Shown here: in pieces, positions 1 through 64,000 of the stretch
How positions within the stretch are numbered: position 1 is the first letter of the stretch
Layout: each line of letters opens with the position of its first letter
Source of the DNA: Candidatus Shapirobacteria bacterium
GTDB lineage: Bacteria; Patescibacteriota; Microgenomatia; UBA12405; UBA6130
Assembly: GCA_027039485.1 (NCBI GenBank)
Contig: JALWDZ010000026.1
Coordinates: 1,093-65,092, forward strand
DNA length: 64,000 bases
Direction of reading: 5' to 3'
Translations under genes and position numbers: made by a program
The notes under the pieces: generated by a model
What the model saw: only the letters and a program-made list of their open reading frames with translations
The model's database searches: none
What the model was told of the DNA's origin: nothing

Positions 1-64
1 CGCCAAGAGACAAGTTGGGAATACTATCCCCGCGGAGGAGAGGTTTTTCTTTTGATTTAATCTT

Positions 65-1240
65 TTAAATTACCTCGTATTCCTTTGCTAGGTTGTCCAA
101 AGTGTTAGTTCGAATAGCCTGGCGAATGCGTCTCATAAGAGTAGTGTAAAAGAAAAGATTGTGATAAGTAGCTAAACGGTAAGCTAGCAGCTCGCGATTT
201 TTAAAAAGATGATGCAAATAAGCCCGACTGTAGTTTTGGCAGGTATAGCAAGAGCAGCTGGAATCTAAAGGGCGCTTATCAGCAGCAAATTTCTTTTTGG
301 TAATATCTAAGTACCAAGGGCGTTGTTTTATCATTATTTTGCCCATACGGGCAAATCTGGTGGGAAGAACACAATCAAAGGTGTCCACGCCCAGGCGAAC
401 AAAATCAAAAATATCGTCAATTTCGCCAACTCCCAAAAGATGGCGGGGTTTATTTTCTGGTAATTCCGGCATAATCCAATTAACAGCCTCTCTCATTTTC
501 TCCTTAGGTTCACCTACAGAAACTCCGCCAATGGCAAAACCATCAACCGAAAATTGCCGTAGGAAACGCGCAGATTGTTGTCGTAGACGGCGATAATAGC
601 TTCCTTGGACAATACCAAAGAACAGCGGGGGAGAAGCTGATGAACGAATTTGATCCTGGTAATATGTCCAAGATTTTCGGAACCAGATATTAGTCCGCCG
701 AAGGGAAGCTCGAGCCTCGCTAGGGGTTAATGGGTAGGGCGAACAATCATCAAGAGGCAAAACTATATCACTGCCAAGGTTTAATTGGATAGCTATTGAT
801 TTTTCCGGTGTTAAAAAATGAATACTGCCATCCAGATGAGAGCGAAATTTTGCCCCCTGGTCAGTTATTTGCAAAAGTTTGCCTGCTCCAACAAGATTGT
901 CATGAGGTGAAAAACTCGCCCGCCCAAGACTAAAAACCTGAAAGCCGCCAGAATCAGTGATAATGGGGCCATCCCAATGACTAAATTGGTTAAGCCCACC
1001 GAGGCTAGCAATAATTTCATCGCCCGGCGAAAGCCAAAGATGGTAAGTGTTAGCAAAATAAATTTGTACTCCCAATTTTTTTAGTTCTTCGGGAATTAAA
1101 CTTTTAACCGTTCCTTTAGTGCCCACAGGAATAAATGCCGGAGTTTCTATCGTCCCATGGGAGGTAAAAAGCTGTCCTAGGCGCGCCCCTGAAGGAAGCT
1201 GTTTTTTTAAATGCCAACGATTCCTAGTTTGCGTTCTCAT
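65..1240 (-). CDS. tgt: queuine tRNA-ribosyltransferase (tRNA-guanine transglycosylase)
   Basis: Zn-binding CxCxxC...H signature (CSCYTCQNYSRAYLHHL), conserved LGVGEIDD...DTFDCVLPTR region, length 391 aa. Confidence 0.85.
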   Translation of the reverse strand: MRTQTRNRWHLKKQLPSGARLGQLFTSHGTIETPAFIPVGTKGTVKSLIPEELKKLGVQIYFANTYHLWLSPGDEIIASLGGLNQFSHWDGPIITDSGGFQVFSLGRASFSPHDNLVGAGKLLQITDQGAKFRSHLDGSIHFLTPEKSIAIQLNLGSDIVLPLDDCSPYPLTPSEARASLRRTNIWFRKSWTYYQDQIRSSASPPLFFGIVQGSYYRRLRQQSARFLRQFSVDGFAIGGVSVGEPKEKMREAVNWIMPELPENKPRHLLGVGEIDDIFDFVRLGVDTFDCVLPTRFARMGKIMIKQRPWYLDITKKKFAADKRPLDSSCSCYTCQNYSRAYLHHLFKNRELLAYRLATYHNLFFYTTLMRRIRQAIRTNTLDNLAKEYEVI

Positions 1241-1284
1241 GGCCTCTTTAGTTATAATAGTCTTGGTTTTATTATAACGGAAGA

Positions 1285-1357
1285 GGGCGGTTAGCTCAGC
1301 TGGTAGAGCGCTCGCTTGACGTGCGAAAGGTCAGAGGTTCGAGTCCTCTACCGCCCA
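1285..1357 (+). tRNA. tRNA-Val (anticodon GAC)
   Basis: Hand-folded cloverleaf: acceptor GGGCGGT/ACCGCCC, D-arm GCTCAGCTGGTAGAGC, anticodon loop TTGACGT, T-loop GGTTCGAGTCC. Confidence 0.7.
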
Positions 1358-1361
1358 CTCG

Positions 1362-1437
1362 GCCAGGGTAGCCAAGGTGGTCACGGCACGGGTCTGAAAA
1401 ACCTGGGATCTCGGTTCGACTCCGAGCCCTGGCACCA
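1362..1437 (+). tRNA. tRNA-Phe (anticodon GAA), CCA encoded
   Basis: Acceptor GCCAGGG/CCCTGGC, anticodon stem CGGGT/ACCTG with loop CTGAAAA, T-loop TTCGACT, 3' ACCA. Confidence 0.75.
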
Positions 1438-1439
1438 AA

Positions 1440-1510
1440 GCGGGATTAGTTGAGTGGCTCAACACCACCCTTCCAAGGTGGAAACACGGGTTCGAATCCC
1501 GTATCCCGCT
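1440..1510 (+). tRNA. tRNA-Gly (anticodon TCC)
   Basis: Acceptor GCGGGAT/ATCCCGC, anticodon stem CCACC/GGTGG loop CTTCCAA, T-loop TTCGAAT. Confidence 0.75.
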
Positions 1511-1516
1511 CTTGAC

Positions 1517-1592
1517 GCGACGGTAGTTCAGCTGGTAGAACGTCTCGTTGCCAACGAGAAGGTCGGGGGTTCGAGTCCCCTCCGTCGCTCCA
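1517..1592 (+). tRNA. tRNA-Gly (anticodon GCC), CCA encoded
   Basis: Acceptor GCGACGG/CCGTCGC, anticodon stem TCTCG/CGAGA loop TTGCCAA, T-loop TTCGAGT. Confidence 0.75.
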
Positions 1593-1593
1593 A

Positions 1594-1664
1594 TCGGGGA
1601 TCGTCTAATGGTAGGACAGTGGCCTTTGGAGCCACGAATCGTGGTTCGAATCCACGTCCCCGAA
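1594..1664 (+). tRNA. tRNA-Gln (anticodon TTG)
   Basis: U1-A72 acceptor TCGGGGA/TCCCCGA typical of bacterial tRNA-Gln, anticodon stem GTGGC/GCCAC loop CTTTGGA, T-loop TTCGAAT. Confidence 0.7.
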
Positions 1665-1672
1665 CCCGATTG

Positions 1673-1745
1673 GCACCCGTAGCTCAATTGGCAGAGCACC
1701 CGCCTCTTAAGCGGATGGTTGGGGGTTCGATTCCCTCCGGGTGCA
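1673..1745 (+). tRNA. tRNA-Lys (anticodon CTT)
   Basis: Acceptor GCACCCG/CGGGTGC, D-arm GCTCAATTGGCAGAGC, anticodon loop CTCTTAA, T-loop GGGGGTTCGATTCCCTC. Confidence 0.7.
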
Positions 1746-1753
1746 CCCAAAAT

Positions 1754-2068
1754 CTAAAAGACAGTCGGGTGAGGGGTAACAAAAATTTCCCATTTAATCG
1801 CCGGGAAAGCAAAATTTTTTTGTTCTTCTAATAAATCTTCAGCTTTTTGCCGATAAGAAGGCGTGGGGGTGGATAACAAGATTGAAGATGGCGTGGCAAT
1901 CTTTTGGTAGTTTTTGCCTGTTTGCTGGGTTTTTTTGCCATAATCGATCAAAATTAATAATATAAGCAAGAAAACAAGTACTGCAAAACTTCCCAAAAGA
2001 ACCCTAGCAAATTTTTTTGTGCTAGTTTTTTTGTTCGTTTCTTGATTTTCTTCCCAATCTTGCCACAT
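1754..2068 (-). CDS. hypothetical small membrane protein (single TM)
   Basis: ORF with one hydrophobic helix (FAVLVFLLILLILI); no recognisable family. Confidence 0.3.
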   Translation of the reverse strand: MWQDWEENQETNKKTSTKKFARVLLGSFAVLVFLLILLILIDYGKKTQQTGKNYQKIATPSSILLSTPTPSYRQKAEDLLEEQKNFAFPAIKWEIFVTPHPTVF

Positions 2069-2070
2069 TT

Positions 2071-2847
2071 TTATAATTGCGTTAAATTAATAATCTCTTT
2101 TTCTAAGTCTTGATACCTTTCAATGTAGACATTATAGTCGTTAACCATTTTCTTAAGCATTCTTTCTTGATCGGTAAAATAATCAGAAAAGTTTTCTGCC
2201 TCACTTAACTGTTGGAGCAATTGTAAAACTAATTGCGTTTTCTTTTCCCGTTCGCCGTCCAGACGCTGCAATGCTAAACTATAAGCGCTTTTCTTTTTTG
2301 CTGGCAAAAGGGCAATTTCCTTTTTAAGAGTAAGAGACCATAGATTGAATAGTTTGTCGAGATTGCTTATAAAAACATAATCGCCGATTAAAACAGCACT
2401 CTTTTGCAAATTATTTTTTTGCTTGACCGTTTCTTGGCTAATCGTATTTAGCTGGTCAAAAGTGGTTGCCTGATGGAGTTGGCGTGCTTGCCGAATCAAA
2501 AAATCTTTACGGAGCGCTATTTGTTTCTTTAATTTCATTTCTAGAGCTACGTTCTTAGCATTATTAGCTGCCTCTAAATTTACTTTTAAATAATCAAAAT
2601 AAGCTAACAAGACTTCGTTGCGAGCCAGAAGCACTGTTTGCTCTGCCTTAATGGCTTGGGCTTGATTAGCCAAAGTGGGCAGTTGGTAGTAAAGCCCAGC
2701 CGCCTTTAAGAAATGCTCATACTCTCTTTGGTAGGCGTCGAGGCGGAGGAGATAGGCATTTCTGGCTGGAGAAGCAAAAGCGGCCAAACTAGAGCTGAAG
2801 AATAAAAGCAGAAGACCGACAGTGAAAAACTTTTTCATCTTCTTCAT
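2071..2847 (-). CDS. hypothetical secreted coiled-coil protein
   Basis: Signal peptide MKKMKKFFTVGLLLLFFSSSLAAFA, Lys/Leu/Gln-rich helical repeats. The start was trimmed to MKKMKK because the longer ORF (to 2916) runs into tRNA-Leu. Confidence 0.4.
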   Translation of the reverse strand: MKKMKKFFTVGLLLLFFSSSLAAFASPARNAYLLRLDAYQREYEHFLKAAGLYYQLPTLANQAQAIKAEQTVLLARNEVLLAYFDYLKVNLEAANNAKNVALEMKLKKQIALRKDFLIRQARQLHQATTFDQLNTISQETVKQKNNLQKSAVLIGDYVFISNLDKLFNLWSLTLKKEIALLPAKKKSAYSLALQRLDGEREKKTQLVLQLLQQLSEAENFSDYFTDQERMLKKMVNDYNVYIERYQDLEKEIINLTQL

Positions 2848-2873
2848 GATAACATTTTCGGAATAAGGGGAAT

Positions 2874-2959
2874 TGGTGCCGAGGGGGGGATTTGAACCCC
2901 CACGCCTTTTGGGCACAGCCTCCTCAAGACTGCGTGTCTACCAATTCCACCACCTCGGC
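2874..2959 (-). tRNA. tRNA-Leu (anticodon GAG), type II with long variable arm, CCA encoded
   Basis: Reverse complement folds: acceptor GCCGAGG/CCTCGGC, anticodon stem CAGTC/GGCTG loop TTGAGGA, long variable arm, T-loop GGTTCAAATCC. Confidence 0.7.
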
Positions 2960-2987
2960 TTTCCTTTTATTCTAACATTTTATTTAG

Positions 2988-3070
2988 TGCCAGAGGGGGG
3001 AGTCGAACCCCCACGGCCAATGGCCACACGGTCCTAAGCCGTGCCTGTCTGCCAATTCCAGCACTCTGGC
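2988..3070 (-). tRNA. tRNA-Leu (anticodon TAG), type II
   Basis: Reverse complement folds: acceptor GCCAGAG/CTCTGGC, anticodon stem CACGG/CCGTG loop CTTAGGA, variable arm TGGCCATTGGCCG, T-loop GGTTCGACTCC. Confidence 0.7.
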
Positions 3071-3112
3071 GCTTAATTAATTGTAGCATTTGGGAGAAGC
3101 CTTCCTTATGCT

Positions 3113-3637
3113 TTATTCTGTGGTTAACAAATTCATAAAACGCCGCACGGCATTACCCCAATAAGGACAAGGCGGGGCATAAATTCGGCCAATAGCTTCT
3201 GGTGTTGTTAGGCCGCGAGCATAATAAACGTCAGCCAAATATTTGCTCATAAAAAGAATTGACTTGTGCCAATTTGGAAATGCATAGTACCCGCCCAAAT
3301 AACCATAGGCATTATAGGTGTGGGGAATCATTAGATGACCAAAATTTGACTCTAAACCACTAATAGCCGGCAATAAGCGCCAATCAAGATGATAATAATC
3401 AGCAGCAGCCACGAGGTCGCCGGCAAACGGAGCCAAGGGAGACTGTCGGCTTTTTAGAAAACGATAGAGGAGCAAACTTCTTGGGTTTTCTTTTAAAAGG
3501 GTCGTTGTCTTCTTGAATCGTAATTGAGCCGATGCTTCTTGTTGGCTGACCATAAGAGGCTCTGCCCTAACCGGAGTTAGAGCAGCAAGAAATAGACCGA
3601 TGCCCAAAAGAGTGAAAAAGAAAAATTTTTTGGCCAT
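3113..3637 (-). CDS. secreted lysozyme-like / lytic transglycosylase-like protein
   Basis: Signal peptide, then LLPAISGLESNFG (the E-S motif of family-1 lytic transglycosylases). The C-terminus is conserved with the paralog at 4500..5141. Confidence 0.45.
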   Translation of the reverse strand: MAKKFFFFTLLGIGLFLAALTPVRAEPLMVSQQEASAQLRFKKTTTLLKENPRSLLLYRFLKSRQSPLAPFAGDLVAAADYYHLDWRLLPAISGLESNFGHLMIPHTYNAYGYLGGYYAFPNWHKSILFMSKYLADVYYARGLTTPEAIGRIYAPPCPYWGNAVRRFMNLLTTE

Positions 3638-3726
3638 AAAAAAATCCCAGAGTCCACCCTTTAATCAGGTCAACCCCAGGATCTGATTGTATTATAGTAC
3701 CATCTTATAATTTTGTCAAGAGGGAT

Positions 3727-4509
3727 TTACGACAAAGGTTTTTGAAAAAGAAAAAAGATACTAGGACCAAAATACATATGTCCTAATAAGGGCTGAGTGC
3801 TATTTTCTAGAGCGAAGAGTAATTGAGAAGGCAAATGATGCTTAAGCCATGGATGGCGCAAATTAGAAACGGAAAGGGTGGCTTGCAAATTCCACCCCGC
3901 TGCTCGCGCCTCTTTCTTTACCTTCCCTGGCGAATGGTTCCAAAAGGCAATCACTTTGTTGTTTTGCCGCGATGGCGATCGGCGGTCTACAGATGCATTA
4001 TTAAAATAGGTTAAATGCCCCCGGAATAGCTGGCGCACAACTTGACGAAAGTTAAATTTATTGGGCGCTTCCAAAATAAGAAAACCACCGGGTGTAGTTG
4101 CCTGCCAGAGAAGATGGAAAACATGAGCAAGATTTTCTAAATGATGCAAAACACGAATTAATAAAACAATATCGAAAGAGGGAGCAAATTGCGATAAGGT
4201 TTCTATGTCACCTTGTTGATAGCGAAAATTTTTAAAACCTGCTAAATAAACTTGGCCTTGCTTAATAAGTTTATCAGCCGGTTCTAGGAGTAAAGCTTCT
4301 TTTATACGCGGCAAATAAAACTTAGCCAGACGACCAAAGCCGGCCCCAACATCTAAAAGAGTTTTTTCTTTGAGAGGGCCAGAAGAATTCTGAATTTGGT
4401 TGAAAAAGCGTTCTAAGGCTCGCTGCTCGGCCCAGTTTTCATATTGGCGACTCTGCCAATAGTCTTGATAGTCAAAATCCGGATCGTTATAAAACGGGGT
4501 CAGCGCCAT
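3727..4509 (-). CDS. class I SAM-dependent methyltransferase
   Basis: Motif I LLDVGAGFGRLA, then acidic motif II (LLEPAD) and FDIVLLIRVLHHL. Confidence 0.7.
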   Translation of the reverse strand: MALTPFYNDPDFDYQDYWQSRQYENWAEQRALERFFNQIQNSSGPLKEKTLLDVGAGFGRLAKFYLPRIKEALLLEPADKLIKQGQVYLAGFKNFRYQQGDIETLSQFAPSFDIVLLIRVLHHLENLAHVFHLLWQATTPGGFLILEAPNKFNFRQVVRQLFRGHLTYFNNASVDRRSPSRQNNKVIAFWNHSPGKVKKEARAAGWNLQATLSVSNLRHPWLKHHLPSQLLFALENSTQPLLGHMYFGPSIFFLFQKPLS

Positions 4510-5141
4510 TGGCCAGTGGTTAGCTCTTCCATAAACTGTCGCACTCCAAACGCCCAGGACCCCTTAGATGGGGGAGTATAACGGGCCATAATTTCTTCCG
4601 GGGAGGTCAAGCCTTTGTCTAAATAATCTCTTTTTAATCCTCGGGCGACAGTCTGAATCGCCTCTGGGTAAGAATGAAAACGGGTTACCTTGTGCCCATA
4701 AATCCCCCAGCCCCAGCAATTATATGAATTTGGCGGAGCTTTTTTGCATAAATTAGACTCTTGCTGAGCAATGGCGACTAAAAGTCGATAGTCGAGGCCA
4801 AGCTTTTGCGAAACGTCAAAAATATAGCGAGCATAAGGCGCCAGGGGAGAATGGTAGTATTCTAAATATTTTTGCAGCAAAATAGGACGAGCATCTCCGG
4901 CCACAATGTAATGATCAGTCTGGGGAGGTTTTTCTGATTCTTGCCAAGAAGCTAGGGCTGGCAAGTTGCCAAAAGTAAAAAAAACCGCTTGAGCATTGTT
5001 TTGCCGAGACCGGGCGGTAAACAAAGTTAAAAAGAAGATTTCTCCGCCTAACAAAAAAGCCAGCAACGGGAAAAAAACTCCCACCGCCCAAATCTTTTTT
5101 CTCATTTTCTCCATCTTGGCATATTTCTCTTTTTCTGTCAA
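4500..5141 (-). CDS. secreted lytic transglycosylase-like protein (paralog of 3113..3637)
   Basis: N-terminal TM/signal, LLVAIAQQESNLCK (LT family-1 catalytic E-S motif), shared C-terminal ...TPP...FMEELTT block. Confidence 0.5.
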   Translation of the reverse strand: MTEKEKYAKMEKMRKKIWAVGVFFPLLAFLLGGEIFFLTLFTARSRQNNAQAVFFTFGNLPALASWQESEKPPQTDHYIVAGDARPILLQKYLEYYHSPLAPYARYIFDVSQKLGLDYRLLVAIAQQESNLCKKAPPNSYNCWGWGIYGHKVTRFHSYPEAIQTVARGLKRDYLDKGLTSPEEIMARYTPPSKGSWAFGVRQFMEELTTGQWR

Positions 5142-5166
5142 TCTGTTGTGATAGACTTAAGGAGAA

Positions 5167-6240
5167 ATGAGGTTTGTGCGTAGCGTTTTACTACTAGTGG
5201 GGACCACCTTAGGGGCTGGCATTTTTGCTTTGCCTTACTTTTTTGCCCAATCCGGTTGGTTACCTAGTTTGCTTGGCATCATTCTTTTAACTAGCCTCAC
5301 TGTCGCCATAAATATTTATTACGCCCAAGTGGTTTTGGCCACTTCAGATGGTCACCAACTCGGCTATTATGCCCAAAAATACTTAGGAAATAAGGCTCGC
5401 CTTTTGGCTCTGCTAGCCCTGGGAGGAACTTTAAGCGGAGCAATTCTTATCTACACCATCCTTGGGGGTTCATTTTTAACCATTATTTTTCCTTCGTTGT
5501 CTCCTTTTATGGGCCGCTTGCTGTTTCTAACTTTGGCTCTTTTTGCCTTTCAGGGCCATCTCCGTCGCCTGAGTATCATCGAGGCTATCTTGACCGCTTT
5601 TCTGATTATTTTGGCCCTTTCCTTTCCCATCTTGGGTTTCCGCCACTTTCAGCCAAAAAACCTCAGTCTCTTAGGCTCCCACCCCTTAGCATTTTATGGC
5701 CCTCTCCTTTTTGCCCTATCAGGGCTAACAATTATCCCCGAAATGAAGGAAATTCTTCAGAGTCGGCAACAAATTTTAATTAAAGCAATTACCAGCGGTA
5801 CTATTATTGTGGCTTTGATAAACCTTATTTTTAGTTTTTCTGTTTGGGCCCTTGTTAAGCCCACAAACGACATTCTGATTGCTCTCCAAGCAACATTCCC
5901 CACCTTGGGGATTTTAGCGGCCATTATGGGAGTGCTTTCTTGTTTTACCTCCTTTTTAGGTTTGAGCGAAGTGCTAAATAGTATTTTTCAAGAAATCGGG
6001 CTTTCGCTTAACCAGGCCCATGCCTTAAACATCCTAATTCCCTTAGCAGGGCTTTTTCTCCCTTTGGCGTTTTTGGGCGATATTTTGGACTTTAGCGGAG
6101 CCTTGGGGCTAGGAATTATCAACATCCTGGTGATTTTAATTTACTGGCGTCTTAAAAAGGGCCGGTTATCCTTCTGGCTTTTACTGACTTTACTTTTCTT
6201 TATTTTAGGTTTGGCCGAACCTTTTCGGCACCTTTTCTAA
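5167..6240 (+). CDS. amino-acid permease-like polytopic membrane transporter
   Basis: About 10-11 TM helices; N-terminal GTTLGAGIFALP motif typical of amino-acid transporter families. Confidence 0.5.
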   Translation: MRFVRSVLLLVGTTLGAGIFALPYFFAQSGWLPSLLGIILLTSLTVAINIYYAQVVLATSDGHQLGYYAQKYLGNKARLLALLALGGTLSGAILIYTILGGSFLTIIFPSLSPFMGRLLFLTLALFAFQGHLRRLSIIEAILTAFLIILALSFPILGFRHFQPKNLSLLGSHPLAFYGPLLFALSGLTIIPEMKEILQSRQQILIKAITSGTIIVALINLIFSFSVWALVKPTNDILIALQATFPTLGILAAIMGVLSCFTSFLGLSEVLNSIFQEIGLSLNQAHALNILIPLAGLFLPLAFLGDILDFSGALGLGIINILVILIYWRLKKGRLSFWLLLTLLFFILGLAEPFRHLF

Positions 6241-7480
6241 GCTGATGCTGGAAAAATTTCAATAAAGCATCTAGAGAATATTCCTTTTGTTCCCTTGCCT
6301 GAAGATCCTTTAAAAGGACAGTTTTTTTCTTTGCTTCTTCTGGGCCAAGAATTAGTAAATAGCGAATATTTCGGGCAACAGCATAATTAATTTGTGCCTT
6401 TAGTTTTCTTTGGCCACCTAAATAAATTTCTCCCGAAGTACCTTCTTGTCGCAATCTTTGGATCAAGCGCCATGTTTCCGAGATCGTTTCCGGGAAAAAA
6501 GCAGCTAAAACTAAAGGTTGGAGGGCAACATTTGGCCAAATATTCTTCTCTTGAATAAGCACTAAAAGCCGATCTAGGCCCAAGCTACCGCCCACTGCCG
6601 GAGTAGGACGCCCTCCCAATTGGCCAATTAGCTTATCGTAACGGCCTCCTCCGGCCACCGAACCCAAGCGAGTCTCGGGAATAACAATTTCGAAAATCAT
6701 TCCCGTGTAGTAATCGAGCCCCCGCACTAAATAAGGATCAAATTGTACCTTTATTTCGCTAGCCGCACCCTCTTCGACCAGGCGAATAATTTCCTTTAAA
6801 TTGTCATCGGGTTGTAAATCAACAAAAATTTTTTCTAGCTGTTGTTGCTTTTCTTTTCCTATTCCTATTTGAGCCAATTCTCGTTGTAGAGCAGCTGGGC
6901 TAATTTTTTCTTTTTTATCAATAATCCTTAAAAGAGCAAGCTGTTGCTCCGGCGTAACGATACCCGCATTTCCTAATGCCTGGGTTAAAATTGATCGCCC
7001 ATTAATTTTTAAAACCAGCCGGTCAAACCCTAACGCTTCCAAAGCCGCTACCAAAGCAAGCAAAATTTCTGCGTCAGCTAGTGGCGAAACGCTACCAAAG
7101 GTATCAATATCGCATTGGGTAAATTCACGATAACGACCGCGCTGGGGTTTTTCAGCTCGGAAAACATTTTGGATTTGATAGCGCTTGAAGGGCATTTTTA
7201 ACTGGGGATTGCCAGCCAAAAAACGGCTCACCGGCACTGTCAGGTCATAGGGGAGACCTACCCGCCGCCCGCCACGGTCCTGAAAAATATAAAAAAGCTT
7301 TTCTGCTTCGGTTCCATACTTGCCCAGAAGAACATCAGCATATTCCAGGCCTGGTGTTTCCAAAGGCAAAAAACCAAAAAGGGAGAAAACCCGCCGGATT
7401 CGGGTTATCATTTCCCATTTGATAGCCGCTTCTCGCGGCCCTAAATCGCGAAAACCCTTTAGAGTCTTAGTTTGTTTCAT
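6200..7480 (-). CDS. hisS: histidine--tRNA ligase
   Basis: Class II aaRS motifs: RDLGPRE, GLDYYTGMIFE, GGGRYDKLIGQLGG. C-terminal anticodon-binding domain. Confidence 0.85.
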   Translation of the reverse strand: MKQTKTLKGFRDLGPREAAIKWEMITRIRRVFSLFGFLPLETPGLEYADVLLGKYGTEAEKLFYIFQDRGGRRVGLPYDLTVPVSRFLAGNPQLKMPFKRYQIQNVFRAEKPQRGRYREFTQCDIDTFGSVSPLADAEILLALVAALEALGFDRLVLKINGRSILTQALGNAGIVTPEQQLALLRIIDKKEKISPAALQRELAQIGIGKEKQQQLEKIFVDLQPDDNLKEIIRLVEEGAASEIKVQFDPYLVRGLDYYTGMIFEIVIPETRLGSVAGGGRYDKLIGQLGGRPTPAVGGSLGLDRLLVLIQEKNIWPNVALQPLVLAAFFPETISETWRLIQRLRQEGTSGEIYLGGQRKLKAQINYAVARNIRYLLILGPEEAKKKTVLLKDLQAREQKEYSLDALLKFFQHQLRKGAEKVRPNLK

Positions 7481-7499
7481 TTGTTCAAGTATATAACAT

Positions 7500-8630
7500 T
7501 TATTTTGCGCTCTTTTCTTTCAGCTTTTCTTTTACAAATTTTATTATCTTTTTTTGAAAGAGTTCTCTCCTAAAATTACGGGCCCAGGCGTAGCAATCTT
7601 CACTGGACCATTTTTTGTTTTCAAAATCTTTCACTGCTCGAATCAATGCTTGCCGGGTTAATCTTGTAAAGAACAAGCCGGTTTTGCCAGGAACTATAGT
7701 TTCCTTTACTCCTCCAGAATAATAGCCAATCGTGGGTGTGCCGTAAGCTGCCGCTTCCAGGGGCACCAAGCCTAAATCCTCGCTCTCCGCTGGGAAAATG
7801 ACTGCTTTTGCTTTTTGGTACAGGGTGGTTAAAGTTTTATCGGAAACATAACCCCGATACTCCAGAAAAGGCGCATCAGCAACCTCGTTAACTACCTGGC
7901 GGCGCAAGGGCCCATTGCCAACAATAATTAAACGCTTTCTTATTTCCTTAAATGCCCGGATGGCTAAAAGCGGGTGCTTATAAGAAACCAAACGGCTCAC
8001 ATATAGGTAAAAATCGTCTTTGGGAGTGCTCTTTGGCTTGTCGGGAAGCACAATAGGGGGATAAATGACTTTAGCTGGCCGGCGCCAAAATTTTTCTATT
8101 CTCTTGGCCACTTCTCGGGAATTCGCGATAAAGTAATCCACTCTCTGGCTCGAAATATAATCATAACTACGCAATTTATGGTTTACAAGCGAAGCATAAA
8201 TTTTTACCAGCCTGTTTTTTTGCCACTGCCTTGCTTGCGGGTATCCATAGAGAAACCGTGGGGGAGTATGGCAATAGCAAATATGTAGTGTTTTAGGCAG
8301 AGTTAAGACCCCCTTGCTCATTGCCCAAGCAGATGAAGAAAAAACTATCCGGTAATTTTTTAAATCAAAGCTTTCCCAAATATAAGGGAGAAGAAATCTT
8401 AAAGGTGAAATGAGTTTTTTGTTGGCGGGTAGTTTTTGGAACCAAGATGGTCGAATATCCCAACCAGTAAAAATATCCTTATGTTTAGTCAAAAATTTAG
8501 AGTCTGCTAAAGAGACAAAAACTGGGGCCTGGGGCCAAATTTGGTGCAGGGCTTGCAATACTCTTTCTGCCCCACCAAAAGTCATAAGATAATCATGCAC
8601 CAAAGCAATGTTAAATTTTGTTTTGTTCAC
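7500..8630 (-). CDS. glycosyltransferase family 1 (GT4-like)
   Basis: GT-B C-terminal E-x7-E motif (LEAAAYGTPTIGYYSGGVKETI). Confidence 0.7.
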   Translation of the reverse strand: MNKTKFNIALVHDYLMTFGGAERVLQALHQIWPQAPVFVSLADSKFLTKHKDIFTGWDIRPSWFQKLPANKKLISPLRFLLPYIWESFDLKNYRIVFSSSAWAMSKGVLTLPKTLHICYCHTPPRFLYGYPQARQWQKNRLVKIYASLVNHKLRSYDYISSQRVDYFIANSREVAKRIEKFWRRPAKVIYPPIVLPDKPKSTPKDDFYLYVSRLVSYKHPLLAIRAFKEIRKRLIIVGNGPLRRQVVNEVADAPFLEYRGYVSDKTLTTLYQKAKAVIFPAESEDLGLVPLEAAAYGTPTIGYYSGGVKETIVPGKTGLFFTRLTRQALIRAVKDFENKKWSSEDCYAWARNFRRELFQKKIIKFVKEKLKEKSAK

Positions 8631-8693
8631 AATAAATTAGATTATAAAATTACTGTTGACTTATTTTTGCTCTCAATGTAGACTATCATTACT

Positions 8694-9542
8694 GTGAATA
8701 ATATTCAAACTACTCTCTCCTGGCCGGAGGAAAACACTTTTGAAATAAAAGTAATTGTTCCTAAAACTCGCGTCGAAGCTGAGTATCAAAAATTGCTGGC
8801 AGCCTTTGCTAAGCAGCTAGAAAGCCACGGATTTCGAAAAGGAAAAGTGCCCCTAAAAGTTGCTGAGGAAAAAATCGGCCGGGACAAGCTTTACCAGCAA
8901 CTTAGCCACCAGCTTATCCCCCTTGTTTACAACGAAGCTATTGCTAAAGAAAATATTCAAGCCATCGGCCAACCTAAAATTGACCTCATAAAGGCTAAAG
9001 ACGGCGAAGATTGGGAATTAAAAATCACCGGTTATCGTAAACCCAAAGTAGACCTTGATAATTATCAGGAAAAAATCAAAACGTTGAATAGCCAGAGTAA
9101 AATTTGGACTCCTGAGAAGGGCGGCCAACCGGAAAAAACTGCTGCCGAGCAACAGAAGGAGAAAGAAGAAAAATTCCAAAAAATTATTGCCACCCTTTTA
9201 AATACTGTAAAAGTGCAAATCCCAGAACCGGTTATTGAGACTGAAGTTAAGCGTAAAATGGCTAATCTGATCGCTGATTTACAAAAAGCCGGCATGAGCC
9301 TAGAAGACTATGCCCAAACACAGGGCAAAAGTGTCGACCAAATTCGGCAAGAATTTCGCCAACAAGTCGAAGGGCTTATTAAGTTAGAGTTAATCTTGGA
9401 AGCCATTGCTAATCAGGAAAAAATTACCGTTAGCCAAGAAGAAATTCAACAAATTGCCAAGGGAAATCCCCAAGTTAACACCTATGTTTTAGCTCAACTA
9501 CTACGCCAGCAAAAAGTTCTTGAATACCTCAGTAGCCTGTAG
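8694..9542 (+). CDS. tig: trigger factor (short form)
   Basis: N-terminal ribosome-binding signature GFRKGKVP. Only 282 aa, i.e. no full PPIase/C-terminal arm. Confidence 0.7.
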   Translation: MNNIQTTLSWPEENTFEIKVIVPKTRVEAEYQKLLAAFAKQLESHGFRKGKVPLKVAEEKIGRDKLYQQLSHQLIPLVYNEAIAKENIQAIGQPKIDLIKAKDGEDWELKITGYRKPKVDLDNYQEKIKTLNSQSKIWTPEKGGQPEKTAAEQQKEKEEKFQKIIATLLNTVKVQIPEPVIETEVKRKMANLIADLQKAGMSLEDYAQTQGKSVDQIRQEFRQQVEGLIKLELILEAIANQEKITVSQEEIQQIAKGNPQVNTYVLAQLLRQQKVLEYLSSL

Positions 9543-9554
9543 TAAAATCTATAT

Positions 9555-10070
9555 ATGGCCCAAAAGAATAACGCTGGTCACCAGCCGGGAGGACAAAAGC
9601 AAGCCTTCCTCGAGGCTTTGGCCAAGCAACAAATGTCGCAAGAGCAACAACGTCTGGAAATTCTCCGCCGGATGGCTTTTTTACGCCAAAAAGAAACTAT
9701 AGAAAAAAAATCATCACCCAACTTGCTTTACAATGCTAGCGAGCGGCAAACTAAAGAAGAAATTGCCGCCTTGCGCCAGGAAATCAAAAAACTAGCCAAA
9801 AAGGTAGTCCATGTCCAGGCCAATATTGACCGTGCTGTTAACCAAAGAGTTAGCCAGCCCAGCCGTTACGAACTAAGCTTCTGGCAGCATCTTCATCACT
9901 GGGTGCGTCAATTAGTAGAAAAAATAGACAGCGTAGACCTTTGGTTGCAAGAATGGAATCGGCGGCGGCGTAAGAAAGGTGACTTTTGGGGTATCGTTAG
10001 CAATAAGAAGCGCGGCGGGGCCCAATTCCTTCTTTCCGCCGAGCACTATATGACCCGCTCGGCCGGTTAA
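9555..10070 (+). CDS. hypothetical coiled-coil protein
   Basis: Gln/Lys/Arg-rich helical ORF, no family recognised. Confidence 0.3.
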   Translation: MAQKNNAGHQPGGQKQAFLEALAKQQMSQEQQRLEILRRMAFLRQKETIEKKSSPNLLYNASERQTKEEIAALRQEIKKLAKKVVHVQANIDRAVNQRVSQPSRYELSFWQHLHHWVRQLVEKIDSVDLWLQEWNRRRRKKGDFWGIVSNKKRGGAQFLLSAEHYMTRSAG

Positions 10071-10091
10071 TTTGACTTTCCTTTCTAGAGT

Positions 10092-11876
10092 ATGTTTAAT
10101 AAAGCAAACATGGAGAAAGAAAAAGCAAAGAAATTAGCAATTCTGCGTCATTCATGCGAGCACTTGCTGATGCAGGCTATGTTGCGTCTGTGGCCCGGCA
10201 AAATTATTATGGCCATGGGGCCAGCAACGCAAGATGGATTTTATGCTGATTTTGAAACTCGAGGAGGATTAAAAATTACCCCAGACGATTTTCCCAAAAT
10301 AGAGGCAGAAATGCAAAAAATCGTTCAAGAAAAGTTGCCGTTCAAAAAAAGTGTTATTAGCCCCCAAAAAGCTCGGCAACTGTTTGCCGATAATCCCTAT
10401 AAACAGGAATGGATTGACGAAATCGTTCAAAAAAAAGAACCAATTACAGTTTATTATACTGGCGATGATTTTGTTGATCTCTGTCGCGGTCCCCATGTAA
10501 AAAATACCGGAGAGCTAAAATACTTCAAGCTTTTGAGCGTTGCCGGAGCGTACTGGCGGGGAAGTGAAAAGAACAAAATGCTCACCCGAATTTATGGTAC
10601 CTGTTTCCCCACAAAAAAAGAGCTAGAAGCCTACCTTAAACAGCGCGAAGAAGCCCAAAAGCGCGACCATCGACGCTTAGGGGAAGAGCTTGACCTTTTT
10701 CTTATCGACGAAACAGTCGGTCCCGGATTGATTCTCTGGCAGCCCAGGGGAGCGATGCTGCGCAAAATTATTATGGATTTTGCCCTCGATACCTATTTGA
10801 AACATGGTTACCAACTCGTTTTTACCCCCCATATTGCCCGCATTAAACTCTGGCAACAATCTGGCCATTGGGATTTTTACCGTGACTCTATGTTTGCTCC
10901 TTTTAAGGCCGAGAATCAGCGTTATAGCTTAAAGCCGATGAATTGCCCTTTCCATGTCAAAATCTACAATCACAAAATAAGAAGTTATCGCGATTTGCCC
11001 CTGCGTTACACTGAAATGGGTACTGTTTATCGTTTTGAAAAAAGCGGCGTGCTCCACGGTTTAACTCGCGTCCGCGGCTTTACCCAGGATGATGCCCATA
11101 TTATCTGCCGCCGTGATCAGCTCGAAAACGAAATCCAGCAGGCTCTTAAACTAACTGTCTACATGCTTAAGACTTTTGGCTTTCGCCAGTTTAAGGTTAA
11201 GCTAAGCACTCGAGACCCTAAAAACAAAGGGAAATTTATTGGCAACGATAAAGACTGGGAACTAGCCGAAAAATTTCTCCGCCAGGCACTGCAAAAAGAA
11301 AAAATAGTCTCTTTGGAAGAGGACCGCGGTGGGGCTGCCTTCTATGGCCCTAAAATCGATGTGGTTGTTAATGATGCCATCGGCCGCGAATGGCAGCTTT
11401 CCACTATCCAGCTTGATTTTAACCTCCCAGCCCGTTTCCAAATGCGTTACACCGACCAGCACGGCCAGGCCCAACAACCGTTTATGATTCACCGAGCCCT
11501 TCTTGGCTCTTTGGAACGATTCATCGGTATTTTAATCGAGCATTATGGAGGAGCTTTTCCGCCTTGGTTAGCCCCCGTTCAGGTTAGCATTTTACCAATT
11601 ACCAAAAACGAGATCGCTTTAGCCGAGAAAATAGCTCTCCGGCTAAAGCAAGCAGGGTTGCGCTACGAAATTGCTGCTAGTAACCAAACATTGAGCTATC
11701 GGTTGCGTCAGGCAGAATTACAAAAAATCCCTTACTTGCTCATCTTGGGGGCCAAAGAGGCCAAAGCAAACAAAGTGGTTTTCCGTCGTCGGGGGAGCAA
11801 AGAGCAAAAAACTCTTTCCCTAGAAAACTTTTTGGCTACTGTTAATGAAGAAATTGCCAAAAAAAAGCTTCTGTGA
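10092..11876 (+). CDS. thrS: threonine--tRNA ligase
   Basis: Editing/TGS-less N-terminus with CRGPH, class II core MNCPFH, FYGPKID, anticodon-binding C-terminus. Confidence 0.9.
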   Translation: MFNKANMEKEKAKKLAILRHSCEHLLMQAMLRLWPGKIIMAMGPATQDGFYADFETRGGLKITPDDFPKIEAEMQKIVQEKLPFKKSVISPQKARQLFADNPYKQEWIDEIVQKKEPITVYYTGDDFVDLCRGPHVKNTGELKYFKLLSVAGAYWRGSEKNKMLTRIYGTCFPTKKELEAYLKQREEAQKRDHRRLGEELDLFLIDETVGPGLILWQPRGAMLRKIIMDFALDTYLKHGYQLVFTPHIARIKLWQQSGHWDFYRDSMFAPFKAENQRYSLKPMNCPFHVKIYNHKIRSYRDLPLRYTEMGTVYRFEKSGVLHGLTRVRGFTQDDAHIICRRDQLENEIQQALKLTVYMLKTFGFRQFKVKLSTRDPKNKGKFIGNDKDWELAEKFLRQALQKEKIVSLEEDRGGAAFYGPKIDVVVNDAIGREWQLSTIQLDFNLPARFQMRYTDQHGQAQQPFMIHRALLGSLERFIGILIEHYGGAFPPWLAPVQVSILPITKNEIALAEKIALRLKQAGLRYEIAASNQTLSYRLRQAELQKIPYLLILGAKEAKANKVVFRRRGSKEQKTLSLENFLATVNEEIAKKKLL

Positions 11877-11897
11877 TATAGTAAGGAGCAGCTGTCC

Positions 11898-12446
11898 GTG
11901 AGAAAACAAACAAAGACTATTTTTTATCGAGTAAATTGGCAAATTAGAGCGTCACCAATTCGCGTTATTGACAGTCAGGGAAAACAATTGGGAGTTTTGC
12001 CCCTCGGTGAGGCTCGGGCTTTAGCCCAGAAAGAGGGATTAGATTTGGTAGAAATAGCCCCCCGAGCCAAACCGCCGGTAGTAAAACTCATCGATTATGC
12101 TAAATTCAAGTATCAAGAACAGAAAAAGAGGCGCCAAGAGCATAAAAAACAAAAACGGGGAGAAGTAAAAGAGTTTCGCTTTTCCCCATTTGTCGAAGAA
12201 ACGGATGCCATTAGAAGGTTACAGCGAGCTAAAAAATTTAGCCGCGAGGGAAAAAGATTAAAAATTACCATCCGTTTCCGAGGCCGGCAATTTACCCGGC
12301 AGCAATTTGGTTATGATTTAATCGATAAAATTGCTAAAATTTTAGAAGAAGATTATCAAATAGAAGATAAGCCAAAAATTATAGGAAAACGATTAGTAGC
12401 TTTTTTCAAACCTAAAAAACATGAAGAAGAAAAAGCAGAAAACTAA
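11898..12446 (+). CDS. infC: translation initiation factor IF-3 (GTG start)
   Basis: INWQIRASPIRVIDSQGKQLGV and C-terminal IF3 domain. AAGGAG SD sits 9 nt upstream of the GTG. Confidence 0.85.
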   Translation: MRKQTKTIFYRVNWQIRASPIRVIDSQGKQLGVLPLGEARALAQKEGLDLVEIAPRAKPPVVKLIDYAKFKYQEQKKRRQEHKKQKRGEVKEFRFSPFVEETDAIRRLQRAKKFSREGKRLKITIRFRGRQFTRQQFGYDLIDKIAKILEEDYQIEDKPKIIGKRLVAFFKPKKHEEEKAEN

Positions 12447-12630
12447 AAAAGCGCTTTTGAAACGTTTTCGGATTACTCCGAGCGGTAAAGTTCTGCGCCT
12501 TCATAGCGGAAGCCGCCATCTGCGGCGTAAGAAAAGCCGCCAACAGAAAAGGCGTTTGAAAAAACCAGTTGAAGTAAAGGGTCGCCTGGCCATAAAAATT
12601 AAGAAATTATTAGGGAAAACTAAAAAATGA
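12421..12630 (+). CDS. rpmI: 50S ribosomal protein L35
   Basis: MKKKKQKTKKALLKRFRITPSGKVLR... typical L35. Position between infC and rplT. Confidence 0.85.
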   Translation: MKKKKQKTKKALLKRFRITPSGKVLRLHSGSRHLRRKKSRQQKRRLKKPVEVKGRLAIKIKKLLGKTKK

Positions 12631-13007
12631 GAACTAAAACTGGCTACACGCGCCACCGGCGCCACCAAAAAGTTTTAAAACAAACTAAAGGCTATCGCAT
12701 GACCCGTCACCGGCTTTTTAAGGTAGCCCACGAGGCTCTACTCCACGCCGGGCAATATGCATTTGCCGGCCGCAAAAAAAGAAAGCGCGATTTACGCCGC
12801 CTGTGGATTATGCGTTTAAATGCCGCCTTGCGCCAGGAAAAACTGACCTACTCCCATTTTATCCATCTCCTTAAAGAAAAAGGCATTCTTTTGAACAGAA
12901 AAATATTAGCCGAGCTGGCTACCCGCGAGCCTGAGAAATTTAAAACACTAATCCAGAAGATCGTCGCCTTGCCAACTTCTAGGGCTGAGGAGAAGCGGCC
13001 GCACTAG
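12627..13007 (+). CDS. rplT: 50S ribosomal protein L20
   Basis: MRTKTGYTRHRRHQKVLKQTKGY... typical L20. Confidence 0.9.
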   Translation: MRTKTGYTRHRRHQKVLKQTKGYRMTRHRLFKVAHEALLHAGQYAFAGRKKRKRDLRRLWIMRLNAALRQEKLTYSHFIHLLKEKGILLNRKILAELATREPEKFKTLIQKIVALPTSRAEEKRPH

Positions 13008-15579
13008 CCGTAGGCACCGGTGAAGGTGTTGGCGAAGGGATAAAATTCCAAGGTTCATTCACGCCGATATGAATTGTAGTCTGAACCCTCTGCCCTTTAT
13101 TATCCTCAGCCTCGGCCTTGAGGAGATAGGTGCCATCTTCTAGGCTAATTGTTTTTTCATAAGGCAAGCTCAAAAAACGGGCAACTTCTAAATCATTAGC
13201 CCAAACTTTAATTTCTTTAATGCCAGCTAAGCTTTGGGCTCTTAGCTTAAGGAGAAAACTGTTGCCCAATGTTGTTTTGTCAGCCGGATTTACAAATTGA
13301 ACCGCTAGCGGATTGCCCTGGCAATAATCATGGGGGGGATGATAACGCGGGTCTTTTTGAGTAGCTAGCCAGTTCAAAATGCCTTCCTGCCAACGATTTT
13401 TACCGTCCTTAGACACCGGGTCTTCTTCTTTGAAAATAAAAAATTCCTTTTCAACATAATCGCCGGCAGCAATTTGTCCCGGGGTAGCTAGCTTGTTCTC
13501 TTCGCGGCAAATTTTAAGCTTAACATGAATTGGATCTTTGCCTGTCGGTTCCGTTCCTTTAACAAAATATTCTTGGCGGGAAGGAAAACCGTCATGAGCA
13601 GGATAACCAGAAACAATGTCTACTCCCATTTGGTGTACACTCTCAGGCTTTTGAATAGGTTGATAGCCATATTTTTTCAAGGCTGCTAGCATAATCCGCC
13701 GCCAAATTGGCGTTGCCCCGGAAATACCTGAAGCAACCCGCTTCATGGGGCTATTATCGTTATTACCAACCCAAACCGCAACCAAAATATTACCTGTCCA
13801 GCCAATAGCCCAATTATCACGCTTATCATTAGTGGTACCTGTTTTAACAGCCACCCGCCGGCCAGGAATATAAAGGCCACTATGAGGTCCGAAACTGATT
13901 AGTCGTGCCTTATCGTCGGCCAAAATATCACTAATAATAAAGGCTACTCCTGGAGAAAACACTTGCTGACCGGCAGCAGGGCGGAAACGGAAGAGGGTTT
14001 TGCCATTGCGATCCTTCACCTGCAGAATGCTAACTGGCTTTTCTACCTTACCCTGATTAGCAAAAGCAGTATAAGCGCTAGCTAGATCGATCATTCGCAC
14101 TTCACCACCACCTAAAGTTACCGAAAGCCCAAAGCGGCGAAGGTTCTCCGGTGTTGGCGCTAGAGTGTGCAAGCCCATTTGATCCGCTTTGGCCAACATA
14201 TTTTTTATGCCCACCAAGGCAAGCATCTTGACAGCTGGCACATTGATCGAGTTGCCTAAGGCATAGCGCAATTGCAATGGCCCATGATACTTGCCGTCGT
14301 AATTAACAGGGATATAGTCGGGCTGCCCCGGCGATGAAGACGGGAAAACGGTTTTAACATCCATTATCAGTGTCGCCGCCGTGTAACCTTTCTCTAAAGC
14401 CAGGCCGTAAGTCACCGGTTTTATCGCCGACCCTGGCTGGCGCAAAGCTTGGGTAACTACATTAAATTTACCGTCAATATCCTTAGCAAAATAATCTTTA
14501 GAGCCCACCATTGCCAAAACATCGCCCCGGCGCGGGTCAACTACTACCGCACCCGCATTGGTAATATGGAGATTTTTTACTTTAGCAAGCTCTTCTTTGA
14601 CAATTTTTTCCGCCTCTTGCTGCAAATCTTCATCCAAGCTTGTTTCTACCTCTAGGCCTCCTTGCTCTACCACCGAAGTGCCGTAAAGTTTCTCTAGCTG
14701 CTGCTTAACCCAAAAAACGAAATGGGGCGCCTCAATGGCTGCTGTTTGGGGAGCAAAATACATTTTAGCTAACTCCGCCTGGGCAGCCTTTTCAGTTTCA
14801 GCATCAATATAGCCGTCTTCCCGCATCCGTCGCAAAACTGCTTTTGTCCGAGCAATATAAGCTCGCGGATGGGCACCATAAGGCGAATAATAAGAAGGGC
14901 GCTGAGGCAAACCGGCCAAAAAAGCCGCCTCTACTAAATTTAAGTCGCCAACCTTCTTGCGGAAATATTCTTCCGCCGCGGCACCCACTCCCCAGGCATT
15001 CCCCCCATATGGCGCCTCGTTTAAATACATCAAGAGAATTTGGTCTTTAGAATATTTTTTCTCAGTTTGCAAAGCCAAAATAAATTCTTTAATTTTTCTG
15101 GTTAAAGTCCGTCGTGGACTTAAAAGAACTACTTTTACCAACTGTTGTGTTAAAGTGGAACCCCCTTCTAAGCGGTGGTGGAAAATAATATTATACATAG
15201 CTCGCAAAATACCCCGCCAACTGAAGCCAGGGTGAGAATAAAAATTTTTGTCCTCAATTGATATTGTGGCCCATTTTAAATAATCAGGAACTTCTTCCCA
15301 TTTAACCGGTGTTCGCTTGGCCTGGTGATAAACATCATAAAGCAAATGGTGATTGCGGTCATAGATGCGGGTGGCAAACCCCTCACGGCGCACTAAGCGG
15401 GTTGGCGAGGGCAAGTCGCGGGCTGTCCAAGCAAAAACTGCCAATCCACCAATTATGCCTATTATCATGAAAATAAAAGCAGCTAGGGAAAGGTAAAACG
15501 CTAAGCGAGCCTTATTTACTTTGGTTTGTGAGCGGCGCCAAGAAGAACGCCCTCCGGCACTAAGATGAAATGACAACAT
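12979..15579 (-). CDS. mrcA: penicillin-binding protein 1A (bifunctional transglycosylase/transpeptidase) with C-terminal extension
   Basis: N-terminal TM, GT51 motifs (EDKNFYSHPG, RQGGSTLTQQLVK), transpeptidase SxxK (GSAIKP) and KTGTT. About 200 aa extra C-terminal domain plus a Pro/Ser tail. Confidence 0.85.
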   Translation of the reverse strand: MLSFHLSAGGRSSWRRSQTKVNKARLAFYLSLAAFIFMIIGIIGGLAVFAWTARDLPSPTRLVRREGFATRIYDRNHHLLYDVYHQAKRTPVKWEEVPDYLKWATISIEDKNFYSHPGFSWRGILRAMYNIIFHHRLEGGSTLTQQLVKVVLLSPRRTLTRKIKEFILALQTEKKYSKDQILLMYLNEAPYGGNAWGVGAAAEEYFRKKVGDLNLVEAAFLAGLPQRPSYYSPYGAHPRAYIARTKAVLRRMREDGYIDAETEKAAQAELAKMYFAPQTAAIEAPHFVFWVKQQLEKLYGTSVVEQGGLEVETSLDEDLQQEAEKIVKEELAKVKNLHITNAGAVVVDPRRGDVLAMVGSKDYFAKDIDGKFNVVTQALRQPGSAIKPVTYGLALEKGYTAATLIMDVKTVFPSSSPGQPDYIPVNYDGKYHGPLQLRYALGNSINVPAVKMLALVGIKNMLAKADQMGLHTLAPTPENLRRFGLSVTLGGGEVRMIDLASAYTAFANQGKVEKPVSILQVKDRNGKTLFRFRPAAGQQVFSPGVAFIISDILADDKARLISFGPHSGLYIPGRRVAVKTGTTNDKRDNWAIGWTGNILVAVWVGNNDNSPMKRVASGISGATPIWRRIMLAALKKYGYQPIQKPESVHQMGVDIVSGYPAHDGFPSRQEYFVKGTEPTGKDPIHVKLKICREENKLATPGQIAAGDYVEKEFFIFKEEDPVSKDGKNRWQEGILNWLATQKDPRYHPPHDYCQGNPLAVQFVNPADKTTLGNSFLLKLRAQSLAGIKEIKVWANDLEVARFLSLPYEKTISLEDGTYLLKAEAEDNKGQRVQTTIHIGVNEPWNFIPSPTPSPVPTASAAASPQP

Positions 15580-15597
15580 AAGACATTATAACAAGAA

Positions 15598-15800
15598 AGG
15601 GGAGACAAACAAATCATAATTACCAAAATCCTAAATTCTAAACTCTAAACAATGTTCAAATGACCAAAATTCAAATGTTCAAAACATCTTTGTCATCTTT
15701 CTTTTGTTTTGGTCATTTAATCATTGGGTAATTGTTTAGGATTTGGGTCATTAGGATTTAGGATTTGTTATTCCTAGTTTCATTTTTCATTTTTCGCTTT
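15598..15800. repeat. nested-palindrome MITE/REPIN-like element, short copy without core
   Basis: Left arm caaatcataattaccaaaatcctaaa...ttcaaatgttcaaaaca is the inverted complement of right arm tgttttggtcattt...ggatttaggatttg. Same family as the copies at 19.6, 33.5, 56.9 and 58.2 kb. Confidence 0.8.
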
Positions 15801-15820
15801 TTTGTGTATAATTGAGACGC

Positions 15821-15904
15821 CCAGGGGTGGCAGAGTGGTCAATTGCAACGGTCTGTAAAACCGTCGGGTTTATCCCTGCGGAGGTTCGAATCCTCCCCCC
15901 TGGA
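15821..15904 (+). tRNA. tRNA-Tyr (anticodon GTA), type II
   Basis: Acceptor CCAGGGG/CCCCTGG, anticodon stem ACGGT/ACCGT loop CTGTAAA, long variable arm, T-loop GGTTCGAATCC. Confidence 0.75.
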
Positions 15905-15930
15905 CCGAGGTTAATTTTTTTAAAAAAATT

Positions 15931-16104
15931 ATGGCAAGAAAAAGCAATCGTATTGTAGTTGGCCTAGTTTGCACTGTCTGTGGGTCTTTTAATTACATCA
16001 GCGAACGCAATAAGGTCAATACCAATGAAAAATTGACCATCAAAAAATATTGCCCCCATTGCCGTCGCCACACTCTCCATAAAGAAACGCAAAAATTTAA
16101 ATAA
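15931..16104 (+). CDS. rpmG: 50S ribosomal protein L33 (57 aa; below the ORF-track cutoff)
   Basis: Manual translation MARKSNRIVVGLVCTVCGSFNYISERNKVNTNEKLTIKKYCPHCRRHTLHKETQKFK, with the CxxC...CxxC L33 zinc ribbon. Confidence 0.8.
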   Translation: MARKSNRIVVGLVCTVCGSFNYISERNKVNTNEKLTIKKYCPHCRRHTLHKETQKFK

Positions 16105-16109
16105 GGCCC

Positions 16110-16754
16110 ATGGCTAACATTCTCGCTATCCTTGTCCACTTAATTACCGGGGCAATCAACCGCTTTGGCTACGGGGGCATTATCCTGGCAATGGCCATTG
16201 AGTCTGCCTCGATCCCTTTGCCGTCAGAGGTCATCATGCCCTTCGCCGGCTTTCTAGTTAGTCAACAGCAGTTAGCATTTTGGCCGACCGTTATCGCCGG
16301 AGCTTTAGGCTGCCTCATCGGTTCACTCGCCAGTTGGTTAATCGGCTGGCAATTAGGAGAAGAGCTTTTGCGCCAGCTTATCCGCCGTTATGGCCGTTTC
16401 CTGTTGATTTTTGAATACGAATTAGACGACGCCATCCGAATTTTCCGCCGTTATGGCAATCCCGTCATCTTTTTCTCACGCCTTTTGCCAGTAATCCGAA
16501 CTTTTATCTCCCTTCCCGCCGGGATCGCCCAAATGCCCCTAGGAACATTTAGCCTCTATACATTTTTGGGTTCTTTTTTCTGGACTCTTCTTCTCACCTG
16601 GTTAGGAGTGCGCCTAGGGCAAAATTGGCCCCAATTGGGTGTTTGGTTTCACCGTTTTGACATATTTATTGGACTTGGTCTTCTATTCTTGATTATTTGG
16701 TATCCTTGGCACAAAATTCGCCGCCAGAAACATTATCAAGCCCGAAAAAGCTAA
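16110..16754 (+). CDS. DedA/VTT-family membrane protein
   Basis: Multi-TM protein with the FFSRLLPVIRTFISLPAG DedA signature. Confidence 0.65.
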   Translation: MANILAILVHLITGAINRFGYGGIILAMAIESASIPLPSEVIMPFAGFLVSQQQLAFWPTVIAGALGCLIGSLASWLIGWQLGEELLRQLIRRYGRFLLIFEYELDDAIRIFRRYGNPVIFFSRLLPVIRTFISLPAGIAQMPLGTFSLYTFLGSFFWTLLLTWLGVRLGQNWPQLGVWFHRFDIFIGLGLLFLIIWYPWHKIRRQKHYQARKS

Positions 16755-18805
16755 TTTAAAGCCACCCTTCTTTGCCAATCGGCCAAAAACTGCTGCCAAC
16801 GCTGCCAATATTCGCCTTTTTTTATCGCCAAAGCTTGTTCGGCTGCTCGATGAGTTTGGGTTACCAAATCTAAATCTAGCCAGGAAGCTAATTTTAAGCG
16901 CGGAAAGCCATGCTGCTGGGTCCCTAAAAGTTCTCCTGGTCCGCGTAATTTCAAATCAGCCTCGGCTAATTCTAAACCTCGCCGCAATTTAGTTAAAAGC
17001 CGTAAGCGTTGTTGGCTCTGCCGGCTTTTGGCTTCGGAAAACAGAAGGCAATAGGCTTTTTCCCGATTTCTGCCTACCCGCCCCCGCAGCTGATGCAATT
17101 GGGCTAGGCCAAACCTCTCTGCGTTTTCAATAATGATAATTTTTGCCCGGGGTAAATCAACACCCACTTCAACTACCGGCGTAGTTACCAGAATGTCAAT
17201 TTTGCCCGCTTGCATTTTCTTTAAAATAGCCGCTTTCTCCTGGCTTTTTAATCGTCCGTGCAAAAGGGCAAGGCGGAAGCCGGCAAATATCTTTTCCAAG
17301 CGAACAAATTCTTCCGTGGCCGCCCGGACAGATTGTAATGTTTCCGAGCTTTCAATAAAGGGACAAACAATAAAAACCTGGGCCTGGTGCTGGCGGATTT
17401 CCTTAGCAACCCACCGATAGGCAGCCATCCTTTTAGCTGGTGGCACCACGAAAGTCGTTACCGGTTGCCGGCCGGGCAAAAGGTCGGTCAATCGGGAAAC
17501 GGCCAGGTTGCCCCGCAAAACTAAACTCACCGTCCGGGGAATTGGGGTCGCCGTCATAGTTAAAACATGGGGGAAAGAGCCATCTTGGTTCGCTGCCACT
17601 AACTGGGCCCGCTGGCTAACACCGAAACGGTGCTGTTCATCAATAATAACTAAACCAAGCCGGCCCAATTCCTGACGGTGGTGAAAAAGAGCGTGGGTGC
17701 CGATTAAAAAAATGGCCTCTGTATTTTCTTGAAATTGCGAAGTCCAGATTCCCACTTCTAAATCCCAGCGCCGAAACAAATCCTGTAGGTTCTGGTAGTG
17801 TTGCCAAGCCAAAATTTCCGTTGGCGCCATCAAAACCGCCCGCCAGCCCGCTTTTGCCACCTGAGCCGCGACCAAAGCAGCGACAATCGTTTTGCCAGTC
17901 CCTACATCACCCTCCAAAAGGCGATTCATAGGAAACGGCTGCTGTAAATCATGGGCGATCTCTTCTAAAGCCTGCCGCTGGCTGGGAGTTAATTGAAAAG
18001 GCAAATCAGCCGCTAAAGCTGTTGCTAATTTAGCGTCCCATTTTATCGCCGGTGCCAATTTAGCCCGTTCTTTTTGCTGCCGGTACAGCAACGGTAGTTG
18101 CAAAAGGAAAAGTTCCTCAAAAGCCAAAGTGCACCGGGCTTGTTGGGCTGCAGCCAGCGACGAGGGGGCATGAATTTGCCGCAACGCCTGCCAGCGGGGT
18201 AGCAATTGGTAACGCTGGCGCCAGGCCGGAGGAAAATAATCGGGGAAAAGATGTTCAGAAAGGTGAGGGAGAAGTGTGGCAATAATTTTGCGCAAATAAC
18301 TTGAAGTGACCCCTTCGGTCTCCGGATAAACAGCCAAAAGCCGCCCTGTTTGCCAGTTGCTCCCCCCTTTTTCTATTAAAGGATTGACAATCTGCCAACG
18401 GCCCAGAGGAGATTTTTTTACCTGGCCGGCAGCAAGAAGTTTTGCCCCTTCTTTTATACCCTGAAGGCGAAACGGCTGGTTAAACCAGACCAATTCTAAA
18501 AACTCTCCTTGATCTTCGAGGACTATCTGCTGGACTGTTTTTCCCCGCCGAGTAAGCCGATTTTCTAATTTAACCACCTTGCCTTTTACCGAAACCGTTT
18601 CTCCCAGTTGTAACTGTTTAATAGTTTTAAATTGGCGAAAGTCTTGATAATAAATAGGGAAATGGTAAATTAAATCTTTGATAGTTTTAATGCCCAAACG
18701 AGCTAGCCGCGCTGCCGATTTAGGCCCCACCCCTTTGAGGTAACGAACCGATGTCTCCGGGGACAATTGGGCCATTTTTAGTGCAAGAGGTAAATTAGGG
18801 GCCAA
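16751..18805 (-). CDS. recG: ATP-dependent DNA helicase RecG
   Basis: Wedge domain, helicase motif I DVGTGKT, DEQHRFG, TATPIPRT. Length 684 aa. Confidence 0.85.
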   Translation of the reverse strand: MAPNLPLALKMAQLSPETSVRYLKGVGPKSAARLARLGIKTIKDLIYHFPIYYQDFRQFKTIKQLQLGETVSVKGKVVKLENRLTRRGKTVQQIVLEDQGEFLELVWFNQPFRLQGIKEGAKLLAAGQVKKSPLGRWQIVNPLIEKGGSNWQTGRLLAVYPETEGVTSSYLRKIIATLLPHLSEHLFPDYFPPAWRQRYQLLPRWQALRQIHAPSSLAAAQQARCTLAFEELFLLQLPLLYRQQKERAKLAPAIKWDAKLATALAADLPFQLTPSQRQALEEIAHDLQQPFPMNRLLEGDVGTGKTIVAALVAAQVAKAGWRAVLMAPTEILAWQHYQNLQDLFRRWDLEVGIWTSQFQENTEAIFLIGTHALFHHRQELGRLGLVIIDEQHRFGVSQRAQLVAANQDGSFPHVLTMTATPIPRTVSLVLRGNLAVSRLTDLLPGRQPVTTFVVPPAKRMAAYRWVAKEIRQHQAQVFIVCPFIESSETLQSVRAATEEFVRLEKIFAGFRLALLHGRLKSQEKAAILKKMQAGKIDILVTTPVVEVGVDLPRAKIIIIENAERFGLAQLHQLRGRVGRNREKAYCLLFSEAKSRQSQQRLRLLTKLRRGLELAEADLKLRGPGELLGTQQHGFPRLKLASWLDLDLVTQTHRAAEQALAIKKGEYWQRWQQFLADWQRRVALN

Positions 18806-18876
18806 AAGCTACCCAAAACCAAAGCCAAGGAGGCGATGATAATGACAATTTTCATAATTTTCTTTTGCTTCATATC

Positions 18877-19632
18877 TTATCTTACCACAAAAGGGCGCAG
18901 GCGGCGGATTCCCATTTGTTTCAGTGGTTTTTTTACTTTATCTAGCAACGACTGGCCCGTTTTTAGTTTTTCAGGCCATCTTTGTTGCCAAAGTGGTTGG
19001 CCCGGCTTAACAATTTCGATAAAACCTAAATGGGGACCGGTGATCTTGGTTGTGCTGCTGGAATGAGCATAAGCTATTTTCTGGGCTTGTTGGCCGACTA
19101 CTACTAAAACATGGTCGATTCTCTTTTCGCTTTCAATTTGGGCCGGGATAATGTCGCCTTCGCGAATATTTTCTGGTAAAGGCTCTACAAAAATGGAATT
19201 TTTTTCATTAGTTAGGGCCCAGGTGTTAAAACGCCGCCGGGGATTTCGGCTAAAGCCCGGAGCCCATTGGAGCCCCTGCCAAAAACCCGGATGTAAAAAG
19301 TCCAGAATTTGGAACGCAAAACCAGAGCAATCGAGACCAATTCGCTTTTGTTGCATAAAACGGCGAATTTCCAAAGCTGGCATTTTTTGCCAATCCAACC
19401 CTTGCTGGCGCAGTTTAGCCAGAGTCACCCGGCGAATTTCGGCAGGAGTGCCCTTCCCTCCAAACGGCCCCTGAATGCGCCGCCCGAATTTCAGAAAACG
19501 GTTGCGCCAATAGGGAATTCTCACCGTCTTCTCGCCAAAAGGGAGAGCAAAAAAAGAGTTTAAAAATTGCTGCAAATCTTCTCTCATTTCTTTTAGAATA
19601 ACATACCCATAATAAAAATAACCAAATTCCAA
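18877..19632 (-). CDS. NlpC/P60-family peptidase-like protein (no obvious signal peptide)
   Basis: Catalytic Cys motif GLDCSGF, followed about 75 aa later by DHVLVVVG (the His region). Confidence 0.5.
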   Translation of the reverse strand: MEFGYFYYGYVILKEMREDLQQFLNSFFALPFGEKTVRIPYWRNRFLKFGRRIQGPFGGKGTPAEIRRVTLAKLRQQGLDWQKMPALEIRRFMQQKRIGLDCSGFAFQILDFLHPGFWQGLQWAPGFSRNPRRRFNTWALTNEKNSIFVEPLPENIREGDIIPAQIESEKRIDHVLVVVGQQAQKIAYAHSSSTTKITGPHLGFIEIVKPGQPLWQQRWPEKLKTGQSLLDKVKKPLKQMGIRRLRPFVVR

Positions 19633-20020
19633 ATCTCAAATTCCAACCCCCCCTTCGGTAGGGGCAGGCAAATCCTAATTACCAAAATCCTAAACCCTAA
19701 ACAATGTTCAAATGATCAAAATTCAAATGTTCAAAACATTTCTTTCCTGTCATCCCGCCCTTTCTTATGAAAGAGCGGGATCTAGCCGAAGGTGCATGGA
19801 ATACTATATATTGCGCTCGCTCTGCTCGCTAGATTTTTACCCCGACGTTACGTCTTGGGGCTTCGCTAACGCTCAGAATGACATAGTTTAAGTGTTTTGG
19901 TCATTTGGTCATTTGGATTTTGAGCATTATTTAGGATTTAGGTCATTAGGATTTTGGATTTGTTATTCCTAGCTCCTAGTTCTTAGTTCCTAGTTCCATT
20001 TTCTAACTCCTAGACTCTTA
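19630..20020. repeat. nested-palindrome MITE/REPIN-like element with GC-rich core (core in reverse orientation)
   Basis: Arms caaatcctaattaccaaaatcctaaaccctaaac.../...ggatttaggtcattaggattttggatttg. Core gtcatcccgcc...cggggtaaaaatctagcgag...ctcagaatgac. 3' cctag-rich tract. Confidence 0.8.
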
Positions 20021-20079
20021 ATCGGCAATAAAAGATAAAATTTGCAATCTGTCAGGAAAATAAGTAGAATACAAACACT

Positions 20080-20280
20080 ATGGCAGCATTGCCCAAACGA
20101 AAACCATCAACCCATCGGCAGGGTCGGCGGCGGAGCACCCACTCAGTTGCCCTTCCCAAATTAGTTACTTGCCCAAATTGCGGTCACAAAAAATTACCCC
20201 ATTTACCTTGTCCTCACTGTGGTTGGTATGAAGAAAAAACAAACCGATCCACGTCACCAGCGGCGGCGGCGAATCATTAA
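20080..20280 (+). CDS. rpmF: 50S ribosomal protein L32
   Basis: MAALPKRKPSTHRQGRRRSTH...CPNCGHKKLPHLPCPHCG, with the L32 zinc-ribbon. Confidence 0.8.
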   Translation: MAALPKRKPSTHRQGRRRSTHSVALPKLVTCPNCGHKKLPHLPCPHCGWYEEKTNRSTSPAAAANH

Positions 20281-20602
20281 AATTCTTTTTGCCCATTCTT
20301 TTGACCAACTGGCCAAAAGAAAAACTTCTCCTTCCAATCAAGAAGCTAAAGAAATTATGAAACAAAAACCAGCTATCGACCAATATATTCTCAAGGCTGC
20401 CCCCCGCTGGCCGTTGGAGCGCATTAATAAAATTGACCTCGCTATTCTCCGCCTGGCTATCTGGGAACTTTGCTTTCAAAAAAAGGAGCCACCCAAAGTT
20501 ATTATTGACGAAGCGGTAGAATTAGCTAAAGAGTTTGGCGGGGAAAATTCACCAAGTTTCGTTAACGGAGTTTTGGGCACCATCTATGAACGCTGCCAAT
20601 AA
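20228..20602 (+). CDS. nusB: transcription antitermination factor NusB
   Basis: PRHQRRRRIIKILFAHSF N-terminus and AILRLAIWEL motif. Start taken at the internal Met, overlapping the rpmF end. Confidence 0.65.
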   Translation: MKKKQTDPRHQRRRRIIKILFAHSFDQLAKRKTSPSNQEAKEIMKQKPAIDQYILKAAPRWPLERINKIDLAILRLAIWELCFQKKEPPKVIIDEAVELAKEFGGENSPSFVNGVLGTIYERCQ

Positions 20603-21317
20603 CGACTATCACCAACTGGAAAAGCGCCTACGTGTCCACTTCCGCCAGCCAGAATTGCTAGAAAAGGCCCTTACTCACCGGTCCTGGCTAAACGAGCACC
20701 GCCAGAAAACAACCACTTCTAACGAACGACTAGAATTTCTAGGCGATGCAGTTTTAGAACTTTGGAGCAGCAGCCGCCTTTATGCTCTTTTTCCCCAATA
20801 TCCGGAAGGCCAGTTAACTAATATCCGCTCCGCCCTGGTTCGGACCCAGACTTTAGCCCTGGCGGCCAAAAAGCTTCATTTAGGCAAATATTTGCGCTTG
20901 AGCCGCGGCGAGGAAAAAACTGGCGGCCGGCAAAACCCTTCCCTTTTAGAAAATACTTTTGAAGCTTTAATCGGAGCTATTTACGCCGATCAGGGAATAG
21001 AAGCAGCTTTTAAATTTCTAGACCGCCAGCTATTGGCAAAATTAAAACTATTTGGCAAAAAGGGTAATATTAAAGACGCCAAAACCATTTTCCAGGAAAT
21101 TGCCCAAGAAAGAATGAAAATTACCCCCCATTACCAAATTCTTGCCAGCCAAGGCCCAGAGCACCAAAAAATTTTTACCGCCGGGGCTTTCCTAGAGACT
21201 AAACTAATAGCTAAAGGACAGGGACATTCTAAACGCGAAGCCGAAGAGGCTGCCGCCAAAAAAGCATTGACTATCTTTAAGAAACAAAGTAGAATTAGCA
21301 ACAAGAAAAATGCTTAA
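20586..21317 (+). CDS. rnc: ribonuclease III
   Basis: RNase III signature ERLEFLGDAVLEL plus C-terminal dsRBD. Start set at MNAANN. Confidence 0.85.
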   Translation: MNAANNDYHQLEKRLRVHFRQPELLEKALTHRSWLNEHRQKTTTSNERLEFLGDAVLELWSSSRLYALFPQYPEGQLTNIRSALVRTQTLALAAKKLHLGKYLRLSRGEEKTGGRQNPSLLENTFEALIGAIYADQGIEAAFKFLDRQLLAKLKLFGKKGNIKDAKTIFQEIAQERMKITPHYQILASQGPEHQKIFTAGAFLETKLIAKGQGHSKREAEEAAAKKALTIFKKQSRISNKKNA

Positions 21318-21528
21318 AATAAAACTTTTCCAGCGCGGCAAAAAACACCAGCGAACTTACCGCATCGTTGTTGCCGAAGCCCGCTCAAAGCGAGACGGCA
21401 AATTTGTTGCCGACCTTGGTTTTTATAACCCGCAAACAAAGGAATTGCATTTTAACAAAAAGGAATTAGCTAAATGGCAAGAGCAGGGAGCTCAATTAAC
21501 CGCGGGAGTACGCCGCCTTTTATCATGA
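21310..21528 (+). CDS. rpsP: 30S ribosomal protein S16
   Basis: MLKIKLFQRGKKHQRTYRIVVAEARSKRDGKF... typical S16. Confidence 0.9.
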   Translation: MLKIKLFQRGKKHQRTYRIVVAEARSKRDGKFVADLGFYNPQTKELHFNKKELAKWQEQGAQLTAGVRRLLS

Positions 21529-21758
21529 AAGAGTTGATTAGTTTCTTACTCCAGCTTATTTTTGGCCCCAAAAGCAAAGAAATTGACATCCTCATCACAC
21601 CAGAGGAAAACGGCCAACTTATTACCTTGGCAGCTCCAGAGGAACTCTTGGGCCAACTCATTGGCCGCGCTGGCCAAACTGCCCGGGCCCTAAAAATCCT
21701 TCTCGCCCTCCAAAGCAAAGGCCAACAAAGCTTCCGCCTTGATATTAAGAAAAAATAA
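21474..21758 (+). CDS. KH-domain RNA-binding protein (UPF0109/YlqC-like)
   Basis: LIGRAGQTARALKILL KH GxxG-like motif. Conserved position downstream of rpsP. Confidence 0.65.
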   Translation: MARAGSSINRGSTPPFIMKELISFLLQLIFGPKSKEIDILITPEENGQLITLAAPEELLGQLIGRAGQTARALKILLALQSKGQQSFRLDIKKK

Positions 21759-21760
21759 TT

Positions 21761-22528
21761 TTAATAGAAAATATTACTTTTGCCCGCCGGGTTAGCGCTG
21801 GGGCTAGAAGACAAGGAAGGTTGTGGAGAAGAATAATGGAAAGTTTCTAGTTTTTTTAATACTTCCTTCTCTCCCTTAGTCAAAACAAAATCAGCAGGCT
21901 TTATCGAGATTGCCTTAAAGCGCGCGACATGACCGGCAAAATATAAACGCACCGAAAGCCTCAGCCGTAATAATTTAGCATCCTTGCCTTGGCTGTCAAA
22001 GCTAAATTCAATTGGCTGCAAAAGCGGTAAATTTGTTTCCAAATCCTTTAAAAAAGGTAAAAGATTTTTTCTTTCGCCAACAATTTCTAAATCAAGACGG
22101 GCTGTCGCCGGCGCTGATTTTTTGCGTGCCGAAGGTGTCGCTGTTTCTATCTGGCCCAAATCAAAACGCAAACTCTCAATCAAAAAACCATTGCGTTGGC
22201 AAGGAGCATCTAAAGCGAAGAGGACGCTAGCAATATCAGTTTGGCGTGGAAATGCTCTTTGCACCCAAAGAAGAGAATTTTTTAAGCTTTGCCAATCCCA
22301 ATTTTGCAAAACAGCCAGCTCTTCGGTTTTCTGGCGCAATATTTTTTGCTTTAGGCGCCACTGTTGCCATTCCTGCCTAGTTTGTTTTACAGCCGGCACC
22401 CAAAAAAGGAGCCCCGCCAAAAAAACTAAGCCCACTAAACCCCAATACAGCAAGAGGCGGCGAACAATTTTATTTTTAGATGCCAACGAAAACAGGCGCA
22501 GTTGCATCTCCAACCTATTCCCCATCAT
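21761..22528 (-). CDS. pilO: type IV pilus assembly protein PilO-like
   Basis: Single N-terminal TM plus coiled coil, downstream of pilM-pilN in the same operon. Confidence 0.4.
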   Translation of the reverse strand: MMGNRLEMQLRLFSLASKNKIVRRLLLYWGLVGLVFLAGLLFWVPAVKQTRQEWQQWRLKQKILRQKTEELAVLQNWDWQSLKNSLLWVQRAFPRQTDIASVLFALDAPCQRNGFLIESLRFDLGQIETATPSARKKSAPATARLDLEIVGERKNLLPFLKDLETNLPLLQPIEFSFDSQGKDAKLLRLRLSVRLYFAGHVARFKAISIKPADFVLTKGEKEVLKKLETFHYSSPQPSLSSSPSANPAGKSNIFY

Positions 22529-23076
22529 GAGTGATGCTTTTGAATAGATAAGACAAAAAAAGTTTTTGCCGGCGTTACCGTTAAAGTTTGTAAAGTAATT
22601 ATTCTGAATTGAGCAGTCGGGAAAAACGCCCGAAACGTATCCAACTTTTTCTCAAAGGCAGCTAAATCCAGCAAATCAGGCCAATAACCCTGGAGAATCA
22701 TTGTCTGCCCCTGCATTTTGAAATTGCTAATTACTGCCTTCTGACCCACAAATTTTTGAATAACAGCCAAATAAAAACTATATTTATCTCTCTTTTGCAA
22801 AACGGTACCCGCCTTACGCAATTCTACTTTTAAATATTTTTGTTGGGCTAATTGGGGAGCAAAAGTAGCCTTAGCTTGCTCTCTGGCTTGAATCTGACTT
22901 TGTAGTCGAACAAGCTGCTTTTTCAGCCAAAAATTACCTCCAATTGTTAATAAAACTAGAATAAGAAAGCTAAGAGCCAAAATAAGTGCCCTGGGGCGCC
23001 AGAAATTCAACCAGCGCCAGTATTGCAAATCTTCCCGTGTCCGCCCACCCAAAAGATTTACTCTATTCACCGCCAC
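22525..23076 (-). CDS. pilN: type IV pilus assembly protein PilN-like
   Basis: VNLLGGR start, single TM, coiled coil. Translationally coupled to pilM. Confidence 0.5.
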   Translation of the reverse strand: MAVNRVNLLGGRTREDLQYWRWLNFWRPRALILALSFLILVLLTIGGNFWLKKQLVRLQSQIQAREQAKATFAPQLAQQKYLKVELRKAGTVLQKRDKYSFYLAVIQKFVGQKAVISNFKMQGQTMILQGYWPDLLDLAAFEKKLDTFRAFFPTAQFRIITLQTLTVTPAKTFFVLSIQKHHS

Positions 23077-24074
23077 TGCCTTTCCGCCAAACCAATAGCC
23101 GCAGAAAAATCTAATTTTCTTTTCAAAAAGTTTTTATCTATTGTCTCTGCTAGCTGCATATTTGCCATCGGGGCGCCCATCTGCACTTCAATACCAATAG
23201 TCCTGATCAATTCGTCAGATAGCTTGGGCAGAGCGCTTTCTTGCCCAGAAAGAATAATCAAATCTACCGTTTCATGCCACTCCTCGTTAAAGGCAACCAT
23301 CGTTTGTCGGGCATCTTCGATCAAGCGTGTTAACAAAGGCAAAAGCGCTTTGCGCACTTTATTCTGCCATTTACCTTTTTCAAAACCATAAACATTTTTA
23401 TATTCTTGGGCCTTTAAATTATCCATTCCTAGGGCAACGCTTACGGCCCGGGTAAAGGCTTGGCTACCCACCGGAACAATACGGCTAAGATATGGCACGG
23501 CATCTTTAACTACTAAAAACAATGTTTCCTGCTGCTTGATGTCAAAAATAAGCGTCGGTTTGGCCCGAGCAGGCACCAAGGCGCGCGTTAAGGCAATGCC
23601 TTCATTTTCAACCGCCAGAGGCACCAAATCAGCCAAAGTTAATAATTGTTGAAGCCCATCCAAAAAGCTTTTTCGGGTGGCCACCACCCAAACATATTGT
23701 TGGCCATTATCCATCTTCTTAACTACCTGATAATCCATTTGAGCCTCAGTCACTGGATAGGGAATAAAAGTATCAGCCTCATAACGCAGGGCTGAAGCAA
23801 TCTCTTCCTCTTTCATCGGCGGCAAAACAACCAAACGACTAATAACCATTTTCTCAGGAATACCAACTACCACCTGTTTTGTTTTTATATTGCCAAGGGC
23901 CAAAAGTTTGTTAAGCTCGGGGAGAAGATTTTTTCTATTCCGCTCGTTAGCAAAATCGAGGCCAAAGTTGTTAACAACTTCTTCGAGAACAGTTAGGGTA
24001 AAATTAACGCCGCTTTTTTTTACCTGGGCAATCTGCAAAGCATTGTTGGTCAAATTGAGGCCAAAGTAATCCAT
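23067..24074 (-). CDS. pilM: type IV pilus assembly protein PilM (actin-like ATPase fold)
   Basis: 335 aa, N-terminal LGLDIG-like start (FGLNLTNNALQIAQV), actin/FtsA-like fold. Confidence 0.7.
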   Translation of the reverse strand: MDYFGLNLTNNALQIAQVKKSGVNFTLTVLEEVVNNFGLDFANERNRKNLLPELNKLLALGNIKTKQVVVGIPEKMVISRLVVLPPMKEEEIASALRYEADTFIPYPVTEAQMDYQVVKKMDNGQQYVWVVATRKSFLDGLQQLLTLADLVPLAVENEGIALTRALVPARAKPTLIFDIKQQETLFLVVKDAVPYLSRIVPVGSQAFTRAVSVALGMDNLKAQEYKNVYGFEKGKWQNKVRKALLPLLTRLIEDARQTMVAFNEEWHETVDLIILSGQESALPKLSDELIRTIGIEVQMGAPMANMQLAETIDKNFLKRKLDFSAAIGLAERQWR

Positions 24075-24111
24075 TTACTTCAGTATAAACAATTGGTAAA
24101 GCGAAAATCAA

Positions 24112-24609
24112 TTAAATTTTTTTTCCCAAAATCTTGTGAAGATAAAAATGATCAGACTTTTTGCCCACCGTGCCCATAAGCGATTTTTCCTGCACCTCGA
24201 GATCAAAATTGATAGTAATTTCTGGATATGATGAGCTTAACGGTTGACAGCGAGCTTGGAAATTTTTACATTTCACCGTTTTCGGAGTGAGGGCACTACT
24301 ATTAGAAGCAACGGCCCCGTTTTGGCAGCTAAAAACAGTGATCTCCCCATCTCGCCCCCAAAATGTGATTCTGTCTCGGTTAGCGCCATCGCAAAGGTCG
24401 GGGTGGTCGGCAAAACGTTGCAAGTAATCCTCTATAGCTAAAATTGCTGTACTCCCGCTTTGCCGCAACAATTTGCTGCTCAGCGCCTTATTTTGCCCTC
24501 GCAAGCTCATTACAAAAATAGCCGCTCCTACAGTTGCTAAAATAGCAAAAGTGCTAACAACAACTAAATTCTCAATCAGAGAAAAGCCCAGATGCCTTTT
24601 CATTGCCAA
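24112..24609 (-). CDS. prepilin-type minor pilin/pseudopilin
   Basis: Class III signal with cleavage motif G|FSLIE followed by a hydrophobic helix. Confidence 0.55.
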   Translation of the reverse strand: MAMKRHLGFSLIENLVVVSTFAILATVGAAIFVMSLRGQNKALSSKLLRQSGSTAILAIEDYLQRFADHPDLCDGANRDRITFWGRDGEITVFSCQNGAVASNSSALTPKTVKCKNFQARCQPLSSSYPEITINFDLEVQEKSLMGTVGKKSDHFYLHKILGKKI

Positions 24610-25010
24610 TTACTATAAACAGTAGCCATTTCTACCATGCCTCTTTTGCTCCACCAAACTTTCACCTTGACGGTCACATCTTTTTGCGTACCGCTAATAT
24701 GACAGTTTTGATAACAGGTTTGACAGGTGAAATATTTATAGCCCTGGCAATTTGTTTCTTGTTGGCATTTATTACAAAGAGTGCTCAAATTACCCCACCA
24801 AGATTGGTCTAGTTTTGCCACCCTAATATCCTCTAGCTGCTTTTTAGCTAATTGGGTGGCTAAAGTTTTTTGTCGGTTAAACCGAGCAGTGGCAATAATA
24901 AAAGTAGTTGCCGCTGCTAATCCCGAAAGCAAAAGGGCAGAAATAGAAATTACAAAAACTACTTCCAGCAAGGATTGACCTTTTTCTTTCTGGCCTATTT
25001 TTATTGACAT
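24600..25010 (-). CDS. prepilin-type pilin-like protein
   Basis: KGQSLLEVVFVISISALLL N-terminal prepilin helix, Cys-containing C-terminus. Confidence 0.5.
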   Translation of the reverse strand: MSIKIGQKEKGQSLLEVVFVISISALLLSGLAAATTFIIATARFNRQKTLATQLAKKQLEDIRVAKLDQSWWGNLSTLCNKCQQETNCQGYKYFTCQTCYQNCHISGTQKDVTVKVKVWWSKRGMVEMATVYSNWQ

Positions 25011-25570
25011 GCCTGCTCCTCGATAGTTCCCACCTTATATAAATTCACTTGGCGGCAACGGCCCTGGTAATAAAGACGAAAATAGCTTGGGTCGGTGGTG
25101 ACAGCACTTAACCGTCCTTCTAAAGCCAAAAAACGAAGCTTTTGGTTGTCGTCGCCATCACGATAAAGCCAATTACTCAAAGACTGCCATTCTTTTTCGC
25201 TAATAGTTTGCCAGGGCTGCTGGTAGTTATCGCAAACTTGGCGGTATTTCAAACTTTTATTAACGCTCCAAATTTCATAATAAGCCAATTCGTTGCATTG
25301 GCGGCTTTTTACACCGGCTCGCGCTTGACTGCGAAGCATGGCCAGATCTGTCGCCAAAACCTGAGCAGCCATATCCACCTGTTTTTTGGCCAAATAAAAG
25401 CGATAACCAGCAAAACTAAAACCTATTAGAAGACTAGCAATAGCTAAAGATACTAAAAGCTCTAAAAGGGTAAGGCCTTTCATTCTACGGCGGCGAAAGA
25501 TGATAATTGCAAATTGTGTGCCAATTATTACCACACCGAGGATTACGAGGACAACCATTGCGATTCCCAC
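25001..25570 (-). CDS. prepilin-type pilin-like protein
   Basis: MKGLTLLELLVSLAIASLLIG prepilin N-terminus. Confidence 0.55.
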   Translation of the reverse strand: MGIAMVVLVILGVVIIGTQFAIIIFRRRRMKGLTLLELLVSLAIASLLIGFSFAGYRFYLAKKQVDMAAQVLATDLAMLRSQARAGVKSRQCNELAYYEIWSVNKSLKYRQVCDNYQQPWQTISEKEWQSLSNWLYRDGDDNQKLRFLALEGRLSAVTTDPSYFRLYYQGRCRQVNLYKVGTIEEQACQ

Positions 25571-25946
25571 TAGATTCTAACGCAGCGCAAAGTACATAAT
25601 CAGCACCATTAGCAGAATAATAATAATAGTGTTGCCCCCCCTTAGGATCCTGAGGGAATTCGTGCATATAGGTAACACCATTACAAGTCCAAGCTCCTGA
25701 TGCAGGGGGTAAGCAGGCTCGACAAGTACCTCCATCGTTATAAGGATAACAGCCAATATCGCTGCGAATCATTTCCAAAACTGACCGGATTTGCTCTAAA
25801 TCCGCTTTTCTCTTATCATCCCGAGCCTTCCGGCCAGCCGATTGATAAGACACCAAGGCCACCGAAGACAGAAGAATAATAATCGTGGTTACTACCAATA
25901 ACTCGATAAAAGTAAAGCCTTTCTTCATTGAAGATTGCTCAAACAA
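25485..25946 (-). CDS. type IV pilin (tandem paralog 1)
   Basis: KKGFTFIELLVVTTIIILL, then RKARDDKRKADLEQIRSVLEMIRSD and a Cys-rich C-terminal domain. Confidence 0.7.
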   Translation of the reverse strand: MFEQSSMKKGFTFIELLVVTTIIILLSSVALVSYQSAGRKARDDKRKADLEQIRSVLEMIRSDIGCYPYNDGGTCRACLPPASGAWTCNGVTYMHEFPQDPKGGQHYYYYSANGADYVLCAALESSGNRNGCPRNPRCGNNWHTICNYHLSPP

Positions 25947-26329
25947 AAATACTTTCCTCTGCCATAATTACAACCATTATTAGTGCCAGTACTTCGGGCA
26001 TTACCATTACTGGCCTCTAGTTGCGCACAAATACAATAAGAGTCGCTTGTACACTTCCAAGAATAATTTCGGGAAGGTTTAGGATCCCTAGGCAAACCAC
26101 CAGGCAAATAAGTATTTCCCGGATTACAACCAACCGGATATCGGTCATGTACCGCCCGGTATTGCTCTAAGGCTTTTTGGACCGCTTTAATATCCTGGCG
26201 GCGGCGGGCATCTCGGGCCCGTTTTTGGGCTGCCGAGTAAGAAGTAGAAATAACAGCCATTAAAACAGCGATAATAGAGATAACTACCAACAATTCAAAG
26301 AGAGTAAAACCGGCATTCTTTTTCATCAT
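25925..26329 (-). CDS. type IV pilin (tandem paralog 2)
   Basis: NAGFTLFELLVVISIIAVLMAV, then KRARDARRRQDIKAVQKALEQYRAVHDRYP. Confidence 0.7.
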   Translation of the reverse strand: MMKKNAGFTLFELLVVISIIAVLMAVISTSYSAAQKRARDARRRQDIKAVQKALEQYRAVHDRYPVGCNPGNTYLPGGLPRDPKPSRNYSWKCTSDSYCICAQLEASNGNARSTGTNNGCNYGRGKYFCLSNLQ

Positions 26330-26811
26330 TGACTACATACATAATAACAGTTTTCGGAACAGTTTGCTTGGCAAATCGTTTCCGGACAACGCTGGCTTGA
26401 ATCGCTAATATCTACATCACCGCCATTTTCTAATTCAGCCCAGAGGCGAAAGCCATCGCCATCATTACTCACACAATAGCCGTAATGGTGGTTGCCTCCA
26501 AGAGGGTCATCAGGCACTTTGGTCATGTAGGTAGTATTGCCTTCTTGCCACTGGCTGCCAAAAAGTAGTGGGGGAGTGGGATAAGCCTGATGGTCGTTGT
26601 AATAAAGGCGAAGGCTATTTTTAATTTCCCAAAGATCTTGCTTCCGCTGGCTATCCCGGGCCCGCTGCCGAGCCGACATTAAATTAGGCAAAAGTATCCC
26701 GGCTAAAATAGCAATAATCGAGAGGACCACTAAAAGCTCAATGAGGGTAAACCCTTTTCGTCTCAGAAGGGTAAACCCTTTTTGCTTCGGAAGGGTAAAT
26801 CCTTTTTTCAT
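26326..26811 (-). CDS. type IV pilin (tandem paralog 3)
   Basis: KGFTLIELLVVLSIIAILAG, then RQRARDSQRKQDLWEIKNSLRLYYNDHQAYP. Confidence 0.7.
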   Translation of the reverse strand: MKKGFTLPKQKGFTLLRRKGFTLIELLVVLSIIAILAGILLPNLMSARQRARDSQRKQDLWEIKNSLRLYYNDHQAYPTPPLLFGSQWQEGNTTYMTKVPDDPLGGNHHYGYCVSNDGDGFRLWAELENGGDVDISDSSQRCPETICQANCSENCYYVCSQ

Positions 26812-27362
26812 GGAAGGCGAACGTTAGAACTAGTAACGCCAAAATTATATGTCTCACCGGCGCATTGGTAGCCATTATTATTATACTTATTATAATCAGG
26901 GTCATGGCTATTTTCCAAAACAGAAAAAAGTTTAAAATAGGTTCCGTCCGATTGGTAGCAATAGTGAAAACTACGCCGCGGATCCTGCGGTAACCGCTTC
27001 ATATAAACAACAGTGGCGTTATTAATATTTTCCTCGAAAGCATCTCCCCAATCTAGAACTGTATTTTGGGGACAATGGCGGTTAACAACAATTTTACCTG
27101 TCTCTTGGCCAGAACAATCAGTGCTTAAGGGGTAAGAGCGGTGATCGTTATAATACATTTCTAAGGCTCGGGCAATATTACTTAAGTCTGCCTTCCGTTG
27201 GGCATCGCGTGCTTTCTGCTGGCTAGTATGGTACTGACCAAAGCCAATGCTTGCCAAAATACCCAAAATAGCCATCACCACCAACAGTTCTATTAAAGTA
27301 AACCCTCTCCTCATTTTTTTATTGACCACAAGTGGCATCATAACAACAAGCGGTGCCCTCAC
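26808..27362 (-). CDS. type IV pilin (tandem paralog 4)
   Basis: RRGFTLIELLVVMAILGILASIG, then QKARDAQRKADLSNIARALEMYYNDHRSYP. Confidence 0.7.
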   Translation of the reverse strand: MRAPLVVMMPLVVNKKMRRGFTLIELLVVMAILGILASIGFGQYHTSQQKARDAQRKADLSNIARALEMYYNDHRSYPLSTDCSGQETGKIVVNRHCPQNTVLDWGDAFEENINNATVVYMKRLPQDPRRSFHYCYQSDGTYFKLFSVLENSHDPDYNKYNNNGYQCAGETYNFGVTSSNVRLP

Positions 27363-28026
27363 TATTACATCTATACTCTACACCAGGACAACAAGTCGAG
27401 CAAGTATCTGGCAAGCAGTAATGGTTATTTTCTCCCCCGCAAGTTGGCAAATAACATCCTGAGGGGAGGGTTGGGACAGGCGTGGGGGTAAGCATTTTTG
27501 TCGGTACAGGCGTGTTTGTTGGTTTATTGTTGACTTGCCCTGGGGGAGTAATATTGGGACTTGCTAAACCATAGGTATACTCTTGACCGTCTACTTGGCA
27601 ACCATCAGCGCAATATTCTTTTGGCCTAGGATAAGCCAAATTGGCATAAATAGCGAACCAGGTAGGACAATCGTTATCCTCAACGACAATTTTATAAGGT
27701 TGATGGCTTTGGGGATCACAGGGAACGATGTCTAACCAGGGGCGAAAATCATGGCTGTCGCAATGTTGCAACTTAACTAAATCCTCGCCATGAGGATAAC
27801 AACCATTGTCATTATAATAATCCTCCATGGCTCGTTGTAATTCGTGCAAATCGCGGCGCCGGCGGCCGTCATCAGCTTTACGAATTTGGGCTAAATAATT
27901 CATCAAAAAGATAATGGCCAAAATAACAATAATGGCCATTGCTATTAAAATTTCTACCAGAGTTACTCCTTGTTGGTTGCCTTTTGCTACCATGGCAGCA
28001 ATTTTAAAATATAATCGCCCCACCAC
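27319..28026 (-). CDS. type IV pilin-like protein with Thr/Pro linker and Cys-rich C-terminal module
   Basis: GVTLVEILIAMAIIVIL, then RKADDGRRRRDLHELQRAMEDYYNDNGCYP. Next a TPVPTKMLTPTPVPTLP linker, and an about 45 aa tail with 11 Cys. Confidence 0.6.
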   Translation of the reverse strand: MVGRLYFKIAAMVAKGNQQGVTLVEILIAMAIIVILAIIFLMNYLAQIRKADDGRRRRDLHELQRAMEDYYNDNGCYPHGEDLVKLQHCDSHDFRPWLDIVPCDPQSHQPYKIVVEDNDCPTWFAIYANLAYPRPKEYCADGCQVDGQEYTYGLASPNITPPGQVNNKPTNTPVPTKMLTPTPVPTLPSGCYLPTCGGENNHYCLPDTCSTCCPGVEYRCNSEGTACCYDATCGQ

Positions 28027-28742
28027 CAGCTAATTAGAGCGGCGGCAACTAGAAACGGCCCAAAAGCAACTGCCGTTTTCCAATGGGCTCGGCGTCGCCA
28101 GAGAAGGAACCCGGCCCACAGCCCTCCGGCCAAAAAAGCTAGATAAAACAAAAATAGGAGGCGCTGCCAACCCAACCAAAGGCCAAGGACAAAAACTAAC
28201 TTAGCATCACCCAACCCCATTCCTTTTCGACCAGTAATCAGATAAAGGAAAAGAAAGAAGAAAAGCCCGCCAAAAGCAGCTAAAAAGTCCAACCGGGGGA
28301 GGAAAAGCACCAAAACCAGCAGGGAAAGGAGAAAAACATCGGGAATAATTTGGTAATGAGCGTCAAAAAAGAAAATGGCTAAGAGAAACCAAACCAAAAG
28401 CAAATACATTCCCAGCCACGGCCAGGCTAAATTTTGCTGCCGCCACCAAACAAAAGTAGCCAAAAACAATAGACCGCCTAAAAGTTCTAGAATAAACCAC
28501 TCGGGATTTACTTTAGCCCCGCAGGTCCGGCACCGGCCGCGCAACAAAAGGAAAGATAAAAGAGGGATATTTTCCCACCAAGCTAACTGGCGATTACAAT
28601 TGTCGCAGTGGGAACGGCCCCACAAATCCAACCCTCCCTTTTGGGGATAACGACTAATTAAAACACCCAAAAAGCTCCCCCCGCTCGCCCCAAGAGCAAA
28701 CAGGAGGAGCTCCCAAAATATCATCTTTACTGGGGCACACAT
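27987..28742 (-). CDS. pilD: prepilin peptidase (A24 family)
   Basis: N-terminal Zn-binding CDNC...CRTCGA, catalytic GMGLGDAKL motif, about 7 TM. Confidence 0.8.
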   Translation of the reverse strand: MCAPVKMIFWELLLFALGASGGSFLGVLISRYPQKGGLDLWGRSHCDNCNRQLAWWENIPLLSFLLLRGRCRTCGAKVNPEWFILELLGGLLFLATFVWWRQQNLAWPWLGMYLLLVWFLLAIFFFDAHYQIIPDVFLLSLLVLVLFLPRLDFLAAFGGLFFFLFLYLITGRKGMGLGDAKLVFVLGLWLGWQRLLFLFYLAFLAGGLWAGFLLWRRRAHWKTAVAFGPFLVAAALISWWWGDYILKLLPW

Positions 28743-29383
28743 TTAAACAATGAATTTGTTCTGTCTGTCCAAGTAGCACTATCTATTTGGCTCTGACTGG
28801 TAACTGCGGTAATCTGGGTTGGCACCCCATCGGCGGTAGTGATGCCCAAATCCTTAAGCTTTGAACTTAGTTTTCTGTTTGCCTTTGCTTTAGGAATAAA
28901 GCAAACATAAACGGCTCCGCCATTGCCTGCTTCTTTAAAAAGATAGAGTCTATTCAAATCACTCCTGATATTATCGGCAAAAGGATCCTTTTGGGCAAAA
29001 GAGGCCTTTAATTCATCCGTCTTTATCAACTCTCCATAATTGCCATTAGCATCCTTGCAGCTGGAAACTTCAGCATTATAAGAACTGCCCGCACAAACAC
29101 CAAAGCCCGGCATTTTGCTCGTTAAACCCAAAACCTGGGACTCGTCAGCTCCATTGCCTTCGCCCCAAACTTCATCATCCCACGGATAATATTCTTGGGA
29201 AGCATAGTACCGCTCCAAGGCGCTCAAAACTTCGGCGGCATCATTTTGAAATTTCGCATCCCGAGCCTTATTGGTTTGTTCTACTGGATTTAAAGTAGAA
29301 AGAACCGCCACCGACAAAATAGCAATTAAGGAAATAACAATCAATAACTCAACTAGAGTAAAACCTTGTTTCAGTTGTTTCAT
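28727..29383 (-). CDS. pilA: type IV pilin, candidate major pilin (immediately downstream of pilC)
   Basis: KQGFTLVELLIVISLIAILSVAVL, then NKARDAKFQNDAAEVLSALERYYAS, 218 aa. Confidence 0.65.
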   Translation of the reverse strand: MKQLKQGFTLVELLIVISLIAILSVAVLSTLNPVEQTNKARDAKFQNDAAEVLSALERYYASQEYYPWDDEVWGEGNGADESQVLGLTSKMPGFGVCAGSSYNAEVSSCKDANGNYGELIKTDELKASFAQKDPFADNIRSDLNRLYLFKEAGNGGAVYVCFIPKAKANRKLSSKLKDLGITTADGVPTQITAVTSQSQIDSATWTDRTNSLFKCVPQ

Positions 29384-29399
29384 CTTTTCACCCCCTTTC

Positions 29400-30602
29400 C
29401 TAAAATTGGCTGGTTAAGTTATAAATTGGCATAATCACGGCAAAAACTAAAAAGCCAACTCCAATACCTAACACTATCATGATAAGTGGCTCAATAGCAC
29501 TTGTCAAGGTTTTAACCCGTTGATCAGCTTCTATTTCAAAAAAATGAGCCAGGCGGAAAAGAATGGTATCCAATTTGCCTGTCTGTTCGCCGGTGGCAAC
29601 CATTTCTACCAGAATATCGGGGAAAATCATTTGTTCCCGCAACGACTCAGAAAGAGGAAAGCCCTTCTCGATCCGTTGGTCGACCCGTTCAAGAGCTTTC
29701 TGGTAAACCATATTACCGGCGGCTCGACTAATAGTTGCCACCCCATCTACCAAAGGCACCCCGGTATTAACCATCATCCCTAAAGTCCGGGTAAGATTGG
29801 TAAGAAGAGTGGCTTGCAAGAGAGGGCCTAAAATGGGTATCCGCAATTTTATTTCATCATACCGATAGCGCATCTCTGGTTGGCGCATTAAAACCTTCCC
29901 GGCCACCACTCCCGCCACTGCCAAGAAAGGTAAAAGCCAAACCAAAACGCCGCTTAAGCTGGCAATATCCATCAAGACGCGCGTTTCCCAAGGCAGTTGG
30001 GTATTAAATTCATTGTAAAGATTGGCCATCTTAGGAATGACAAAAGTTACCACAATAAAAATAACCCCTCCCATACCCACCAAAATAATCGCTGGATAAA
30101 TCATTGCCCCTTTTACCTTAGCCAAAAATTCTTGCCGTTTTTCCAAAGTATCCGCCAATTGCGTGAGCACCTTTTCTAAAACCCCAGCTTCCTCGCCGGC
30201 ACTGACTGAAGCAATGTAAATATCGCCAAATACCTCGCGATGCTTTTTTAGGGCCGCCGTAAAAGAGGAACCACCCTCGATATCGCGGAGAAGATCGCCA
30301 ATAACCAACTGCAACTTGCCGCTTTCCTGTTTTTCCAGTAAGGACAACGCTTCAGTCAATGGCAACCCGGCCTCAATCATCGTTGCCAGTCGGCGAGTAA
30401 AGGAGGCTACCTGCCCTCCCGAGACCCGGCTAAAGTGAAGGCGCAGCTTTTGCCAAAACGAAAGCTGATAAGGTTTAATGTCAACTAAAACCAAGCGGCG
30501 CTTTTTTACCAAAGAAATTGCTTCCCGCAAGTTGCGCGCCTCTACCAAGCCTTTATTGACTTTGCCTTGCCAATCTCGGGCTCGAAAAACGTATTTTTTC
30601 AT
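29400..30602 (-). CDS. pilC: type IV pilus inner-membrane platform protein PilC (GspF family)
   Basis: Two GspF repeats, 3 TM blocks, 400 aa. Confidence 0.85.
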   Translation of the reverse strand: MKKYVFRARDWQGKVNKGLVEARNLREAISLVKKRRLVLVDIKPYQLSFWQKLRLHFSRVSGGQVASFTRRLATMIEAGLPLTEALSLLEKQESGKLQLVIGDLLRDIEGGSSFTAALKKHREVFGDIYIASVSAGEEAGVLEKVLTQLADTLEKRQEFLAKVKGAMIYPAIILVGMGGVIFIVVTFVIPKMANLYNEFNTQLPWETRVLMDIASLSGVLVWLLPFLAVAGVVAGKVLMRQPEMRYRYDEIKLRIPILGPLLQATLLTNLTRTLGMMVNTGVPLVDGVATISRAAGNMVYQKALERVDQRIEKGFPLSESLREQMIFPDILVEMVATGEQTGKLDTILFRLAHFFEIEADQRVKTLTSAIEPLIMIVLGIGVGFLVFAVIMPIYNLTSQF

Positions 30603-30604
30603 TT

Positions 30605-31693
30605 TTACTCCGGTTTTATTATCGGCTGGCGGCGCTGCTGCTGTAAACTGCGCATTAATTCCTTAGGCCGGATAGCATATTCTTTGGCCACTTCAAGGCT
30701 AACGACCCCCTTATTAACCCAACTCGCCAAAGAAGTTTCCAAGAGGCGCATCCCCACTTCAGCTGAAGTTTGGATAATATTGTCAATCATATGGGTTTTA
30801 TCCTCACGGATAGCCGTCTGGACAGCGTGGTTATTTAGAAGAAGTTCAATGGCCGGCACCCGCCCCGGCTTGATGGTTGGAATTAGGCGCTGGGAAATAA
30901 CCGCCAAAAGGCTGTTGGCCAATTGCATTCGCACTTGGGCCTTAGCTCCGGTCGGAAAAACATCAACAATCCGGTCAATTGTCTCCGCTGCCGAATTAGT
31001 GTGCAAGGTAGAAAAAACCAGATGGCCAGTTTCGGCTACTGTCAAAGCAGCTTTAATCGTTTCCAAATCGCGCATTTCGCCAATCAAAACTACATTAGGG
31101 TCTTCGCGCAAAGCTGAGCGGAGGGCATTGGTCCAGCTGAGAGTATCGGAGCCAATTTCTCGCTGGGAGAAAACCGACTTTATGTCTTTGAAAAAATACT
31201 CAATGGGGTCTTCAATCGTCACAATATGCTCGGCCCGCGTTTCGTTAATCTCCCCCAACATAGCGGCTAGAGTGGTCGACTTACCATGGCCGGTGGGCCC
31301 GGTTACCAAGACAAAGCCCTGTCGTTCCTGAGTCAGTTTCCTTAGAATTGGCGGCAAATTTAAATCGTCAAGGCGGGGAATATTGGGAGGAATCAAACGC
31401 ATCGCTATTGCCAGGGAATCGCGTTGAAAATAGAAATTGACTCGAAAGCGCGCCTGGTCTTGAAAGACATAAGAAGAATCCATTTCCCGCTTGTCAAGAA
31501 GTTCCTGATATCTCTTCTCGCCCAACATCACCTTGGCCATGGCCATAATCTCCTCCTTGGCCATCGGCGTACCCTCGGGCAAACTAAAAAGCTGGCCATT
31601 AACCCGCAACAGGGGCCGCGCTCCTGCCAAAAGGTGGACATCTGAAGCCTTGTCCTTCACCGCCAGCGAGAGAATAGCTGCTAACTTATCCAT
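30605..31693 (-). CDS. pilT: twitching-motility retraction ATPase PilT
   Basis: Walker A GPTGHGKSTT, Asp box, His box, 362 aa, no N-terminal GSPII domains. Confidence 0.85.
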   Translation of the reverse strand: MDKLAAILSLAVKDKASDVHLLAGARPLLRVNGQLFSLPEGTPMAKEEIMAMAKVMLGEKRYQELLDKREMDSSYVFQDQARFRVNFYFQRDSLAIAMRLIPPNIPRLDDLNLPPILRKLTQERQGFVLVTGPTGHGKSTTLAAMLGEINETRAEHIVTIEDPIEYFFKDIKSVFSQREIGSDTLSWTNALRSALREDPNVVLIGEMRDLETIKAALTVAETGHLVFSTLHTNSAAETIDRIVDVFPTGAKAQVRMQLANSLLAVISQRLIPTIKPGRVPAIELLLNNHAVQTAIREDKTHMIDNIIQTSAEVGMRLLETSLASWVNKGVVSLEVAKEYAIRPKELMRSLQQQRRQPIIKPE

Positions 31694-31694
31694 G

Positions 31695-33479
31695 CTAATA
31701 TTTAGCCACCCGGAGAACTTCCTCCACGGTGGTAATACCCTCTAACGCCTTCAAATAGCCATCCTGCATCATCGTTACCATGCCCTCCTTTACAGCCGCT
31801 TTTTTAATTTCCTCGGCCGGCGCTTGTTTAAGGATAAGCTGCATAATTGCATTAGTCACCGGCAAAGTCTCAAAAATCCCAATTCGACCGTAATAGCCGG
31901 TAAAGTTGCACCCCTGGCAGCCTTTGCCGCGGTAAAGCTTTGGTTGGTCACCGGCTTTGGGGGGCCAAAGCGGGCCAAGCACTTTTTTCATTCCTTCAAC
32001 CACTTTTTCTGGCGGCTGGTAACTTTCCTTACAGTCATTATGGATCCGGCGGACAATCCGTTGGGCAACCACTGCGTTCAAAGCAGAAACTAGCAAAAAG
32101 GGCTCAACCCCCATATCAATTAACCGTGGCGCAGCTCCGGCAGCATCGTTAGTATGTAGTGTCGAAAAAACCAAGTGGCCAGTAAGGGCTGCCTCAACCG
32201 CCAGTTCAGCCGTCTCTTTATCGCGAATCTCGCCAACCATAATAATATCCGGATCCTGGCGCAAAAACGAACGCAGGGCCGACGCAAAAGTAAGCCCCGC
32301 CTGGGGATTTACCTGGACCTGGTTAACCCCTTTGATGTGGTATTCAACCGGATCTTCGATAGTCATCACGTTAACTTTGGTAGTGTTAATCTTAGAAAGA
32401 ACTGAATAAAGAGTAGTCGTTTTCCCGGCTCCAGTTGGACCGCAGACCACAATCATTCCGTGGGGGCGGCTAATGGCCTCTTGCAAATCGCGGAGTGTTT
32501 TCCCCCGCAAACCTAATTCTGGCAAGTCGGGAATTTTTTGCGTTTTCTTCAAAAGCCGCATAACTACCTTTTCGCCATAGACAGTCGGTGCTGTCGAAAC
32601 CCGGACGTCGATTTCCTGCCCATCACTGCGAAAAGTAAAGCGCCCATCCTGGGGCACCCGCTTTTCATCGATTTTCATATCGGCCAAAATTTTAATTCGG
32701 GAAACAACGGCATCATGGATCCGCCGCGGCAAAATAAGTTTCTCTTGCAAAATGCCGTCAATGCGGTAACGGACCCGGGTATCGCCCTCTTGGGGTTCAA
32801 TATGAATATCCGAAGCCCGGGCCTTGACCGCAAATTGCAAAATTGTCGAAACAACCTTGGCAATTGGCGCCTCGTGGATAATATTCTCCAGATGGTTAAC
32901 ATCCAAGACATTCTTTTGATAAGTTTTAGCCGTTTCCCCTAGGGCCTTAGTCACCTCGGCGGTAATTTCCTGGTTATAATGTTCGTCGATTGTCTCCTGG
33001 ATAAGCTTTTTATCAGCCAGGTAAGGCTCTATTTTTAAGCCTGTTTTCTTTTCCAAAAACTCCACCGTCTCCAAATCTAAAGGATTGGCCATAGCCACCG
33101 CCAGCTTTTTCTCTTTAGGGTCATAACGAAAGGGCACCACCAGATAATACTCGGCCACGCTTCGGGGAATAAAAGTAATGCTTTGGGGATCGAAAGCAAT
33201 TTCTTCTAAATCAGCATAGGGAACGCCCAAAAACTTCGCCTTAGCAGCTAGCAATTTCTTGGTGGGGATTAGATTTTCTTCATGAATAATATCTTCCACA
33301 TTCTTGCCGGTTTGAATTGCCTTTAGTTGAATATTTTTTACCTGGGCTGGCGAGAGCAGCTTCTCCTGGGCCAGAACGTCCAAAAGCGAGTGGGGCAGTT
33401 TTGTTTCTTCCATCACTTCCATTATAAACAAAATAAATCCCAAATCACAAGCACCCTGCCCCGACGGACGTCGGGGCAA
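31695..33479 (-). CDS. pilB: type IV pilus assembly ATPase PilB (GspE family)
   Basis: N-terminal GSPII domain, Walker A GPTGAGKTTT, tetracysteine CQGC..., 594 aa. Confidence 0.9.
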   Translation of the reverse strand: MPRRPSGQGACDLGFILFIMEVMEETKLPHSLLDVLAQEKLLSPAQVKNIQLKAIQTGKNVEDIIHEENLIPTKKLLAAKAKFLGVPYADLEEIAFDPQSITFIPRSVAEYYLVVPFRYDPKEKKLAVAMANPLDLETVEFLEKKTGLKIEPYLADKKLIQETIDEHYNQEITAEVTKALGETAKTYQKNVLDVNHLENIIHEAPIAKVVSTILQFAVKARASDIHIEPQEGDTRVRYRIDGILQEKLILPRRIHDAVVSRIKILADMKIDEKRVPQDGRFTFRSDGQEIDVRVSTAPTVYGEKVVMRLLKKTQKIPDLPELGLRGKTLRDLQEAISRPHGMIVVCGPTGAGKTTTLYSVLSKINTTKVNVMTIEDPVEYHIKGVNQVQVNPQAGLTFASALRSFLRQDPDIIMVGEIRDKETAELAVEAALTGHLVFSTLHTNDAAGAAPRLIDMGVEPFLLVSALNAVVAQRIVRRIHNDCKESYQPPEKVVEGMKKVLGPLWPPKAGDQPKLYRGKGCQGCNFTGYYGRIGIFETLPVTNAIMQLILKQAPAEEIKKAAVKEGMVTMMQDGYLKALEGITTVEEVLRVAKY

Positions 33480-33930
33480 ATTCTAATTACCAAAATCCTA
33501 ATCCGCCAGCTGGCGGACTAAACAAATTCAAATGACCAAAATTCAAATGCTCAAAAACATTGAAACTGTGTCATTCTGAGCGTTAGCGAAGCCCCAGGAC
33601 GTTCCGCCAGCTGGCAGAGTCGGGGTAAAAATCTAGCGAAGCGCATTAATCCCACACCTGACTAACTCTCATGCGCTCGCTCCGCTCGCTAGATCTTTAC
33701 CCCTACCGAAGGTGGATTTATTCCACCGAAGGGGGGCTTCGTCGCTTCGCTCCTCAGGATGACAAGGGGAGATGTCTTTTGTTTTGGTCATTTGATCATT
33801 AGGTAATTTGGTTATTGTTTAGGATTTGGGTCATTAGGATTTAGGATTTTGCTCAACCTAGTTCCTAGCTCCATTTGAACTTTTCACTTTCCCCTTCTTT
33901 CTCACTTTTCACTTTTCACTTAAACTTTTC
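33478..33930. repeat. nested-palindrome MITE/REPIN-like element, longest copy, core present as an inverted duplication
   Basis: Arms aaattctaattaccaaaatcctaatc.../...ggatttgggtcattaggatttaggatttt. Internal 230-nt imperfect hairpin built from two inverted copies of gtcatYctgag...gaagcccc...ggggtaaaRatctagcga. 3' cctag/cactttt tract. Confidence 0.8.
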
Positions 33931-35037
33931 ATATAGCTCTTCCACTTTTTCTTTGAATTCCCGGCGGAAGCGGGCCTCGTCAAACTGTTCTGCTTGTCGG
34001 CGGCAGGCTGCCGGTTGGTAATGCCACTTTCGGAAACGCCGCAAAGTTTTTACCAAAACCTCAACCGTCGCCGGCCCAAAAAACAGGCCTGTTTTCCCGG
34101 CAACCACCGTTTCCCGCGCCCCTCCCCCATCATAGGCAATAACCGGCCGGCCGCTGGCCTGGGCTTCTAAACTCACCAAGCCAAAGTCTTCCTCCTGGGG
34201 CATGATGAGTGCCTGTGCCTGCCGATAAAGCTGCTTTAATTGGCTTTCGCTTACCTTGCCCCAGAATTTAATATTTTTCTTGGCCTTCTTCATTAATTTT
34301 TTTTGCGCCCGCCCTTCGCCGACAATCCACAACGGCCAACCCAGGCGGTTAAAAGCTTCAACTGCCAGTTCAACTCGCTTGTACTCCACTAAACGGCTCA
34401 CTACCAAAAAGGGGGCATCCTTGTCAGCTGGTTTTGGGGCCATCTTGAAACGGCGATAATTAATGCCCGGATAAACAACTTCACTCGGCCGCTGATAATA
34501 ATGCCAAACCCGTTCGGCTACTGTTTTCGAAATTGCCAAAATAGCGTCCGGCCGCTGGCCATAAAGCCAGTCATCCTGCCTCAAGCCTGCCAGCCAGGGA
34601 AAAAGCCGCCGCCAAGGAGTTAAATCAGGGCGCCAAAGATAGCGCGGCGGTGTCAAACAGTAATGGAGATGGAAAGTATCTGGCGGGGTGATGATTGCTT
34701 TAGCGGGCCCTGAGCTTAGGGAAATGACCAAATCAAAACTTCGAAAGGAAAAACTTTCAAAGGCATAACCCAAAAGGGGATAATACCAATAAACATGCCT
34801 TTTTGCCGCCGGGAATTTTTGCAAAAAACTAGTTTCCACCAGCCGGTGGCCCAAGAAATTTGCCTTTTCCCGATCATAAACTGCAGTAAAAATCCTTGCC
34901 TCTGGCCAAATTTTTAATAAGCTCAAAATCACCCGCTCGGCACCCCCCCAACGGTTAAGCCAGTCGTAAACCAAAGCGACCCTCACCGGAGCACCTCCCG
35001 ATAAAGACCTGCTATTCCCCGGGCCATTTTTTGCCAA
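33916..35037 (-). CDS. glycosyltransferase family 1
   Basis: LEAQASGRPVIAYDGGGARETV E-x7-E motif. Confidence 0.7.
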   Translation of the reverse strand: MAKNGPGNSRSLSGGAPVRVALVYDWLNRWGGAERVILSLLKIWPEARIFTAVYDREKANFLGHRLVETSFLQKFPAAKRHVYWYYPLLGYAFESFSFRSFDLVISLSSGPAKAIITPPDTFHLHYCLTPPRYLWRPDLTPWRRLFPWLAGLRQDDWLYGQRPDAILAISKTVAERVWHYYQRPSEVVYPGINYRRFKMAPKPADKDAPFLVVSRLVEYKRVELAVEAFNRLGWPLWIVGEGRAQKKLMKKAKKNIKFWGKVSESQLKQLYRQAQALIMPQEEDFGLVSLEAQASGRPVIAYDGGGARETVVAGKTGLFFGPATVEVLVKTLRRFRKWHYQPAACRRQAEQFDEARFRREFKEKVEELYEKFK

Positions 35038-36140
35038 CTGTAGCGTTTAGCCCACCGAAGGCCCAGCCGACGGTACTTTTGTCGTTGCTGTTCATTCAAA
35101 ATTACTTCCACTTGATGCCGCAATTCTGATGGGGAGTTGGGGTCAAAATAAAGGGCAGCCGGTCCCAAAGTTTCCGGAAGGGCCCCAGCTCGAGCGGCAA
35201 TCACCGGACAGCCACGGGCCATTGCCTCTAGCCCCGGCAAGCCAAACCCTTCTAAGCGACTAGGGAATACCAAGGCTAAAGCCTGGCGGTACAATTCTGC
35301 CAAAACGTTGTCTTCTACAAAGCCTACCAGGAGCACCTTTTTGGCCACGCCCATTCTTTGGGCTTCTTGCCAAAAACGGTCCCGAAAGACGCTTCGCGCC
35401 GCCACTACCACCAATTGGGGAGCCGCCGGCCATTCTTGCAACATTTTTAAAAGCAAAGTCGCATTCTTGTGAGGATAAAGGCTGCCAACATAGAGTAAAA
35501 ACGGCTTTTGGATGCCGTCTGGCAATTTTCCAGCTTTTCCTTTCGAAAGAATGTCAGGATCCACTCCTTCGGGGATTACCTCAATCCTGCGAACACATTG
35601 ATAATGGCGCCGCAAATCTTGGGCTGTCCACCGGCTAGGGGTAATTATTGCCTTGGCGCGGCAGACTGCCTGGCGAAAAACAAGCCGGTAACCCCAACGC
35701 TTTAGGCGATAACCCAAAAAATTGCGGGTCGTAGCCGCCTTGCCAGAAGAGTGATGCTTAATAAGGTCATGAACCGTAACTACAAAGGGCGCTGGCAAAA
35801 ATAAGGGAACATTAAAATGAAGAAAATGAACCAAGCTGGGCCGGAGGCGCCGAAGAAAAAGGGGCACTTGCCACTGTTCTCGCCAAGAGTAATGGCTGGC
35901 TGGCAAGGGATAAAAAGAATAGAAATTTTTGGTTATTTTTTTTAGATGAGGAATATCGTCTGGCTGGGCCAAAACTCCGTAACGAAACTGCCGGCTAGCC
36001 ACCTCGGGCAAAAAACGCAAAAAATTCAAGCTATAGCGCCCCAAACCAGCATGTTTAAGGTTGGCCAGCCGGCCGTCGACAATAATCAATGGCTTCATCG
36101 TTGTTTCACCCGCCAAACTCGGTATTTTTCCAATAACCAC
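34983..36140 (-). CDS. glycosyltransferase family 1
   Basis: LEAMARGCPVIAARAGALPETLG E-x7-E motif. Confidence 0.7.
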   Translation of the reverse strand: MVIGKIPSLAGETTMKPLIIVDGRLANLKHAGLGRYSLNFLRFLPEVASRQFRYGVLAQPDDIPHLKKITKNFYSFYPLPASHYSWREQWQVPLFLRRLRPSLVHFLHFNVPLFLPAPFVVTVHDLIKHHSSGKAATTRNFLGYRLKRWGYRLVFRQAVCRAKAIITPSRWTAQDLRRHYQCVRRIEVIPEGVDPDILSKGKAGKLPDGIQKPFLLYVGSLYPHKNATLLLKMLQEWPAAPQLVVVAARSVFRDRFWQEAQRMGVAKKVLLVGFVEDNVLAELYRQALALVFPSRLEGFGLPGLEAMARGCPVIAARAGALPETLGPAALYFDPNSPSELRHQVEVILNEQQRQKYRRLGLRWAKRYSWQKMARGIAGLYREVLR

Positions 36141-37096
36141 CAGGCAACAACCATCAGCCAGCTAACCCAGCGCGGATAACGGCTTTGGTAATGCTTGCGG
36201 TAGAAAATGCGCATAGCTGCTACCGAGGCCCGGGCTACTTTTACTCGACCCGCTGACGATGTCTTCGCCAAGCGGCGGCTATGTTTTTTGAGCCCTGAGG
36301 CTACCCCCCGATAATGGATAATTTTGACTTGGGGCAAAAAGACTACCGGCCAATGGTGGTGATAAAGCTGGTAACAAAATTCAATATCCTCACCGTAAAA
36401 GAAATAATCTTCATCCCACCAACCAATTGCTTCACCAGCTTGACGGCGGACGAGAAGGAAAGCTCCGCTCGCCGCTTCTATTTGGTGGGGCCGACGGCTT
36501 TTTAGAAGCCAACCTAGATGGTAACCGGCAAACCAGTGGCTATAAGGAAATAGCCGCTCTAGACCACTAAAATGGCAAAACGCTCGCCAGGGAGTGGGGA
36601 AACCCCGGTGGCAGGCGTCGTCAAGACGGCCATTGGCTAATTCCAACCGCGGTGTTACCGCTCCCACTCGGGGATGGGTTATTAAATAATGCCAAGCAGT
36701 CCACAAAGTTCTCACTGGCACCACCGTATCAGGATTCAAGAAGAGAACGGTTTTCCCTCGGGCTAGCTGCACGCCAACATTATTGCCCGCTGCAAAGCCC
36801 CGGTTTTCTTCTAACGGCAAATACTTTATATCTAGCCTAGGCCCTGCTATTCGCCAGCCTTTTTTACCCTGCCAAGCAAAGCGCCGGGCACCCCGTTCCC
36901 GAAAATATTTTACTAACCGCTTCTTAACCGGCAGCGGCGAGTTGTTGTCAACAATAATAATTTCCGCCGGACGGATATCGGCTTTTAATCTTGGTGATTT
37001 TCCCGAAAAATCCACTAAACTAGCTAAAGAAGTGAACAAAAATTGATCAGCATTATAGTGAAGAATGACAATGGATAACCTTTTTTGTTCGTTCAT
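36095..37096 (-). CDS. glycosyltransferase family 2
   Basis: LSIVILHYN...IIVDNNSP, DxD/ED motif (YGEDIEFCYQL). Confidence 0.7.
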   Translation of the reverse strand: MNEQKRLSIVILHYNADQFLFTSLASLVDFSGKSPRLKADIRPAEIIIVDNNSPLPVKKRLVKYFRERGARRFAWQGKKGWRIAGPRLDIKYLPLEENRGFAAGNNVGVQLARGKTVLFLNPDTVVPVRTLWTAWHYLITHPRVGAVTPRLELANGRLDDACHRGFPTPWRAFCHFSGLERLFPYSHWFAGYHLGWLLKSRRPHQIEAASGAFLLVRRQAGEAIGWWDEDYFFYGEDIEFCYQLYHHHWPVVFLPQVKIIHYRGVASGLKKHSRRLAKTSSAGRVKVARASVAAMRIFYRKHYQSRYPRWVSWLMVVAWWLLEKYRVWRVKQR

Positions 37097-38307
37097 TGGG
37101 ATAAATCCCGATAGATCCGGTAAAGTGCTCGGGCACTTTTAGACCAGGTGTAATATTTTAGTATCAACCGCCGCCCGGCCTGGCCAATCCTCCTTTGCTG
37201 TTCCTTATTGCGCAAAAGTTTTACTGCCAGATCAATAATTTCCTGGTCATTTTTGCCCACCAAAACATCGCGTCCCCATTTGGCCCGGATGCCTTCAATA
37301 CCCTCAGGAGTAGTCACTATCGGCAACCCTAAAGACATGGCTTCGAAGAACTTGGTCCGGCTTCCCCCGCCGCTAGCCATCGGCGCCAAAAGCAACCAAC
37401 TGCGACGGTACGTTTGGCTTACATCTTCCACCTCTCCGGCCCAAACATCTTTCTGCCCCGGTAAGAAACCTTTTCGGTAAAGAAAATCGCGAGCATACTT
37501 ACCGGCTACTAAGAGGCGAGCCTCGGGCACCGCTTGTTTCACCCGCGGCCAAATATCCAGCAGCAATTTCCTGGCCCCTTCTTTGTTTTGCAGCCACTTA
37601 AAATTAGCTACTCCAAAAAGCACCGTTGGCTGGCGATACTTAGGCAATGGCTTTAACTTGAGAAAGCGCTCATTTACCCCGTTAGGCACAATATCCACCG
37701 CCCGCCGGCTTAGTTTCTCCATAATCTTCTGGTCTTCTTCAGAAACGGCAGCCAAACGGTTAGCCCGCCGCCAATAATGTACCTCCCAAAACTTCAATTT
37801 GGCAACATCAAAATAAAACGGTAATTTTAATGGCCAGCGCCACCACGGTAAAGAAGCAACATAATGTTGGTAAACAGCAAACTCAATTGTTTGATCCACC
37901 AGCAAAACCGGCGTCTTAGTTTTGGGAATATTAGGCATCAGGTAAAAGCATTCCACGTGGATCAAATCATATTTTTCCCTTTGCAATTCCTGGCGCAAAG
38001 CCTGCTTTAAAGCCGGGGAAAAATAATTGGCCACCAAAAAAGGATAGGGGCTAAAGCCGGTAAAAAGAATTTTGCGCCACTGCCAGGTTTTTCCCCGCGA
38101 AAACGTCCGCACCCGGCGGCATAATTTGTTTAATTCTTGGATATTTTGCCCCGTTTGGTCAGGCAAAAGAAAACTAAAAAGGGTGATGTCCACATCCTTG
38201 GCCAAATGTTTTAAGAGATAGAAAGACCGGGTTTGCCCTCCCGAAAACGGCGGGTAAGGCAAATACGGGGTTATCATTAAAACCTTCAACTTTTTCCTTT
38301 TTGGCAT
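37093..38307 (-). CDS. glycosyltransferase family 1
   Basis: FEAMSLGLPIVTTPEGIEGI motif, GT-B architecture. Confidence 0.65.
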   Translation of the reverse strand: MPKRKKLKVLMITPYLPYPPFSGGQTRSFYLLKHLAKDVDITLFSFLLPDQTGQNIQELNKLCRRVRTFSRGKTWQWRKILFTGFSPYPFLVANYFSPALKQALRQELQREKYDLIHVECFYLMPNIPKTKTPVLLVDQTIEFAVYQHYVASLPWWRWPLKLPFYFDVAKLKFWEVHYWRRANRLAAVSEEDQKIMEKLSRRAVDIVPNGVNERFLKLKPLPKYRQPTVLFGVANFKWLQNKEGARKLLLDIWPRVKQAVPEARLLVAGKYARDFLYRKGFLPGQKDVWAGEVEDVSQTYRRSWLLLAPMASGGGSRTKFFEAMSLGLPIVTTPEGIEGIRAKWGRDVLVGKNDQEIIDLAVKLLRNKEQQRRIGQAGRRLILKYYTWSKSARALYRIYRDLSQ

Positions 38308-39746
38308 TGGCGGAGATCAATAATAACCCAACTTTTGGTTTGCTTTACTACCCGGCAACGTTTCATTAACTGTCGCGTTAAGCTGTCAAAACTGACCGAG
38401 ACATAATGGGTTGCCCCTCGCTTAATCAGTTTGTCTACCGGCTCAGGCACCGCCGGCCAGCCGGGACGGTTTACTTGGTAGAGGAAAGCAGAATCGTTGT
38501 TATAAGGGGCAATAACTTTGGCATCTTTTGGCAAAAGTTTGTCAGCTGCCTGCCCCGCCTTGACAATAGCCCAATTGTTAATATGCCAATAACCTTGGGT
38601 CTCATACCAGCCAATCGCCAGCATCATCACTAATAAGCTAATTACGATACCGCCATTCCAAAGGAAGCGCCATTTAGTTTTTGCCTGGCGCCACCAGTAC
38701 CAGGCCCCCTGGCTGGTAAAAATAACTACCAAAGGCACAAAAGGCAATTGGTAATAATCATGGGTCACATTGCCGGTAGCAAAGTAGAAAAGAAAAACCA
38801 AAAGGCCAAAGAGCCAGCTAAAATAAAAAAGCCATTCTTCTCTTTTCTTAGGCGCCAAGAGACCGGTAATAAAAAGGGCTAAGCCGCCCCCACCAAGCAT
38901 AATTTTCGTCAGCCGTTCGTAAAATAGCCAGCGGAAAAATGCCGGCCGGAAACGAATGTGGGTCGAGTTCACCAGCCAATCAGTGCCAAACTGCCCCTCG
39001 GGATAATGGTTAATATGCCAGCGCCAGAGAAGATAGGGCCCCAATGAAACAAGCGCCAAAACTATAATCTGCCAGCGGCGGCGCCAAATTTCTTTCACCG
39101 GCAACAAAAGAAGGAGGCCAACTACAGCTGCTCCAAGAACAATCCCGTAAGGCTTAGTTAAAATCGTCAAAGCCAAAAAGATAGCGCCGGCGAGAAGTTG
39201 CCCCCAAGAGCCGCGCCGCCGCCAATAGCTTAAAAATGCCAGCGCCGTCACCCCGCAAAAGACATGCAAGGGGTCGGGCATAATAACCCGGCCATAATAC
39301 ACATTGTAAGGCATTGTTGCCCAAAGAAAAGCCGCTAAAAGAGCTACTCCCCGCCCCGAATAAAAACTTACCAGCCAATAAAGGCTAAAAACCGTCAGTG
39401 AAGAAAAGAAAATCGAAACCAGCCGGGCCGCGGCCAAATTAACGCCCCAATGACGATAAAGCGGATAAACCAAAATATTATAGAGGGGGAATTCGGCAAA
39501 AAAGTAGCGGTGAACATTTTTTGGGCCATAACTATTAAGGGCCCAGAAAGAGCCAAATTGGGGATAAAAGGGATGAAATCCTTCCTTAATAAAATTACGC
39601 GTTACCGCGGCGGTGTCAGCCTGGCGCCAAGAATGCCAGTCAGCCAACGGCCAGTGAAGATGATAAGTGCGCAAAAGGAAGGCCAAGCTAAAAATGGCAA
39701 TTAGCAGGAGAATATGGCCCCATTTAGCGCTTAGTTTTCTTTTCAT
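38286..39746 (-). CDS. GT39/ArnT-like polytopic membrane glycosyltransferase (PMT_2-like)
   Basis: About 12 TM helices, N-terminal loop with DxxxW/R (ADWHSWRQADT)-like motif, C-terminal soluble domain. Confidence 0.55.
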   Translation of the reverse strand: MKRKLSAKWGHILLLIAIFSLAFLLRTYHLHWPLADWHSWRQADTAAVTRNFIKEGFHPFYPQFGSFWALNSYGPKNVHRYFFAEFPLYNILVYPLYRHWGVNLAAARLVSIFFSSLTVFSLYWLVSFYSGRGVALLAAFLWATMPYNVYYGRVIMPDPLHVFCGVTALAFLSYWRRRGSWGQLLAGAIFLALTILTKPYGIVLGAAVVGLLLLLPVKEIWRRRWQIIVLALVSLGPYLLWRWHINHYPEGQFGTDWLVNSTHIRFRPAFFRWLFYERLTKIMLGGGGLALFITGLLAPKKREEWLFYFSWLFGLLVFLFYFATGNVTHDYYQLPFVPLVVIFTSQGAWYWWRQAKTKWRFLWNGGIVISLLVMMLAIGWYETQGYWHINNWAIVKAGQAADKLLPKDAKVIAPYNNDSAFLYQVNRPGWPAVPEPVDKLIKRGATHYVSVSFDSLTRQLMKRCRVVKQTKSWVIIDLRQCQKGKS

Positions 39747-41163
39747 AGCCCTGACTTAGTTTATACCCTAAGCCCATTAACAGCCAAAAAGAGAAAGCGT
39801 CCTTTGAAGCCTCGAAAACATCAATAAAAAAGGCATTCGCTAAAAACCCCAATAAGCTGCCAATAAAACCGGCCAGAAAAATTTTCGTTCGGCGGTCGCT
39901 TTCCCGCCAAGCCTGCCAAAAACTATTTAAAAGATGTCCCGGAATGAGGAGAAAAGCTAGAAAACCCACTAAACCAGTCTCGCCCAAGAGGCGGAGATAA
40001 TCACAGTCAGTCGCTAGCCCCAATGATGAATAGCCTAGTCCCCAGAGAGGATTTTTTGCCCAAGCCCGCCAAGCCCGGGGCCATTCGACCCGAAAACGAA
40101 TTAATGACGACCGAGCAGTCGCCGCTTTTAGTTCTTCCGGCTTAGGCCAGGTACGCACCTCCCGGATAATTGTCCGTCTCTGCTGGGCTGACTGGCCCGC
40201 CTCAGAAACTACATTGCCGGTCGCGGGCACTTGGGTTGGCGAAACAACTACCTTTTTAGCAGCTACCGGCGGTTTTTTTGGAGCCCGATGATAGCGGGCC
40301 GACGCCCTTTGCCAAAAAGCCACCACCGGCGAAACTGTAGAAACCAGGCGGGTGTTTAGCTCCCGCGAGTGCAACCCAAAGCCCAAACTAAAAGCCAGTA
40401 AAAGAAGCCAAAGAAGCCAACGACGCTGGATAACTAGGGTAATCGTCATCGCCAATAGATAAGCAACAAAAGAAATGCGCGAAGCAGTCCAAACCAAAAG
40501 CTGAAAACCGGCCAAAAAGATAAAAATTGCCACCAATCGCCAAAACCATTTTTCCGTCAATGCCAGAGCTAAAACCAAAGGCAAAACCAAAACTAGCCAG
40601 GCGGCTAAATCATAATGGCCGGCAAAAGTTGAACTGATGCGGACCCATTTATCAAGATGCAAAATAAGGCCACTGGAAAATTCAGCATTCATAGTCGAAA
40701 CCACCGGCAAACCAAAATATTTCTGGCCAATGCCATAAGCAAAAACCAAAAAAACTACCAATAAAAGAACTCGCAAAAAGCGCTCGATGCTCCTCTTATC
40801 TTCTCCGGCATCCAAAGCCAAAAAGAAAACTGCCATGTATTCTATCCGCCGCAGCCAATGCAAAAAAGCCAGATGGATGTTAATAAAATCGGTAATCCAA
40901 AAAGCGCTAAGATTAGCCAGAAAACCGGCTAACCAGAAAAGAAAAAAATATTTCCGCAGCGGCTGTCCCAATTTCCACCGGCGCCGGGCAATAATTTCCA
41001 ATAACCAAAATCCCAAAACGCCGGCAACCAACAAGTCCATCACCCGAATGGCAACATAAGTGTGCTTTACCCCCAGCAAAGGAAACTTAGGATAAAGAGG
41101 GACAGCAAAAAGCAAAACTAAAAAACCAATGCGCGCCCAGCGTGACCCTTTTAAAATTTTCAT
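39724..41163 (-). CDS. O-antigen ligase / Wzy_C-domain membrane protein (candidate O-oligosaccharyltransferase or polymerase)
   Basis: About 10-12 TM helices with a large extracytoplasmic loop, topology typical of WaaL/PglL/Wzy_C. Confidence 0.5.
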   Translation of the reverse strand: MKILKGSRWARIGFLVLLFAVPLYPKFPLLGVKHTYVAIRVMDLLVAGVLGFWLLEIIARRRWKLGQPLRKYFFLFWLAGFLANLSAFWITDFINIHLAFLHWLRRIEYMAVFFLALDAGEDKRSIERFLRVLLLVVFLVFAYGIGQKYFGLPVVSTMNAEFSSGLILHLDKWVRISSTFAGHYDLAAWLVLVLPLVLALALTEKWFWRLVAIFIFLAGFQLLVWTASRISFVAYLLAMTITLVIQRRWLLWLLLLAFSLGFGLHSRELNTRLVSTVSPVVAFWQRASARYHRAPKKPPVAAKKVVVSPTQVPATGNVVSEAGQSAQQRRTIIREVRTWPKPEELKAATARSSLIRFRVEWPRAWRAWAKNPLWGLGYSSLGLATDCDYLRLLGETGLVGFLAFLLIPGHLLNSFWQAWRESDRRTKIFLAGFIGSLLGFLANAFFIDVFEASKDAFSFWLLMGLGYKLSQGYEKKTKR

Positions 41164-42134
41164 TCTTTTAAAGCTATTCGCAAAGCCTCTCCATAAGTTT
41201 CCTTTAAATAATTATTGCCGGTTATTTTCCCTATTATCCACGCCAACAAAGCCTTAGTAAATAAAAAGAGGCGGAGCAACCATTGTTGCCAAAAGCTAAA
41301 ATGGCGGCGGTAAAAATAAAGAAGCCCTCGATAAATATGCAAAATCCTCGTTTTTCTGCCCTCGGGAGAGCTAGCGCCGCCCAGATGCACTACCTTAGCA
41401 TCCCGATAAAAACCAATCCGAAACCCTAAGCGGCGGAGCCGGTAGCACCACTCGACTTCGTCCATATACATAAAAATACCCTCGTCAAAACCTCCGGAAC
41501 GGCGGAAGACTTCCCCACGCAAAAGCATAAAAGCTCCCATCACCCAGTCCGCCGGCCCAGTTTCTGACGGCGCTTTCATCGCCGCCGCCCCCCAACGGTC
41601 CAAGAAAAGCATCTGAAAAACACGGGGCAAGGTGGGGAAGACACCCACCGACGGCTGAGGGCTTAAATCCTTATTTAAAAGGCGGCAACCGATAAGATCG
41701 TATTCCGGATGGCTAGCCAGCCAAAGCAGGCTCTGGCTAATTGCCCCTTCAACCATAACAGTATCGGAATTAAGAAGGAGCAAGTATTCACCGCGGGCCA
41801 TGCGCATGCCCTGATTATTCCCCGCCCCAAAGCCAACATTTTTCTTATTTAAAACCACCCGCAGTCGCAACCGTTGTAACAATCCTTTTTTCTTTCGCCG
41901 GTTAAAATGCTGCAAATATTCTGCCGATCCATCCTGGGAATTATTATCAATAACGATTATCTCGGCAGGGATTATTTCTTCTTCTTGCTGCCGCCGGGCT
42001 AATTCGGCTGGAGAGAAAACTAGACGGCGGTCGTAACGGGCGATCGAAACCAACAACTGCTCTAAAAGTTTCTGGGTATTAAAATTAAGAATAATAATAG
42101 ATAAAACTGGCAGAAATTGGTTATTTTTAGGCAT
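41160..42134 (-). CDS. glycosyltransferase family 2
   Basis: IIVIDNNSQDGS, FGAGNNQG, MYMDEVEWCYR motifs. Confidence 0.7.
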   Translation of the reverse strand: MPKNNQFLPVLSIIILNFNTQKLLEQLLVSIARYDRRLVFSPAELARRQQEEEIIPAEIIVIDNNSQDGSAEYLQHFNRRKKKGLLQRLRLRVVLNKKNVGFGAGNNQGMRMARGEYLLLLNSDTVMVEGAISQSLLWLASHPEYDLIGCRLLNKDLSPQPSVGVFPTLPRVFQMLFLDRWGAAAMKAPSETGPADWVMGAFMLLRGEVFRRSGGFDEGIFMYMDEVEWCYRLRRLGFRIGFYRDAKVVHLGGASSPEGRKTRILHIYRGLLYFYRRHFSFWQQWLLRLFLFTKALLAWIIGKITGNNYLKETYGEALRIALKE

Positions 42135-42723
42135 CCACCTGTCCTTTGGTTAAACGATAACTCCAAAGCATTTCTTGCCAAGCTAATTTAACCAAAAAAT
42201 AGGCCATTATCCAGCCAGCCCAAAAGAGTACCAAGCGGGCCCAAACCGGAGCCACCCACCAACGAAAACTAACTTTAGCACGCCAAACTTTACCGCCAGC
42301 AATAATTTTATTTTTCACCCGTTTACTCGGCGGGGTAAAAACATCCCGTTGCCAATCAAAACCGTTAACGAAAAGAGATTCCCTAAATGGATGAACAAAT
42401 TCTTCTAAATAATAACTTCTTTTAGTATCCTGCCAAATTTTTCTAGCGTCTTCTGGCGGATGATTCAGCATGTATTGGGGAAAAGGCAAACAAATGTTCA
42501 AAAAATGTGAACAGCGAAAAGCATGCTTACTAAAATTATGAACATCTTGGCGGTTTTTGTCGGTAAAATAGGCACTTACGCGCTGCAACTGCACCGTGTC
42601 GCCAGGCTCATTAGATTTTAAGCTTTGCGGTAGGGCCGGCGGCGGCAGAGTTGGCCCTGGCAAAAGGAGATAAATAGTTATAAATAATCCCACTAGCCAA
42701 TATAATTTGCCAAGCCATTTCAT
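42127..42723 (-). CDS. hypothetical membrane protein
   Basis: N- and C-terminal TM helices, no family recognised. Confidence 0.3.
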
Positions 42724-43364
42724 TGAAAAAGACGGCTGCGCCCTAAAGAATAATGCAACTTTTTTACTTTTCGCTGGCCGATGACTTTGGCCGGCACTCC
42801 GCCTACAATTGCCAGTGGAGGCACATCTTTAGTCACTACTGCCCCAGCGGCCACGACTGCGCCGCGGCCAATCTTAACCCCGGGGAGAATAATTGCCCGC
42901 GGCCCAATAAAAACATAATCGCCAATCTCCACTTTCTCTTCAATTGCTCGCATGTCCTCGCTGTGAACATCGTGCTCCGAGTTATAAATCATCACCTCAG
43001 AAGCAATATCCACATGATCACCAATAAGCAACGGCGCCCGGCCATCCAAAAAAGCCCGGTAGCCAACGATGGTATCCTGGCCTATTCTTACCCCTCCGGG
43101 ATAAAAAAAGCGGCAGCCACAATGAATTTTGCTTTTTGGGCCAATTTTTACCCCGGAAATTACAAAGAAAAACCGGCGCACTGCCCAAAGCGGACAATTA
43201 GTTACCCAGTTCAAAATCATCAGCCAAAAATCCAAAAGCCAGCTCTGCACCCTTTTAATCGCCTTTTCCTCAGCTTGCCGGAAATCTAATTGTCTTCCCA
43301 TCCGGTCGAGAAGAATAATCTTTGGAGGAAAAAAGGAAATATCAATATTGCTGCCAATTTTCAT
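42720..43364 (-). CDS. hexapeptide-repeat (LbH) acetyltransferase
   Basis: Left-handed beta-helix repeats ([31 protein letters not shown]). Confidence 0.7.
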
Positions 43365-44509
43365 GATCTGCCGCGGGCAATTTCTAATAACTGGTCAAGA
43401 ATAATTTTACTACACCGCTGCCAGGTAAACAATTTTTGCCGCTGATAACCGGCTTGTATTAACTGGCGGCGCAATTTCGCATCCGTCAATAGCTTTTCCA
43501 ATCCCCAGCTAATCGCCTCAATATCATTGGGGTTCACTAAAAGGCCAGCGTTGCCCACCACTTCCGGCAAAGATCCCCTATCCGACGCCAAAACTGGCAC
43601 CTTAGCCGCCATCGCTTCCAATACTGGAATGCCAAATCCTTCCCAAAAGGAAGGCAGGGCAAATACTTTGGCACCCTTCATCAGCCATCGGGCTTCTTCG
43701 TCGGCAACAAAACCGGTAAAAATTACTTGCTTTTTTAAGCCTAAAGCTTTTACTTTTTGGAAAATATCTTGGTAAAGCCACCCCTTTTTGCCGGCAATAA
43801 CTAGCTGGATATCTTTTCTTGCCAAGCGGCGAAAAGCTTCCAAAAGGCCGCTAATGTTTTTGCTCGGCTTAAGGGTGCCTAAGTAAAGAATATAATCTTC
43901 TTTTATACCGTATTTCTTTTTTACTTTTGCCAAGCCAGAACGCTGCCGCTGCAGCGGCTCGGTCTTCTGCCAGCCAGGATAGGCAACTACTATTTTCTCC
44001 GGCTTAAGATGATAAATCTTCATAATATCTTTTTTGGTAAATTGGGAAATGGCGATGATCTTCCGGGCTCTCTTAACTGACCACCAAGTCCAATATTTTA
44101 ATTGCCAAAAATCTTTTTTGGTAAACTGCTCCGGCCAGCGCAAAAATCCCAGATCCATTATCGAAATGACAAACGGAATTGGCGAAAAACCAGGCCCATA
44201 ATGGGATGGCGAAAAGAGCACCTGGGGGCGAGGCGCGCCAAAATATAAACGCTTAACCAAACCTGTCCAGGTCCAAAAAAAGCGCGGGCCGAAAACTTCA
44301 TAATGCCACCAGCTTGTTGTTCGGGGAAGATCTTTTCGGGGCCGGCCGGCTAAAAAAACGCGCACTCCAATTTTTTCTCCATGCTTTCGGTTATGCTTTT
44401 GAATCTCCCGCCAAATCCCCCACAAAACTTCAAAAGCAAAGCGGTTGCTCCCCACCCGTTTAGCTACATTTGCCTCATTGCCATCAATAGCAATAACCAA
44501 ATCAGCCAT
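43361..44509 (-). CDS. glycosyltransferase family 1
   Basis: [23 protein letters not shown] motif. Confidence 0.7.
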
Positions 44510-45611
44510 TGACTGCTTCCTGGTAAACAGCTAAAGTTTCCCGGGCAGTTTTAGCCCAACTGAATTGCTTCACCCGCTGCCGACCGGCCGCTACCAGCCG
44601 CTTCCTTAACTTTGCGTCCTCCAGAATTTGTTCCATTGCCTTACTAATCTGCTCGGCAGAATAGGGATCAACTAGCAACGCGGCTCGGCCAGCTATTTCC
44701 GCCATGCTGGAAAGGCTGCTAGTAATAACTGGCACCCCAAGGGCAAAAGCCTCTAAAATTGGCAGTCCGAAGCCTTCATAAAGCGAGGGGTAAATTAGTG
44801 CCCGGGCAGCAGAAAAAAGAGTGAGCATTGCCTGCCGCGGCAAGAACCCGGTTAGAACAACTCCCGGCGGCAATTTTTGCTCTGGAGCATAGTTACCCAC
44901 GATAACTAACTGTGCCTTTTCCCTTAAATTATGATTTCCGGCAAATGCCTCCATCAGCCGCGCAATGTTTTTTCGTGGCGCCATTGAGCCATAGGCTAAA
45001 AAATAAGGCCTACTAAGGCGATATTTTTTTTGCCACTGCTTTTGTTCCCCCTCTTTCACTTTGAATGTTGCCGCATCCCGGGGCACCCCTTCATAAACAA
45101 CCCTTAGGCGCTCCTCTTCTATTCTTAATAATTTTTTTATTTCTTCCTTGGTAGCTCGAGAAACGGCAATGACCATCGCTGCCTCCTGTTTTACCCAACG
45201 AAGGCGCCTTTTTTGGACAGCCAAAATTTTTGCCGGCACCGTTTCCGGCCAACGGAGAAAAGAAAGGTCGTGAATTGTGGTCACCACTCTGGCTTTTTTA
45301 CTCGGCGGCTGGGTCCAGTCCGAAGCGTGAAAAATATCGACCCGGCCCGCTAGCCACTCTAACGGCACAATATGAGCTCGGTTCCACAAAAATTCCAAAG
45401 CGCTGGTTGGCAACAGCCATTTCCGCAAGCCGGCTCCAGAAGTTCGAATATCAGTTTCTAATTGGCGGTCGAGATGTTGGCGCAGGGACGCAAAGAAAAA
45501 AACATACTGATTTTCCCTATCTATCCGTAAAAGTTCCTGCACTAAATTTCTGGTGTAAATGCTTACCCCACCGGGGTAAACTGTTTGGGAAATATCAATC
45601 CCGATTCTCAC
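44502..45611 (-). CDS. glycosyltransferase family 1
   Basis: LEAFALGVPVITSSLSSMAEIAG motif. Confidence 0.7.
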   Translation of the reverse strand: MRIGIDISQTVYPGGVSIYTRNLVQELLRIDRENQYVFFFASLRQHLDRQLETDIRTSGAGLRKWLLPTSALEFLWNRAHIVPLEWLAGRVDIFHASDWTQPPSKKARVVTTIHDLSFLRWPETVPAKILAVQKRRLRWVKQEAAMVIAVSRATKEEIKKLLRIEEERLRVVYEGVPRDAATFKVKEGEQKQWQKKYRLSRPYFLAYGSMAPRKNIARLMEAFAGNHNLREKAQLVIVGNYAPEQKLPPGVVLTGFLPRQAMLTLFSAARALIYPSLYEGFGLPILEAFALGVPVITSSLSSMAEIAGRAALLVDPYSAEQISKAMEQILEDAKLRKRLVAAGRQRVKQFSWAKTARETLAVYQEAVNG

Positions 45612-45835
45612 TTTCTTTTCTTACTTTTTTCCGCCGTTGGTAACCATGGAAGCAAAACTCCATTCTCATCTCTAGCGTTTTCTTCCCACCACCGTCGGGC
45701 CTTTTGCATGGCTTCTGGAGAAATAGAGGGCCACCTTATAGAGTTGCCCCTCGCAGGTCCGTGCCATGTCACCTTTGCTCTTTTACTATCATAATTAGGG
45801 TCCCACCTTTCTTGTTCTACTCCTCTTTTTCCCAT
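45608..45835 (-). CDS. hypothetical small basic protein
   Basis: 75 aa ORF translationally coupled between two GT genes. No family. Confidence 0.25.
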   Translation of the reverse strand: MGKRGVEQERWDPNYDSKRAKVTWHGPARGNSIRWPSISPEAMQKARRWWEENARDENGVLLPWLPTAEKSKKRK

Positions 45836-47247
45836 TTTTCTCCTCCTACCCGGCGAAAACTAACACCTTGCCTTATTTTATACCCTCGCCGCCTTAATTG
45901 CCAGCGAATTTTGTCCCCGGGGTCAAAGATAGGCAAGCCGTAACTCACCAAAAATACTGTTTTCTTAAGCGGGCATTTGTCCAAATCGTTGGCGGTCGTT
46001 AGATAACAAACCGGCCGCTGGCCTCGAAGATAATAATCCAATGGCTTGCTTATTTGGCTTAAAACTAAAATTGGGGCTTGGTTTTGGCTTTCTTGGATTA
46101 ACCAACTGGCTAAATGGCGCCAATTTTCGCGGTGAAAACGGGAGTTGAATAAGTAAACTCCACTAAAAGCTGCCTCCAAAAAAAGAAAAATTGCCAAAAA
46201 GAGATTGCCCCATTTTGCCATCGTTTTCCCCTCCATGATTAAGAACACATACCAAAACGGCAAAACATAGAGAAAACGGAAGTAACTAAAAACAGCAATC
46301 CAATGGCTTAAAAGAAAACCTAACATCGGCGGAAAAAAGACCAAGAAAGCGATAAATTTTTCTTCAAGACTTACCCTTTTCGCTTGCCAGCGGCGCAAAA
46401 AAATTAAACTGGGCAAAAGCCAACCCAAAAGAAGCAGCACCAGGCTTGTCAGGCCGTAAAACCAGCGTGGTCGAAGACTAATCCGCCCCAAAGCAAATTT
46501 CACCGGCAAGAGCAGAGCAGCCTTGAAGCTAAAAGAACCCACCGTTTGCCGCCAAACCGGAAACTGTTGCTGCCAACCTAAGCCGGTCACCAACTGCCGC
46601 CAAAGCAAAGGGCTATACAAGAAATAAGCGATTAGCAAAACTGCCGCCAGGAATATTTGCTGATGCCAAGGAATGCGCCGCCGCCAGCAAAACCAGGCCA
46701 GCACTGGCAATAAAAAAAGGGTTAAAAAATGACTAAAGGCCATCGCTAATAAAGCCAACGCTAACCCAAGCACATTTTTCCCGGTTCTTTTTCTATCTAA
46801 AACCAACAGCCGCCAGATAACCAATTCGCCAGCCAAGAGAGCCAACATGTACATGCGGTTCTCTTGGGAATAATAAACATGCAATGGGGCCAAAACTAAA
46901 AACAGCATTAGCAGCCGCCGCCATGACCGCGGCCACTTCAAGGCGGCGGCAATTTTTCCCAAAACCCAAATCGAGATCAGGCCAAAAATCAGTGATGGCA
47001 GGCGCACCACCCACTCTTTAGAACCAAAAAGGCGGACCCAGCCCCAACTAATAAGATGGTAGAGAGGCGGATTAAAATCGCCCGGCATATAGTGCCAAAG
47101 CAAGCCCCAAAGGCTAAAATGCTGGCTAGCCCAGACTTGCACCGCCTCGTCAAGCCAAAGCGATTGGTTGATGGCAATCAGGCGAACTAGCAAAGCCAAT
47201 AAAAGAATTATTCCTTCTATCATTGCCCTAAAAGTTTTAACCACCAA
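45817..47247 (-). CDS. GT39/ArnT-like polytopic membrane glycosyltransferase
   Basis: About 12 TM, N-terminal SLWLDEAVQ (DE motif in first periplasmic loop) typical of GT-C enzymes. Confidence 0.55.
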   Translation of the reverse strand: MVVKTFRAMIEGIILLLALLVRLIAINQSLWLDEAVQVWASQHFSLWGLLWHYMPGDFNPPLYHLISWGWVRLFGSKEWVVRLPSLIFGLISIWVLGKIAAALKWPRSWRRLLMLFLVLAPLHVYYSQENRMYMLALLAGELVIWRLLVLDRKRTGKNVLGLALALLAMAFSHFLTLFLLPVLAWFCWRRRIPWHQQIFLAAVLLIAYFLYSPLLWRQLVTGLGWQQQFPVWRQTVGSFSFKAALLLPVKFALGRISLRPRWFYGLTSLVLLLLGWLLPSLIFLRRWQAKRVSLEEKFIAFLVFFPPMLGFLLSHWIAVFSYFRFLYVLPFWYVFLIMEGKTMAKWGNLFLAIFLFLEAAFSGVYLFNSRFHRENWRHLASWLIQESQNQAPILVLSQISKPLDYYLRGQRPVCYLTTANDLDKCPLKKTVFLVSYGLPIFDPGDKIRWQLRRRGYKIRQGVSFRRVGGEKWEKEE

Positions 47248-48479
47248 TTTGCTGGCGGTTGCCTTTGGCTAAGAAACCGATAACTCTTTTCGCCTTCTTC
47301 TCGAAGCCAGCGTGGCTGGTTTAGTCGCTTCATCAATGTTGCCACCAAACCGTTCAAAGAATGAACTCGCTCGCCCCCGCCCAGCTCCATCACTTCCCGC
47401 AGAACCGGCAAATCGTTAACAATAATCGGTTTCTTACGAGCCCAAGCTTCCATCACTACCAAACTCAATGATTCTGCCCGCGACGGATTGACCAAAACCC
47501 AAGCCCGGTCTAGAAGCTCTACTTTCTTTTTAGCTGACACCGGCCCTAAAATTTGCACATCCCGGCGAATTTTTACCGGTAAATGGCGATAAATTTCATC
47601 TATGACCGGCGAGTAGAGTGTCCGCGGCCCGGCAATCACCAACTTAGCTTCTCTGGCATTTTGAGACTGGCCTTTTTCTTTTAGCTGGCGAAAGGCTTCT
47701 AGTAACCAGTCTATTTGCTTGTGGGCTGCCTGACTTCCCAAAAACAAAATTAGCGGTGGCGAGGTAAACTTGGCCTTTTGTTTTTTGGTAAGCATAATTT
47801 CCCGGGCCAAATTGGCCGTCAAGACCATGATTTTCGCTTTACCAACACCAAGCCTCTGATACTGCTTCTTCTCATAATTGCTAAGGGCAACAATTTTATC
47901 TGCCTTCTGTAAGAGCCAACGGAAGCGTTTCTTCTGAAACCCGGCCTCTTGGCTGTGCCAACAGGGCACCAAGACAAAGCGGCTGCCCCATAAACGGGCC
48001 AAAAACCAGCCATAAAACGGGGCTAAAGTGGGGAAGGGTCCGCTAATCACTACCGCAAAATGCTGGCGCGGCCACCACTTAAGCCAAAGAAAAACCGGCC
48101 CCACCAACCGCCGCAAAATTGGCCGCCCCCAGCGCCAAGTCCAAAACCGGCGCACTTTTATTCCCCGAAAATAAGTATCGCGATAGCGCGGTTTCCACGG
48201 CTGCAAAAATTCATCGCTAGAACGGGCATCACTGGCCCAAATTTCCACCTGATGGCCTTGTTGTTTCAACTGCTGCGCCAGCCAAGACAAAAGGAACGAA
48301 CCGCCATCGCCTTGGGGGCGAAAAACATGGCTGAAGACCAAAATTTTCATTGCAAATGGCGCAATTGGGTCTGAAAAAATTGCTTGATTAAGCCATAATC
48401 GCCCCGGCGGGGCTGTAAAATCCAACTGCCATAATAAGGGTCTATTCCCGTCTCTAAAATCGCAGCATCGCCTTGCCAA
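47220..48479 (-). CDS. glycosyltransferase family 1
   Basis: MEAWARKKPIIVNDLPVLREVM motif. Confidence 0.65.
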   Translation of the reverse strand: MARRCCDFRDGNRPLLWQLDFTAPPGRLWLNQAIFSDPIAPFAMKILVFSHVFRPQGDGGSFLLSWLAQQLKQQGHQVEIWASDARSSDEFLQPWKPRYRDTYFRGIKVRRFWTWRWGRPILRRLVGPVFLWLKWWPRQHFAVVISGPFPTLAPFYGWFLARLWGSRFVLVPCWHSQEAGFQKKRFRWLLQKADKIVALSNYEKKQYQRLGVGKAKIMVLTANLAREIMLTKKQKAKFTSPPLILFLGSQAAHKQIDWLLEAFRQLKEKGQSQNAREAKLVIAGPRTLYSPVIDEIYRHLPVKIRRDVQILGPVSAKKKVELLDRAWVLVNPSRAESLSLVVMEAWARKKPIIVNDLPVLREVMELGGGERVHSLNGLVATLMKRLNQPRWLREEGEKSYRFLSQRQPPANWWLKLLGQ

Positions 48480-49411
48480 AGCAGCTCTTGGCGCAATGGC
48501 TGTTGTTTAATTGCCCGTCGCAGCCAGCGCCATTGGGCAATAGTTGCTAAAGTAACCCGCGGGCGAATGAGGATATTTTTTTGCACGAAATTATACATTT
48601 GTCCCAAGAAATAGGGTATTTGCCACCAAGGGCGGGCTTTAATAATTGTTTTCTCCAACGCCAAAAGAACTTCCTGCTGCCGCCTTTCCCGCGCCAAATC
48701 ATTGCCTTCTTGGGGATTACTGCTTTTACGGGAACGCATATATTCCAAAGCTCGCTGGCCGCTAAAATGGTGCCAACCCTTTTGGAAACTTACCGTCCGG
48801 ACACCATGGCTGCCATCATCGCGGGGAAAATGGCTATCCCGAAAGCTCCTTTCCACATAAATATCTATTCCCCCCAAAAAATCAATCAAATCGCGCACAT
48901 TAGCCATCGTTAACAGGGCAACTTGGTCGATCTTCTGACCGGTTAGCCGCTCCACTGTCGTTTTCAACAAGCCAAAGGGATGTTGGGGATCGCGCCGGCG
49001 GCCATAATAATAAAGGGCGTTTATTTTTGTCCGCTGGTCCTCCAGCCATAAATCGCGGGGAAGAGAAAAAAGCAAGCTTTTACCCGTCTTGGTATTAACG
49101 GTGACCAAAAGAATGGTATCGGTCAAAAGGGTCGGGTTATCGGGCCGCTGGTCAAGGCCTAGCAACAAAAACGAATGGTATTGGTTTCTGTCAGGATGCT
49201 GCCAGCCCCATTTTAAATCATGATAGAGCGCCGCCGGCTTTAGATGTGCTCCCCGGGCAAACTGCCAACCGGCCCAAAAGGAAAGGAAAACAGCAAAAAA
49301 AATAACTACCCCAACAACCAATAAACTAAAAATGGCCAACTTTTTAGCAATTTGAACCAGAAAAGGGATTACTTTTTGGCCAACCATGATAAGGGTTTTC
49401 TTGTTCGCCAT
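48347..49411 (-). CDS. LytR-CpsA-Psr (LCP) family protein
   Basis: N-terminal TM then LGLDQRPDNPTLLTDTILLVTVN...SLPRDLW, typical LCP core. Confidence 0.65.
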   Translation of the reverse strand: MANKKTLIMVGQKVIPFLVQIAKKLAIFSLLVVGVVIFFAVFLSFWAGWQFARGAHLKPAALYHDLKWGWQHPDRNQYHSFLLLGLDQRPDNPTLLTDTILLVTVNTKTGKSLLFSLPRDLWLEDQRTKINALYYYGRRRDPQHPFGLLKTTVERLTGQKIDQVALLTMANVRDLIDFLGGIDIYVERSFRDSHFPRDDGSHGVRTVSFQKGWHHFSGQRALEYMRSRKSSNPQEGNDLARERRQQEVLLALEKTIIKARPWWQIPYFLGQMYNFVQKNILIRPRVTLATIAQWRWLRRAIKQQPLRQELLWQGDAAILETGIDPYYGSWILQPRRGDYGLIKQFFQTQLRHLQ

Positions 49412-50538
49412 ATCGTGGGTAATTCTAACAAATTCTTAGCTAACCACCAAAACGTTGCCGGCCATAATTTCAGCGGCGTAGTTTTCAAAAGATAACTAAA
49501 ATTGCGCCCCCGCTCTAAGAGGATCGGCCACCAATAACGGCGCCAGGTTCGAGAAGGATAGTTCTTGATTAGCAGCCACCACCAATTGCGCACCGTCATC
49601 CGCTGGCGCAAATTTCCCATCTTCCGGCTCGTGGCTCCACCCTGGTGATAAGCTACCAACTGGGGCAAAAAAAGCATCTGCCAGCCCCTTTCCCGCAACC
49701 GCAGAGCCAGATCGACATCTTCTAAATAAGCAAAAAAGCGTTCATCAAAACCGCCAGCAGCCAAAAAAGCGTCCCGGCGATAAACTACCGCCGCCCCATT
49801 AAGGCCATCCGCCAAATGCGGTTTTTTTAGCCAGGCTTTAAATTTTTTTCGTGCCTCCGACCATTTCCAACCATTGGCAATATTTTCCGCCCGACCCGGC
49901 AAAAAATACCGTAACCCTAAACTTTCAACCCGGCGGCCAGTTCGATCTAGCACTATTCCGCCAAAGGCGGCCACCCGCTGTTGCCGGTATTGCCATAGGA
50001 TTAGCTCTAAATTCGCCAGCCAATTATCAGCCAGGCGCACATCATCATTCAAGACCAAAAGATAATCGCCCCGGGCCGCCTTTGCCCCCTGATTCACCGC
50101 TCTCGCAAAACCAAGGTTTGTTTTATTAAAAATAGTTTTGATTACTATGCCAGGGGGTATGGAGAAGACGCTATCATCATGTTGGTTGTTCTCACCTTCA
50201 TTGTTGTTCCATGATTTTCTTCTCTCTTTTTTGTTTGGAATTTGAGGTTTGTAATTTTGATATTGTTTGTAATTTGCCTGCCTGCGCAGGCAGGGTGCTT
50301 GGTGCTTGGAATTTAATTCCTTGAGGAATTCTTTACTGCCATCATGAGAATTGTTATCAATGATGATTATTTCTAGGTTTTGTATTTGGTCATTTAAATT
50401 TTGATATTGTTTGTAATTTGCCTGCCTGCGCAGGCAGGGGATTTGGGATTTGGAATTTACAGCCCTAAAAAGGCTGTTGAGGCATTCTTGGAGAAGGTCT
50501 CGTCCCTGGAAATGGGGAATAATAACCGAAAGTTTCAT
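49369..50538 (-). CDS. glycosyltransferase family 2 carrying two in-frame repeat-derived insertions
   Basis: GT2 N-terminus (LSVIIPHF...CLNSL) and core (EIIIIDNNSHDGS, NLGFARAVNQG, ED motif). Two low-complexity inserts encode SKSQIPCLRRQANYKQYQN... Confidence 0.7.
   Translation of the reverse strand: MKLSVIIPHFQGRDLLQECLNSLFRAVNSKSQIPCLRRQANYKQYQNLNDQIQNLEIIIIDNNSHDGSKEFLKELNSKHQAPCLRRQANYKQYQNYKPQIPNKKERRKSWNNNEGENNQHDDSVFSIPPGIVIKTIFNKTNLGFARAVNQGAKAARGDYLLVLNDDVRLADNWLANLELILWQYRQQRVAAFGGIVLDRTGRRVESLGLRYFLPGRAENIANGWKWSEARKKFKAWLKKPHLADGLNGAAVVYRRDAFLAAGGFDERFFAYLEDVDLALRLRERGWQMLFLPQLVAYHQGGATSRKMGNLRQRMTVRNWWWLLIKNYPSRTWRRYWWPILLERGRNFSYLLKTTPLKLWPATFWWLAKNLLELPTIWRTRKPLSWLAKK
50140..50460. 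repeat. repeat-element-derived segment inside the GT2 gene (two copies of the palindrome CCTGCCTGCGCAGGCAGG plus ggatttgg k-mers)
   Basis: tttgatattgtttgtaatttgcctgcctgcgcaggcagg occurs twice (about 50268 and 50414). Near-identical to 53624..53900. Confidence 0.75.
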
Positions 50539-51596
50539 TGGCCGACCTTAAACTCAACGACATCGCCGTCTTTCATCAGATATTCCCTGCCTTCGCTGCG
50601 GACTTTCCCAGCCGCCCGAGCTTTTTCCCAACCCCCTAATTCCACAAAGGTTGGATAATCAACGACATCGGCCCGGATAAATTTTTTGGCAAAATCAGAA
50701 TGAATTGTCCCGGCCGCCGTTACTGCTGTTGCCCCCTGTCTAATCGTCCAGGCCCGGACCTCTTTCCGGCCGGCTGTCAAAAAAGAAATCAAGTTAAGCT
50801 TTTGATAAGCCAAGGCGACCAGCCGATCCAAGCCGGATGTTGCAAAACCTAGCTCTTGCAAATATGCCCGCCGTTCCGCCTCCGAAAAAGCTCCCAATTC
50901 TGCTTCAACCCGCGCCGAAAGGGGTAGAACTGGCTGCCAGCGAAAACCGGCTAAAATTTGCTCCCGATCTTTTAACTGCTCCTCACTCAAGTTGGCAACA
51001 TAAATCACCGGTTTGGCGGTCAGAAGAAACAGGCGCTGGCTCGCCTGGCGCTCCTCGGGCGTTAAGCCAACCTCACGCGCCGGTTGGCCTTGGTCCAAAC
51101 CCTGGCGCAATTTTTCCACCGCCCGCCAAAAAATTTTCTCCTCGTCGCTAGCTCCCGGCCGCGGCGGTTTTTGCTTTTCCAAAGTCTGCAAATCAGCCAA
51201 AAGCAACTCGTTTTCAATCACGGCAATATCATCAGCCGGGTTCTTTCCCGTCCGCGGTATCTGCTTATCATCAAAAAAGCGCACCACCTCAACAATCAAC
51301 GAAACCTCCCGAATATGGGCCAAAAATTGGTTTCCCAATCCCTCACCATGGGCCGCCCCCTTCACTAGGCCGGCAATGTCGACAAACTCCACCACCGCTG
51401 GCACTATTTTTTCCGTTTTGACAATTGCCGCCAGTTTTTCCAGGCGCGGATCGGGCACCGGCACAACTCCTGTATTAGGCTCAATCGTGCAAAAAGGATA
51501 GGGGGCCACACCAGCTACCTGCTTTTTTAAAAGGGCATTAAAAAGAGTAGATTTGCCAACATTGGGCAACCCGACAATCCCCACGCTTAATTTCAT
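50535..51596 (-). CDS. ychF: ribosome-binding ATPase YchF (Obg-family GTPase)
   Basis: MKLSVGIVGLPNVGKSTLFNAL G1 motif, C-terminal TGS domain. Confidence 0.9.
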   Translation of the reverse strand: MKLSVGIVGLPNVGKSTLFNALLKKQVAGVAPYPFCTIEPNTGVVPVPDPRLEKLAAIVKTEKIVPAVVEFVDIAGLVKGAAHGEGLGNQFLAHIREVSLIVEVVRFFDDKQIPRTGKNPADDIAVIENELLLADLQTLEKQKPPRPGASDEEKIFWRAVEKLRQGLDQGQPAREVGLTPEERQASQRLFLLTAKPVIYVANLSEEQLKDREQILAGFRWQPVLPLSARVEAELGAFSEAERRAYLQELGFATSGLDRLVALAYQKLNLISFLTAGRKEVRAWTIRQGATAVTAAGTIHSDFAKKFIRADVVDYPTFVELGGWEKARAAGKVRSEGREYLMKDGDVVEFKVGQ

Positions 51597-51632
51597 TTTC
51601 CAATTTTACCACCCCCGTTTACCCTGTTATAA

Positions 51633-52949
51633 TTGCCTATGCTTGCCAATATTTTCATCAATTTCTTGGCCCAAGGTTATCTTTTCCTCATTTCGTTTTT
51701 TACCCTGCCAGCCATCCTCCACTATCTCGGCAAGGAACAATTCGGCTTTTTAGCCTTAGCCGCCGCTCTCCTCAATTACGCCACTACTTTCGACTTTGGC
51801 TTTGGGGCCGCCCTTACCCAACGGGTAGCTTACCTCCACTCCCAAAACCGCCGCCAGCAACTAAAAACCACCATCCAAACTGGCTTTTTAACCTACACTC
51901 TCCTAGCCGCCGCCATTATCATTTCCCTTGATCTTTTCGCCCAGCCTATCCTTCACCTCTTTAACCTTTCACCCCAACTTTTTGGCCAGGCCCAGAAAAT
52001 CATGCCCCTCATCGCCCTTAACATCGGCCTTTACTTCCCCACCATTTTTGCCGCCAGCATTTTCCAGGCCGAAAACCATTTCTGGCGCTATAATTTGCGC
52101 ACTTTTATCGTTGGCACTGCCAATACCCTCGGCGTTTTTTTCCTCGCTAGCCGCCACTTTCCCCTCATTGCCATTTTCCAACTCCAAACCGCCGCCTTAC
52201 TTCTTACTTTAGCCCTCGATTTCTGGCTCCTCCGCTCCTACCTGGCTTATCCCCACTTTTCCCGCCGCCATTTTCTTCAACTCGGCCGCTTCGCCCTTTT
52301 TAAATTTCTGAGCAACACCGCCGGCCAAATCAGCACCCAATTCCCCAAATTTTTCCTTGCTTCCCTGGTCAATGTCGCCAGCGTCAGTTATTTCACCGTC
52401 CCTTTTTCTCTCATCCAAAAACTAGGGGTCATCCTTTCCCAAATCTACATCGTTTTCTTCCCCAAGATAGCCCACCTCAACGGCCGCCAGCAATCGGCAA
52501 AAATCCGCCGCCTTTTCCAACGGGGCCAACTTCTGGTCGCCATCATTACCATCCCTGCTATTGCCTTGGGCTTCTGGCTTGGGCCACTTTTCCTCAACTG
52601 GTGGCTGAAAGATCCCCAATTTGTCCGGCAAATCTTGCCCGTCTTTAATATTCTTCTCGTTTACTTTCTGGTCCACGCTTTCACGGCCATTCCGGTGGCT
52701 ATTCTTGAAGGCATTAACCAACCCCAACTGCCGGCTCTTTTAGCTTGGATTAATGCCGCTATCACCATCGGCGGCGGTTATTTCCTTATCAAACGCCTAG
52801 CCGCTCCCGGCGCTGCTCTCACTCTTCTCGGTTACACCCTTGTCACCGGACCTTCGGTTATCCTTCTCGCCTGGCGCAGCTTAAAAATCCCAAAGCCAGC
52901 GCCAAAGCCGCCACTGGACCTTAGCTCTAGTCAACCGCTCCCGCAATAA
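51633..52949 (+). CDS. oligosaccharide flippase (Wzx/MOP superfamily) polysaccharide biosynthesis protein
   Basis: 438 aa, about 12-14 TM, typical Wzx organisation. Confidence 0.6.
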   Translation: MPMLANIFINFLAQGYLFLISFFTLPAILHYLGKEQFGFLALAAALLNYATTFDFGFGAALTQRVAYLHSQNRRQQLKTTIQTGFLTYTLLAAAIIISLDLFAQPILHLFNLSPQLFGQAQKIMPLIALNIGLYFPTIFAASIFQAENHFWRYNLRTFIVGTANTLGVFFLASRHFPLIAIFQLQTAALLLTLALDFWLLRSYLAYPHFSRRHFLQLGRFALFKFLSNTAGQISTQFPKFFLASLVNVASVSYFTVPFSLIQKLGVILSQIYIVFFPKIAHLNGRQQSAKIRRLFQRGQLLVAIITIPAIALGFWLGPLFLNWWLKDPQFVRQILPVFNILLVYFLVHAFTAIPVAILEGINQPQLPALLAWINAAITIGGGYFLIKRLAAPGAALTLLGYTLVTGPSVILLAWRSLKIPKPAPKPPLDLSSSQPLPQ

Positions 52950-53987
52950 TTGGGCAAAAGCATTGCCCAAAAAAGTAAAACTTAAAACAAGACGATAAAG
53001 CCAAAGCGGGTAATGGTGCTTTCGTAAAAATAGGAAAAGCGAGGCAAAATAGCGCCGGTAAAATTGCCACCGCTCTTTCATTTTCCAATTTTTCCAACTC
53101 CCACCGCCAAAGTGAATTATTTCCGCCGCTGGCACCACCACCAACTTACCCAATCCTAATTTTTTAACTCGGTACGACCAGTCAACATCTTCAAAAAAGA
53201 AAAAATAATCCTCGTCAAGGCCTTTTGTTTTTTGCCAAACTGTCCGCCGAGCCAGCAAAGCTGCCCCCGGCAATTGTTCAACTGGCGTTGGCATTTTGCT
53301 CACCTGGCTAAAGACCAGCCACTTTAGCGGCGTGGCTGTCACCAGCCAGCGGCCGGCCAGGCTATGGTAAAACGCCATTTGCCAAAGGTTAGGAAAACGC
53401 ATATAGTAGCGCTGCTGAAAACTGCCGTCGGGGTTTAATAACCTAGGAGACACGGCGGCCACATCGCCATGTTTTTCTAAATAGCCCACCATCTTCTCTA
53501 AGGCTCCCTTCTTAACAATAGTATCTGAATTAAGAAGAAGGATATATTTGCCTCTGGCAATTCTTATTCCTTGGTTGTTAGCCTTTGCAAAACCAAGGTT
53601 TGTTTTATTAAAGATAGTTTTAATGGCTATGCCCTGGGGTATAGAAAAAATACCACTGTGTCGGTTATTTTCACTTTCACTGTCATTCTGAGATTTTCTT
53701 CTTTTCTTTTTGTTTAGAATTTGAGATTTGGGATTTGGAATTTGGGATTTGGAATTTAATTCCTTGAGGAATTCTTTACTGCCATCATGAGAATTATTAT
53801 CAATGATGATTATTTCCATGTTTTGAATTTGGTCATTTAAATTTTGATATTGTTTGTAATTTCCCTGCCTGCGCAGGCAGGGAATTTGGGATTTGGAATT
53901 TACAGCCTCAAAAAGGCTGTTGAGGCATTGTTGGAGGAGATCCTTAGTGTTGTAATTGACAATGATAATGGAGAGGAGAGGACTCAT
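52881..53987 (-). CDS. glycosyltransferase family 2 carrying in-frame repeat-derived insertions (paralog of 49369..50538)
   Basis: LSIIIVNYNTKDLLQQCLNSL, EIIIIDNNSHDGS, NLGFAKANNQG, DEDYFFFFEDVDW. Inserts encode SKSQIPCLRRQGNYKQYQN... and SQIPNPKSQILNKKKRRKS... Confidence 0.7.
   Translation of the reverse strand: MSPLLSIIIVNYNTKDLLQQCLNSLFEAVNSKSQIPCLRRQGNYKQYQNLNDQIQNMEIIIIDNNSHDGSKEFLKELNSKSQIPNPKSQILNKKKRRKSQNDSESENNRHSGIFSIPQGIAIKTIFNKTNLGFAKANNQGIRIARGKYILLLNSDTIVKKGALEKMVGYLEKHGDVAAVSPRLLNPDGSFQQRYYMRFPNLWQMAFYHSLAGRWLVTATPLKWLVFSQVSKMPTPVEQLPGAALLARRTVWQKTKGLDEDYFFFFEDVDWSYRVKKLGLGKLVVVPAAEIIHFGGGSWKNWKMKERWQFYRRYFASLFLFLRKHHYPLWLYRLVLSFTFLGNAFAQLLRERLTRAKVQWRLWRWLWDF
53624..53900. 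repeat. repeat-element-derived segment inside the GT2 gene (palindrome CCTGCCTGCGCAGGCAGG, tandem gggatttggaattt)
   Basis: Near-identical at nucleotide level to the 50140..50460 segment (e.g. gaatttaattccttgaggaattctttactgccatcatgagaatt). Confidence 0.75.
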
Positions 53988-55231
53988 TTTTGCCGCAAAA
54001 TTCGGTAGACAAACAAATTATTAATCACTAGCCCATACGCCTCGCCAACGACCATCGCCCAGGCGGCTCCGACAACCCCCCAATGGGCAATCAAATACCA
54101 ACCACCAACAAGCATCACCAAAAAATTGGAAAAAGCCCAAGGCAAAAACTGCTTTACCCGGTCTGAATTATGAATTATATTGCCCGGCAAAGCGTTGACG
54201 AAAAAGAGAATAAGCGCCCCACCTAAAATGCGGAAAAGGGGCACCGCCGGGAGATAGCGGGGACCATAAAGAATCAAAACCAGCAGGCGGCCAGCAAAAA
54301 TAAAAACCGCGCTTAAAGGAAGAGCCAAAAGCAAAAGGCCCAACCAAAGGCGCAAATATAATCTTGGCAAATCACGGTGGCGCTGACGCAAAAGGCGCGC
54401 CGAGAGTGGGAAAAAAGCCACCGCTACCCCTTGGGGAATAACAATGCCCGCCTCGACAAATTTCCCCGCTGCCCCATAAATGCCCGCCCAATAATTTCCC
54501 AAAAGGCGGCCAACCAAAATAATTGGCAGGCGCAAATAAAAAACAGCCAGCACTAAAAGAACGGCAAAAACCCAAGCTTGGCTTAATGCTCGGCGGGCAA
54601 ATTGCCAATCTAAACGCCAAGACCAATGGGGCAAACGGTAAAACAACAGTAAAAAGCCAAAAAGAAAAAGGTAGGCCAACAAATAACCGGCCAAAACTAC
54701 CGCCAGAGGTTGGTGCCACCAAGCTGCCAGGACGGAAAACAAGCCCGAGCCAAAAGACATAGCCAAGGTTGCCCCAGCGGCGAACCAGGGGCGTTCCCGG
54801 CCATTTTCTACCGCTCCGATAATATTGAGCAAATTGGCCGGGGCCAGGGCCGCTTCGAAAACAAACAGCAGCCAAAGCCCCCGCCCGCGTACACCGATAA
54901 GCCAGGCAGCTAGCAAAGTTATAACCACGGTGGCCACGGCCAGCCACAAACGCAACGGCAACAGCTTGGCCAAAAAATCCGGCGCCTCCCGAGGATGGCG
55001 GGCAACCCAGCGCAACGCCAGGCGCTCCAAGCCAAAGTCAGCTAAGGGGTAAAAATTGTAGCCAAAGCTAATCGTCCACAACAAAAGGCCAAAATCCGGC
55101 ACCGCCAGTAATCTTGCCAGCAATAGGAAAAAAAGAAAACCTAAAGCTCGAGCAGCGATTTGCGCCCCAGAAAGGACGGCGCTGTTTAACAAGAGCTTTT
55201 TCATTCCTGCGAAAATAATTGGTCTTGCCAC
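53984..55231 (-). CDS. polysaccharide-biosynthesis polytopic membrane protein (Wzx/MATE-like flippase)
   Basis: 415 aa, about 12 TM, N-terminal [16 protein letters not shown] typical of MOP flippases. Confidence 0.5.
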
Positions 55232-56256
55232 CCTGGCGGCAGGGGTAATTTTAAGAGTTGGAACGCCCGCCGGGTGAGCATCCGCCCCCGCGGTGTCCGT
55301 TTCAAAAAGCCGGCCTGCAAGAGAAACGGCTCGTAAACTTCCCGAACTGTCCCCACATCTTCATTAAGCATCGCCGCTAAAGTTTCCAGCCCGACCGGCC
55401 CGCCCTGATGCTCTCGGGCCAATGTTTGCAAGAGATGACGATCAGTCTTGGTCAACCCCTGTTCGTCAATAGCCATCATTGCCAATGCCTCGCGGACCAC
55501 ATTTACTGTTACCTGGCCATTAGCCTCAATTTCGGCAAAATCGCGCACCCGCCGCAAAAGGCGATTGGCAATGCGGGGCGTGCCCCGGGAGCGGCGGGCA
55601 ATCTCTAAAGCGGCCGCCTCACCAATAGCCAAGCCCAAAACTCGCGCCGAACGGATGACGATTTTTTGCAAATCCTCGTTCGAATAAAAAGCTAACCGCT
55701 GGACCAATCCAAAACGGTCGCGCATCGGCGACGAAAGCAGGCCAATTCGAGTGGTTGCTCCAATCACCGTAAAATGGTTCAAATCAAGCCGTAAACTCCG
55801 CGCCGCCGGGCCTTTACCCAAAACCAAATCCAGCTTAAAGTCTTCCATCGCCGGATAAAGCGTTTCTTCAACTGATTTATGGAGGCGATGAATTTCGTCG
55901 ATAAAAAAAATGTCGCCTTCTTCTAGCGAAGTTAGAATTGAGGCTAAATCGCCGGCCCTTTCCAGAGCTGGCCCCGAAGTGACCCGAATATCCACCCCCA
56001 TTTCCTTTGCCAAAAGGGTAGCCAAGGTAGTTTTTCCCAACCCCGGCGGCCCATAAAAAAGGAGATGGTCCAAGGGCTCGTGGCGCTTCCGGGCTGCATT
56101 GATGATAATCCGCAGCTGGCGCTTTAAATTCGGCTGGCCAATAAAATCCCGCAAACTCTGCGGCCGCAAGGAAAGCTCGGCCCCCTTTTCTTCTTCGTCG
56201 ACTAATTTTTTCAAGACATCAGCGCCCATAACTTTTCCCCAATTTTTGTAACGCAA
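55201..56256 (-). CDS. ruvB: Holliday junction branch-migration helicase RuvB
   Basis: AAA+ Walker [12 protein letters not shown], sensor and winged-helix C-terminus. Confidence 0.9.
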
Positions 56257-56803
56257 ATTTTACTATTTCCTCAGTTGCCGTCACTTCTTGGGGCAAATCC
56301 CGCAAAGCTTGGTCGATTTCCGCCCGTTGGAAGCCCAAATTGCGCAAAGCTTGATAAACCTCTTCATTGCCGCCCTGGCCGGTACGCAAATCGAGGCTTT
56401 TCACCTCGCCCACTTTAGTTTTCAAATCGACAATAATCCGCTGGGCGCCCTTGCGACCAATTCCTTTCACCTGCTGAAAAAAAGCCACATCGGCTTCGGC
56501 AATTGCCCGCAAAATTCGCTCGCCATTGCCAACGGCAAAAATTTCTAAAGCTGTCCGGGGACCAACGCCGCTTACCGAAAGCAAAAGCTGAAATACTTCC
56601 CGGTCGCGGGCTTGCAGAAAGCCATAAAGATCGCTACTGTTTTCGGCTACATAATGGGCAATAAAAAGCTTGGCTTCCTTCCCTACTGCCAGTTTGCCTA
56701 AATCACGCCGGGAAAGAAAAACAAACCAGCCAATTCCCATTGTTTCAATTTCCACCCAGCCATCCCCTTTATTAGTCACCGGCCCCCGCAGACTGCCAAT
56801 CAT
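56219..56803 (-). CDS. ruvA: Holliday junction DNA-binding protein RuvA
   Basis: MIGSLRG start, OB domain, two HhH motifs ([12 protein letters not shown]...[13 protein letters not shown]), C-terminal domain III. Confidence 0.8.
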
Positions 56804-56889
56804 ATTTCTATTATAGCAGGCTGACGCCAACTACCAACAAACAACTGACCAACAACAGAAAGTAATTCCATTTACCTCGTCATGCTGAA

Positions 56890-57250
56890 ACCTACCTGTG
56901 CAGGCAGGCAATACTAAAATCCTAAATTCAAAATCCTAAACTATAAACAAATTCAAATGACCAAAATCCAAATGTTCTAAACATTTCTTTTTCTTTGCCT
57001 TTTTCTTTTGTTTTGGTCATTTGGTTATTTAATCATTTGGTAATTGTTTAGGATTTGGGTCATTAGGATTTAGGATTTGTTTGTGATTTGGTGTTTGGGA
57101 TTTGGAATTTGGTGCTTTTTTGACCTAGTTCCTCCAACCTAGCTCTTAGTTCCACTTTAACTTCTTTTCCACTTTACACTTGAATTTTTCACTTCCTTAG
57201 CCCTTCGCCCTTAGCTCTTAGCCCCTTCTTACCTAGTTCCTAGTTCCAAT
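56890..57250. repeat. nested-palindrome MITE/REPIN-like element (no GC core; degenerate CCTG...CAGG palindrome at left end)
   Basis: Arms ...aaaatcctaaattcaaaatcctaaactataaac.../...ggatttgggtcattaggatttaggatttg. Contains gtgtttgggatttggaatttgg, the same k-mers as the GT inserts. Long cctagttcctag tract. Confidence 0.8.
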
Positions 57251-58246
57251 CACCTTCTTCAGCACTCTGCCCAATTTAACCGGACTATGGCGGAGGCGCA
57301 TATTTTGCTTTTCAATAATGGCCACATCGGCAACCAAAGGTTTAGGTTGTAATTTTCTATCCACTTTAATTGGCTGGGAGTGCTCATAGCGATAAAGCCG
57401 CCATACTTTAGCCAACTGTTTCTTTGGTAAAGCCTGCCAATCAGGCATAATAACAACATCAAAAGGCCGATTCACCCGCAAATAACGGCGGAAAATTGCT
57501 AGATAATCTCGCTGGGTGCCCCACCGGCTTTCGTTAGCTACTGTCATCAAATTAGCAATCAAAATTTTCTTGGCTCGGCTTTGGCGGTAAGCAGCCGCCA
57601 TGCCCCGTGGCAAAAAATTAGCCAGCAATGACCCGTACAAACTGCCCGGGCCGATAATGATAACCTGGCTTTCTTTAATCGCCTGAATAGCCTCCGGATT
57701 TGCTCGTACCCGTGGCTCCAGCCAAATCTTCTTTACCCGGTCGGTTGACATCCGCTGCAAATCCAAATAATGTTCGCCGCGGTACTCTTGGCCGCTTAAA
57801 GTCCGAAAAGCCAAATCTGCCGGCTCGGTGGCTACCGGCACTACCCGCCCGGCTAACTTGACACCCATTAGCTCCTGAAAAAATTTGTCGGCCTGATTAA
57901 TATCCCCCAATTTCTCCACCAAAAAGCGAAAGAAACTGTTGCCAAAATTTCTTCCCCGCCCATCTCGATAGCGCAACATTTCTTGCCACAGCTTTTTCCT
58001 TTTTCCATCCCGCCAAAGAGAAATCAATGCCCGCCAATAATCAGAAAACGCTAAAAGCTGCCCTCTCTCATCGGTGCGCATCCGCCCAGTATCACCGCCG
58101 CTATCAAAAGTAGTTACCACCGAAACAATATTCTGGAACCCAGCCCGAAGGAGGGCCCTGTTAGTAACCGGCATGCCCGACCCGCCGCCGACAGTACAAA
58201 TCCTCATTACTCCATTATAACGCCCCAATGCTAAATAAAATCTCAA
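57233..58246 (-). CDS. yvcK: YvcK/CofD-like gluconeogenesis-factor family protein (UPF0052)
   Basis: MRICTVGGGSGMP...VTTFDSGGDTGRMR signature. The true start is probably the internal MRICTVGGG. Confidence 0.75.
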   Translation of the reverse strand: MRFYLALGRYNGVMRICTVGGGSGMPVTNRALLRAGFQNIVSVVTTFDSGGDTGRMRTDERGQLLAFSDYWRALISLWRDGKRKKLWQEMLRYRDGRGRNFGNSFFRFLVEKLGDINQADKFFQELMGVKLAGRVVPVATEPADLAFRTLSGQEYRGEHYLDLQRMSTDRVKKIWLEPRVRANPEAIQAIKESQVIIIGPGSLYGSLLANFLPRGMAAAYRQSRAKKILIANLMTVANESRWGTQRDYLAIFRRYLRVNRPFDVVIMPDWQALPKKQLAKVWRLYRYEHSQPIKVDRKLQPKPLVADVAIIEKQNMRLRHSPVKLGRVLKKVIGTRN

Positions 58247-58665
58247 ACAAATCCTAAATCCTAATGACCCAAATCCTAAACCTGCCTGCGCAGGCAGGTA
58301 AATCTAAAATTCAAATGACCAAATGACCGAAACCTTGTCACCCTGAACGAAGCTGAAGGCGGAGTGAAGCCCCAGCACGTTCCGCCAGCCGGCGGAGTCG
58401 GGGTAAAGATCTAGCCGAAGGCGCATGGAAAAGGATATTAGGGTATCAGGTTAATTTTCTTTTTTCTTTTTCTTTCTTTCTCTGTTCTTCTGATCTCTGA
58501 TTCTCTTTCCCTGATTACCTAATTCTTCCTGATATTCTACATTATTTAATCCCCTTTTCTTTACTGAGTTCTAAGTTCTGAATATCTAAATGTTTAGAAC
58601 ATTTGGATTTTGGTCATTTGATATTGTTTAGAATTTAGGATTTAGGATTTTGAATTTATCTTCTT
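58245..58665. repeat. nested-palindrome MITE/REPIN-like element with perfect palindrome and GC-rich core
   Basis: caaatcctaaatcctaatgacccaaatcctaaacctgcctgcgcaggcaggtaaatc... Core gtcaccctgaacgaagctgaaggcggagtgaagcccc...cggggtaaagatctagccgaaggcgcatgg. Right arm ...ggattttggtcatttgatattgtttagaatttaggatttaggatttt. Confidence 0.8.
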
Positions 58666-58686
58666 CAGATGCTGTAAAATTAGAGG

Positions 58687-59163
58687 ATGAAAATTTTGGG
58701 CATTGATCCCGGCTTAGCGGCAACTGGTTGGGCAATTGTTGAAAAAGCCAAAACGCCCCTCCTTGGCGACTATGGCTGCATCACTACCGCTAAAACTGCT
58801 TCTTTTGCCAGCCGCCTTGATGCTATTTTCCGCAAGAGCCAGGCAATTATCCGTCAATACCGGCCTGATATTTTAGCTATCGAAGAGCTATTTTTTGCCA
58901 AAAACAGCAAAACTGCCATTAATGTGGCCCAGGCCATGGGGGTGGTGAAGCTTGCTGGCCAACAGGCCAATATTCCCGTTATCGGCTACACCCCCCTCCA
59001 CATTAAAATTGCCATCGTTGGTTACGGCCGGGCCGACAAGCACCAGGTAGAATTTATGGTCAAGAAAATTCTCCACCGCCGGGAAAGCATCAAGCCTAAC
59101 CATGCCGCCGACGCCGTTGCTGTCGCCCTGACCCACTTATTTCAAAACCCCCAGCTAAAATGA
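58687..59163 (+). CDS. ruvC: crossover junction endodeoxyribonuclease RuvC
   Basis: MKILGIDPGLAATGWAIVE (catalytic Asp7), RNase H-like fold, 158 aa. Confidence 0.85.
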   Translation: MKILGIDPGLAATGWAIVEKAKTPLLGDYGCITTAKTASFASRLDAIFRKSQAIIRQYRPDILAIEELFFAKNSKTAINVAQAMGVVKLAGQQANIPVIGYTPLHIKIAIVGYGRADKHQVEFMVKKILHRRESIKPNHAADAVAVALTHLFQNPQLK

Positions 59164-60623
59164 AAAAGAAAATAACTTATGCTTTATTGACCATTTTTAC
59201 TCTCCTCGGTTTCTATTGGCGCCTGGCTGGCCTCCGGCAAGGCTATTCCTTTTGGACCGACGAGAATCATGTAGCCATTTTCGCCCGGGCAATTCTCCGC
59301 CGCCAAACCCCTGTTCTCGACAACGGCTACAACACCGGCCTTTACCAATATCTTTGGTATTGGCTCACCGCCCTGCCCATGGCCCTAATTTCACCCCCCG
59401 AATTTGCCGCTCGCTTACCGGCAGTTTTCTTTGGCCTAGCCACTATTCTCATGGTTTATCTCCTTGGCCGGGAATTTTTTGACCCCCTCAGCGGCTTATT
59501 GGCCAGTTTTTTGGCAGCATTTTTGCGCATTGAAATCCTCTGGTCCCGCCAGGCCCGCCCCTACCAGGCTTTGCAATTTTTCCTTCTCCTGGCCGCCTTC
59601 CTGCTTCTTCGCTATTCCAAAAGTCCCAACCGCCGCCAGAAAATAGCCTATTTTGCGGGATTTTTGCTAACCGCCGTTCTGGCCAGCCTCTGCCACGGTC
59701 TCGGCCTCCTCATTTTCCTCGACGGCTTTCTCTTTCTCCTTTTGACCTCTCCCTCCCTCTCGCTCATCGCCGCCACCGGCGTTGCCACCATCCTTCTCAG
59801 CCTGCCATTCCACAAACTTTTATTAGCCATCCTCGCCAAACTGGGCCAGACCAACAATCTTTTCTACTACCGCGTTCTCCTTACTCATCATTATTTGCCT
59901 CTAACCATTCTGGCCGGCCTTGGTTTTTTCTGGCTCGGCTACCAAAGCTTCCGCCAGCCAAAATTGCGCGCCCCCTTCCTTCTTCTCACCATCCCCTTAG
60001 TCATCCAGACTCTGGTAGTTAGCCTTGCCCTTGGCCAACCCTTCGTCCGCTATTTTTACATTACCTTTCCCTTCCTCATTCTTCTGGCTGTTAGCCCATT
60101 TTTTCTCGCCCAGCATTTAGTTCCCCCAAAACGCTTTCTGGCCCTTAGCCTCGTCAGCCTTCTTCTTCTCGCTACCCTGCCCCAACTCGCCCTCCGACCC
60201 CAGAAATATTATTCCCTTAACCGCGATATGCAAGAAATTCCCGAAGTCGATTGGCAAAAAATTTATGCCCTGGTAAAAGCCTGGCGCCAAAGTCACCCCC
60301 AGGCACCGCTGGTAGTCAATTGGAATGATCTGCCAGTTTGGTATCTTGGGGAAAATCTTAGCCACCTTTACCTGCTCCGCTCTGCCCCCGCTTCCTATGA
60401 CCCACTTTCTGGAGCCAAAATTCTCCACTCAACCAATGAGCTAAAAAAACTTATCCACCAATACCCCGCCGGCTTAATCGTCCTTGATAGCTGGGATGAC
60501 CGGGTTCCCGCCGGCGTCCGCCAATATTGCCGGCAAAATCTCCACCATGAAGCCGAGGTTCGCCAACTTTTTCCCCGCCAGCCCCGCCCCTGGCCAGTTA
60601 ATATTTATTCCTGGCCTCTTTAA
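59160..60623 (+). CDS. GT39/ArnT-like polytopic membrane glycosyltransferase
   Basis: About 11-12 TM, N-terminal FWTDENHVA (DE motif in the first extracytoplasmic loop), C-terminal soluble domain. Confidence 0.5.
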   Translation: MKKKITYALLTIFTLLGFYWRLAGLRQGYSFWTDENHVAIFARAILRRQTPVLDNGYNTGLYQYLWYWLTALPMALISPPEFAARLPAVFFGLATILMVYLLGREFFDPLSGLLASFLAAFLRIEILWSRQARPYQALQFFLLLAAFLLLRYSKSPNRRQKIAYFAGFLLTAVLASLCHGLGLLIFLDGFLFLLLTSPSLSLIAATGVATILLSLPFHKLLLAILAKLGQTNNLFYYRVLLTHHYLPLTILAGLGFFWLGYQSFRQPKLRAPFLLLTIPLVIQTLVVSLALGQPFVRYFYITFPFLILLAVSPFFLAQHLVPPKRFLALSLVSLLLLATLPQLALRPQKYYSLNRDMQEIPEVDWQKIYALVKAWRQSHPQAPLVVNWNDLPVWYLGENLSHLYLLRSAPASYDPLSGAKILHSTNELKKLIHQYPAGLIVLDSWDDRVPAGVRQYCRQNLHHEAEVRQLFPRQPRPWPVNIYSWPL

Positions 60624-61989
60624 GGGCCTGTTTTTCCAACATTTGCCAAAAGCGCTGCCTTTCTTGAGGGGTTGCCTTCTGGGAATCATAATAGGTAAAC
60701 CAAACCCGATTGCTCGCCTTCTTTCTGCCAGCGCCATCTTTCACTTGGACCCAAATCCAGCCGGTTTTCGAAAGTAAGGGGTCAATTTCTACTACAATCA
60801 GCTTATCGCTCCACGCTTTTATTCTCTGGGGCCGGCCAGCTAAGAAAACCTCCGAGGTAAAAGGCAAATTGCGAAAATTGCGCCCATAGATTTTCACCGC
60901 CATATAACGGCTGGCAATATCGGGATCTATCCGTAGAATGTAGGGTTGGAATTCAAATTTAGCCCGCGCATAACGAAAAATCCTCTGGTTGCCCCGCCAA
61001 AACAACAAAAGCAAGCCAACCAAAATTATTTTCCGCCATCGCCAAGTCGCTCTTTTTTTTAGCCAGAAAATTATTGCCAGAAAAATTAAAATGAGCCAGA
61101 ATCCTAGCAAATAAGGCAAAAGCCGGCCACCGAATTCCAGCCAAAATTTATTTTCAAAAAACCGCCGGTAAAATTGGATTTCCCGACTTATGCCCAATAT
61201 TCCTAAAATCCCCAATATTCCCCCGGTAATTTCCCAAAAATATTTAGCCGCCACTAATGCTAAAGTCAAGATTACCTTTCCTATTGCTGCCATGCCCCGC
61301 CACCACCAACTCCTTCGTTCCCTCATTGTTACCAAATCTCGCGCCCACTGTTCCCGTTTCACTATCAACACCACCACCGCCTTTTGCGTTAGCAGACTAA
61401 TGCCCACTAGCATATACCTCACCAGCCCCTTTATCACCCACCCCGTCAGCGTTATCAGCCTTCTATCCGCGCCATCCGCATGTATACTATCCGCGTCATC
61501 CGCGTTCTCCGCTCCCATCAGCATTATCCGCGCTCTTATACCATCCGCGCTATCTGCGAGTTTTTTAATAAACTCGTCAAAATCCCGCCAACCTCCTTCT
61601 ATATCGCCCACAGGGCGTATATCGTCCCGCTTGCGGGGCATATTTCTATTTGTATCGCTCGCGCCAGCGAGCATGTTTCTATGTATTTCTATTAATTGTT
61701 GGATAACGCCAACCACCAGAAACATATAAGTCCAGATAGCCGCTTTTTCAGCAATTGCTTCTTGTTTGGCCATTAACAAAAAGGGGCACATCATCAAGAA
61801 AATAAGGGCCCCAAAAATAGAAAACCGCCCCTCCAGCCGCCAGCCGATCACCGCCCCAATCCAAATCGCCGTCAATCCCATAATCACCACATCCGATGTA
61901 AACCGGAAAACAAAAATATCCATCAAAATGCCGACAATTGCCGCGATTAAAAAGAAATTACGGTGATGAATAAAATATTTTTTAATCAT
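60598..61989 (-). CDS. hypothetical polytopic membrane protein with C-terminal Ig/IPT-like domain, interrupted by REP-derived in-frame segments
   Basis: N-terminal TM helices, central region encoded by atccgcg-rich and GC-hairpin repeats (...NMLAGASDTNRNMPRKRDDIRPVGD...), C-terminal beta-rich domain. Confidence 0.4.
   Translation of the reverse strand: MIKKYFIHHRNFFLIAAIVGILMDIFVFRFTSDVVIMGLTAIWIGAVIGWRLEGRFSIFGALIFLMMCPFLLMAKQEAIAEKAAIWTYMFLVVGVIQQLIEIHRNMLAGASDTNRNMPRKRDDIRPVGDIEGGWRDFDEFIKKLADSADGIRARIMLMGAENADDADSIHADGADRRLITLTGWVIKGLVRYMLVGISLLTQKAVVVLIVKREQWARDLVTMRERRSWWWRGMAAIGKVILTLALVAAKYFWEITGGILGILGILGISREIQFYRRFFENKFWLEFGGRLLPYLLGFWLILIFLAIIFWLKKRATWRWRKIILVGLLLLFWRGNQRIFRYARAKFEFQPYILRIDPDIASRYMAVKIYGRNFRNLPFTSEVFLAGRPQRIKAWSDKLIVVEIDPLLSKTGWIWVQVKDGAGRKKASNRVWFTYYDSQKATPQERQRFWQMLEKQALKEARNKY
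61430..61700. repeat. REP-like GC-rich hairpin cluster (tandem tatccgcg motifs plus gtcccgcttgcggggc and cgctcgcgccagcgagc hairpins)
   Basis: Hairpins with 7-bp GC stems in AT-rich background, matching units in 62985..63880. Confidence 0.7.
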
Positions 61990-62594
61990 TCCTTATAATA
62001 CGCATCTTCTGCCCAATTACGAGGATTATTAACAATATATTGGCGAATGTTTTCCAATGATTTCTGATTTCTAATAATTCGTTCGTAATAATTGCGTTGC
62101 CAAATTTTGCCGGCAAACGGCGGCCAATTATGTTGTTTTACATTGCGGATATATTCGTTGGTGGTCATCCGTTTAAACCATGAAATATACCGCCCCAACC
62201 CTTCATATGTATTCGGGATATTTCGTTTCGTCTGTAGGGGCGATTCCGTGTAATCGCCCTGTTGATCCGGCGATTCCGTTAACGGGCGAAAACATGGTTT
62301 CGCCAAATCATCCGGGCGAAAACATGGTTTCGCCCCTACAATTTGAATAATGCCGTGGATGTGGTTGGGCATAATAATAAATTCATCCAATTGTATCCGA
62401 CGATATTTCGCCGGTAATTTTTGCCACCAACGGTACACCATTCTGCCAATTTTGTTCATTACCATTTCGCCATTTTCTATTCGACCAAATAAATTCACCC
62501 GATTATGCACACAAATGGTAATAAAATAATATCCGGGTTGGCGATAATCGTAATTTGGCAACCTAATTGTCCTCCTATGAAAAATTTTTGCCAT
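61986..62594 (-). mobile_element. REP-associated tyrosine transposase (RAYT; IS200-like Y1 transposase) with an in-frame palindromic insertion
   Basis: HuH motif IMPNHIHGII, C-terminal WQRNYYERIIRNQ...YIVNNP block typical of 'transposase IS200-like' (PF01797) REP-associated enzymes. Duplicated 24-nt palindrome gggcgaaaacatggtttcgcc at 62270..62340 encodes AKPCFRPDDLAKPCFRP. Confidence 0.75.
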
Positions 62595-62602
62595 CTAATT
62601 CG

Positions 62603-64000
62603 TTAATGTATTAATTTTTTAAGAATTAATGTGTATCCTAGATATCCTACTGATCCCATTAAGGTCATCAGACTTATAAACAACCCAATGTAGAAAAACC
62701 GCTGGGGCCAGAATTCGACAATCAATTCATAATTTTCCCGCCCGCCAACATCGCTGGGTTTGATATACCAACTATTGGCATAGCCATTCACCAAATAATG
62801 CCGGTCTTCGGCAATTGGTTGTTTGCCCCAGGTTTCAAAAGTGGCCGGTTCCAAAAAGGTCATCCGGTGCGTGCCTTCTTTTATCTCGCCATTAAAATAA
62901 CTAGCCACCTCCGGCCCGTATCCCTTATTCTTCAAAAACCACCCCGTCACCCTCGCCGCCACTTTCCCCACAATTCCCATTAAATTATTTCTATTTGTAT
63001 CGCTCGCGCTAGCGAGCATGTTTCTATTTGTTTCGCCCCGTAAGGGCATATTTCGCGCCGAAGGCGCATATAACTTCCACCCTTTATGAAAACTTTCTGA
63101 AAACACCAGCGTATACGGCCCCTTCGCCCCGGTTACTTTTACCCGATATTTTGTCGGATTGATTTTGACAAACTCTATTTTAGGAAACCCTTTTTCAGTT
63201 TCATGAGCCGAAGACAGATTTATATCGTCCGAAGGGCTTGTATCGTCCCGCTTGCGGGACATATTTCTATTTGTATCGCGAGCGTCAGCGAGCTTATTTC
63301 TATCTATATCTTGTTTGTAATTTAGAATCTGTTTATTAATTTTCGAATTCGTTAATAAATTAATTGACTTTAATATAATCTCCGGTACTATAACCCGCCT
63401 CACTTCCAATTTCGCCAACGCCCCCACCTCAACCCCTTTTAATACCAATCGCCCTTCATCGGCAAAATTGCCAGCTTTAAAATAAGCAACAAAACTATTT
63501 CCGTTTGTATCGCCCGCAGGGCGTATTTCGCGAGCTCCGCTGTGGCGGGGCGAGCTTGTTTCGCGAGCGCCAGCGAGCATGTTTCCATCTATTTCTTTAA
63601 TTATTTTCCATTCCTCACCTTCTTTCCTTTCCTCTATTAAAATCTCCCCCGCCGGCTTTACCCCCTTCTTTAGCCGCCCTTCCACCCGATACCACTCTCT
63701 TCCCCTATATTCACCTATCCTTAGGGCAAAATTATTTTCTTCCTTTTTATCGCGAGCGTTAGCGAGCGTGTTTCTGTCTGTATCGCCCGCAGGGCTTGTA
63801 TCGTCCCGCTTGCGGGGCATGTTTCTATTTGTATCGCTCGCGTTAGCGAGCATATTTCCATTTATATCTATCAAATTTTTACTTAATCCCCTTATCGGTA
63901 AAACTATTTCCTGTTTTCCCGCCTTAAAATACCTCTCCCCCCACTCTTGCCACCCACTTATATCGCCCGAAGGGCTTGTATCGTCCCGCTTGCGGGACAT
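62603..64000 (-). CDS. hypothetical tail-anchored protein heavily invaded by in-frame REP-like units (5' partial; ORF continues past the window end)
   Basis: C-terminal TM (FFYIGLFISLMTLMGSVGYLGY). Peptide NMLA.ASDTNRNMPRKRDDTSPAGD recurs at least 5 times, each encoded by the same ~85-nt triple-hairpin DNA unit. Confidence 0.35.
   Translation of the reverse strand: MSRKRDDTSPSGDISGWQEWGERYFKAGKQEIVLPIRGLSKNLIDINGNMLANASDTNRNMPRKRDDTSPAGDTDRNTLANARDKKEENNFALRIGEYRGREWYRVEGRLKKGVKPAGEILIEERKEGEEWKIIKEIDGNMLAGARETSSPRHSGAREIRPAGDTNGNSFVAYFKAGNFADEGRLVLKGVEVGALAKLEVRRVIVPEIILKSINLLTNSKINKQILNYKQDIDRNKLADARDTNRNMSRKRDDTSPSDDINLSSAHETEKGFPKIEFVKINPTKYRVKVTGAKGPYTLVFSESFHKGWKLYAPSARNMPLRGETNRNMLASASDTNRNNLMGIVGKVAARVTGWFLKNKGYGPEVASYFNGEIKEGTHRMTFLEPATFETWGKQPIAEDRHYLVNGYANSWYIKPSDVGGRENYELIVEFWPQRFFYIGLFISLMTLMGSVGYLGYTLILKKLIH
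62985..63880. repeat. array of dispersed ~85-nt REP-like triple-hairpin units (copies near 62990, 63230, 63490, 63750, 63960)
   Basis: The unit is catgtttctatttgtatcgctcgcgNtagcgagcat, then gtcccgcttgcgggacat, then gcccgaagggc; each block has a 4-7 bp GC stem. Confidence 0.75.

Follow-up and report, generated by a model that had tools for sequence, protein, structure and literature searches.

The five intergenic loci described here are copies of a real and previously undescribed family of non-coding palindromic repeats of CPR/Microgenomates. We assign a probability of about 0.62 to the reading that the family, specific to its lineage within the Microgenomates, consists of selfish DNA repeats that fold on themselves and are non-autonomous, although no transposition event was seen directly. 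By the window we mean the whole analysed stretch of 64,000 nucleotides.

An earlier note had placed five copies of a nested-palindrome element in intergenic gaps of the window. All five were recovered at about the claimed places (nhmmer, E values from 7e-45 to 5e-11) with a profile that drew on 15 copies from the MAG S016_97 (GCA_015485895.1) and none from the window; a multi-copy, non-coding, nested-palindrome family is thereby borne out. In the window and the fetched loci, 77 non-overlapping matches were found, 37 of them full length. A weak match at positions 37886–37935 proved to be ordinary coding sequence and was discarded. A 23-mer of the arm, with up to three mismatches allowed, occurs eight times in the window versus zero times in 100 shuffles, and the census of the arms that had been proposed located it at 38 genome loci, 34 of which come from one MAG. 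Many of these 38 loci lie close to contig ends.

The arm elements recur across independent assemblies (NCBI, ENA, Logan). Searches of Rfam at gathering and permissive thresholds returned only tRNAs and noise and no family for the elements, and in the literature searched we came upon no account of palindromic repeats or MITEs from CPR/Microgenomates. Viral contigs, phage records, and plasmid records held nothing similar, and carriage by phages or plasmids was rejected. The commonest arm 9-mer, AAATCCTAA, is present 22 times but not once outside the repeat zones; it is therefore not a dispersed uptake motif, and the idea of a DNA uptake signal was rejected.

An AT-rich imperfect palindrome of about 170 bp forms the basic unit; read on either strand, its 5' arm is CA-rich and its 3' arm TG-rich. 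The arms had been described as terminal inverted arms of about 70 nt; they measure 60–90 nt and do pair, but in place of plain terminal inverted repeats they consist of ordered palindromic layers made up of 7–8-nt tandem units. In the short form, an L arm and an R arm make a doublet and stand about 20 nt apart. Two other types of palindromic repeats are nested in the unit: a GC-rich core of 135–200 bp (TGTCATYCTGAG...CTCAGGATGACA), always at the hairpin tip, and GC mini hairpins of 16–22 nt at the boundaries of the tandem units. In all three composite copies, the core breaks the nhmmer arm model at positions 94–112, which correspond to the hairpin tip. In 9 of 42 copies, an interior stretch of about 80 nt lies in reverse orientation with respect to the outer arms.

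Folded as RNA, copy 3 gave z = −8.4 for the + strand and −7.7 for the − strand; copies 1 and 4 folded as DNA gave z = −5.3 and −6.9, respectively, with no shuffle folding as well. Covariation in the arms was slight, RNAalifold giving a weak consensus with few compensatory pairs, and although U:G pairs seemed to be in excess, folding energy favoured neither strand (13 of 30 copies, p = 0.85).

Copies 1 and 4 are intact short forms on the + strand, each matched by nhmmer over the full length. Copy 1 (15602–15768; E = 7e-45, model positions 3–182) has the PBP1A start on one side and the tRNA-Tyr promoter on the other and consists of an L arm (about 15605–15687), a T/C-rich loop that includes TTGTCATC, and an R arm (15706–15768), followed by a weak tail at 15769–15800. 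Copy 4 (56903–57080; E = 3.6e-43) lies within 56879–57250, flanked on the left by a fragment of GTCATGCTGA and by the hairpin CCTACCTGTGCAGGCAGG, and on the right by the outer layers GTTTGTGATTTGGTG..., CCTAGTTCC, CTTTTCCAC, and CCTTAGC, up to 57250.

Copies 2, 3, and 5 are composite and, as had been claimed, are the three that carry an internal GC-rich core, which is lacking in copies 1 and 4. Copy 2 (19648–20020, + strand), whose arm matches are split at model positions 104/111, comprises the flank mini hairpin CCCCTTCGGTAGGGG, an L arm at 19661–19750, a GC-rich palindromic core TGTCATCC...AGAATGACA at about 19748–19883, an R arm at 19893–19963 (both arms by nhmmer), and a TTCCTAG tail at 19964–20020. 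Its 251-aa neighbour had been labelled NlpC/P60, a label that no Pfam or NCBIfam match backs. The focal copy 3 (33457–33921, + strand; nhmmer 33474–33561 and 33775–33849) begins with a flank hairpin at 33457–33478 and continues with an L arm at 33473–33561, in which the mini hairpin TCCGCCAGCTGGCGGA is nested at 33502–33517, a core TGTCATTCTGAG...CTCAGGATGACA at 33569–33764, an R arm at 33775–33849, and CCTAGTTCC and CTTTTCA tails at 33850–33921. Copy 5 (58246–58658; nhmmer 58247–58333 and 58588–58656) has the opposite orientation, on the − strand, with the R arm at 58247–58333, the nested hairpin ACCTGCCTGCGCAGGCAGGT at 58280–58299, a half core from 58337 to about 58430, a T/C-rich tract at about 58440–58590, and the L arm at 58588–58658. 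The low-complexity tail ascribed to all copies is clear in copies 2, 3, and 4, where it is of the CCTAGTTCC type, but is reduced to one unit in copy 1 and is missing from the ends of copy 5.

The elements, 167–410 nt long, number five in the 64-kb window. The window has five non-coding gaps longer than 400 nt, all five filled by the elements, and the remaining gaps are all shorter than about 210 nt. Promoter-like hexamer pairs fall outside the arms, between the arms and the genes, and promoter-like and terminator-like sites are no commoner than in shuffled sequence. At the orthologous site of copy 1 in S016_97, the element is absent and the tRNA-Tyr promoter TTTGTGTATAATTGAGA is conserved. The suggestion that the elements supply promoters is not borne out, in view of the position of the hexamers and the conservation of this promoter; the elements do not carry the promoters of the neighbouring genes.

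That no protein is encoded holds for the five copies, which contain no ORF, but not for related half-units, which are translated in frame at 50213–50460 and 53692–53902. Within the GT2 glycosyltransferase ORF 49369–50538, positions 50213–50460 (− strand) hold two arm-like half-units that both contain the CCTGCCTGCGCAGGCAGG hairpin and give rise to the peptides NSKSQIPCLRRQANYKQYQNLNDQIQN and NSKHQAPCLRRQANYKQYQNYKPQIPNKK...; the same two half-units occur in frame at 53692–53902 (− strand, E = 0.003) in the paralogous GT2 ORF 52881–53987. In both paralogues, the two insertions interrupt the GT2 domain and leave the reading frame open. When the half-units were deleted in silico, ORF 49369–50538 gave one contiguous Pfam GT2 match of 88.6 bits versus 70.2 bits, and the Pfam score of ORF 52881–53987 was 108.6 versus 85.3 bits. 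The genes hold only the CA-rich half-unit and no whole units. A PDB sequence search with the GT2 protein gave no match.

Arm-type insertions, here whole units, are also found in rRNA genes, in relatives only, the window itself having no rRNA gene. The 23S gene of S016_97 contains five of them, each in place of a helix tip, and the 23S gene of AUK113 contains one, helix-tip placement being known for the five of S016_97 only. The elements persist only in permissive places, namely spacers upstream of or between promoters, GT2 loops, and, in relatives, 23S helix tips.

Comparison with S016_97 shows that the family is lineage-specific and dynamic, with elements gained, lost, and rearranged between related genomes. 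The RecG proteins of S016_97 and the window share 76% amino acid identity, and their third codon positions are 46% identical. Of the orthologous sites in S016_97, those of copies 2, 3, and 5 are occupied by rearranged, coreless copies with different mini hairpins, the copy 5 site being a plain short form, and those of copies 1 and 4 lack the element, a different palindrome of 155 nt standing at the copy 4 site. No clean filled/empty junction could be read at the latter two sites, because the whole spacer differs between the genomes. In syntenic relatives at 56–61% RecG identity, no arm matches were found; in two such relatives, the sites of copies 1 and 2, the only ones covered, are short and empty. 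The syntenic locus also contains an RNase III gene. A comparison of orthologous sites had been proposed as a check: occupancy varies, and since copies 1 and 4 are missing in S016_97 and the distant sites are empty, the elements do not sit at identical positions in all relatives. A PilB-based metagenome scan yielded relatives at 42–74% identity only, none of which could be compared site by site at copy 3; in one of them, L060, an arm element of 135 nt separates pilB from the next gene.

The best match of every window arm is a non-orthologous locus of S016_97, with an identity of 0.91–0.99, and for no window arm do the four closest matches listed include the positional ortholog. The mean arm identity is equal within and between genomes (0.87–0.90), and the best pairs between genomes reach 96–99%. 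Judged against the 46% identity of the RecG third codon positions, the conservation of the arms is far above neutral expectation, and an arm identity of 96–99% between genomes with nearly saturated synonymous sites points to an active process or to constraint.

Under the selfish reading, the units would spread by copying from a conserved master sequence, and gene conversion or recombination between copies and between arms may homogenise the units and flip the centre. That target-site duplications are lacking and hairpin tips are preferred would be consistent with elements that move as single-stranded DNA in its folded state, an HUH/Y1-type enzyme being supplied in trans; we offer this as a guess with rather long odds. 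The search for arm-bracketed ORFs in the window and 224 kb of S016_97 loci revealed no autonomous partner. The sole transposase-type gene found in the window is a RAYT-like (Y1/HUH) gene at 61986–62594 (− strand; Pfam Y1_Tnp, 24.4 bits; NCBIfam REP_Tyr_transpos, E = 1.4e-15, with a score below the family cutoff), which has more than 3200 homologues and is a candidate helper only for the arm family.

Occupancy of three of the five sites in both genomes at near-saturated synonymous divergence, taken with the strong conservation of the arms, would also fit a selected function. The elements could be structural or regulatory DNA or RNA, that is, AT-rich palindromes that insulate transcription units and are kept by selection, acting as cruciform supercoil sinks between divergent promoters, bidirectional terminators, or RNase III processing sites. 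In favour of this unlikely explanation, the elements fill every large intergenic gap, always just upstream of a promoter-like site, they fold strongly, their arms are kept far above neutral sites, and the syntenic locus holds the RNase III gene noted above. What tells against it is that two of the five orthologous sites lack the element, with the promoter intact where the flank could be aligned (copy 1 site), and that the more distant syntenic relatives lack the elements altogether. The same units lie inside rRNA and an enzyme catalytic domain, where an insulator would make no sense; three copies sit between divergent promoters and are probably not transcribed; the promoter-like and terminator-like sites do not exceed their frequency in shuffles; and the arms resemble non-orthologous loci more than their positional orthologs, which are outside the four closest matches listed.

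The remaining alternatives assign the elements to known mobile or guide-RNA systems. REP units are GC-rich imperfect palindromes of 20–40 nt with a conserved 5' tetranucleotide GTAG, and the dispersed repeats of a REPIN system flank their cognate RAYT gene. If the earlier label REPIN-like were taken strictly, the RAYT-like transposase at 61986–62594 would copy the arm doublets or the nested GC mini hairpins. The gene does lie in the same window, and its homologues are named 'REP element-mobilizing transposase RayT' by JGI; the elements form inverted doublets and show no target-site duplications, their conservation across species and shared sites despite near-saturated synonymous divergence agree with what is reported for REPINs, and in L127 a 62% identical RAYT homologue lies 1.8 kb from an arm-plus-core element. 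However, the conserved hairpins of the gene (GTAG-GGGCGA...TCGCCC) are confined to RAYT genes or their flanks and do not occur in the arms, elsewhere in the window, or in 224 kb of S016_97 loci; the nested mini hairpins, too, lack the 5' GTAG. The repeats that flank the gene are a different hairpin family, the arms do not flank it and are AT-rich tandem-repeat arrays of about 75 nt, not REPs of 20–40 nt, the fetched S016_97 loci contain no RAYT homologue, and the NCBIfam score is under the family cutoff. A true REPIN–RAYT system is improbable, and the elements do not qualify as a textbook REPIN.

MITEs are AT-rich, non-coding, multi-copy elements of about 50–500 bp with terminal inverted repeats flanked by target-site duplications, whose transposase comes in trans from an autonomous insertion sequence that is related to them and shares their ends. 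Our elements fit the general description in being small, AT-rich, non-coding, palindromic, multi-copy, and intergenic (PMC10969869), yet it is very unlikely that they are classical MITEs, which arise from an insertion sequence by deletion and are mobilised by its DDE transposase via the terminal inverted repeats. The proposed check for target-site duplications found none, the direct repeats at the ends measuring 1.52 nt versus 1.60 ± 0.15 nt in a control with re-paired flanks, a comparison that duplications of 2–3 nt could escape, the element ends being fuzzy. These ends are tandem heptamers, the entire element is palindromic rather than a core between short terminal inverted repeats, an ORF enclosed by paired arms was found neither in the window nor in 224 kb of S016_97 loci, and no DDE transposase was found among the 44 window ORFs scanned against Pfam (all except the pilin cluster, pilC, pilT, and a few short ORFs). 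The MITE-like label, lacking duplications, an arm-flanked gene, and a partner transposase, was accordingly dropped. As to guide RNAs, a TIGR array consists of tandem 36-nt units with two variable spacers and adjoins a Nop-domain Tas gene. Such arrays are known from CPR bacteria and contain palindromic stems (PMC12045711), and a weak CRISPR-DR46 match was obtained (E = 0.7), but the copies are dispersed single palindromes with tandem periods of 7–8 nt, without tandem 36-nt units and variable spacers, and none of the 44 ORFs scanned is a Nop-domain (Tas) or Cas gene, so that a TIGR or CRISPR-like array is for practical purposes refuted by anatomy. Chance and assembly artefact are at odds with the absence of the arm 23-mer from shuffled sequence and with the same elements in independent assemblies; like the array, they deserve next to no weight.

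CPR genomes are usually portrayed as streamlined and repeat-poor, and here one repeat system makes up essentially all sizeable intergenic DNA of the 64-kb window. The family ties together intergenic palindromic repeats, in-frame 'selfish' enzyme insertions, and rRNA gene insertions. It is conceivable, at rather less than even odds, that the unit of about 170 nt, self-folding and carrying nested GC hairpins, is a general-purpose insert across a clade of CPR bacteria, placed in spacers, protein loops, and 23S helix tips and kept near-identical between species by a dedicated copying or selecting mechanism that targets hairpin tips without target duplications; if so, it would account for some of the so far unexplained rRNA insertions of CPR bacteria that are not introns. 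Both ends of the Logan contig, and likewise many S016_97 contig ends, lie in or near these repeats. The coincidence of the repeats with short-read assembly breaks bears on the completeness and binning of MAGs.

Among known systems, the elements share with REP/REPIN–RAYT systems the inverted doublets without target-site duplications, sites common to related genomes, a conserved master sequence, and a RAYT-like gene in this genome, but differ from REPs in their long, AT-rich arms without a 5' GTAG. With the prokaryotic MITEs (Correia, ERIC, BOX/RUP, QMITE, and others) they share size, AT-richness, lack of coding capacity, stable hairpins, intergenic position near promoters, and presence/absence polymorphism; they differ in having no target-site duplications, no identifiable parent insertion sequence, a layered palindrome over the whole length, an invertible centre, and secondary elements systematically inserted at the tip.

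The 23S IVSs are excised from the precursor by RNase III, leaving a fragmented 23S rRNA. Rickettsia palindromic elements (RPEs), of about 100–170 bp, are intergenic in a small genome and are also found in frame within unrelated protein-coding genes, whose products tolerate them as translated peptide segments (PMC10969869). The present family is likewise palindromic, of similar size, resident in a small genome, and both intergenic and in frame in functional genes, here as half-units only. The host phylum differs, a sequence relation is not expected, and we do not count the family among the RPEs; the heptamer tandem-repeat build, the nesting with two other repeat types, and the placement at 23S helix tips in relatives also set it apart from RPEs. 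The insertions of S016_97 resemble IVSs in being extended stem-loops at helix tips, and IVSs sit in the same kind of position, in 23S helices 25 and 45 (PMC4990558). The rRNA genes of CPR are rich in insertions, those described being mostly intron-like or homing-endonuclease-encoding, with no mention of palindromes or hairpins (PMC11270868). Unlike both IVSs and these CPR rRNA insertions, the arm unit is additionally a genome-wide intergenic repeat.

Using a search profile made solely from the copies of another genome, as a guard against circularity, we recovered all five elements in the window, in agreement with the earlier note's claim of a repeat common to 33478–33930 and four other loci. 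Copy 1 (15602–15768, E = 7e-45) and copy 4 (56903–57080, E = 3.6e-43) gave full-length matches, and the match was split mid-unit in copy 2 (19661–19750 and 19893–19963), copy 3 (33474–33561 and 33775–33849) and, on the minus strand, copy 5 (58247–58333 and 58588–58656). All three splits fall at model positions 94–112, the hairpin tip, where the GC-rich cores are located. The arm 23-mer occurs 8 times in the window at up to 3 mismatches, against 0 in 100 shuffles; relative to shuffled sequence, the fold of copy 3 has z = −8.4 and −7.7 on the two strands, and copies 1 and 4 folded as DNA have z = −5.3 and −6.9. The five elements fill all 5 non-coding gaps longer than 400 nt, the remaining gaps being shorter than about 210 nt. 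Two descriptive details need correction: the CCTAG tail ascribed to every copy is minimal at copy 1 and absent from copy 5, and the supposed NlpC/P60 neighbour has no family match.

The arms differ from ordinary terminal inverted repeats. Together with the tails, they are runs of 7–8-nt units identified by Tandem Repeats Finder (TTTGGTCA, TTTAGAA, ATTTGGG, TTCCTAG, CTTTTCA and CCTTAGC), which in 51 copies form ordered mirror-image layers about the centre, with a variable extent on each side. The core is a second repeat type, TGTCATYCTGAG...CTCAGGATGACA, itself a nested palindrome placed at the hairpin tip. The third type comprises GC mini hairpins of 16–22 nt with 4-nt loops (TCCGCCAGCTGGCGGA, CCTGCCTGCGCAGGCAGG, CCCCGACGnnnCGTCGGGG), located at unit boundaries and placed differently from copy to copy. 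In 9 of 42 copies the inner segment of about 80 nt is inverted with respect to the outer arms, the product that arm–arm recombination would give.

When one genome of each species was scanned for exact matches, the arm 23-mer turned up at 38 loci, 34 of them from the MAG Candidatus Microgenomates bacterium S016_97, often close to contig ends; a Shapirobacteria MAG, MAG AUK113 and two contigs assigned to other bins contributed one locus each. The window genome is distinct from S016_97 (ruvA–ruvC DNA identity 81–88%), and its source genome was assembled independently in NCBI, ENA and Logan data, one Logan contig ending in the interior of copy 5.

The comparison of orthologous intergenic regions that had been proposed shows that occupancy differs between relatives and that empty sites exist. 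In S016_97, a simple short form occupies the copy 5 site, where the window copy is interrupted by half a core and a T/C-rich tract; at the copy 3 site (locus L003) there is a core-less short form whose flanking hairpins match those of the window; the copy 2 site holds a truncated, rearranged unit with a different mini hairpin. The copy 4 site, between ruvA and yvcK, carries another palindrome of 155 nt without the arm element, and the copy 1 site upstream of tRNA-Tyr has other sequence, yet keeps the promoter TTTGTGTATAATTGAGA. Two more distant syntenic relatives (RecG 56% and 61%) gave no arm matches across 22 kb and 10 kb, and each has only a short spacer with no element where copies 1 and 2 would be. 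In a groundwater contig from Hainich (PilB 58%), another gap contains a unit of 135 nt. On this basis, the elements are lineage-specific, being gained, lost and remodelled, and are not ancient fixed regulatory regions. S016_97 also carries at least two further palindromic families, CAATAGAAAGA...GACTCTARCARCAAT (L030 1040–1190; L120 18480–18620) and inverted doublets of GTCATSCTGA-hairpin-TTCAGGATCTTCAG (L002, L005, L008, L016 and L017), in intergenic sites that include the two at which the window holds arm elements instead.

Mean arm identity is 0.87–0.90, equal within the window, within S016_97 and between both, and the best match of each window arm (0.91–0.99) is a non-orthologous copy in S016_97. 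The RecG proteins of the two genomes are 76% identical, and their third codon positions agree at only 46%, near saturation. Since synonymous sites are nearly saturated while the arms stay similar, one of three processes is needed to account for arm conservation: ongoing copying of a conserved master, sequence exchange across genomes, or selection acting on the arm sequence itself.

Related units also occur within genes. In two GT2 glycosyltransferase paralogues (49369–50538 and 52881–53987), the catalytic domain is interrupted in frame by two arm-like half-units, each with the CCTGCCTGCGCAGGCAGG hairpin, so the statement that no protein is encoded does not extend to these translated relatives. 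When the half-units are deleted, the split Pfam match becomes a single contiguous match starting at profile position 1, and the bit scores rise from 70.2 to 88.6 and from 85.3 to 108.6. Within the genes, the half-units are found in the CA-rich sense only, as expected if selection purges TG-rich copies, which are rich in stop and hydrophobic codons.

Rfam placement locates arm units within the 23S rRNA genes of relatives. Alignment of the S016_97 and AUK113 genes reveals five arm-type insertions of 151–254 nt in S016_97, every one replacing a helix tip and bracketed by GC clamp hairpins; AUK113 has the recurring mini hairpin CTCCGACGTTACGTCGGAG at those same tips and also contains a single arm insertion. 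In the AUK113 gene (L020 1495–4734), near-identical copies of the CTCCGACGTTACGTCGGAG hairpin cap at least 10 helix tips. The S016_97 gene (L009 1–3563) has about 1.2 kb of extra sequence, made up of the five hairpin insertions and one more insert, apparently coding for a GIY-YIG-like protein. CPR rRNA genes are full of insertions, and a comprehensive survey covers insertions of intron-like and homing-endonuclease type and says nothing of palindromes or hairpins (PMC11270868).

The suggestion that the elements supply promoters is not borne out. The sigma-70-like hexamer pairs closest to the genes (pilB 33450–33421, ruvA 56837–56810, tRNA-Tyr 15784–15812 and rpmF 20041–20070) sit between element and gene, outside the arms, and neither promoter-like nor terminator-like sites show a clear excess over shuffled sequence, the largest departure being 10 promoter-like sites against 5.9 ± 1.9 in the 15.5–20.2 kb region. 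Divergent promoters bound three of the copies, which are probably not transcribed; the other two are each placed after the stop codon of one gene and before the following promoter. An unsupported possibility is that copies 3 and 4 act as terminators or insulators. TATAAT-type −10 boxes (33421–33430, 58225–58240, 56810–56820 and 15807–15812; TTATAATGG at pilB and yvcK) are at, or only a few bases away from, start codons or the RNA start, a placement that suggests leaderless or very-short-leader transcripts. In a more distant relative (L060 4760–4980), inverted arrays of another short unit, AACAAATTAACAAAGTGACAA and its complement, flank the pilB promoter region; surrounding promoters with layers of inverted tandem repeats may be a general feature among these genomes. 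In metagenomic PilB relatives at 55–59% identity (L040–L061), 564 query residues are spread over about 2500 nt, about 800 nt more than in the window, which suggests an intein or other insertion within pilB.

The element flanks show no target-site duplications, and no ORF is bracketed by an arm pair. Among the 44 window ORFs scanned with Pfam (the pilin cluster, pilC, pilT and a few short ORFs being left out), the sole transposase-type gene encodes a RAYT-like Y1 protein (61986–62594), a member of a very large family. About 10 small pilin-like ORFs with a conserved N-terminal segment (repeat family D6) run through 24112–29383, one containing a 24-nt tandem repeat at 26744–26817. Within its coding sequence the RAYT-like gene has two GTAG-type hairpins in inverted arrangement (62238–62259 and 62314–62335; GTAG-GGGCGA...TCGCCC and GGGCGA...TCGCCC-CTAC). 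The DNA sequence of the pair is conserved in homologues whose protein identity is just 56–62% (L124 979–1038 and 1281–1302; L126 455–516; L127 3493–3590), and L124 has a third copy just 3′ of the stop codon. The pair has the appearance of a REP that belongs to this enzyme and is carried within the gene. These hairpins are found neither in the arm elements nor in the rest of the window or the S016_97 loci, and the repeats beside the gene are yet another family; on this defining point a REPIN–RAYT interpretation is therefore not upheld, although the units behave like REPINs, being doublets that lack duplications, persist for long and keep a conserved master. The repeats beside the gene, GC mini hairpins GCTCGCnnnnGCGAGC and GTCCCGCTTGCGGGAC in AT-rich spacers (61598–61700 and 62986–64000), occur at least six times in frame in the flanking minus-strand ORFs (60598–61989 and 62603–64000) and translate to the peptide repeat NMLAGASDTNRNMPRKRDDTSPAGD. 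Because duplications are missing and hairpin tips are targeted, our preferred guess, and it is only a guess, is a single-stranded, HUH-type mechanism.

Taken together, we rate the arm family as non-autonomous palindromic repeats, of which we found no published description in the literature; its interest stems from how the repeats nest, from the three types of host site and from a sequence conservation that is unexplained. The family is not a demonstrable member of the Rickettsia palindromic elements, REPINs, rRNA intervening sequences or strict MITEs. It most resembles the first in its in-frame insertions, REPINs in population behaviour, and rRNA intervening sequences in its stem-loops at helix tips.

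Follow-up and report, generated by a model that had tools for sequence, protein, structure and literature searches.

A conserved CPR gene block with a WaaL-fold enzyme that probably builds an LCP-anchored wall glycopolymer

The glycan locus described here probably represents a Wzx/Wzy-type pathway of Microgenomates/Shapirobacteria for an LCP-anchored glycopolymer of the cell surface or wall, without a functional tie to the type IV pilus. The host is an ultra-small, Microgenomates/Shapirobacteria-like CPR (Patescibacteria) bacterium, and the window, i.e., the whole stretch of 64,000 nucleotides that was analysed, contains the domains of this pathway recognized by Pfam and NCBIfam, including two Polysacc_synt/MatE flippases and an LCP protein (Table 1). 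An earlier note on this DNA suggested that the locus might build a wall glycopolymer, glycosylate pilins or other surface proteins, or both. The first of these suggestions is strengthened by the finding that the genes form a conserved synteny unit, to which relatives add Bac_transf beside the LCP protein, the MOP flippases and the WaaL-fold enzyme.

Gene content and conservation of the block

The block encodes ten glycosyltransferases (six GT4 and four GT2 by Pfam), compared with about 12 GT1/GT2 genes in the earlier note. The rest of that inventory holds: Pfam searches recover the two flippases, the LCP protein and the left-handed beta-helix (LbH) acetyltransferase, a single flippase is the only gene of the locus on the plus strand, the protein of Wzy_C topology has a WaaL fold and belongs to a family that matches the Wzy_C profile, and all three GT-C enzymes, one of them outside the block, exceed the PMT_2 gathering score. 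GT-C1 and GT-C3 also exceed that of PMT (PF02366; 40.5 and 29 bits, respectively, with a cut-off of 22.7), and each of the three proteins contains 8–10 hydrophobic segments. GT-C3 is separated from the locus by RuvA/RuvB, a CofD-like gene and RuvC and is found near just 1 of 80 Wzy_C loci; its tie to the locus is uncertain. The LCP protein additionally matches TIGR00350 (82 bits, cut-off 62.3), and its position at the head of the block is conserved in relatives; the order flippase-GT2-YchF-LCP recurs in two related loci (L007 and L090). The two GT2 enzymes of this part of the block are paralogs, and the repeat insert in the one next to the flippase is palindromic. The earlier note does not mention ychF or the gene for the 198-aa membrane protein, which has no Pfam match. 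YchF, whose placement within the block is kept in relatives L003 and L007, is a housekeeping passenger.

Table 1. Features of the glycan block and its surroundings (positions in the window)
Feature	Start	End	Strand	Basis
Synteny breakpoint, spacer between last GT4 and pilB	33480	33915	.	blastn, repeat search
GT4 glycosyltransferase, last gene of the block in the window	33916	35037	-	Pfam
GT4 glycosyltransferase	34983	36140	-	Pfam
GT2 glycosyltransferase	36095	37096	-	Pfam
GT4 glycosyltransferase	37093	38307	-	Pfam; best NCBIfam match TIGR03087, 152 bits
GT-C enzyme 1 (GT-C1; PMT and PMT_2)	38286	39746	-	Pfam
WaaL-fold (Wzy_C superfamily) membrane enzyme, CPR-specific family, Asp385 at canonical His position	39724	41163	-	
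GT2 glycosyltransferase, one C-terminal TM	41160	42134	-	Pfam; TM scan
Conserved bitopic membrane protein, 198 aa (unk198)	42127	42723	-	TM, ~135-aa alpha/beta ectodomain, TM
LbH O-acetyltransferase (WcaF-like)	42720	43364	-	Pfam; NCBIfam
GT4 glycosyltransferase	43361	44509	-	Pfam, 148 bits
GT4 glycosyltransferase	44502	45611	-	Pfam
GT-C enzyme 2 (GT-C2; PMT_2), ~10 TM segments	45817	47247	-	Pfam; TM scan
GT4 glycosyltransferase	47220	48479	-	Pfam
LCP (LytR-CpsA-Psr) glycopolymer transferase, N-terminal TM anchor	48347	49411	-	Pfam LytR_cpsA_psr, 102.9 bits
GT2 glycosyltransferase, two in-frame repeat inserts	49369	50538	-	Pfam; repeat search, alignment
YchF GTPase (ychF)	50535	51596	-	Pfam
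Second MOP flippase (MatE/Polysacc_synt)	51633	52949	+	Pfam; 12 hydrophobic segments
GT2 glycosyltransferase, in-frame repeat insert	52881	53987	-	Pfam, GT2 match split into 2 stretches; repeat search, alignment
MOP/Wzx-type flippase (Polysacc_synt, Polysacc_synt_3)	53984	55231	-	Pfam; weak NCBIfam Wzx_EPS match
Third GT-C (GT-C3; PMT, PMT_2), outside the block	59160	60623	+	Pfam

Synteny of the block is conserved, by vertical descent, within this CPR lineage. The genes are collinear in relatives whose Wzy_C proteins are 88%, 56%, 50%, ~46% and ~40% identical to that of the window, and in each of these it ends with (ManC)-Bac_transf-DUF4012-RecO-aaRS (GlyRS). Across the Wzy_C loci of 34 well-flanked, species-level genomes, the same genes are found on the same strand at fixed offsets: LbH in 34 loci, DUF4012 in 30, unk198 in 33, the GT2 with the C-terminal TM in 32 (directly upstream of the Wzy_C gene, median offset -907 nt), GT-C1 in 26 (immediately downstream) and Bac_transf in 33 (~8.3 kb downstream). 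GT-C2 has an ortholog in 21 of the 34. DUF4012 is enriched in CPR and also occurs in a CPS/EPS cluster of Bifidobacterium (PMC6744442).

In the proposed pathway, a Bac_transf phosphoglycosyl transferase would initiate an undecaprenyl-diphosphate-linked sugar. The window contains no initiating phosphoglycosyl transferase of the Bac_transf or WecA type (tblastn with the Bac_transf proteins of relatives; Pfam on the scanned ORFs), so that the pathway lacks its first step here, and the counterpart of the relatives' enzyme would have to lie in another part of this genome. The ten glycosyltransferases and the LbH acetyltransferase would assemble and decorate the oligosaccharide at the cytoplasmic face, and the MOP flippases would carry it across the membrane. 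Once outside, the lipid-diphosphate-linked glycan would be taken up by the WaaL-fold protein, whose conserved Arg residues are predicted to accommodate the diphosphate and which has Asp at the site of the catalytic His in WaaL; the enzyme would then transfer the glycan, with the next repeat unit as the most probable acceptor, i.e., in the role of a polymerase. The translationally coupled GT-C1 would act as its partner that adds or transfers a sugar from a lipid-linked donor, and the LCP enzyme would link the product to peptidoglycan. A polymerase, a GT-C enzyme and an LCP protein serve one wall polysaccharide in Lactococcus lactis (WpsH/WpsI/WpsJ/LcpA; PMC9574508); protein glycosylation by an LCP enzyme is rare, an example being LcpA of A. 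oris (PMC7831098). No chain-length regulator (PCP/Wzz or CpsC/D) was identified in the locus: the 198-aa protein has the two-TM topology of a co-polymerase, yet no structural similarity to Wzz/PCP proteins. Ten glycosyltransferases exceed the needs of a typical repeat unit; a complex protein-linked glycan without repeats, or a pair of distinct glycans, could account for such a number as well. The four GT2 enzymes match only generic EPS-type NCBIfam models, and a single one, directly upstream of the Wzy_C gene, has a C-terminal TM; as none clearly resembles a known polyprenyl-phosphate-sugar synthase (GtrB/CsdA/GacI-like), these genes do not account for the donor that the GT-C enzymes would use. 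[quoted passage not shown] With regard to a bacterial GT39 protein O-mannosyltransferase (Pmt), the PMT matches of GT-C1 and GT-C3 stand in a window in which no Ppm1-like synthase for polyprenyl-phosphate-mannose and a single Pro/Thr-rich secreted protein were found.

The junction with the pilus genes

The glycan locus probably has no functional link to the type IV pilus operon beside it. Pilus genes are found within 10 kb of Wzy_C in 0 of 34 well-flanked loci, no marker of the glycan locus is found near pilB in any of 26 pilB loci, and blastn collinearity with the relative L004 (83% identical) ends at position 33874, 42 nt past the last GT4, within a 436-nt repeat-bearing spacer. Therefore, the adjacency is a contig-specific rearrangement or a misassembly. 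The spacer carries copies of a dispersed intergenic repeat that recurs at 15630-15774, 19682-19961 and 56927-57078 as well as in the GT4/Bac_transf spacer of the relative, and at this position relatives possess Bac_transf-DUF4012-RecO instead. The junction itself is seen in no other assembly. These features, together with the lack of adjacency in relatives viewed from either side, speak for a chimeric assembler join at the repeat, in which case the two operons are not true neighbors. However, there is no abrupt shift of composition across the junction, and the spacer between the two co-oriented operons is plausible. A genuine rearrangement may also be younger than the split from the closest relative found (88% Wzy_C identity), and its lack in a single collection carries little weight; on balance, we consider a chimeric join possible, albeit somewhat unlikely.

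The WaaL-fold protein and its GT-C partner

The Wzy_C protein of the window scores 19.3 bits against Wzy_C (PF04932), under the gathering score of 31.7; its ortholog P0025 reaches 39.3 bits, and 46 of 47 family members match the profile at E<=0.1 (best E 9e-14). The protein has the multi-helix membrane fold of the WaaL type, with a disordered Pro/Thr-rich insert in a loop, and its nearest solved structure is the ligase WaaL (~15% identity), without an HMM-level match to any PDB chain. Given that no solved Wzy polymerase is among the results of the PDB search, likeness to WaaL cannot tell the possible roles apart; within the WaaL fold, polymerase, ligase and O-oligosaccharyltransferase (O-OTase) are not separable by sequence or fold. 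An hhalign alignment of low probability places Arg228 at R215 of E. coli WaaL; among 266 family members, 246 have R and 14 have K at this site. The position of the essential His (WaaL H338, PglL H349, TfpM H286) is occupied by Asp385, with Asp in 261 of 262 aligned members, an equivalence drawn from a low-probability HH global alignment, Pfam coordinates that agree within one residue and the +11/+14 Gly spacing. Motifs that are particular to the family and invariant in it are V[IV]STMNxEF, TFAGHYDL, VEWPRA and FIDVFEASK.

The Wzy_C gene is embedded between a GT2 gene and GT-C1, which it overlaps by 23 nt, and in other genomes the two proteins are fused (P0247 and P0253; fusions confirmed at the DNA level in loci L089 and L090). 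Among the best 150 cluster representatives, 42 have lengths of 900-1270 aa; in 25 of these, the C-terminal half matches the GT-C1 profile (hhalign probability 97.9%), and in two more it is a clear GT-C1 ortholog. A literature search identified no published report of a fusion between a polymerase-like protein and a GT-C. With its Asp for the catalytic His and the recurrent fusion to a PMT_2-type GT-C, the family could be an undescribed two-module machine for glycan transfer at the outer face, either a combined polymerase-ligase or an Asp-dependent protein O-OTase, although we regard this as rather unlikely. In the first case, a wall polymer would be built and handed over by one complex; in the second, the enzyme would decorate the pili or surface proteins through which these CPR episymbionts attach to their hosts.

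The candidacy as an O-OTase originally derived from proximity to pilB, which is limited to this contig. Domains of the PglL type are absent as well: none of the 47 family members matches PglL_A (PF15864; PMC3643930) or Wzy_C_2 (PF11846) at E<=0.1. By sequence, the protein is an unusual variant that lacks the known marks of pilin-glycosylating enzymes. The alternative is that it represents a fifth, Asp-using kind of O-OTase that transfers a lipid-linked glycan en bloc to Ser/Thr of pilins, of an S-layer protein or of Pro/Thr-rich linkers. O-OTase genes sit within the glycan clusters of monoderm S-layer glycosylation loci (WsaB, WsfB), and the ten glycosyltransferases with the acetyltransferase would fit a complex non-repeating glycan. 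The superfamily and fold are shared with all known O-OTases (PMC9829042), and glycosylated CPR pilins have been predicted, if only predicted, in earlier work (PMC11623550). The only Pro/Thr-rich secreted protein found is a minor pilin (27319-28026), which contains the stretch PTNTPVPTKMLTPTPVPTLP. Against this alternative, WaaL and each of the four O-OTase classes, i.e., PglL, PglS, TfpO and TfpM, depend on the His that the CPR family replaces by Asp (PMC3643930, PMC9829042), and the GT-C fusion has no counterpart among the reviewed classes (PMC9829042, PMC3643930). A distance of 10.3 kb, with four glycosyltransferase genes, GT-C1, pilB, pilT and pilC, separates the Wzy_C gene from the nearest pilin gene (28727-29383), and the gene is unlinked to pilus genes in every relative checked. 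None of nine pilin-like ORFs ends with Ser/Thr (their C-terminal residues are Q, Q, P, Q, Q, P, Q, Q and I), and the conserved LCP and Bac_transf of the block already offer a route to the wall. We consider a fifth kind of O-OTase distinctly unlikely. The lack of an O-OTase signature agrees with abandoning the candidacy, whereas the Pro/Thr-rich minor pilin and the fact that a polymerase class is not assignable from sequence do not; because of the latter two, protein O-glycosylation by this locus would be described as unsupported and nothing stronger.

It is quite improbable that the protein is a true ligase that passes a finished Und-PP-linked chain to a membrane glycolipid or a second wall polysaccharide, with the GT-C building or priming the acceptor and polymerization absent or otherwise accomplished: the proximity to WaaL in structure, the alignment of Arg228, the lack of an identified co-polymerase, the close coupling with a GT-C, suggestive of two successive outer-face transfers, and the joining of two wall polymers by GT-C enzymes in L. 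lactis (WpsJ, PMC9574508) speak for it, but the window has no evident pathway for an acceptor glycolipid, final attachment is already covered by LCP, the WaaL catalytic His is not conserved, and the WaaL likeness is uninformative on role.

Comparison with known systems

The preferred assignment, a polymerase-like enzyme of a wall glycopolymer pathway, can be viewed against four kinds of characterized systems. Compared with WaaL from Cupriavidus metallidurans (PDB 7TPG/7TPJ) and E. coli, the CPR protein, at the low identity given above, has an invariant Asp385 where WaaL has the essential His338, its own invariant motifs and the disordered loop insert. To our knowledge, no lipid A-core acceptor is to be expected in a monoderm-like CPR host, unlike in the case of WaaL.

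Like PglL, PglS, TfpO and TfpM, the CPR protein is a membrane enzyme of the Wzy_C superfamily; the known O-OTases use Und-PP-glycans, and its size is near that of TfpO (PMC9829042). It differs from them by the absence of PglL_A and Wzy_C_2, the replacement of the conserved His, pilins without C-terminal Ser/Thr, and the location of its gene within a polysaccharide locus and not beside a pilin gene, whereas pglL adjoins a pilin gene in 21 of 31 cases and tfpO and tfpM sit next to theirs (PMC3643930, PMC9829042).

The locus resembles the wall-polysaccharide (PSP/rhamnan) locus of the monoderm L. lactis, which encodes a Wzx flippase (WpsG), a membrane polymerase (WpsI), a two-TM accessory protein (the co-polymerase WpsH), a GT-C that acts outside the membrane on lipid-linked glycan (WpsJ) and an LCP protein (LcpA) (PMC9574508). 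The CPR core of the two-TM protein, GT2, WaaL-fold enzyme and GT-C parallels this set, a likeness by cast and not by demonstrated sequence homology. Unlike L. lactis, the CPR locus has no ABC-transporter arm for rhamnan, and initiation by Bac_transf implies that its donor is diphosphate-linked; its two-TM protein has no Wzz-like fold, and many CPR genomes encode the polymerase-like and GT-C modules as one fused protein.

Finally, with respect to Gram-positive Wzx/Wzy capsule loci such as cps of Streptococcus pneumoniae (CpsA LCP, CpsE Bac_transf, Wzx, Wzy), the CPR locus has DUF4012 in place of the CpsB/C/D tyrosine-kinase module, possesses two or three GT-Cs and more glycosyltransferases, and misses the initiator in the window. 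Common to both is a single operon-like block that combines Bac_transf (in the CPR relatives), glycosyltransferases, an acetyltransferase, a Wzx-type flippase, a Wzy-like enzyme and LCP.

Gene content and conserved order of the glycan block

Analysis of six-frame ORFs with Pfam and NCBIfam profiles shows that the region 33916-55231 is densely packed, with nearly all genes on the minus strand. The inventory in the earlier note stands with regard to domain types, the GT-C trio and the lone plus-strand flippase, but the approximately 12 GT1/GT2 genes listed there are really 10, and the note missed ychF within the block, the conserved membrane protein of 198 aa and the absence of an initiating phosphoglycosyl transferase. 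A tblastn search of the window with Bac_transf proteins of relatives detects no such transferase, and no such domain is found on the scanned ORFs. The GT2 proteins, among which a polyprenyl-phosphate-sugar synthase was sought, yield only generic NCBIfam matches, which leaves the GT-C enzymes without an evident donor supply. The 198-aa protein, with two TMs, was considered as a co-polymerase of the Wzz type or an activator like GacJ; neither role is supported, its high-confidence model having no convincing structural neighbor. Between GT-C2 and the GT4 that follows, a basic ORF of 64-75 codons is consistently predicted, but the copies in the window and in the related contigs L001, L003 and L007 have no detectable sequence similarity; given that the position is kept and the sequence is not, this ORF is left out of the locus.

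Features of the window and of related contigs (L handles); positions are those of the window unless a contig is named
Feature	Position	Strand	Remark
tRNA genes	1285-1747 and 2874-3070
Minor pilin, 235 aa	27319-28026	-
AT-rich repeat copies	15630-15774, 19682-19961, 33435-33591, 33775-33849, 56927-57078
AT-rich repeat copy, relative	L004 17086-17267		GT4/Bac_transf spacer
GT genes	within 33916-55231		6 GT4 + 4 GT2 (Pfam/NCBIfam)
GT-C1	38286-39746		PMT_2-type membrane enzyme (Pfam/NCBIfam)
Wzy_C protein	39724-41163	-	weak match (Pfam)
198-aa membrane protein	42127-42723		conserved; no family match
LbH acetyltransferase	42720-43364		Pfam/NCBIfam
Small basic ORF	45608-45835	-
Its positional counterparts	L001 3936-4160, L003 6563-6775, L007 6375-6569
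GT-C2	45817-47247		PMT_2-type membrane enzyme (Pfam/NCBIfam)
LCP	48347-49411		Pfam/NCBIfam
GT2 gene	49369-50538		insert 50232-50499
ychF	50535-51596		housekeeping GTPase gene, inside block
MOP/Wzx-like flippase	51633-52949	+	Pfam/NCBIfam
GT2 gene	52881-53987		insert 53742-53942
MOP/Wzx-like flippase	53984-55231	-	Pfam/NCBIfam
Third GT-C (PMT/PMT_2)	59160-60623	+	past 55231, after RuvB, RuvA, CofD-like gene, RuvC, in that order
IPT/TIG membrane protein	60598-61989	-
Palindromic repeat arrays	61598-64000
IS200/Y1-transposase-like gene	61986-62594		Y1_Tnp 24.4 bits
465-aa ORF	62603-64000		no family match
In-frame Wzy_C and GT-C1	L019 8401-11316, L020 7761-10613		parted only by stop codon

Several observations concern other parts of the window. 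The third GT-C gene converges with the gene of a polytopic membrane protein that has a weak C-terminal match to the IPT/TIG domain (E 0.0018). IPT domains are O-mannosylated by animal TMEM260, and a weak TMEM260_N match is recorded for one GT-C2 ortholog (contig L007); both this match and the pairing may be coincidence. The two GT2 paralogs listed with inserts share a 201-nt stretch of 93% identity; the inserts, in frame and built of palindromic repeats (hairpin GCCTGCCTGCGCAGGCAGG), encode stretches such as AVNSKSQIPCLRRQANYKQYQN, are missing from the L003 and L007 orthologs and are similar to the palindromic elements that Rickettsia carries in frame. The small transposase-like gene lies between arrays of palindromic repeats of 43-49 nt (e.g., TATCGCTCGCGCCAGCGAGC, CGTCCCGCTTGCGGGAC), an arrangement that looks like a REP/RAYT cluster, and the 465-aa ORF that crosses such repeats may be spurious. 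The tRNA genes are ordinary: six in a tight cluster on the plus strand (Val, Phe, Gly, Gly, Gln, Lys) and two tRNA-Leu genes on the minus strand.

Relatives of the Wzy_C-like protein number more than 2,200, and all those with a named source come from Patescibacteria, Shapirobacteria or Microgenomates. Scanned at one genome per species, at least 581 genomes encode a relative, and their titles are mostly Shapiro-, Woese- and Daviesbacteria and other Microgenomates. Comparison of contigs with orthologs (Wzy_C identity to the window's protein of 88%, 56%, 50%, ~46% and ~40%) reveals a common order: (flippase, GT2, YchF), LCP, GT4, GT-C2, GT4(s), LbH, a 156-198-aa protein, GT2, Wzy_C, GT-C1, GT4, GT2, GT4(s), (ManC), Bac_transf, DUF4012, RecO and an aminoacyl-tRNA synthetase. 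This terminal synthetase combines tRNA-synt_2b and HGTP_anticodon throughout, with a faint GlyRS mark in contig L090. Of 80 loci in species-representative genomes, 34 are flanked by 9 kb or more in both directions, and these encode LbH (34/34), the 198-aa protein (33/34), GT2 (32/34), GT-C1 (26/34), Bac_transf (33/34, at a median of 8.3 kb downstream) and DUF4012 (30/34). DUF4012, which follows Bac_transf in relatives, is among the CPR-enriched families and also occurs in a Bifidobacterium CPS/EPS cluster (PMC6744442). The glycan block is a conserved synteny unit of which the pilus genes are not a part.

The Wzy_C-like protein and its fusion to a GT-C enzyme

The alignment of 47 relatives of the Wzy_C-like protein shows an unusually conserved family, with the invariant motifs V[IV]STMNxEF, TFAGHYDL, TASR(I/V)SF, (V)EWPRA, G(T/L)GYSS..LATD(N)DYLR.LGETG and FIDVFEASK, between which lies a variable Pro/Thr-rich loop, disordered in the structural model. 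AlphaFold gives a good model (pLDDT 83, pTM 0.85), for which the O-antigen ligase WaaL is clearly the nearest solved structure (Foldseek E 2e-5). HMM searches of all PDB sequences give no meaningful match to the protein or its family profile, so that the tie to WaaL comes from the fold comparison only. Pfam Wzy_C is matched by 46 of the 47 family members and neither PglL_A (PF15864) nor Wzy_C_2 by any; PglL_A was built as a marker for telling PglL O-OTases from WaaL (PMC3643930).

R228 aligns with R215 of E. coli WaaL when the family is compared with this single sequence by hhalign, at a low probability of 3%. The essential histidine of these enzymes is H338 in WaaL, H349 in PglL and H286 in TfpM (PMC3643930, PMC9829042). 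In the CPR family, this position is occupied by Asp385, conserved in 261 of the 262 aligned members, which appears to be the counterpart of the histidine, given the HH global alignment, Pfam coordinates that agree within one residue and the identical spacing to glycines (+11, +14). Related SEDS polymerases have a catalytic Asp, which makes a carboxylate base within the WaaL fold plausible; the invariant His182, which lies in a different loop, might in principle substitute for the catalytic histidine. If the Asp variant is active, the WaaL/O-OTase fold would prove able to use a SEDS-type carboxylate base, with consequences for the mechanism of the entire superfamily and for glycoengineering.

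The Wzy_C gene and the GT-C1 gene downstream of it share 23 nt. Among the 150 best cluster representatives in an all-against-all HMMER comparison, 42 have lengths of 900-1270 aa. Two such proteins, P0247 and P0253, have C-terminal halves clearly orthologous to GT-C1 (phmmer 1e-95 and 5e-85), and a cluster of 25 fusion proteins matches the GT-C1 family profile with a probability of 97.9% over 399 columns. Another 14 long fusion proteins form a cluster with no convincing match to GT-C (hhalign probability 6-28%); P0222, one of its members, is a genuine ORF. On DNA, the fusions prove to be genuine ORFs with the same gene neighborhood (contigs L089, L090 and L091). Across relatives, the two genes form a graded series, from out-of-frame overlap through an in-frame arrangement with a stop codon between them to full fusion. 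This Rosetta-stone evidence suggests that the WaaL-fold and GT-C modules act together at the outer face of the membrane. A published report of such a pairing or fusion of Wzy_C with PMT_2 was not found in the literature.

The pilus junction and the pilins as candidate acceptors

At the low-coordinate end of the block, a 436-nt spacer (33480-33915) lies between the last GT4 and a complete type IV pilus operon (pilB, pilT, pilC, a 218-aa pilin, prepilin peptidase, eight more pilin-like ORFs and pilM/N/O), a proximity from which the earlier note derived a candidate pilin O-OTase. This basis for the proposal does not hold, the adjacency being absent in relatives: PilB, PilT, PilC, PilD, PilM and pilin are encoded in none of the 34 well-flanked Wzy_C loci and, reciprocally, no glycan-block markers occur near pilB in the 26 loci with at least 8 kb upstream among 80 pilB loci from metagenomes. 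The window is collinear with the 83%-identical contig L004 down to 33874, 42 nt beyond the GT4 stop codon; past this breakpoint, L004 continues into Bac_transf and the window into pilB. A dispersed AT-rich intergenic repeat of ~75-150 nt (…TTTGGTCATTTGATCATT…TTAGGATTTGGGTCATTAGGATTTAGGATTT), present at four intergenic sites in the window including the junction, could be a substrate for recombination or misassembly, and the exact junction-spanning pattern occurs in no independent assembly in another collection. Given the breakpoint in a repeat-bearing spacer and the lack of linkage in relatives, the pilus adjacency is either a recent rearrangement at the repeat or an assembly chimera. In both cases, it is uninformative on function, which removes a false lead, pilin glycosylation read from adjacency alone.

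The search for Ser/Thr/Pro-rich acceptor regions on the pilins gives a divided answer. A single pilin-like ORF, the 235-aa minor pilin, contains a Pro/Thr-rich stretch (PTNTPVPTKMLTPTPVPTLP, residues ~165-190), but none of the nine ends in the C-terminal Ser or Thr that TfpO and TfpM require (PMC9829042). The minor pilin, the only strongly Pro/Thr-rich protein of the window, has a class III signal, an N-methylation motif and, after the linker, a Cys-rich C-terminal module in which the final 45 residues include 12 Cys. For CPR pilins, glycosylation is so far only a prediction, made for Saccharibacteria (PMC11623550). Protein glycosylation by the locus is unsupported, but retains a small probability given that such activity of LCP enzymes is exceptional but known (PMC7831098) and that a single repeat unit would hardly need ten GTs. 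With this potential acceptor on one side, and the lack of PglL_A and of terminal Ser/Thr on the other, the Wzy_C protein is unlikely to be a new Asp-type protein O-OTase.

Predicted function and known counterparts

Bac_transf in relatives, many cytoplasmic GTs, an acetyltransferase, MOP flippases, a WaaL-fold enzyme, GT-Cs and LCP make up the gene set of a monoderm Wzx/Wzy-type pathway. The locus is most likely the wall or surface glycopolymer machinery of the lineage, and the wall-glycopolymer reading already offered by the earlier note is adopted here as the best one. The Wzy_C protein would act on an Und-PP-linked glycan, most probably as a polymerase, with GT-C1 as its partner, and LCP would perform the last step, anchoring the glycan to peptidoglycan. 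The similarity to WaaL could also indicate a true ligase with a lipid or a second polymer as acceptor, which is a quite improbable reading.

CPR/Patescibacteria are a large part of bacterial diversity and live attached to other cells, and their surface chemistry is nearly uncharted. The locus defined here is a lineage-wide surface-glycan locus, found in at least 581 species-level genomes, in which the order of the genes is fixed and the enzyme pair is characteristic. Experimental targets within it are the variant enzyme with Asp385, the GT-C that partners it and the conserved ectodomain protein of 198 aa.

No publications on the CPR WaaL-fold family were found in the literature. The closest described analogue of the predicted glycopolymer machinery is the polymerase/GT-C/LCP arrangement of L. 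lactis (PMC9574508). The kind of system is already known and the variant is new, comprising a CPR-specific WaaL-fold family with Asp apparently replacing the catalytic His, recurrent fusion to GT-C and a locus fixed across the lineage.

Follow-up and report, generated by a model that had tools for sequence, protein, structure and literature searches.

The window analysed here, the whole stretch of 64,000 nt, carries two genes for GT2 glycosyltransferases on the reverse strand, gene 1 (49369..50538, 389 aa) and gene 2 (52881..53987, 368 aa), both with open frames, as noted in an initial annotation of this DNA. With Pfam PF00535 (Glycos_transf_2; gathering cutoff 23.3 bits) the two proteins scored 70.2 and 85.3 bits, and in each the match was split into two stretches by inserted residues. 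By synteny, gene 1 is orthologous to P0002, P0003 and P0004 (gene order GT2, LytR_cpsA_psr, GT4, PMT_2), and gene 2 lies within a conserved ruvA-ruvB-flippase-GT2 block, syntenic with the related locus L085. By Pfam, the genes of the locus (flippases, GT4, PMT, LytR) are of the surface-polysaccharide type. The contig evidently comes from a metagenome, and the host is an uncultured groundwater-type bacterium of the Patescibacteria (Microgenomates-like).

Extra segments are present in frame at two sites in both GT2 genes, as had been claimed from the sequence. Loop 1, between helix 1 and strand 2, is 31 aa long in both proteins against a median of 7 aa among 61 GT2 homologues, and loop 2, between helix 2 and strand 3, measures 72 aa in gene 1 and 59 aa in gene 2 against a median of 18 aa. 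Insert 1 of gene 1 (50380..50458, reverse strand, about 79 nt) encodes N28-N54, NSKSQIPCLRRQANYKQYQNLNDQIQN, and similarity to L001 and L085 breaks there; insert 1 of gene 2 (53823..53901, reverse strand, 79 nt) carries the same module, of type A, and again interrupts homology with L085. Insert 2 of gene 1 (50152..50304, reverse strand, residues about H79-G129), supported by copies of repeat family D8 that are 82-83% identical, repeats the loop-1 module locally over 36 nt, in the form of an 18-nt palindrome (P18, see below) and CAAATTACAAACAATATC; this 36-nt stretch is a gap in gene 2 and in L001 (alignment A4). Insert 2 of gene 2 (53631..53747, reverse strand, residues about S81-G119) falls where alignment with L085 is interrupted from 53740 to 53630; it consists of AT-rich scaffold containing GGGATTTGGAATTT units and lacks the palindrome. 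Comparison with insert-free enzymes, suggested in the initial annotation, showed that the syntenic orthologue P0004 (324 aa) and unrelated GT2s lack these residues.

Structure prediction had also been proposed as a check. The AlphaFold model of the gene 1 product had a mean pLDDT of 88.4 and a GT-A fold, with values above 90 throughout except at residues 31-54 and 81-125; pLDDT fell to 54-60 in insert 1 and 48-58 in insert 2. Foldseek searches with this model returned GT-A enzymes as top matches (E around 1e-13), and a PDB sequence search with gene 1 gave nothing useful. Every invariant GT2 residue, judged from the columns of the 61-sequence alignment, is retained despite the inserts. In the Rossmann fold, helix-to-strand loops lie on the face opposite the nucleotide-sugar site, and by this textbook geometry the insert loops should face away from it. 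Each cassette has 1-2 stop-free frames out of six, and the GT2 genes read one of these. Judging from the open frames, the inserts are probably translated as disordered polar loops.

The two genes had been described as sharing a near-identical segment of ~230 nt, attributed to recent gene conversion or a shared mobile segment. Pairwise nucleotide alignment confirmed a sharp step in identity, not uniform divergence: by blastn, positions 50306..50499 (reverse strand, gene-1 nt 40-233) and 53749..53942 (reverse strand, gene-2 nt 46-239), which also group as family D5, are 94.3% identical over 194 nt without gaps. An intermediate part follows (50105..50264, reverse strand, against 53587..53742), with 78% identity over about 160 nt as far as the NLGFA motif, so that the two genes share ~200 nt at high and ~160 nt at intermediate identity, not a single block of ~230 nt. 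Blastn detected no nucleotide similarity in the remaining ~700 nt. Sliding identity along the pair correspondingly ran from 61% to 93-98%, then 70-84% and finally about 50-70%, and the proteins are 81% identical in the N-terminal core against 24% in the C-terminal part.

This discordance extends to other genomes. The N-terminal module is common to three GT2 subfamilies of related genomes, with identities of 69-93% in the N-core and 21-26% in the C-terminal part, and the identity matrices of the two parts disagree across genomes. In L001 the orthologue of gene 1 is of the gene-2 type at its 5' end (95% identity with gene 2, 88% with gene 1), and a second assembly of gene 1, P0121, is identical at 387 of 389 residues, both differences being gene-2 states inside the shared tract. 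The module is thus mosaic, and what is exchanged is the entire N-terminal half of the GT-A domain, which runs from near the start codon as far as NLGFA. The identity step, the module shared by three subfamilies, the L001 5' end and the P0121 states support the earlier suggestion of gene conversion or a shared segment, not old paralogy. A contig search with the N-terminal module recovered only distant GT2s and no further cassette-bearing genes, the best match, 47% identical and from Candidatus Shapirobacteria, serving as a rough guide to taxonomy. Exact-protein look-ups matched no record for gene 1, gene 2 or P0013, possibly a third gene of type A.

The inserts contain a perfect 18-nt palindrome, CCTGCCTGCGCAGGCAGG (P18), which spans six codons and is stop-free in all six frames. 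As had been noted, gene 1 has two copies, in loop 2 (50277..50294, read as CLRRQ) and loop 1 (50421..50438, exact), and gene 2 has one in loop 1 (53864..53881), which with its flanks forms a near-perfect palindrome of 30 nt (53858-53887). Of the two intergenic copies claimed at 58.3 and 56.9 kb, the former is exact (58281..58298, in the island upstream of a CofD-like gene), but the latter (56891..56908, upstream of ruvA) is a degenerate form with two mismatches, CCTACCTGTGCAGGCAGG. The window therefore holds four exact copies and one variant, three of the five genic, against zero expected from 100 shuffles, and the fold energy of P18 corresponds to z = -3.65. The k-mer GGGATTTGGAATTT is likewise common to genes and intergenic elements, as had been proposed; it occurs at 50445, 53730, 53744, 53888 and 57097.

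Searched within the window by BLAST, the insert DNA matched long intergenic islands, with E values of 2e-7 at 58.27-58.34 kb, 1e-8 at 58.6 kb and 3e-7 at 57.07-57.11 kb, and with further matches in islands at 56.9, 33.5, 19.6 and 15.6 kb; the single genic match, at 17.7 kb, was weak (E 0.006). The alignments are 70-80 nt long and include the order of the modules. One island (56838..57125) consists of an A/C-rich arm, a hairpin module and a G/T-rich arm, with modules common to the gene inserts, and another (58238..58660) contains P18, a GC-rich central module and an inverted arm. The GT2 inserts belong to this intergenic repeat family. Rfam, applied to the entire window with gathering thresholds, yielded tRNAs only and no family for the repeats.

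Comparison with close relatives showed that the cassettes are replaced at fixed borders. L085 is 90.2% identical to the window over 2.6 kb of DNA up to 53902, where homology is lost exactly at insert 1; it returns at 53822 with 94% identity, is lost again at insert 2 and comes back at 88%. At exactly these two borders of gene 2, L085 carries unrelated hairpin cassettes. Three unrelated hairpin types occupy the insert 1 site among relatives, and all of them fold. In L001, L002 and L084 the insert hairpins start with CGTC, followed by ATCCTGAA..TTCAGGAT. Absence from P0004, the island matches and replacement in L085 together bear out the earlier reading of the inserts as repeat-family DNA placed in frame.

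P18 is not confined to this window. It was found in at least 106 metagenome contigs by an exact-match search whose pattern required an NAAAT flank, and its hosts include bacteria of the Microgenomates type (Woesebacteria) and of the Parcubacteria type (Minisyncoccia). Among the metagenome matches listed, 55 of 104 unique copies lie within ORFs of at least 150 aa, the genes concerned including those for MetRS, S1, AspRS, RadA, FBA, MurC, RRF, PheS, HflX and Fmt.

Exact filled and empty alleles were present in such genes. Among 120 close orthologues of RarA, 117 are empty at the P18 site, two are filled and one has an expanded variant; no decayed remnants of P18 were seen in this set. At the DNA level, the empty site TACGA|AAAAT corresponds to the filled TACGA[P18]AAAAT, with no target duplication. 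In RRF, empty EGRQIK corresponds to filled EGR-PACAGR-QIK, a six-codon indel read at the protein level only, and an orthologue with 95% identity is empty. The smallest mobile unit is thus the bare 18-nt palindrome, inserted exactly into many unrelated genes.

We consider it likely that REP/RPE-like selfish palindromes are tolerated in surface loops of these enzymes and that gene conversion or cassette exchange has acted among the GT2 paralogues. On this account the genome would have been colonised by short GC-rich palindromic hairpin modules, embedded in AT-rich scaffolds of oligo-repeats with the units AAATCC and CCAAAT. These would fill the long intergenic islands and would also have entered the two permissive loops in the N-terminal half of the GT-A domain, helix 1-strand 2 and helix 2-strand 3, where a stop-free frame would allow their translation as disordered polar loops. 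Turnover would occur at two scales, with bare P18 inserting exactly and whole loop cassettes being replaced between close relatives. Recombination or gene conversion between the paralogues would homogenise the N-terminal module between start codon and NLGFA and carry cassettes from one GT2 gene to the other, yielding the 94% tract of genes 1 and 2. The elements themselves appear to be selfish or neutral passengers.

An alternative is that P18 and its sister hairpins are selected functional DNA or RNA signals, such as the target of a dimeric binding protein, a signal for DNA uptake or recombination or a hairpin that stabilises mRNA, which the GT2 loops merely tolerate. In favour of this, four diverged RarA orthologues have identical copies between changed flanks, hosts with GC contents of 30-62% share the 18-mer, and the frames used within ORFs are strongly biased (LPAQAG 40, PACAGR 13, CLRRQ 2). 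Exact copies outnumber those with up to two mismatches by 132 to 6, a figure that is partly due to ascertainment by exact-match searching, and this near-absence of imperfect copies would fit very recent spread, precise excision or selection on a DNA function. However, the 9-nt half-site is hardly present outside full palindromes (144 against 132), which argues against an uptake-like signal, and the density of P18 is low, about 1 per 16-32 kb. No copies were found in the loci of the close relatives L085, L001, L084 and L192, nearly all RarA orthologues do without it, and promoters and terminators predicted over 49.3-58.8 kb were no more numerous than in shuffled sequence, with no terminator at the palindromes. 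We therefore regard a selected signal as unlikely. P18 was also considered specifically as a DNA uptake sequence of the DUS/USS kind, and this was rejected, the half-site not being enriched alone and the frequency being ~0.03 per kb against about 1 per kb for such sequences.

The inserts could also be adaptive, hypervariable glycosyltransferase loops, or their exchange could be selected to diversify surface-glycan genes. Both loops vary across several of the clade's GT2 subfamilies, the genes sit among flippases, GT4, PMT and LytR, and synteny with L085 breaks within a GT2 gene, as it would at the recombination junction of a variable locus. Against this, the loops are modelled as disordered and by textbook geometry are turned from the active site, the peptide is set by whichever repeat frame is stop-free, and the same elements occur in unrelated housekeeping proteins and in non-coding DNA. 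An adaptive origin of the loops is thus, in our judgement, improbable.

Replication slippage of AT-rich codons, with the likeness to intergenic repeats reflecting shared composition, would account for scaffolds built of short-period AT-rich units, for the P0041/L192 loop 1, which is scaffold alone without a GC palindrome, and for the K/N-rich loop expansions of the homologues P0006, P0007 and P0009. It is already largely refuted, and we give it very little weight, since it leaves unexplained an exact GC-rich palindrome shared with an intergenic site when shuffles yield none, island alignments with module order kept, unrelated GC-rich hairpin cassettes exchanged at identical borders and exact P18 insertion into non-repetitive housekeeping genes. 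Finally, chimeric or collapsed metagenome assembly caused by repeats, in favour of which stand the evidently metagenomic source and the gene-2-like states of P0121, which read mixing could produce, can be practically dismissed as the source of the shared tract, because the GT2 copies differ at 11 positions and by a 36-nt indel, and independent assemblies from other samples (L001, L002, L084, L085 and P0121) show the same architecture with intact frames.

The favoured reading, tolerated selfish palindromes combined with exchange between paralogues, has a close parallel in the Rickettsia palindromic elements (RPEs). These elements, reportedly described by Ogata and colleagues in 2000, are about 100-150 bp long and are not known outside Rickettsia. 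As here, several palindromic families per genome occur both between genes and in frame within genes, and P18 and the GT2 inserts resemble RPEs in having entered conserved proteins in frame at sites that tolerate them; insertions of this type are tolerated owing to their position in surface regions. The elements described here differ in being modules of 18-80 nt in Patescibacteria, set in AT-rich oligo-repeat scaffolds, with P18 perfect and stop-free in six frames. Palindromic 'selfish DNA' read in frame within proteins is known from textbooks as a peculiarity of Rickettsia and has been catalogued for REPs of cultured bacteria. The literature searched contained no description of in-frame palindromic repeats in proteins of the Candidate Phyla Radiation, nor the P18 string or the LPAQAGK peptide.

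Intragenic REPs, as well as CGTC-tagged Rickettsia RPEs, have been described (PMC3733652). REPs and BIMEs are GC-rich stem-loops of 20-40 nt that are dispersed, at times intragenic, and at times clustered in such a way as to encode tens of residues (PMC3733652). P18 is likewise a dispersed, short GC-rich stem-loop, at or below the usual size, and the GT2 insert hairpins of relatives match the description of CGTC-REPs, with CGTC followed by an 8-bp stem beginning with AT and a 5-nt loop. REPs are associated with RAYT transposases, whose genes they flank in REPtrons, and a RAYT-like gene is also present in the window. Unlike REPs, P18 is only 18 nt long, has no GTAG or CGTC tag in its flanks, was not found beside the RAYT-like gene and, with about half of its listed copies in ORFs, is not mainly extragenic.

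Yeast mitochondrial GC clusters and fungal double-hairpin elements are mobile elements of AT-rich organelle genomes that offer a further comparison. Other organellar hairpin elements include the RHEs of sponges (PMC2800124) and the palindromes of Volvox (PMC2670323). All of these resemble the present elements as GC-rich hairpins that invade AT-rich spacers and occasionally coding regions, with filled/empty polymorphism and preferential spread, and differ from them in being organellar, not bacterial, and usually longer and imperfect. We know of no sequence common to the two groups. The sharp identity step, the discordance of N- and C-terminal parts and the junction inside a conserved GT motif are those of gene conversion and of mosaic glycosyltransferase genes at surface-polysaccharide loci, with the difference that the converted tract carries and redistributes repeat cassettes, in a module shared by three GT2 subfamilies in several genomes.

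How P18 moves is a more tentative matter. Members of the IS200/IS605 family transpose as single strands by means of an HUH/Y1 enzyme, are defined by hairpins, insert next to a fixed tetra- or pentanucleotide and cause no target-site duplication. P18 in RarA is similar in lacking a target-site duplication and in being hairpin-defined, and an HUH/Y1 enzyme is present in the genome; it differs in that no transposase gene lies in or beside P18 and in that the mobile unit is a bare 18-nt hairpin. The candidate mobiliser in trans is a RAYT-like ORF (61986..62594, reverse strand), which matched Pfam Y1_Tnp with 24.4 bits (cutoff 23) and NCBIfam REP_Tyr_transpos with 57 bits, below the cutoff of 80. 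This ORF is interrupted by other hairpins, at 62238 and 62314, and is flanked by a hairpin family other than P18. A tblastn search of ~190 fetched loci with the protein found only the window copy, and a PDB sequence search gave nothing useful. The ORF may nevertheless act on P18, and single-strand 'peel and paste' of the hairpin by an HUH/Y1 (RAYT or IS200-like) transposase in trans is a possible, though doubtful, route.

A broader proposal, which we regard as possible but less likely than not, is that P18 and probably its sister hairpins are ultra-small mobile palindromes that insert precisely and perhaps excise, spread horizontally across Patescibacteria and routinely form (D/G/N)-LPAQAG-K loops in essential housekeeping genes, the GT2 N-terminal module serving as a landing pad and shuttle. 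If the overall picture holds, some unexplained insertions and 'low-complexity' segments of Patescibacteria proteins would be repeat-element DNA, with the risk of errors in annotation, orthology calls and structure prediction. With its clean filled and empty alleles, a palindrome of six codons would be convenient for tracing recombination and horizontal transfer in natural, uncultured populations, and P18 would offer a minimal substrate for studies of hairpin-based DNA mobility. The GT2 case would show how, in very small genomes, genes for surface glycans can become mosaic through repeats held in common and a half-domain that is conserved.

Viral contigs gave 25 P18 matches, nearly all in contigs of 58-67% GC; in these contigs the 18-mers are parts of other, longer palindromes and are probably unrelated to P18, and phage vectors are unsupported. 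NAAAT follows all four exact copies in the window, but in the metagenome set this flank was imposed by the search pattern, and among unbiased extra copies only 4 of 26 have it; a reading of NAAAT as a strict target of P18 was accordingly withdrawn. Positions -2 and -1 of the P18 flanks are purine-rich.

We compared the two GT2 glycosyltransferase genes, gene 1 (49369..50538, minus strand) and gene 2 (52881..53987, minus strand), with 61 GT2 homologues. Both are open reading frames, as the initial annotation had stated, of 389 and 368 amino acids, and the Pfam GT2 model matched each in two separated stretches. In the alignment, the loop between CLxSLF and EIIxxD is 31 residues long in both proteins against a median of 7, and the DGS-to-NLGFA stretch spans 72 residues in gene 1 and 59 in gene 2 against a median of 18. 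These lengths confirmed that the extra segments are inserts, as did P0004 (324 aa), an insert-free syntenic orthologue of gene 1 whose locus shares the gene order GT2, LytR_cpsA_psr, GT4 and PMT-like. The AlphaFold model of gene 1 (mean pLDDT 88.4, pTM 0.86) adopts a GT-A fold, all invariant residues of the GT2 family are kept, and confidence is low only at residues ~31–54 and ~81–125, the loops joining helix 1 to strand 2 (insert 1) and helix 2 to strand 3 (insert 2). In Rossmann-type folds, loops that lead from a helix to a strand are found on the side away from the nucleotide-binding edge. The predicted position of the inserts fits with their toleration; the model itself places them in low-confidence loops, and their expected location on that side follows from general fold geometry. 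A distant orthologue, P0006 (JGI, 398 aa), has a third in-frame insertion in another loop, at residues about 195–245 (RVSGVRFQVPGFGFQVSGSGFQVSGSGFRVSGVRFQ), resembling the G/T-rich orientation of a short-period repeat; therefore, further loops of the family may also accept repeat DNA.

The perfect 18-nt palindrome P18 (CCTGCCTGCGCAGGCAGG) was found at 50277 and 50421 in gene 1, at 53864 in gene 2, matching the two copies and one copy noted initially, and at 58281 between genes, with a two-mismatch copy at 56891; zero copies were expected from 100 shuffles. A second motif, GGGATTTGGAATTT, occurs five times, four within genes 1 and 2 and one at 57097. The window contains five unusually long intergenic islands (~15.6, 19.6–19.96, 33.4–33.85, 56.84–57.13 and 58.24–58.66 kb), in each of which central GC-rich hairpin modules separate an A/C-rich arm of AAATCCTAAA and CAAATGACC units from a G/T-rich arm, its inverted complement. 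When the four gene inserts were searched against the window by BLAST, matches fell in the islands (best E values 1e-8 to 2e-7), the single match elsewhere being weak (E 0.006, within a gene at 17.7 kb). On the coding strand, insert 1 has the module order of the island arm 58245–58330, namely AAATCC scaffold, P18, NAAAT scaffold and CAAATGACC. Rfam contained no family matching these repeats. The proposed sharing of palindrome and k-mers with intergenic elements is thus borne out, and the gene inserts are members of the genome's intergenic repeat family.

The centres of three islands (58330–58440, 33560–33640 and 19779–19900) have in common a GC-rich module containing AGCGAAGCCCCAGGACGTTCCGCCAGCTGGCAGAGTCGGGGTAAAAATCTAGC, without an Rfam match, whose copies at 33585–33637 and 58363–58415 are 91% identical. 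Islands 56917–57089 and 58238–58657 are inverted copies with arms 89% and 98% complementary, and the CofD-family gene between them (57233..58246) is therefore bracketed by long inverted repeats. From 47 to 60 kb, C exceeds G on the plus strand (negative GC skew) in almost every interval, for genes of both strands, except in the repeat inserts and parts of the islands, where the skew reverses. A similar strand disparity has been reported for the order UBA1400 of the Microgenomates (PMC7143001).

Pairwise alignment of the two genes revealed a stepwise and not a uniform divergence, with sliding-window identity passing from 61% to 93–98%, then to 70–84% and finally to background. The near-identical segment first described was sharply bounded but shorter than the ~230 nt given: 194 ungapped nucleotides at 94.3% identity (nt 40–233 of gene 1, nt 46–239 of gene 2), followed by ~160 nt at 78% ending at the NLGFA motif. 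No nucleotide similarity was detectable over the remaining ~700 nt. The shared region has a GC content of 31–38%, compared with ~46% for the window and ~50% for flanking genes, and its GC skew is reversed. The 194-nt tract has 11 differences in nine codons (five synonymous and four nonsynonymous changes) and is accordingly younger than the paralogy of the two genes; its divergence is comparable to the ~6–10% between the window and L085, a relative's locus from an independent metagenome. A third GT2 gene of the window (41160–42134, minus strand) also has a long loop 1 (ARYDRRLVFSPAELARRQQEEEIIPA), lacking P18 and any strong hairpin, and a 35-nt stretch over its EIIVIDNNS motif is 83–86% identical to genes 1 and 2 (family D12).

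The C-terminal parts fall into three subfamilies: type I (gene 1, P0002, P0003, P0004), type II (gene 2) and type III (P0013, P0035, P0038, P0041). Among the insert-bearing gene 1, gene 2, P0002, P0013, P0035 and P0038, the N-terminal core is 69–93% identical, while C-terminal identity drops to as little as 21–26%. Gene 1 and the insert-free P0004, by contrast, show 51% identity over the N-terminal core and 58% over the C-terminal part. The orthologue of gene 1 at the related locus L001 shows 84% DNA identity over 2.8 kb downstream, but at the 5′ end it matches gene 2 (95%) better than gene 1 (88%). P0035 lies where synteny would place gene 2 but has another C-terminal half, and the break in synteny is therefore intragenic, just after the shared module. 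In gene 1, 36 nt of the loop-1 module (P18 and the adjacent 18 nt) have been copied into loop 2. Another assembly of gene 1 (P0121) agrees with it at 387 of 389 residues; the two differences, A40G and L55M (window 50421–50460 and 50375–50377), lie inside the shared tract and insert 1 and are both gene-2 states, which points either to conversion still under way in the population or to reads of the two copies having been mixed. Taken together with the identity step, these comparisons argue, as initially suspected, for gene conversion or a shared segment over old paralogy, the N-terminal module (start codon to NLGFA) having evidently been homogenised among the paralogues.

Close relatives pointed to turnover of the inserts. 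L085 is 90.2% identical to window 56539..53902 (ruvA, ruvB, flippase and the start of gene 2), and homology breaks exactly at the left border of insert 1, returns for 83 nt (94%), breaks at insert 2, and returns for 143 nt (88%) before ending. Three unrelated cassettes, similar in length, occupy the insert-1 site: type A in the window genes and P0013; type B in L001, L002 and L085, a long bulged hairpin (GTCGCCAGCATCAGC...GCTGATGCCTGGC); and type C in L084, which shares the scaffold start and continues with CGTC-tagged hairpins. In L192 only the scaffold is present. The cassettes fold computationally as hairpins, and one or two of six frames are stop-free in each, one of these being the frame that the gene reads. 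To judge from the open frames, repeat-element DNA is translated in frame in two tolerant GT2 loops, and loop cassettes are exchanged at fixed borders. The hairpins of L001, L002 and L084 (CGTC, ATCCTGAA, a 5-nt loop and TTCAGGAT) agree with the description of CGTC-tagged REPs, a class including Rickettsia RPE-4 and RPE-6 (PMC3733652). Just upstream of insert 1, the codons for ..NSLFxAV contain a hairpin, ACAGCCT-TTTTG-AGGCTGT (6–8 bp) followed by AAAT, at window 53903–53925 and 50460–50482, at L192 4377–4398, and at equivalent sites in L001, L084 and L085. In L192 both arms of the stem (ACAGCATC-AAA-GATGCTGT) have changed and still pair. Neither L002 nor the insert-free orthologue (L003) has the hairpin, which may belong to the inserted element and not to the original gene.

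An exact search for P18 followed by NAAAT returned 106 metagenome contigs, mostly from groundwater and sediment projects, holding 104 unique copies, of which 55 lie inside stop-free ORFs of at least 150 aa. P18 is exactly six codons long with zero stop codons across six frames, and its reading-frame use is strongly biased (LPAQAG 40, PACAGR 13, CLRRQ 2), the GT2 genes reading the rarest frame. Host genes identified by Pfam encode MetRS, ribosomal protein S1, AspRS, RadA, class-I aldolase, MurC, RRF, PheS, HflX and Fmt, on contigs of 30–62% GC; among named organisms, the GT2 and the P18 hosts have their closest relatives in the Microgenomates (Candidatus Shapirobacteria, Woesebacteria) and in other Patescibacteria. 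Among the 120 closest orthologues of a Woesebacteria RarA (69–100% identity), 117 read GYGEGYEKYTKE, two are filled (GY-D-LPAQAG-KY) and the last carries an expanded variant there. In the orthologue P0231 the site reads LPANVKRQALQAGK, which looks like P18 with a further central insertion, i.e., a nested or extended palindrome. At the DNA level, empty TACGA|AAAAT aligns with filled TACGA[P18]AAAAT, so that at this site, the single one compared as DNA, P18 is inserted as exactly 18 nt without duplication of the target; P18 is identical in four diverged filled orthologues. In RRF of Minisyncoccia-type bacteria, EGRQIK is empty and EGR-PACAGR-QIK filled, a 95%-identical orthologue being empty and an 86%-identical one filled. 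The close relatives of the window (L085, L001, L084, L192) contain zero copies. The NAAAT flank was set by the search in the contigs; it is present after every one of the four window copies but after only 4 of the 26 extra copies sampled without that bias, and is at most a preference. As judged from the empty and filled sites, P18 is a mobile unit well beyond the GT2 locus. Half-sites showed no enrichment outside full palindromes, and near-variants were scarce (6 versus 132 exact copies); this near-perfect conservation leaves room for P18 being a functional DNA signal.

The elements are probably selfish or neutral, kept only where a stop-free frame meets a disordered loop, and the 92–95% identical flanks of the N-terminal module probably serve as recombination substrates for cassette swaps. 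Among the closest analogues are Rickettsia RPEs and intragenic GTAG- or CGTC-tagged REPs, both treated in PMC3733652. AT-rich organelle genomes offer further ones in their mobile GC clusters and hairpin elements, in sponge (PMC2800124) and Volvox (PMC2670323). Yeast and fungal organelles have such elements too, and IS200/IS605-type insertion, which proceeds without target duplication, is also close. Unlike REPs, P18 has no tag and is not mainly extragenic, and we therefore describe it as working like a REP/RPE, not as being one. In our literature searches, no account of such elements in Patescibacteria came up, and none of the papers searched contained the P18 string or LPAQAGK.

P18 might move as a single-strand hairpin via an HUH/Y1 enzyme acting in trans. 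A candidate is the RAYT-like ORF at 61986..62594 (minus strand), which scores just above the cutoff for Pfam Y1_Tnp and 57 bits against a cutoff of 80 for the NCBIfam REP-associated tyrosine transposase model, with HUH and YY motifs visible in its translation. We hold this step to be somewhat doubtful because the ORF is flanked by a hairpin family other than that of P18, is itself interrupted between the HUH and C-terminal YY motifs by two in-frame hairpins (GGGCGATTCCGTGTAATCGCCC at 62238 and GGGCGAAAACATGGTTTCGCCC at 62314, encoding AKPCFRP repeats), and lacks a homologue in any other locus fetched. The start of the following gene overlaps the stop codon of this ORF. A second, unrelated short-hairpin family, built of TATCG plus GCTCGCG.CAGCGAGC or GTCCCGCTTGCGGGAC plus CATATTTC units, occurs at 61598–61700, 62986–63034, 63219–63321, 63504–63606, 63736–63879 and 63958–64000, in frame within ORFs 60598..61989 and 62603..64000, where it encodes repeated RNMLAGASDTNRNMPRKRDDTSPSGDI-like peptides. 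The RAYT-like gene is enclosed by the two copies most alike (94%, direct orientation), a layout reminiscent of IS200/IS605 elements with their left and right ends.
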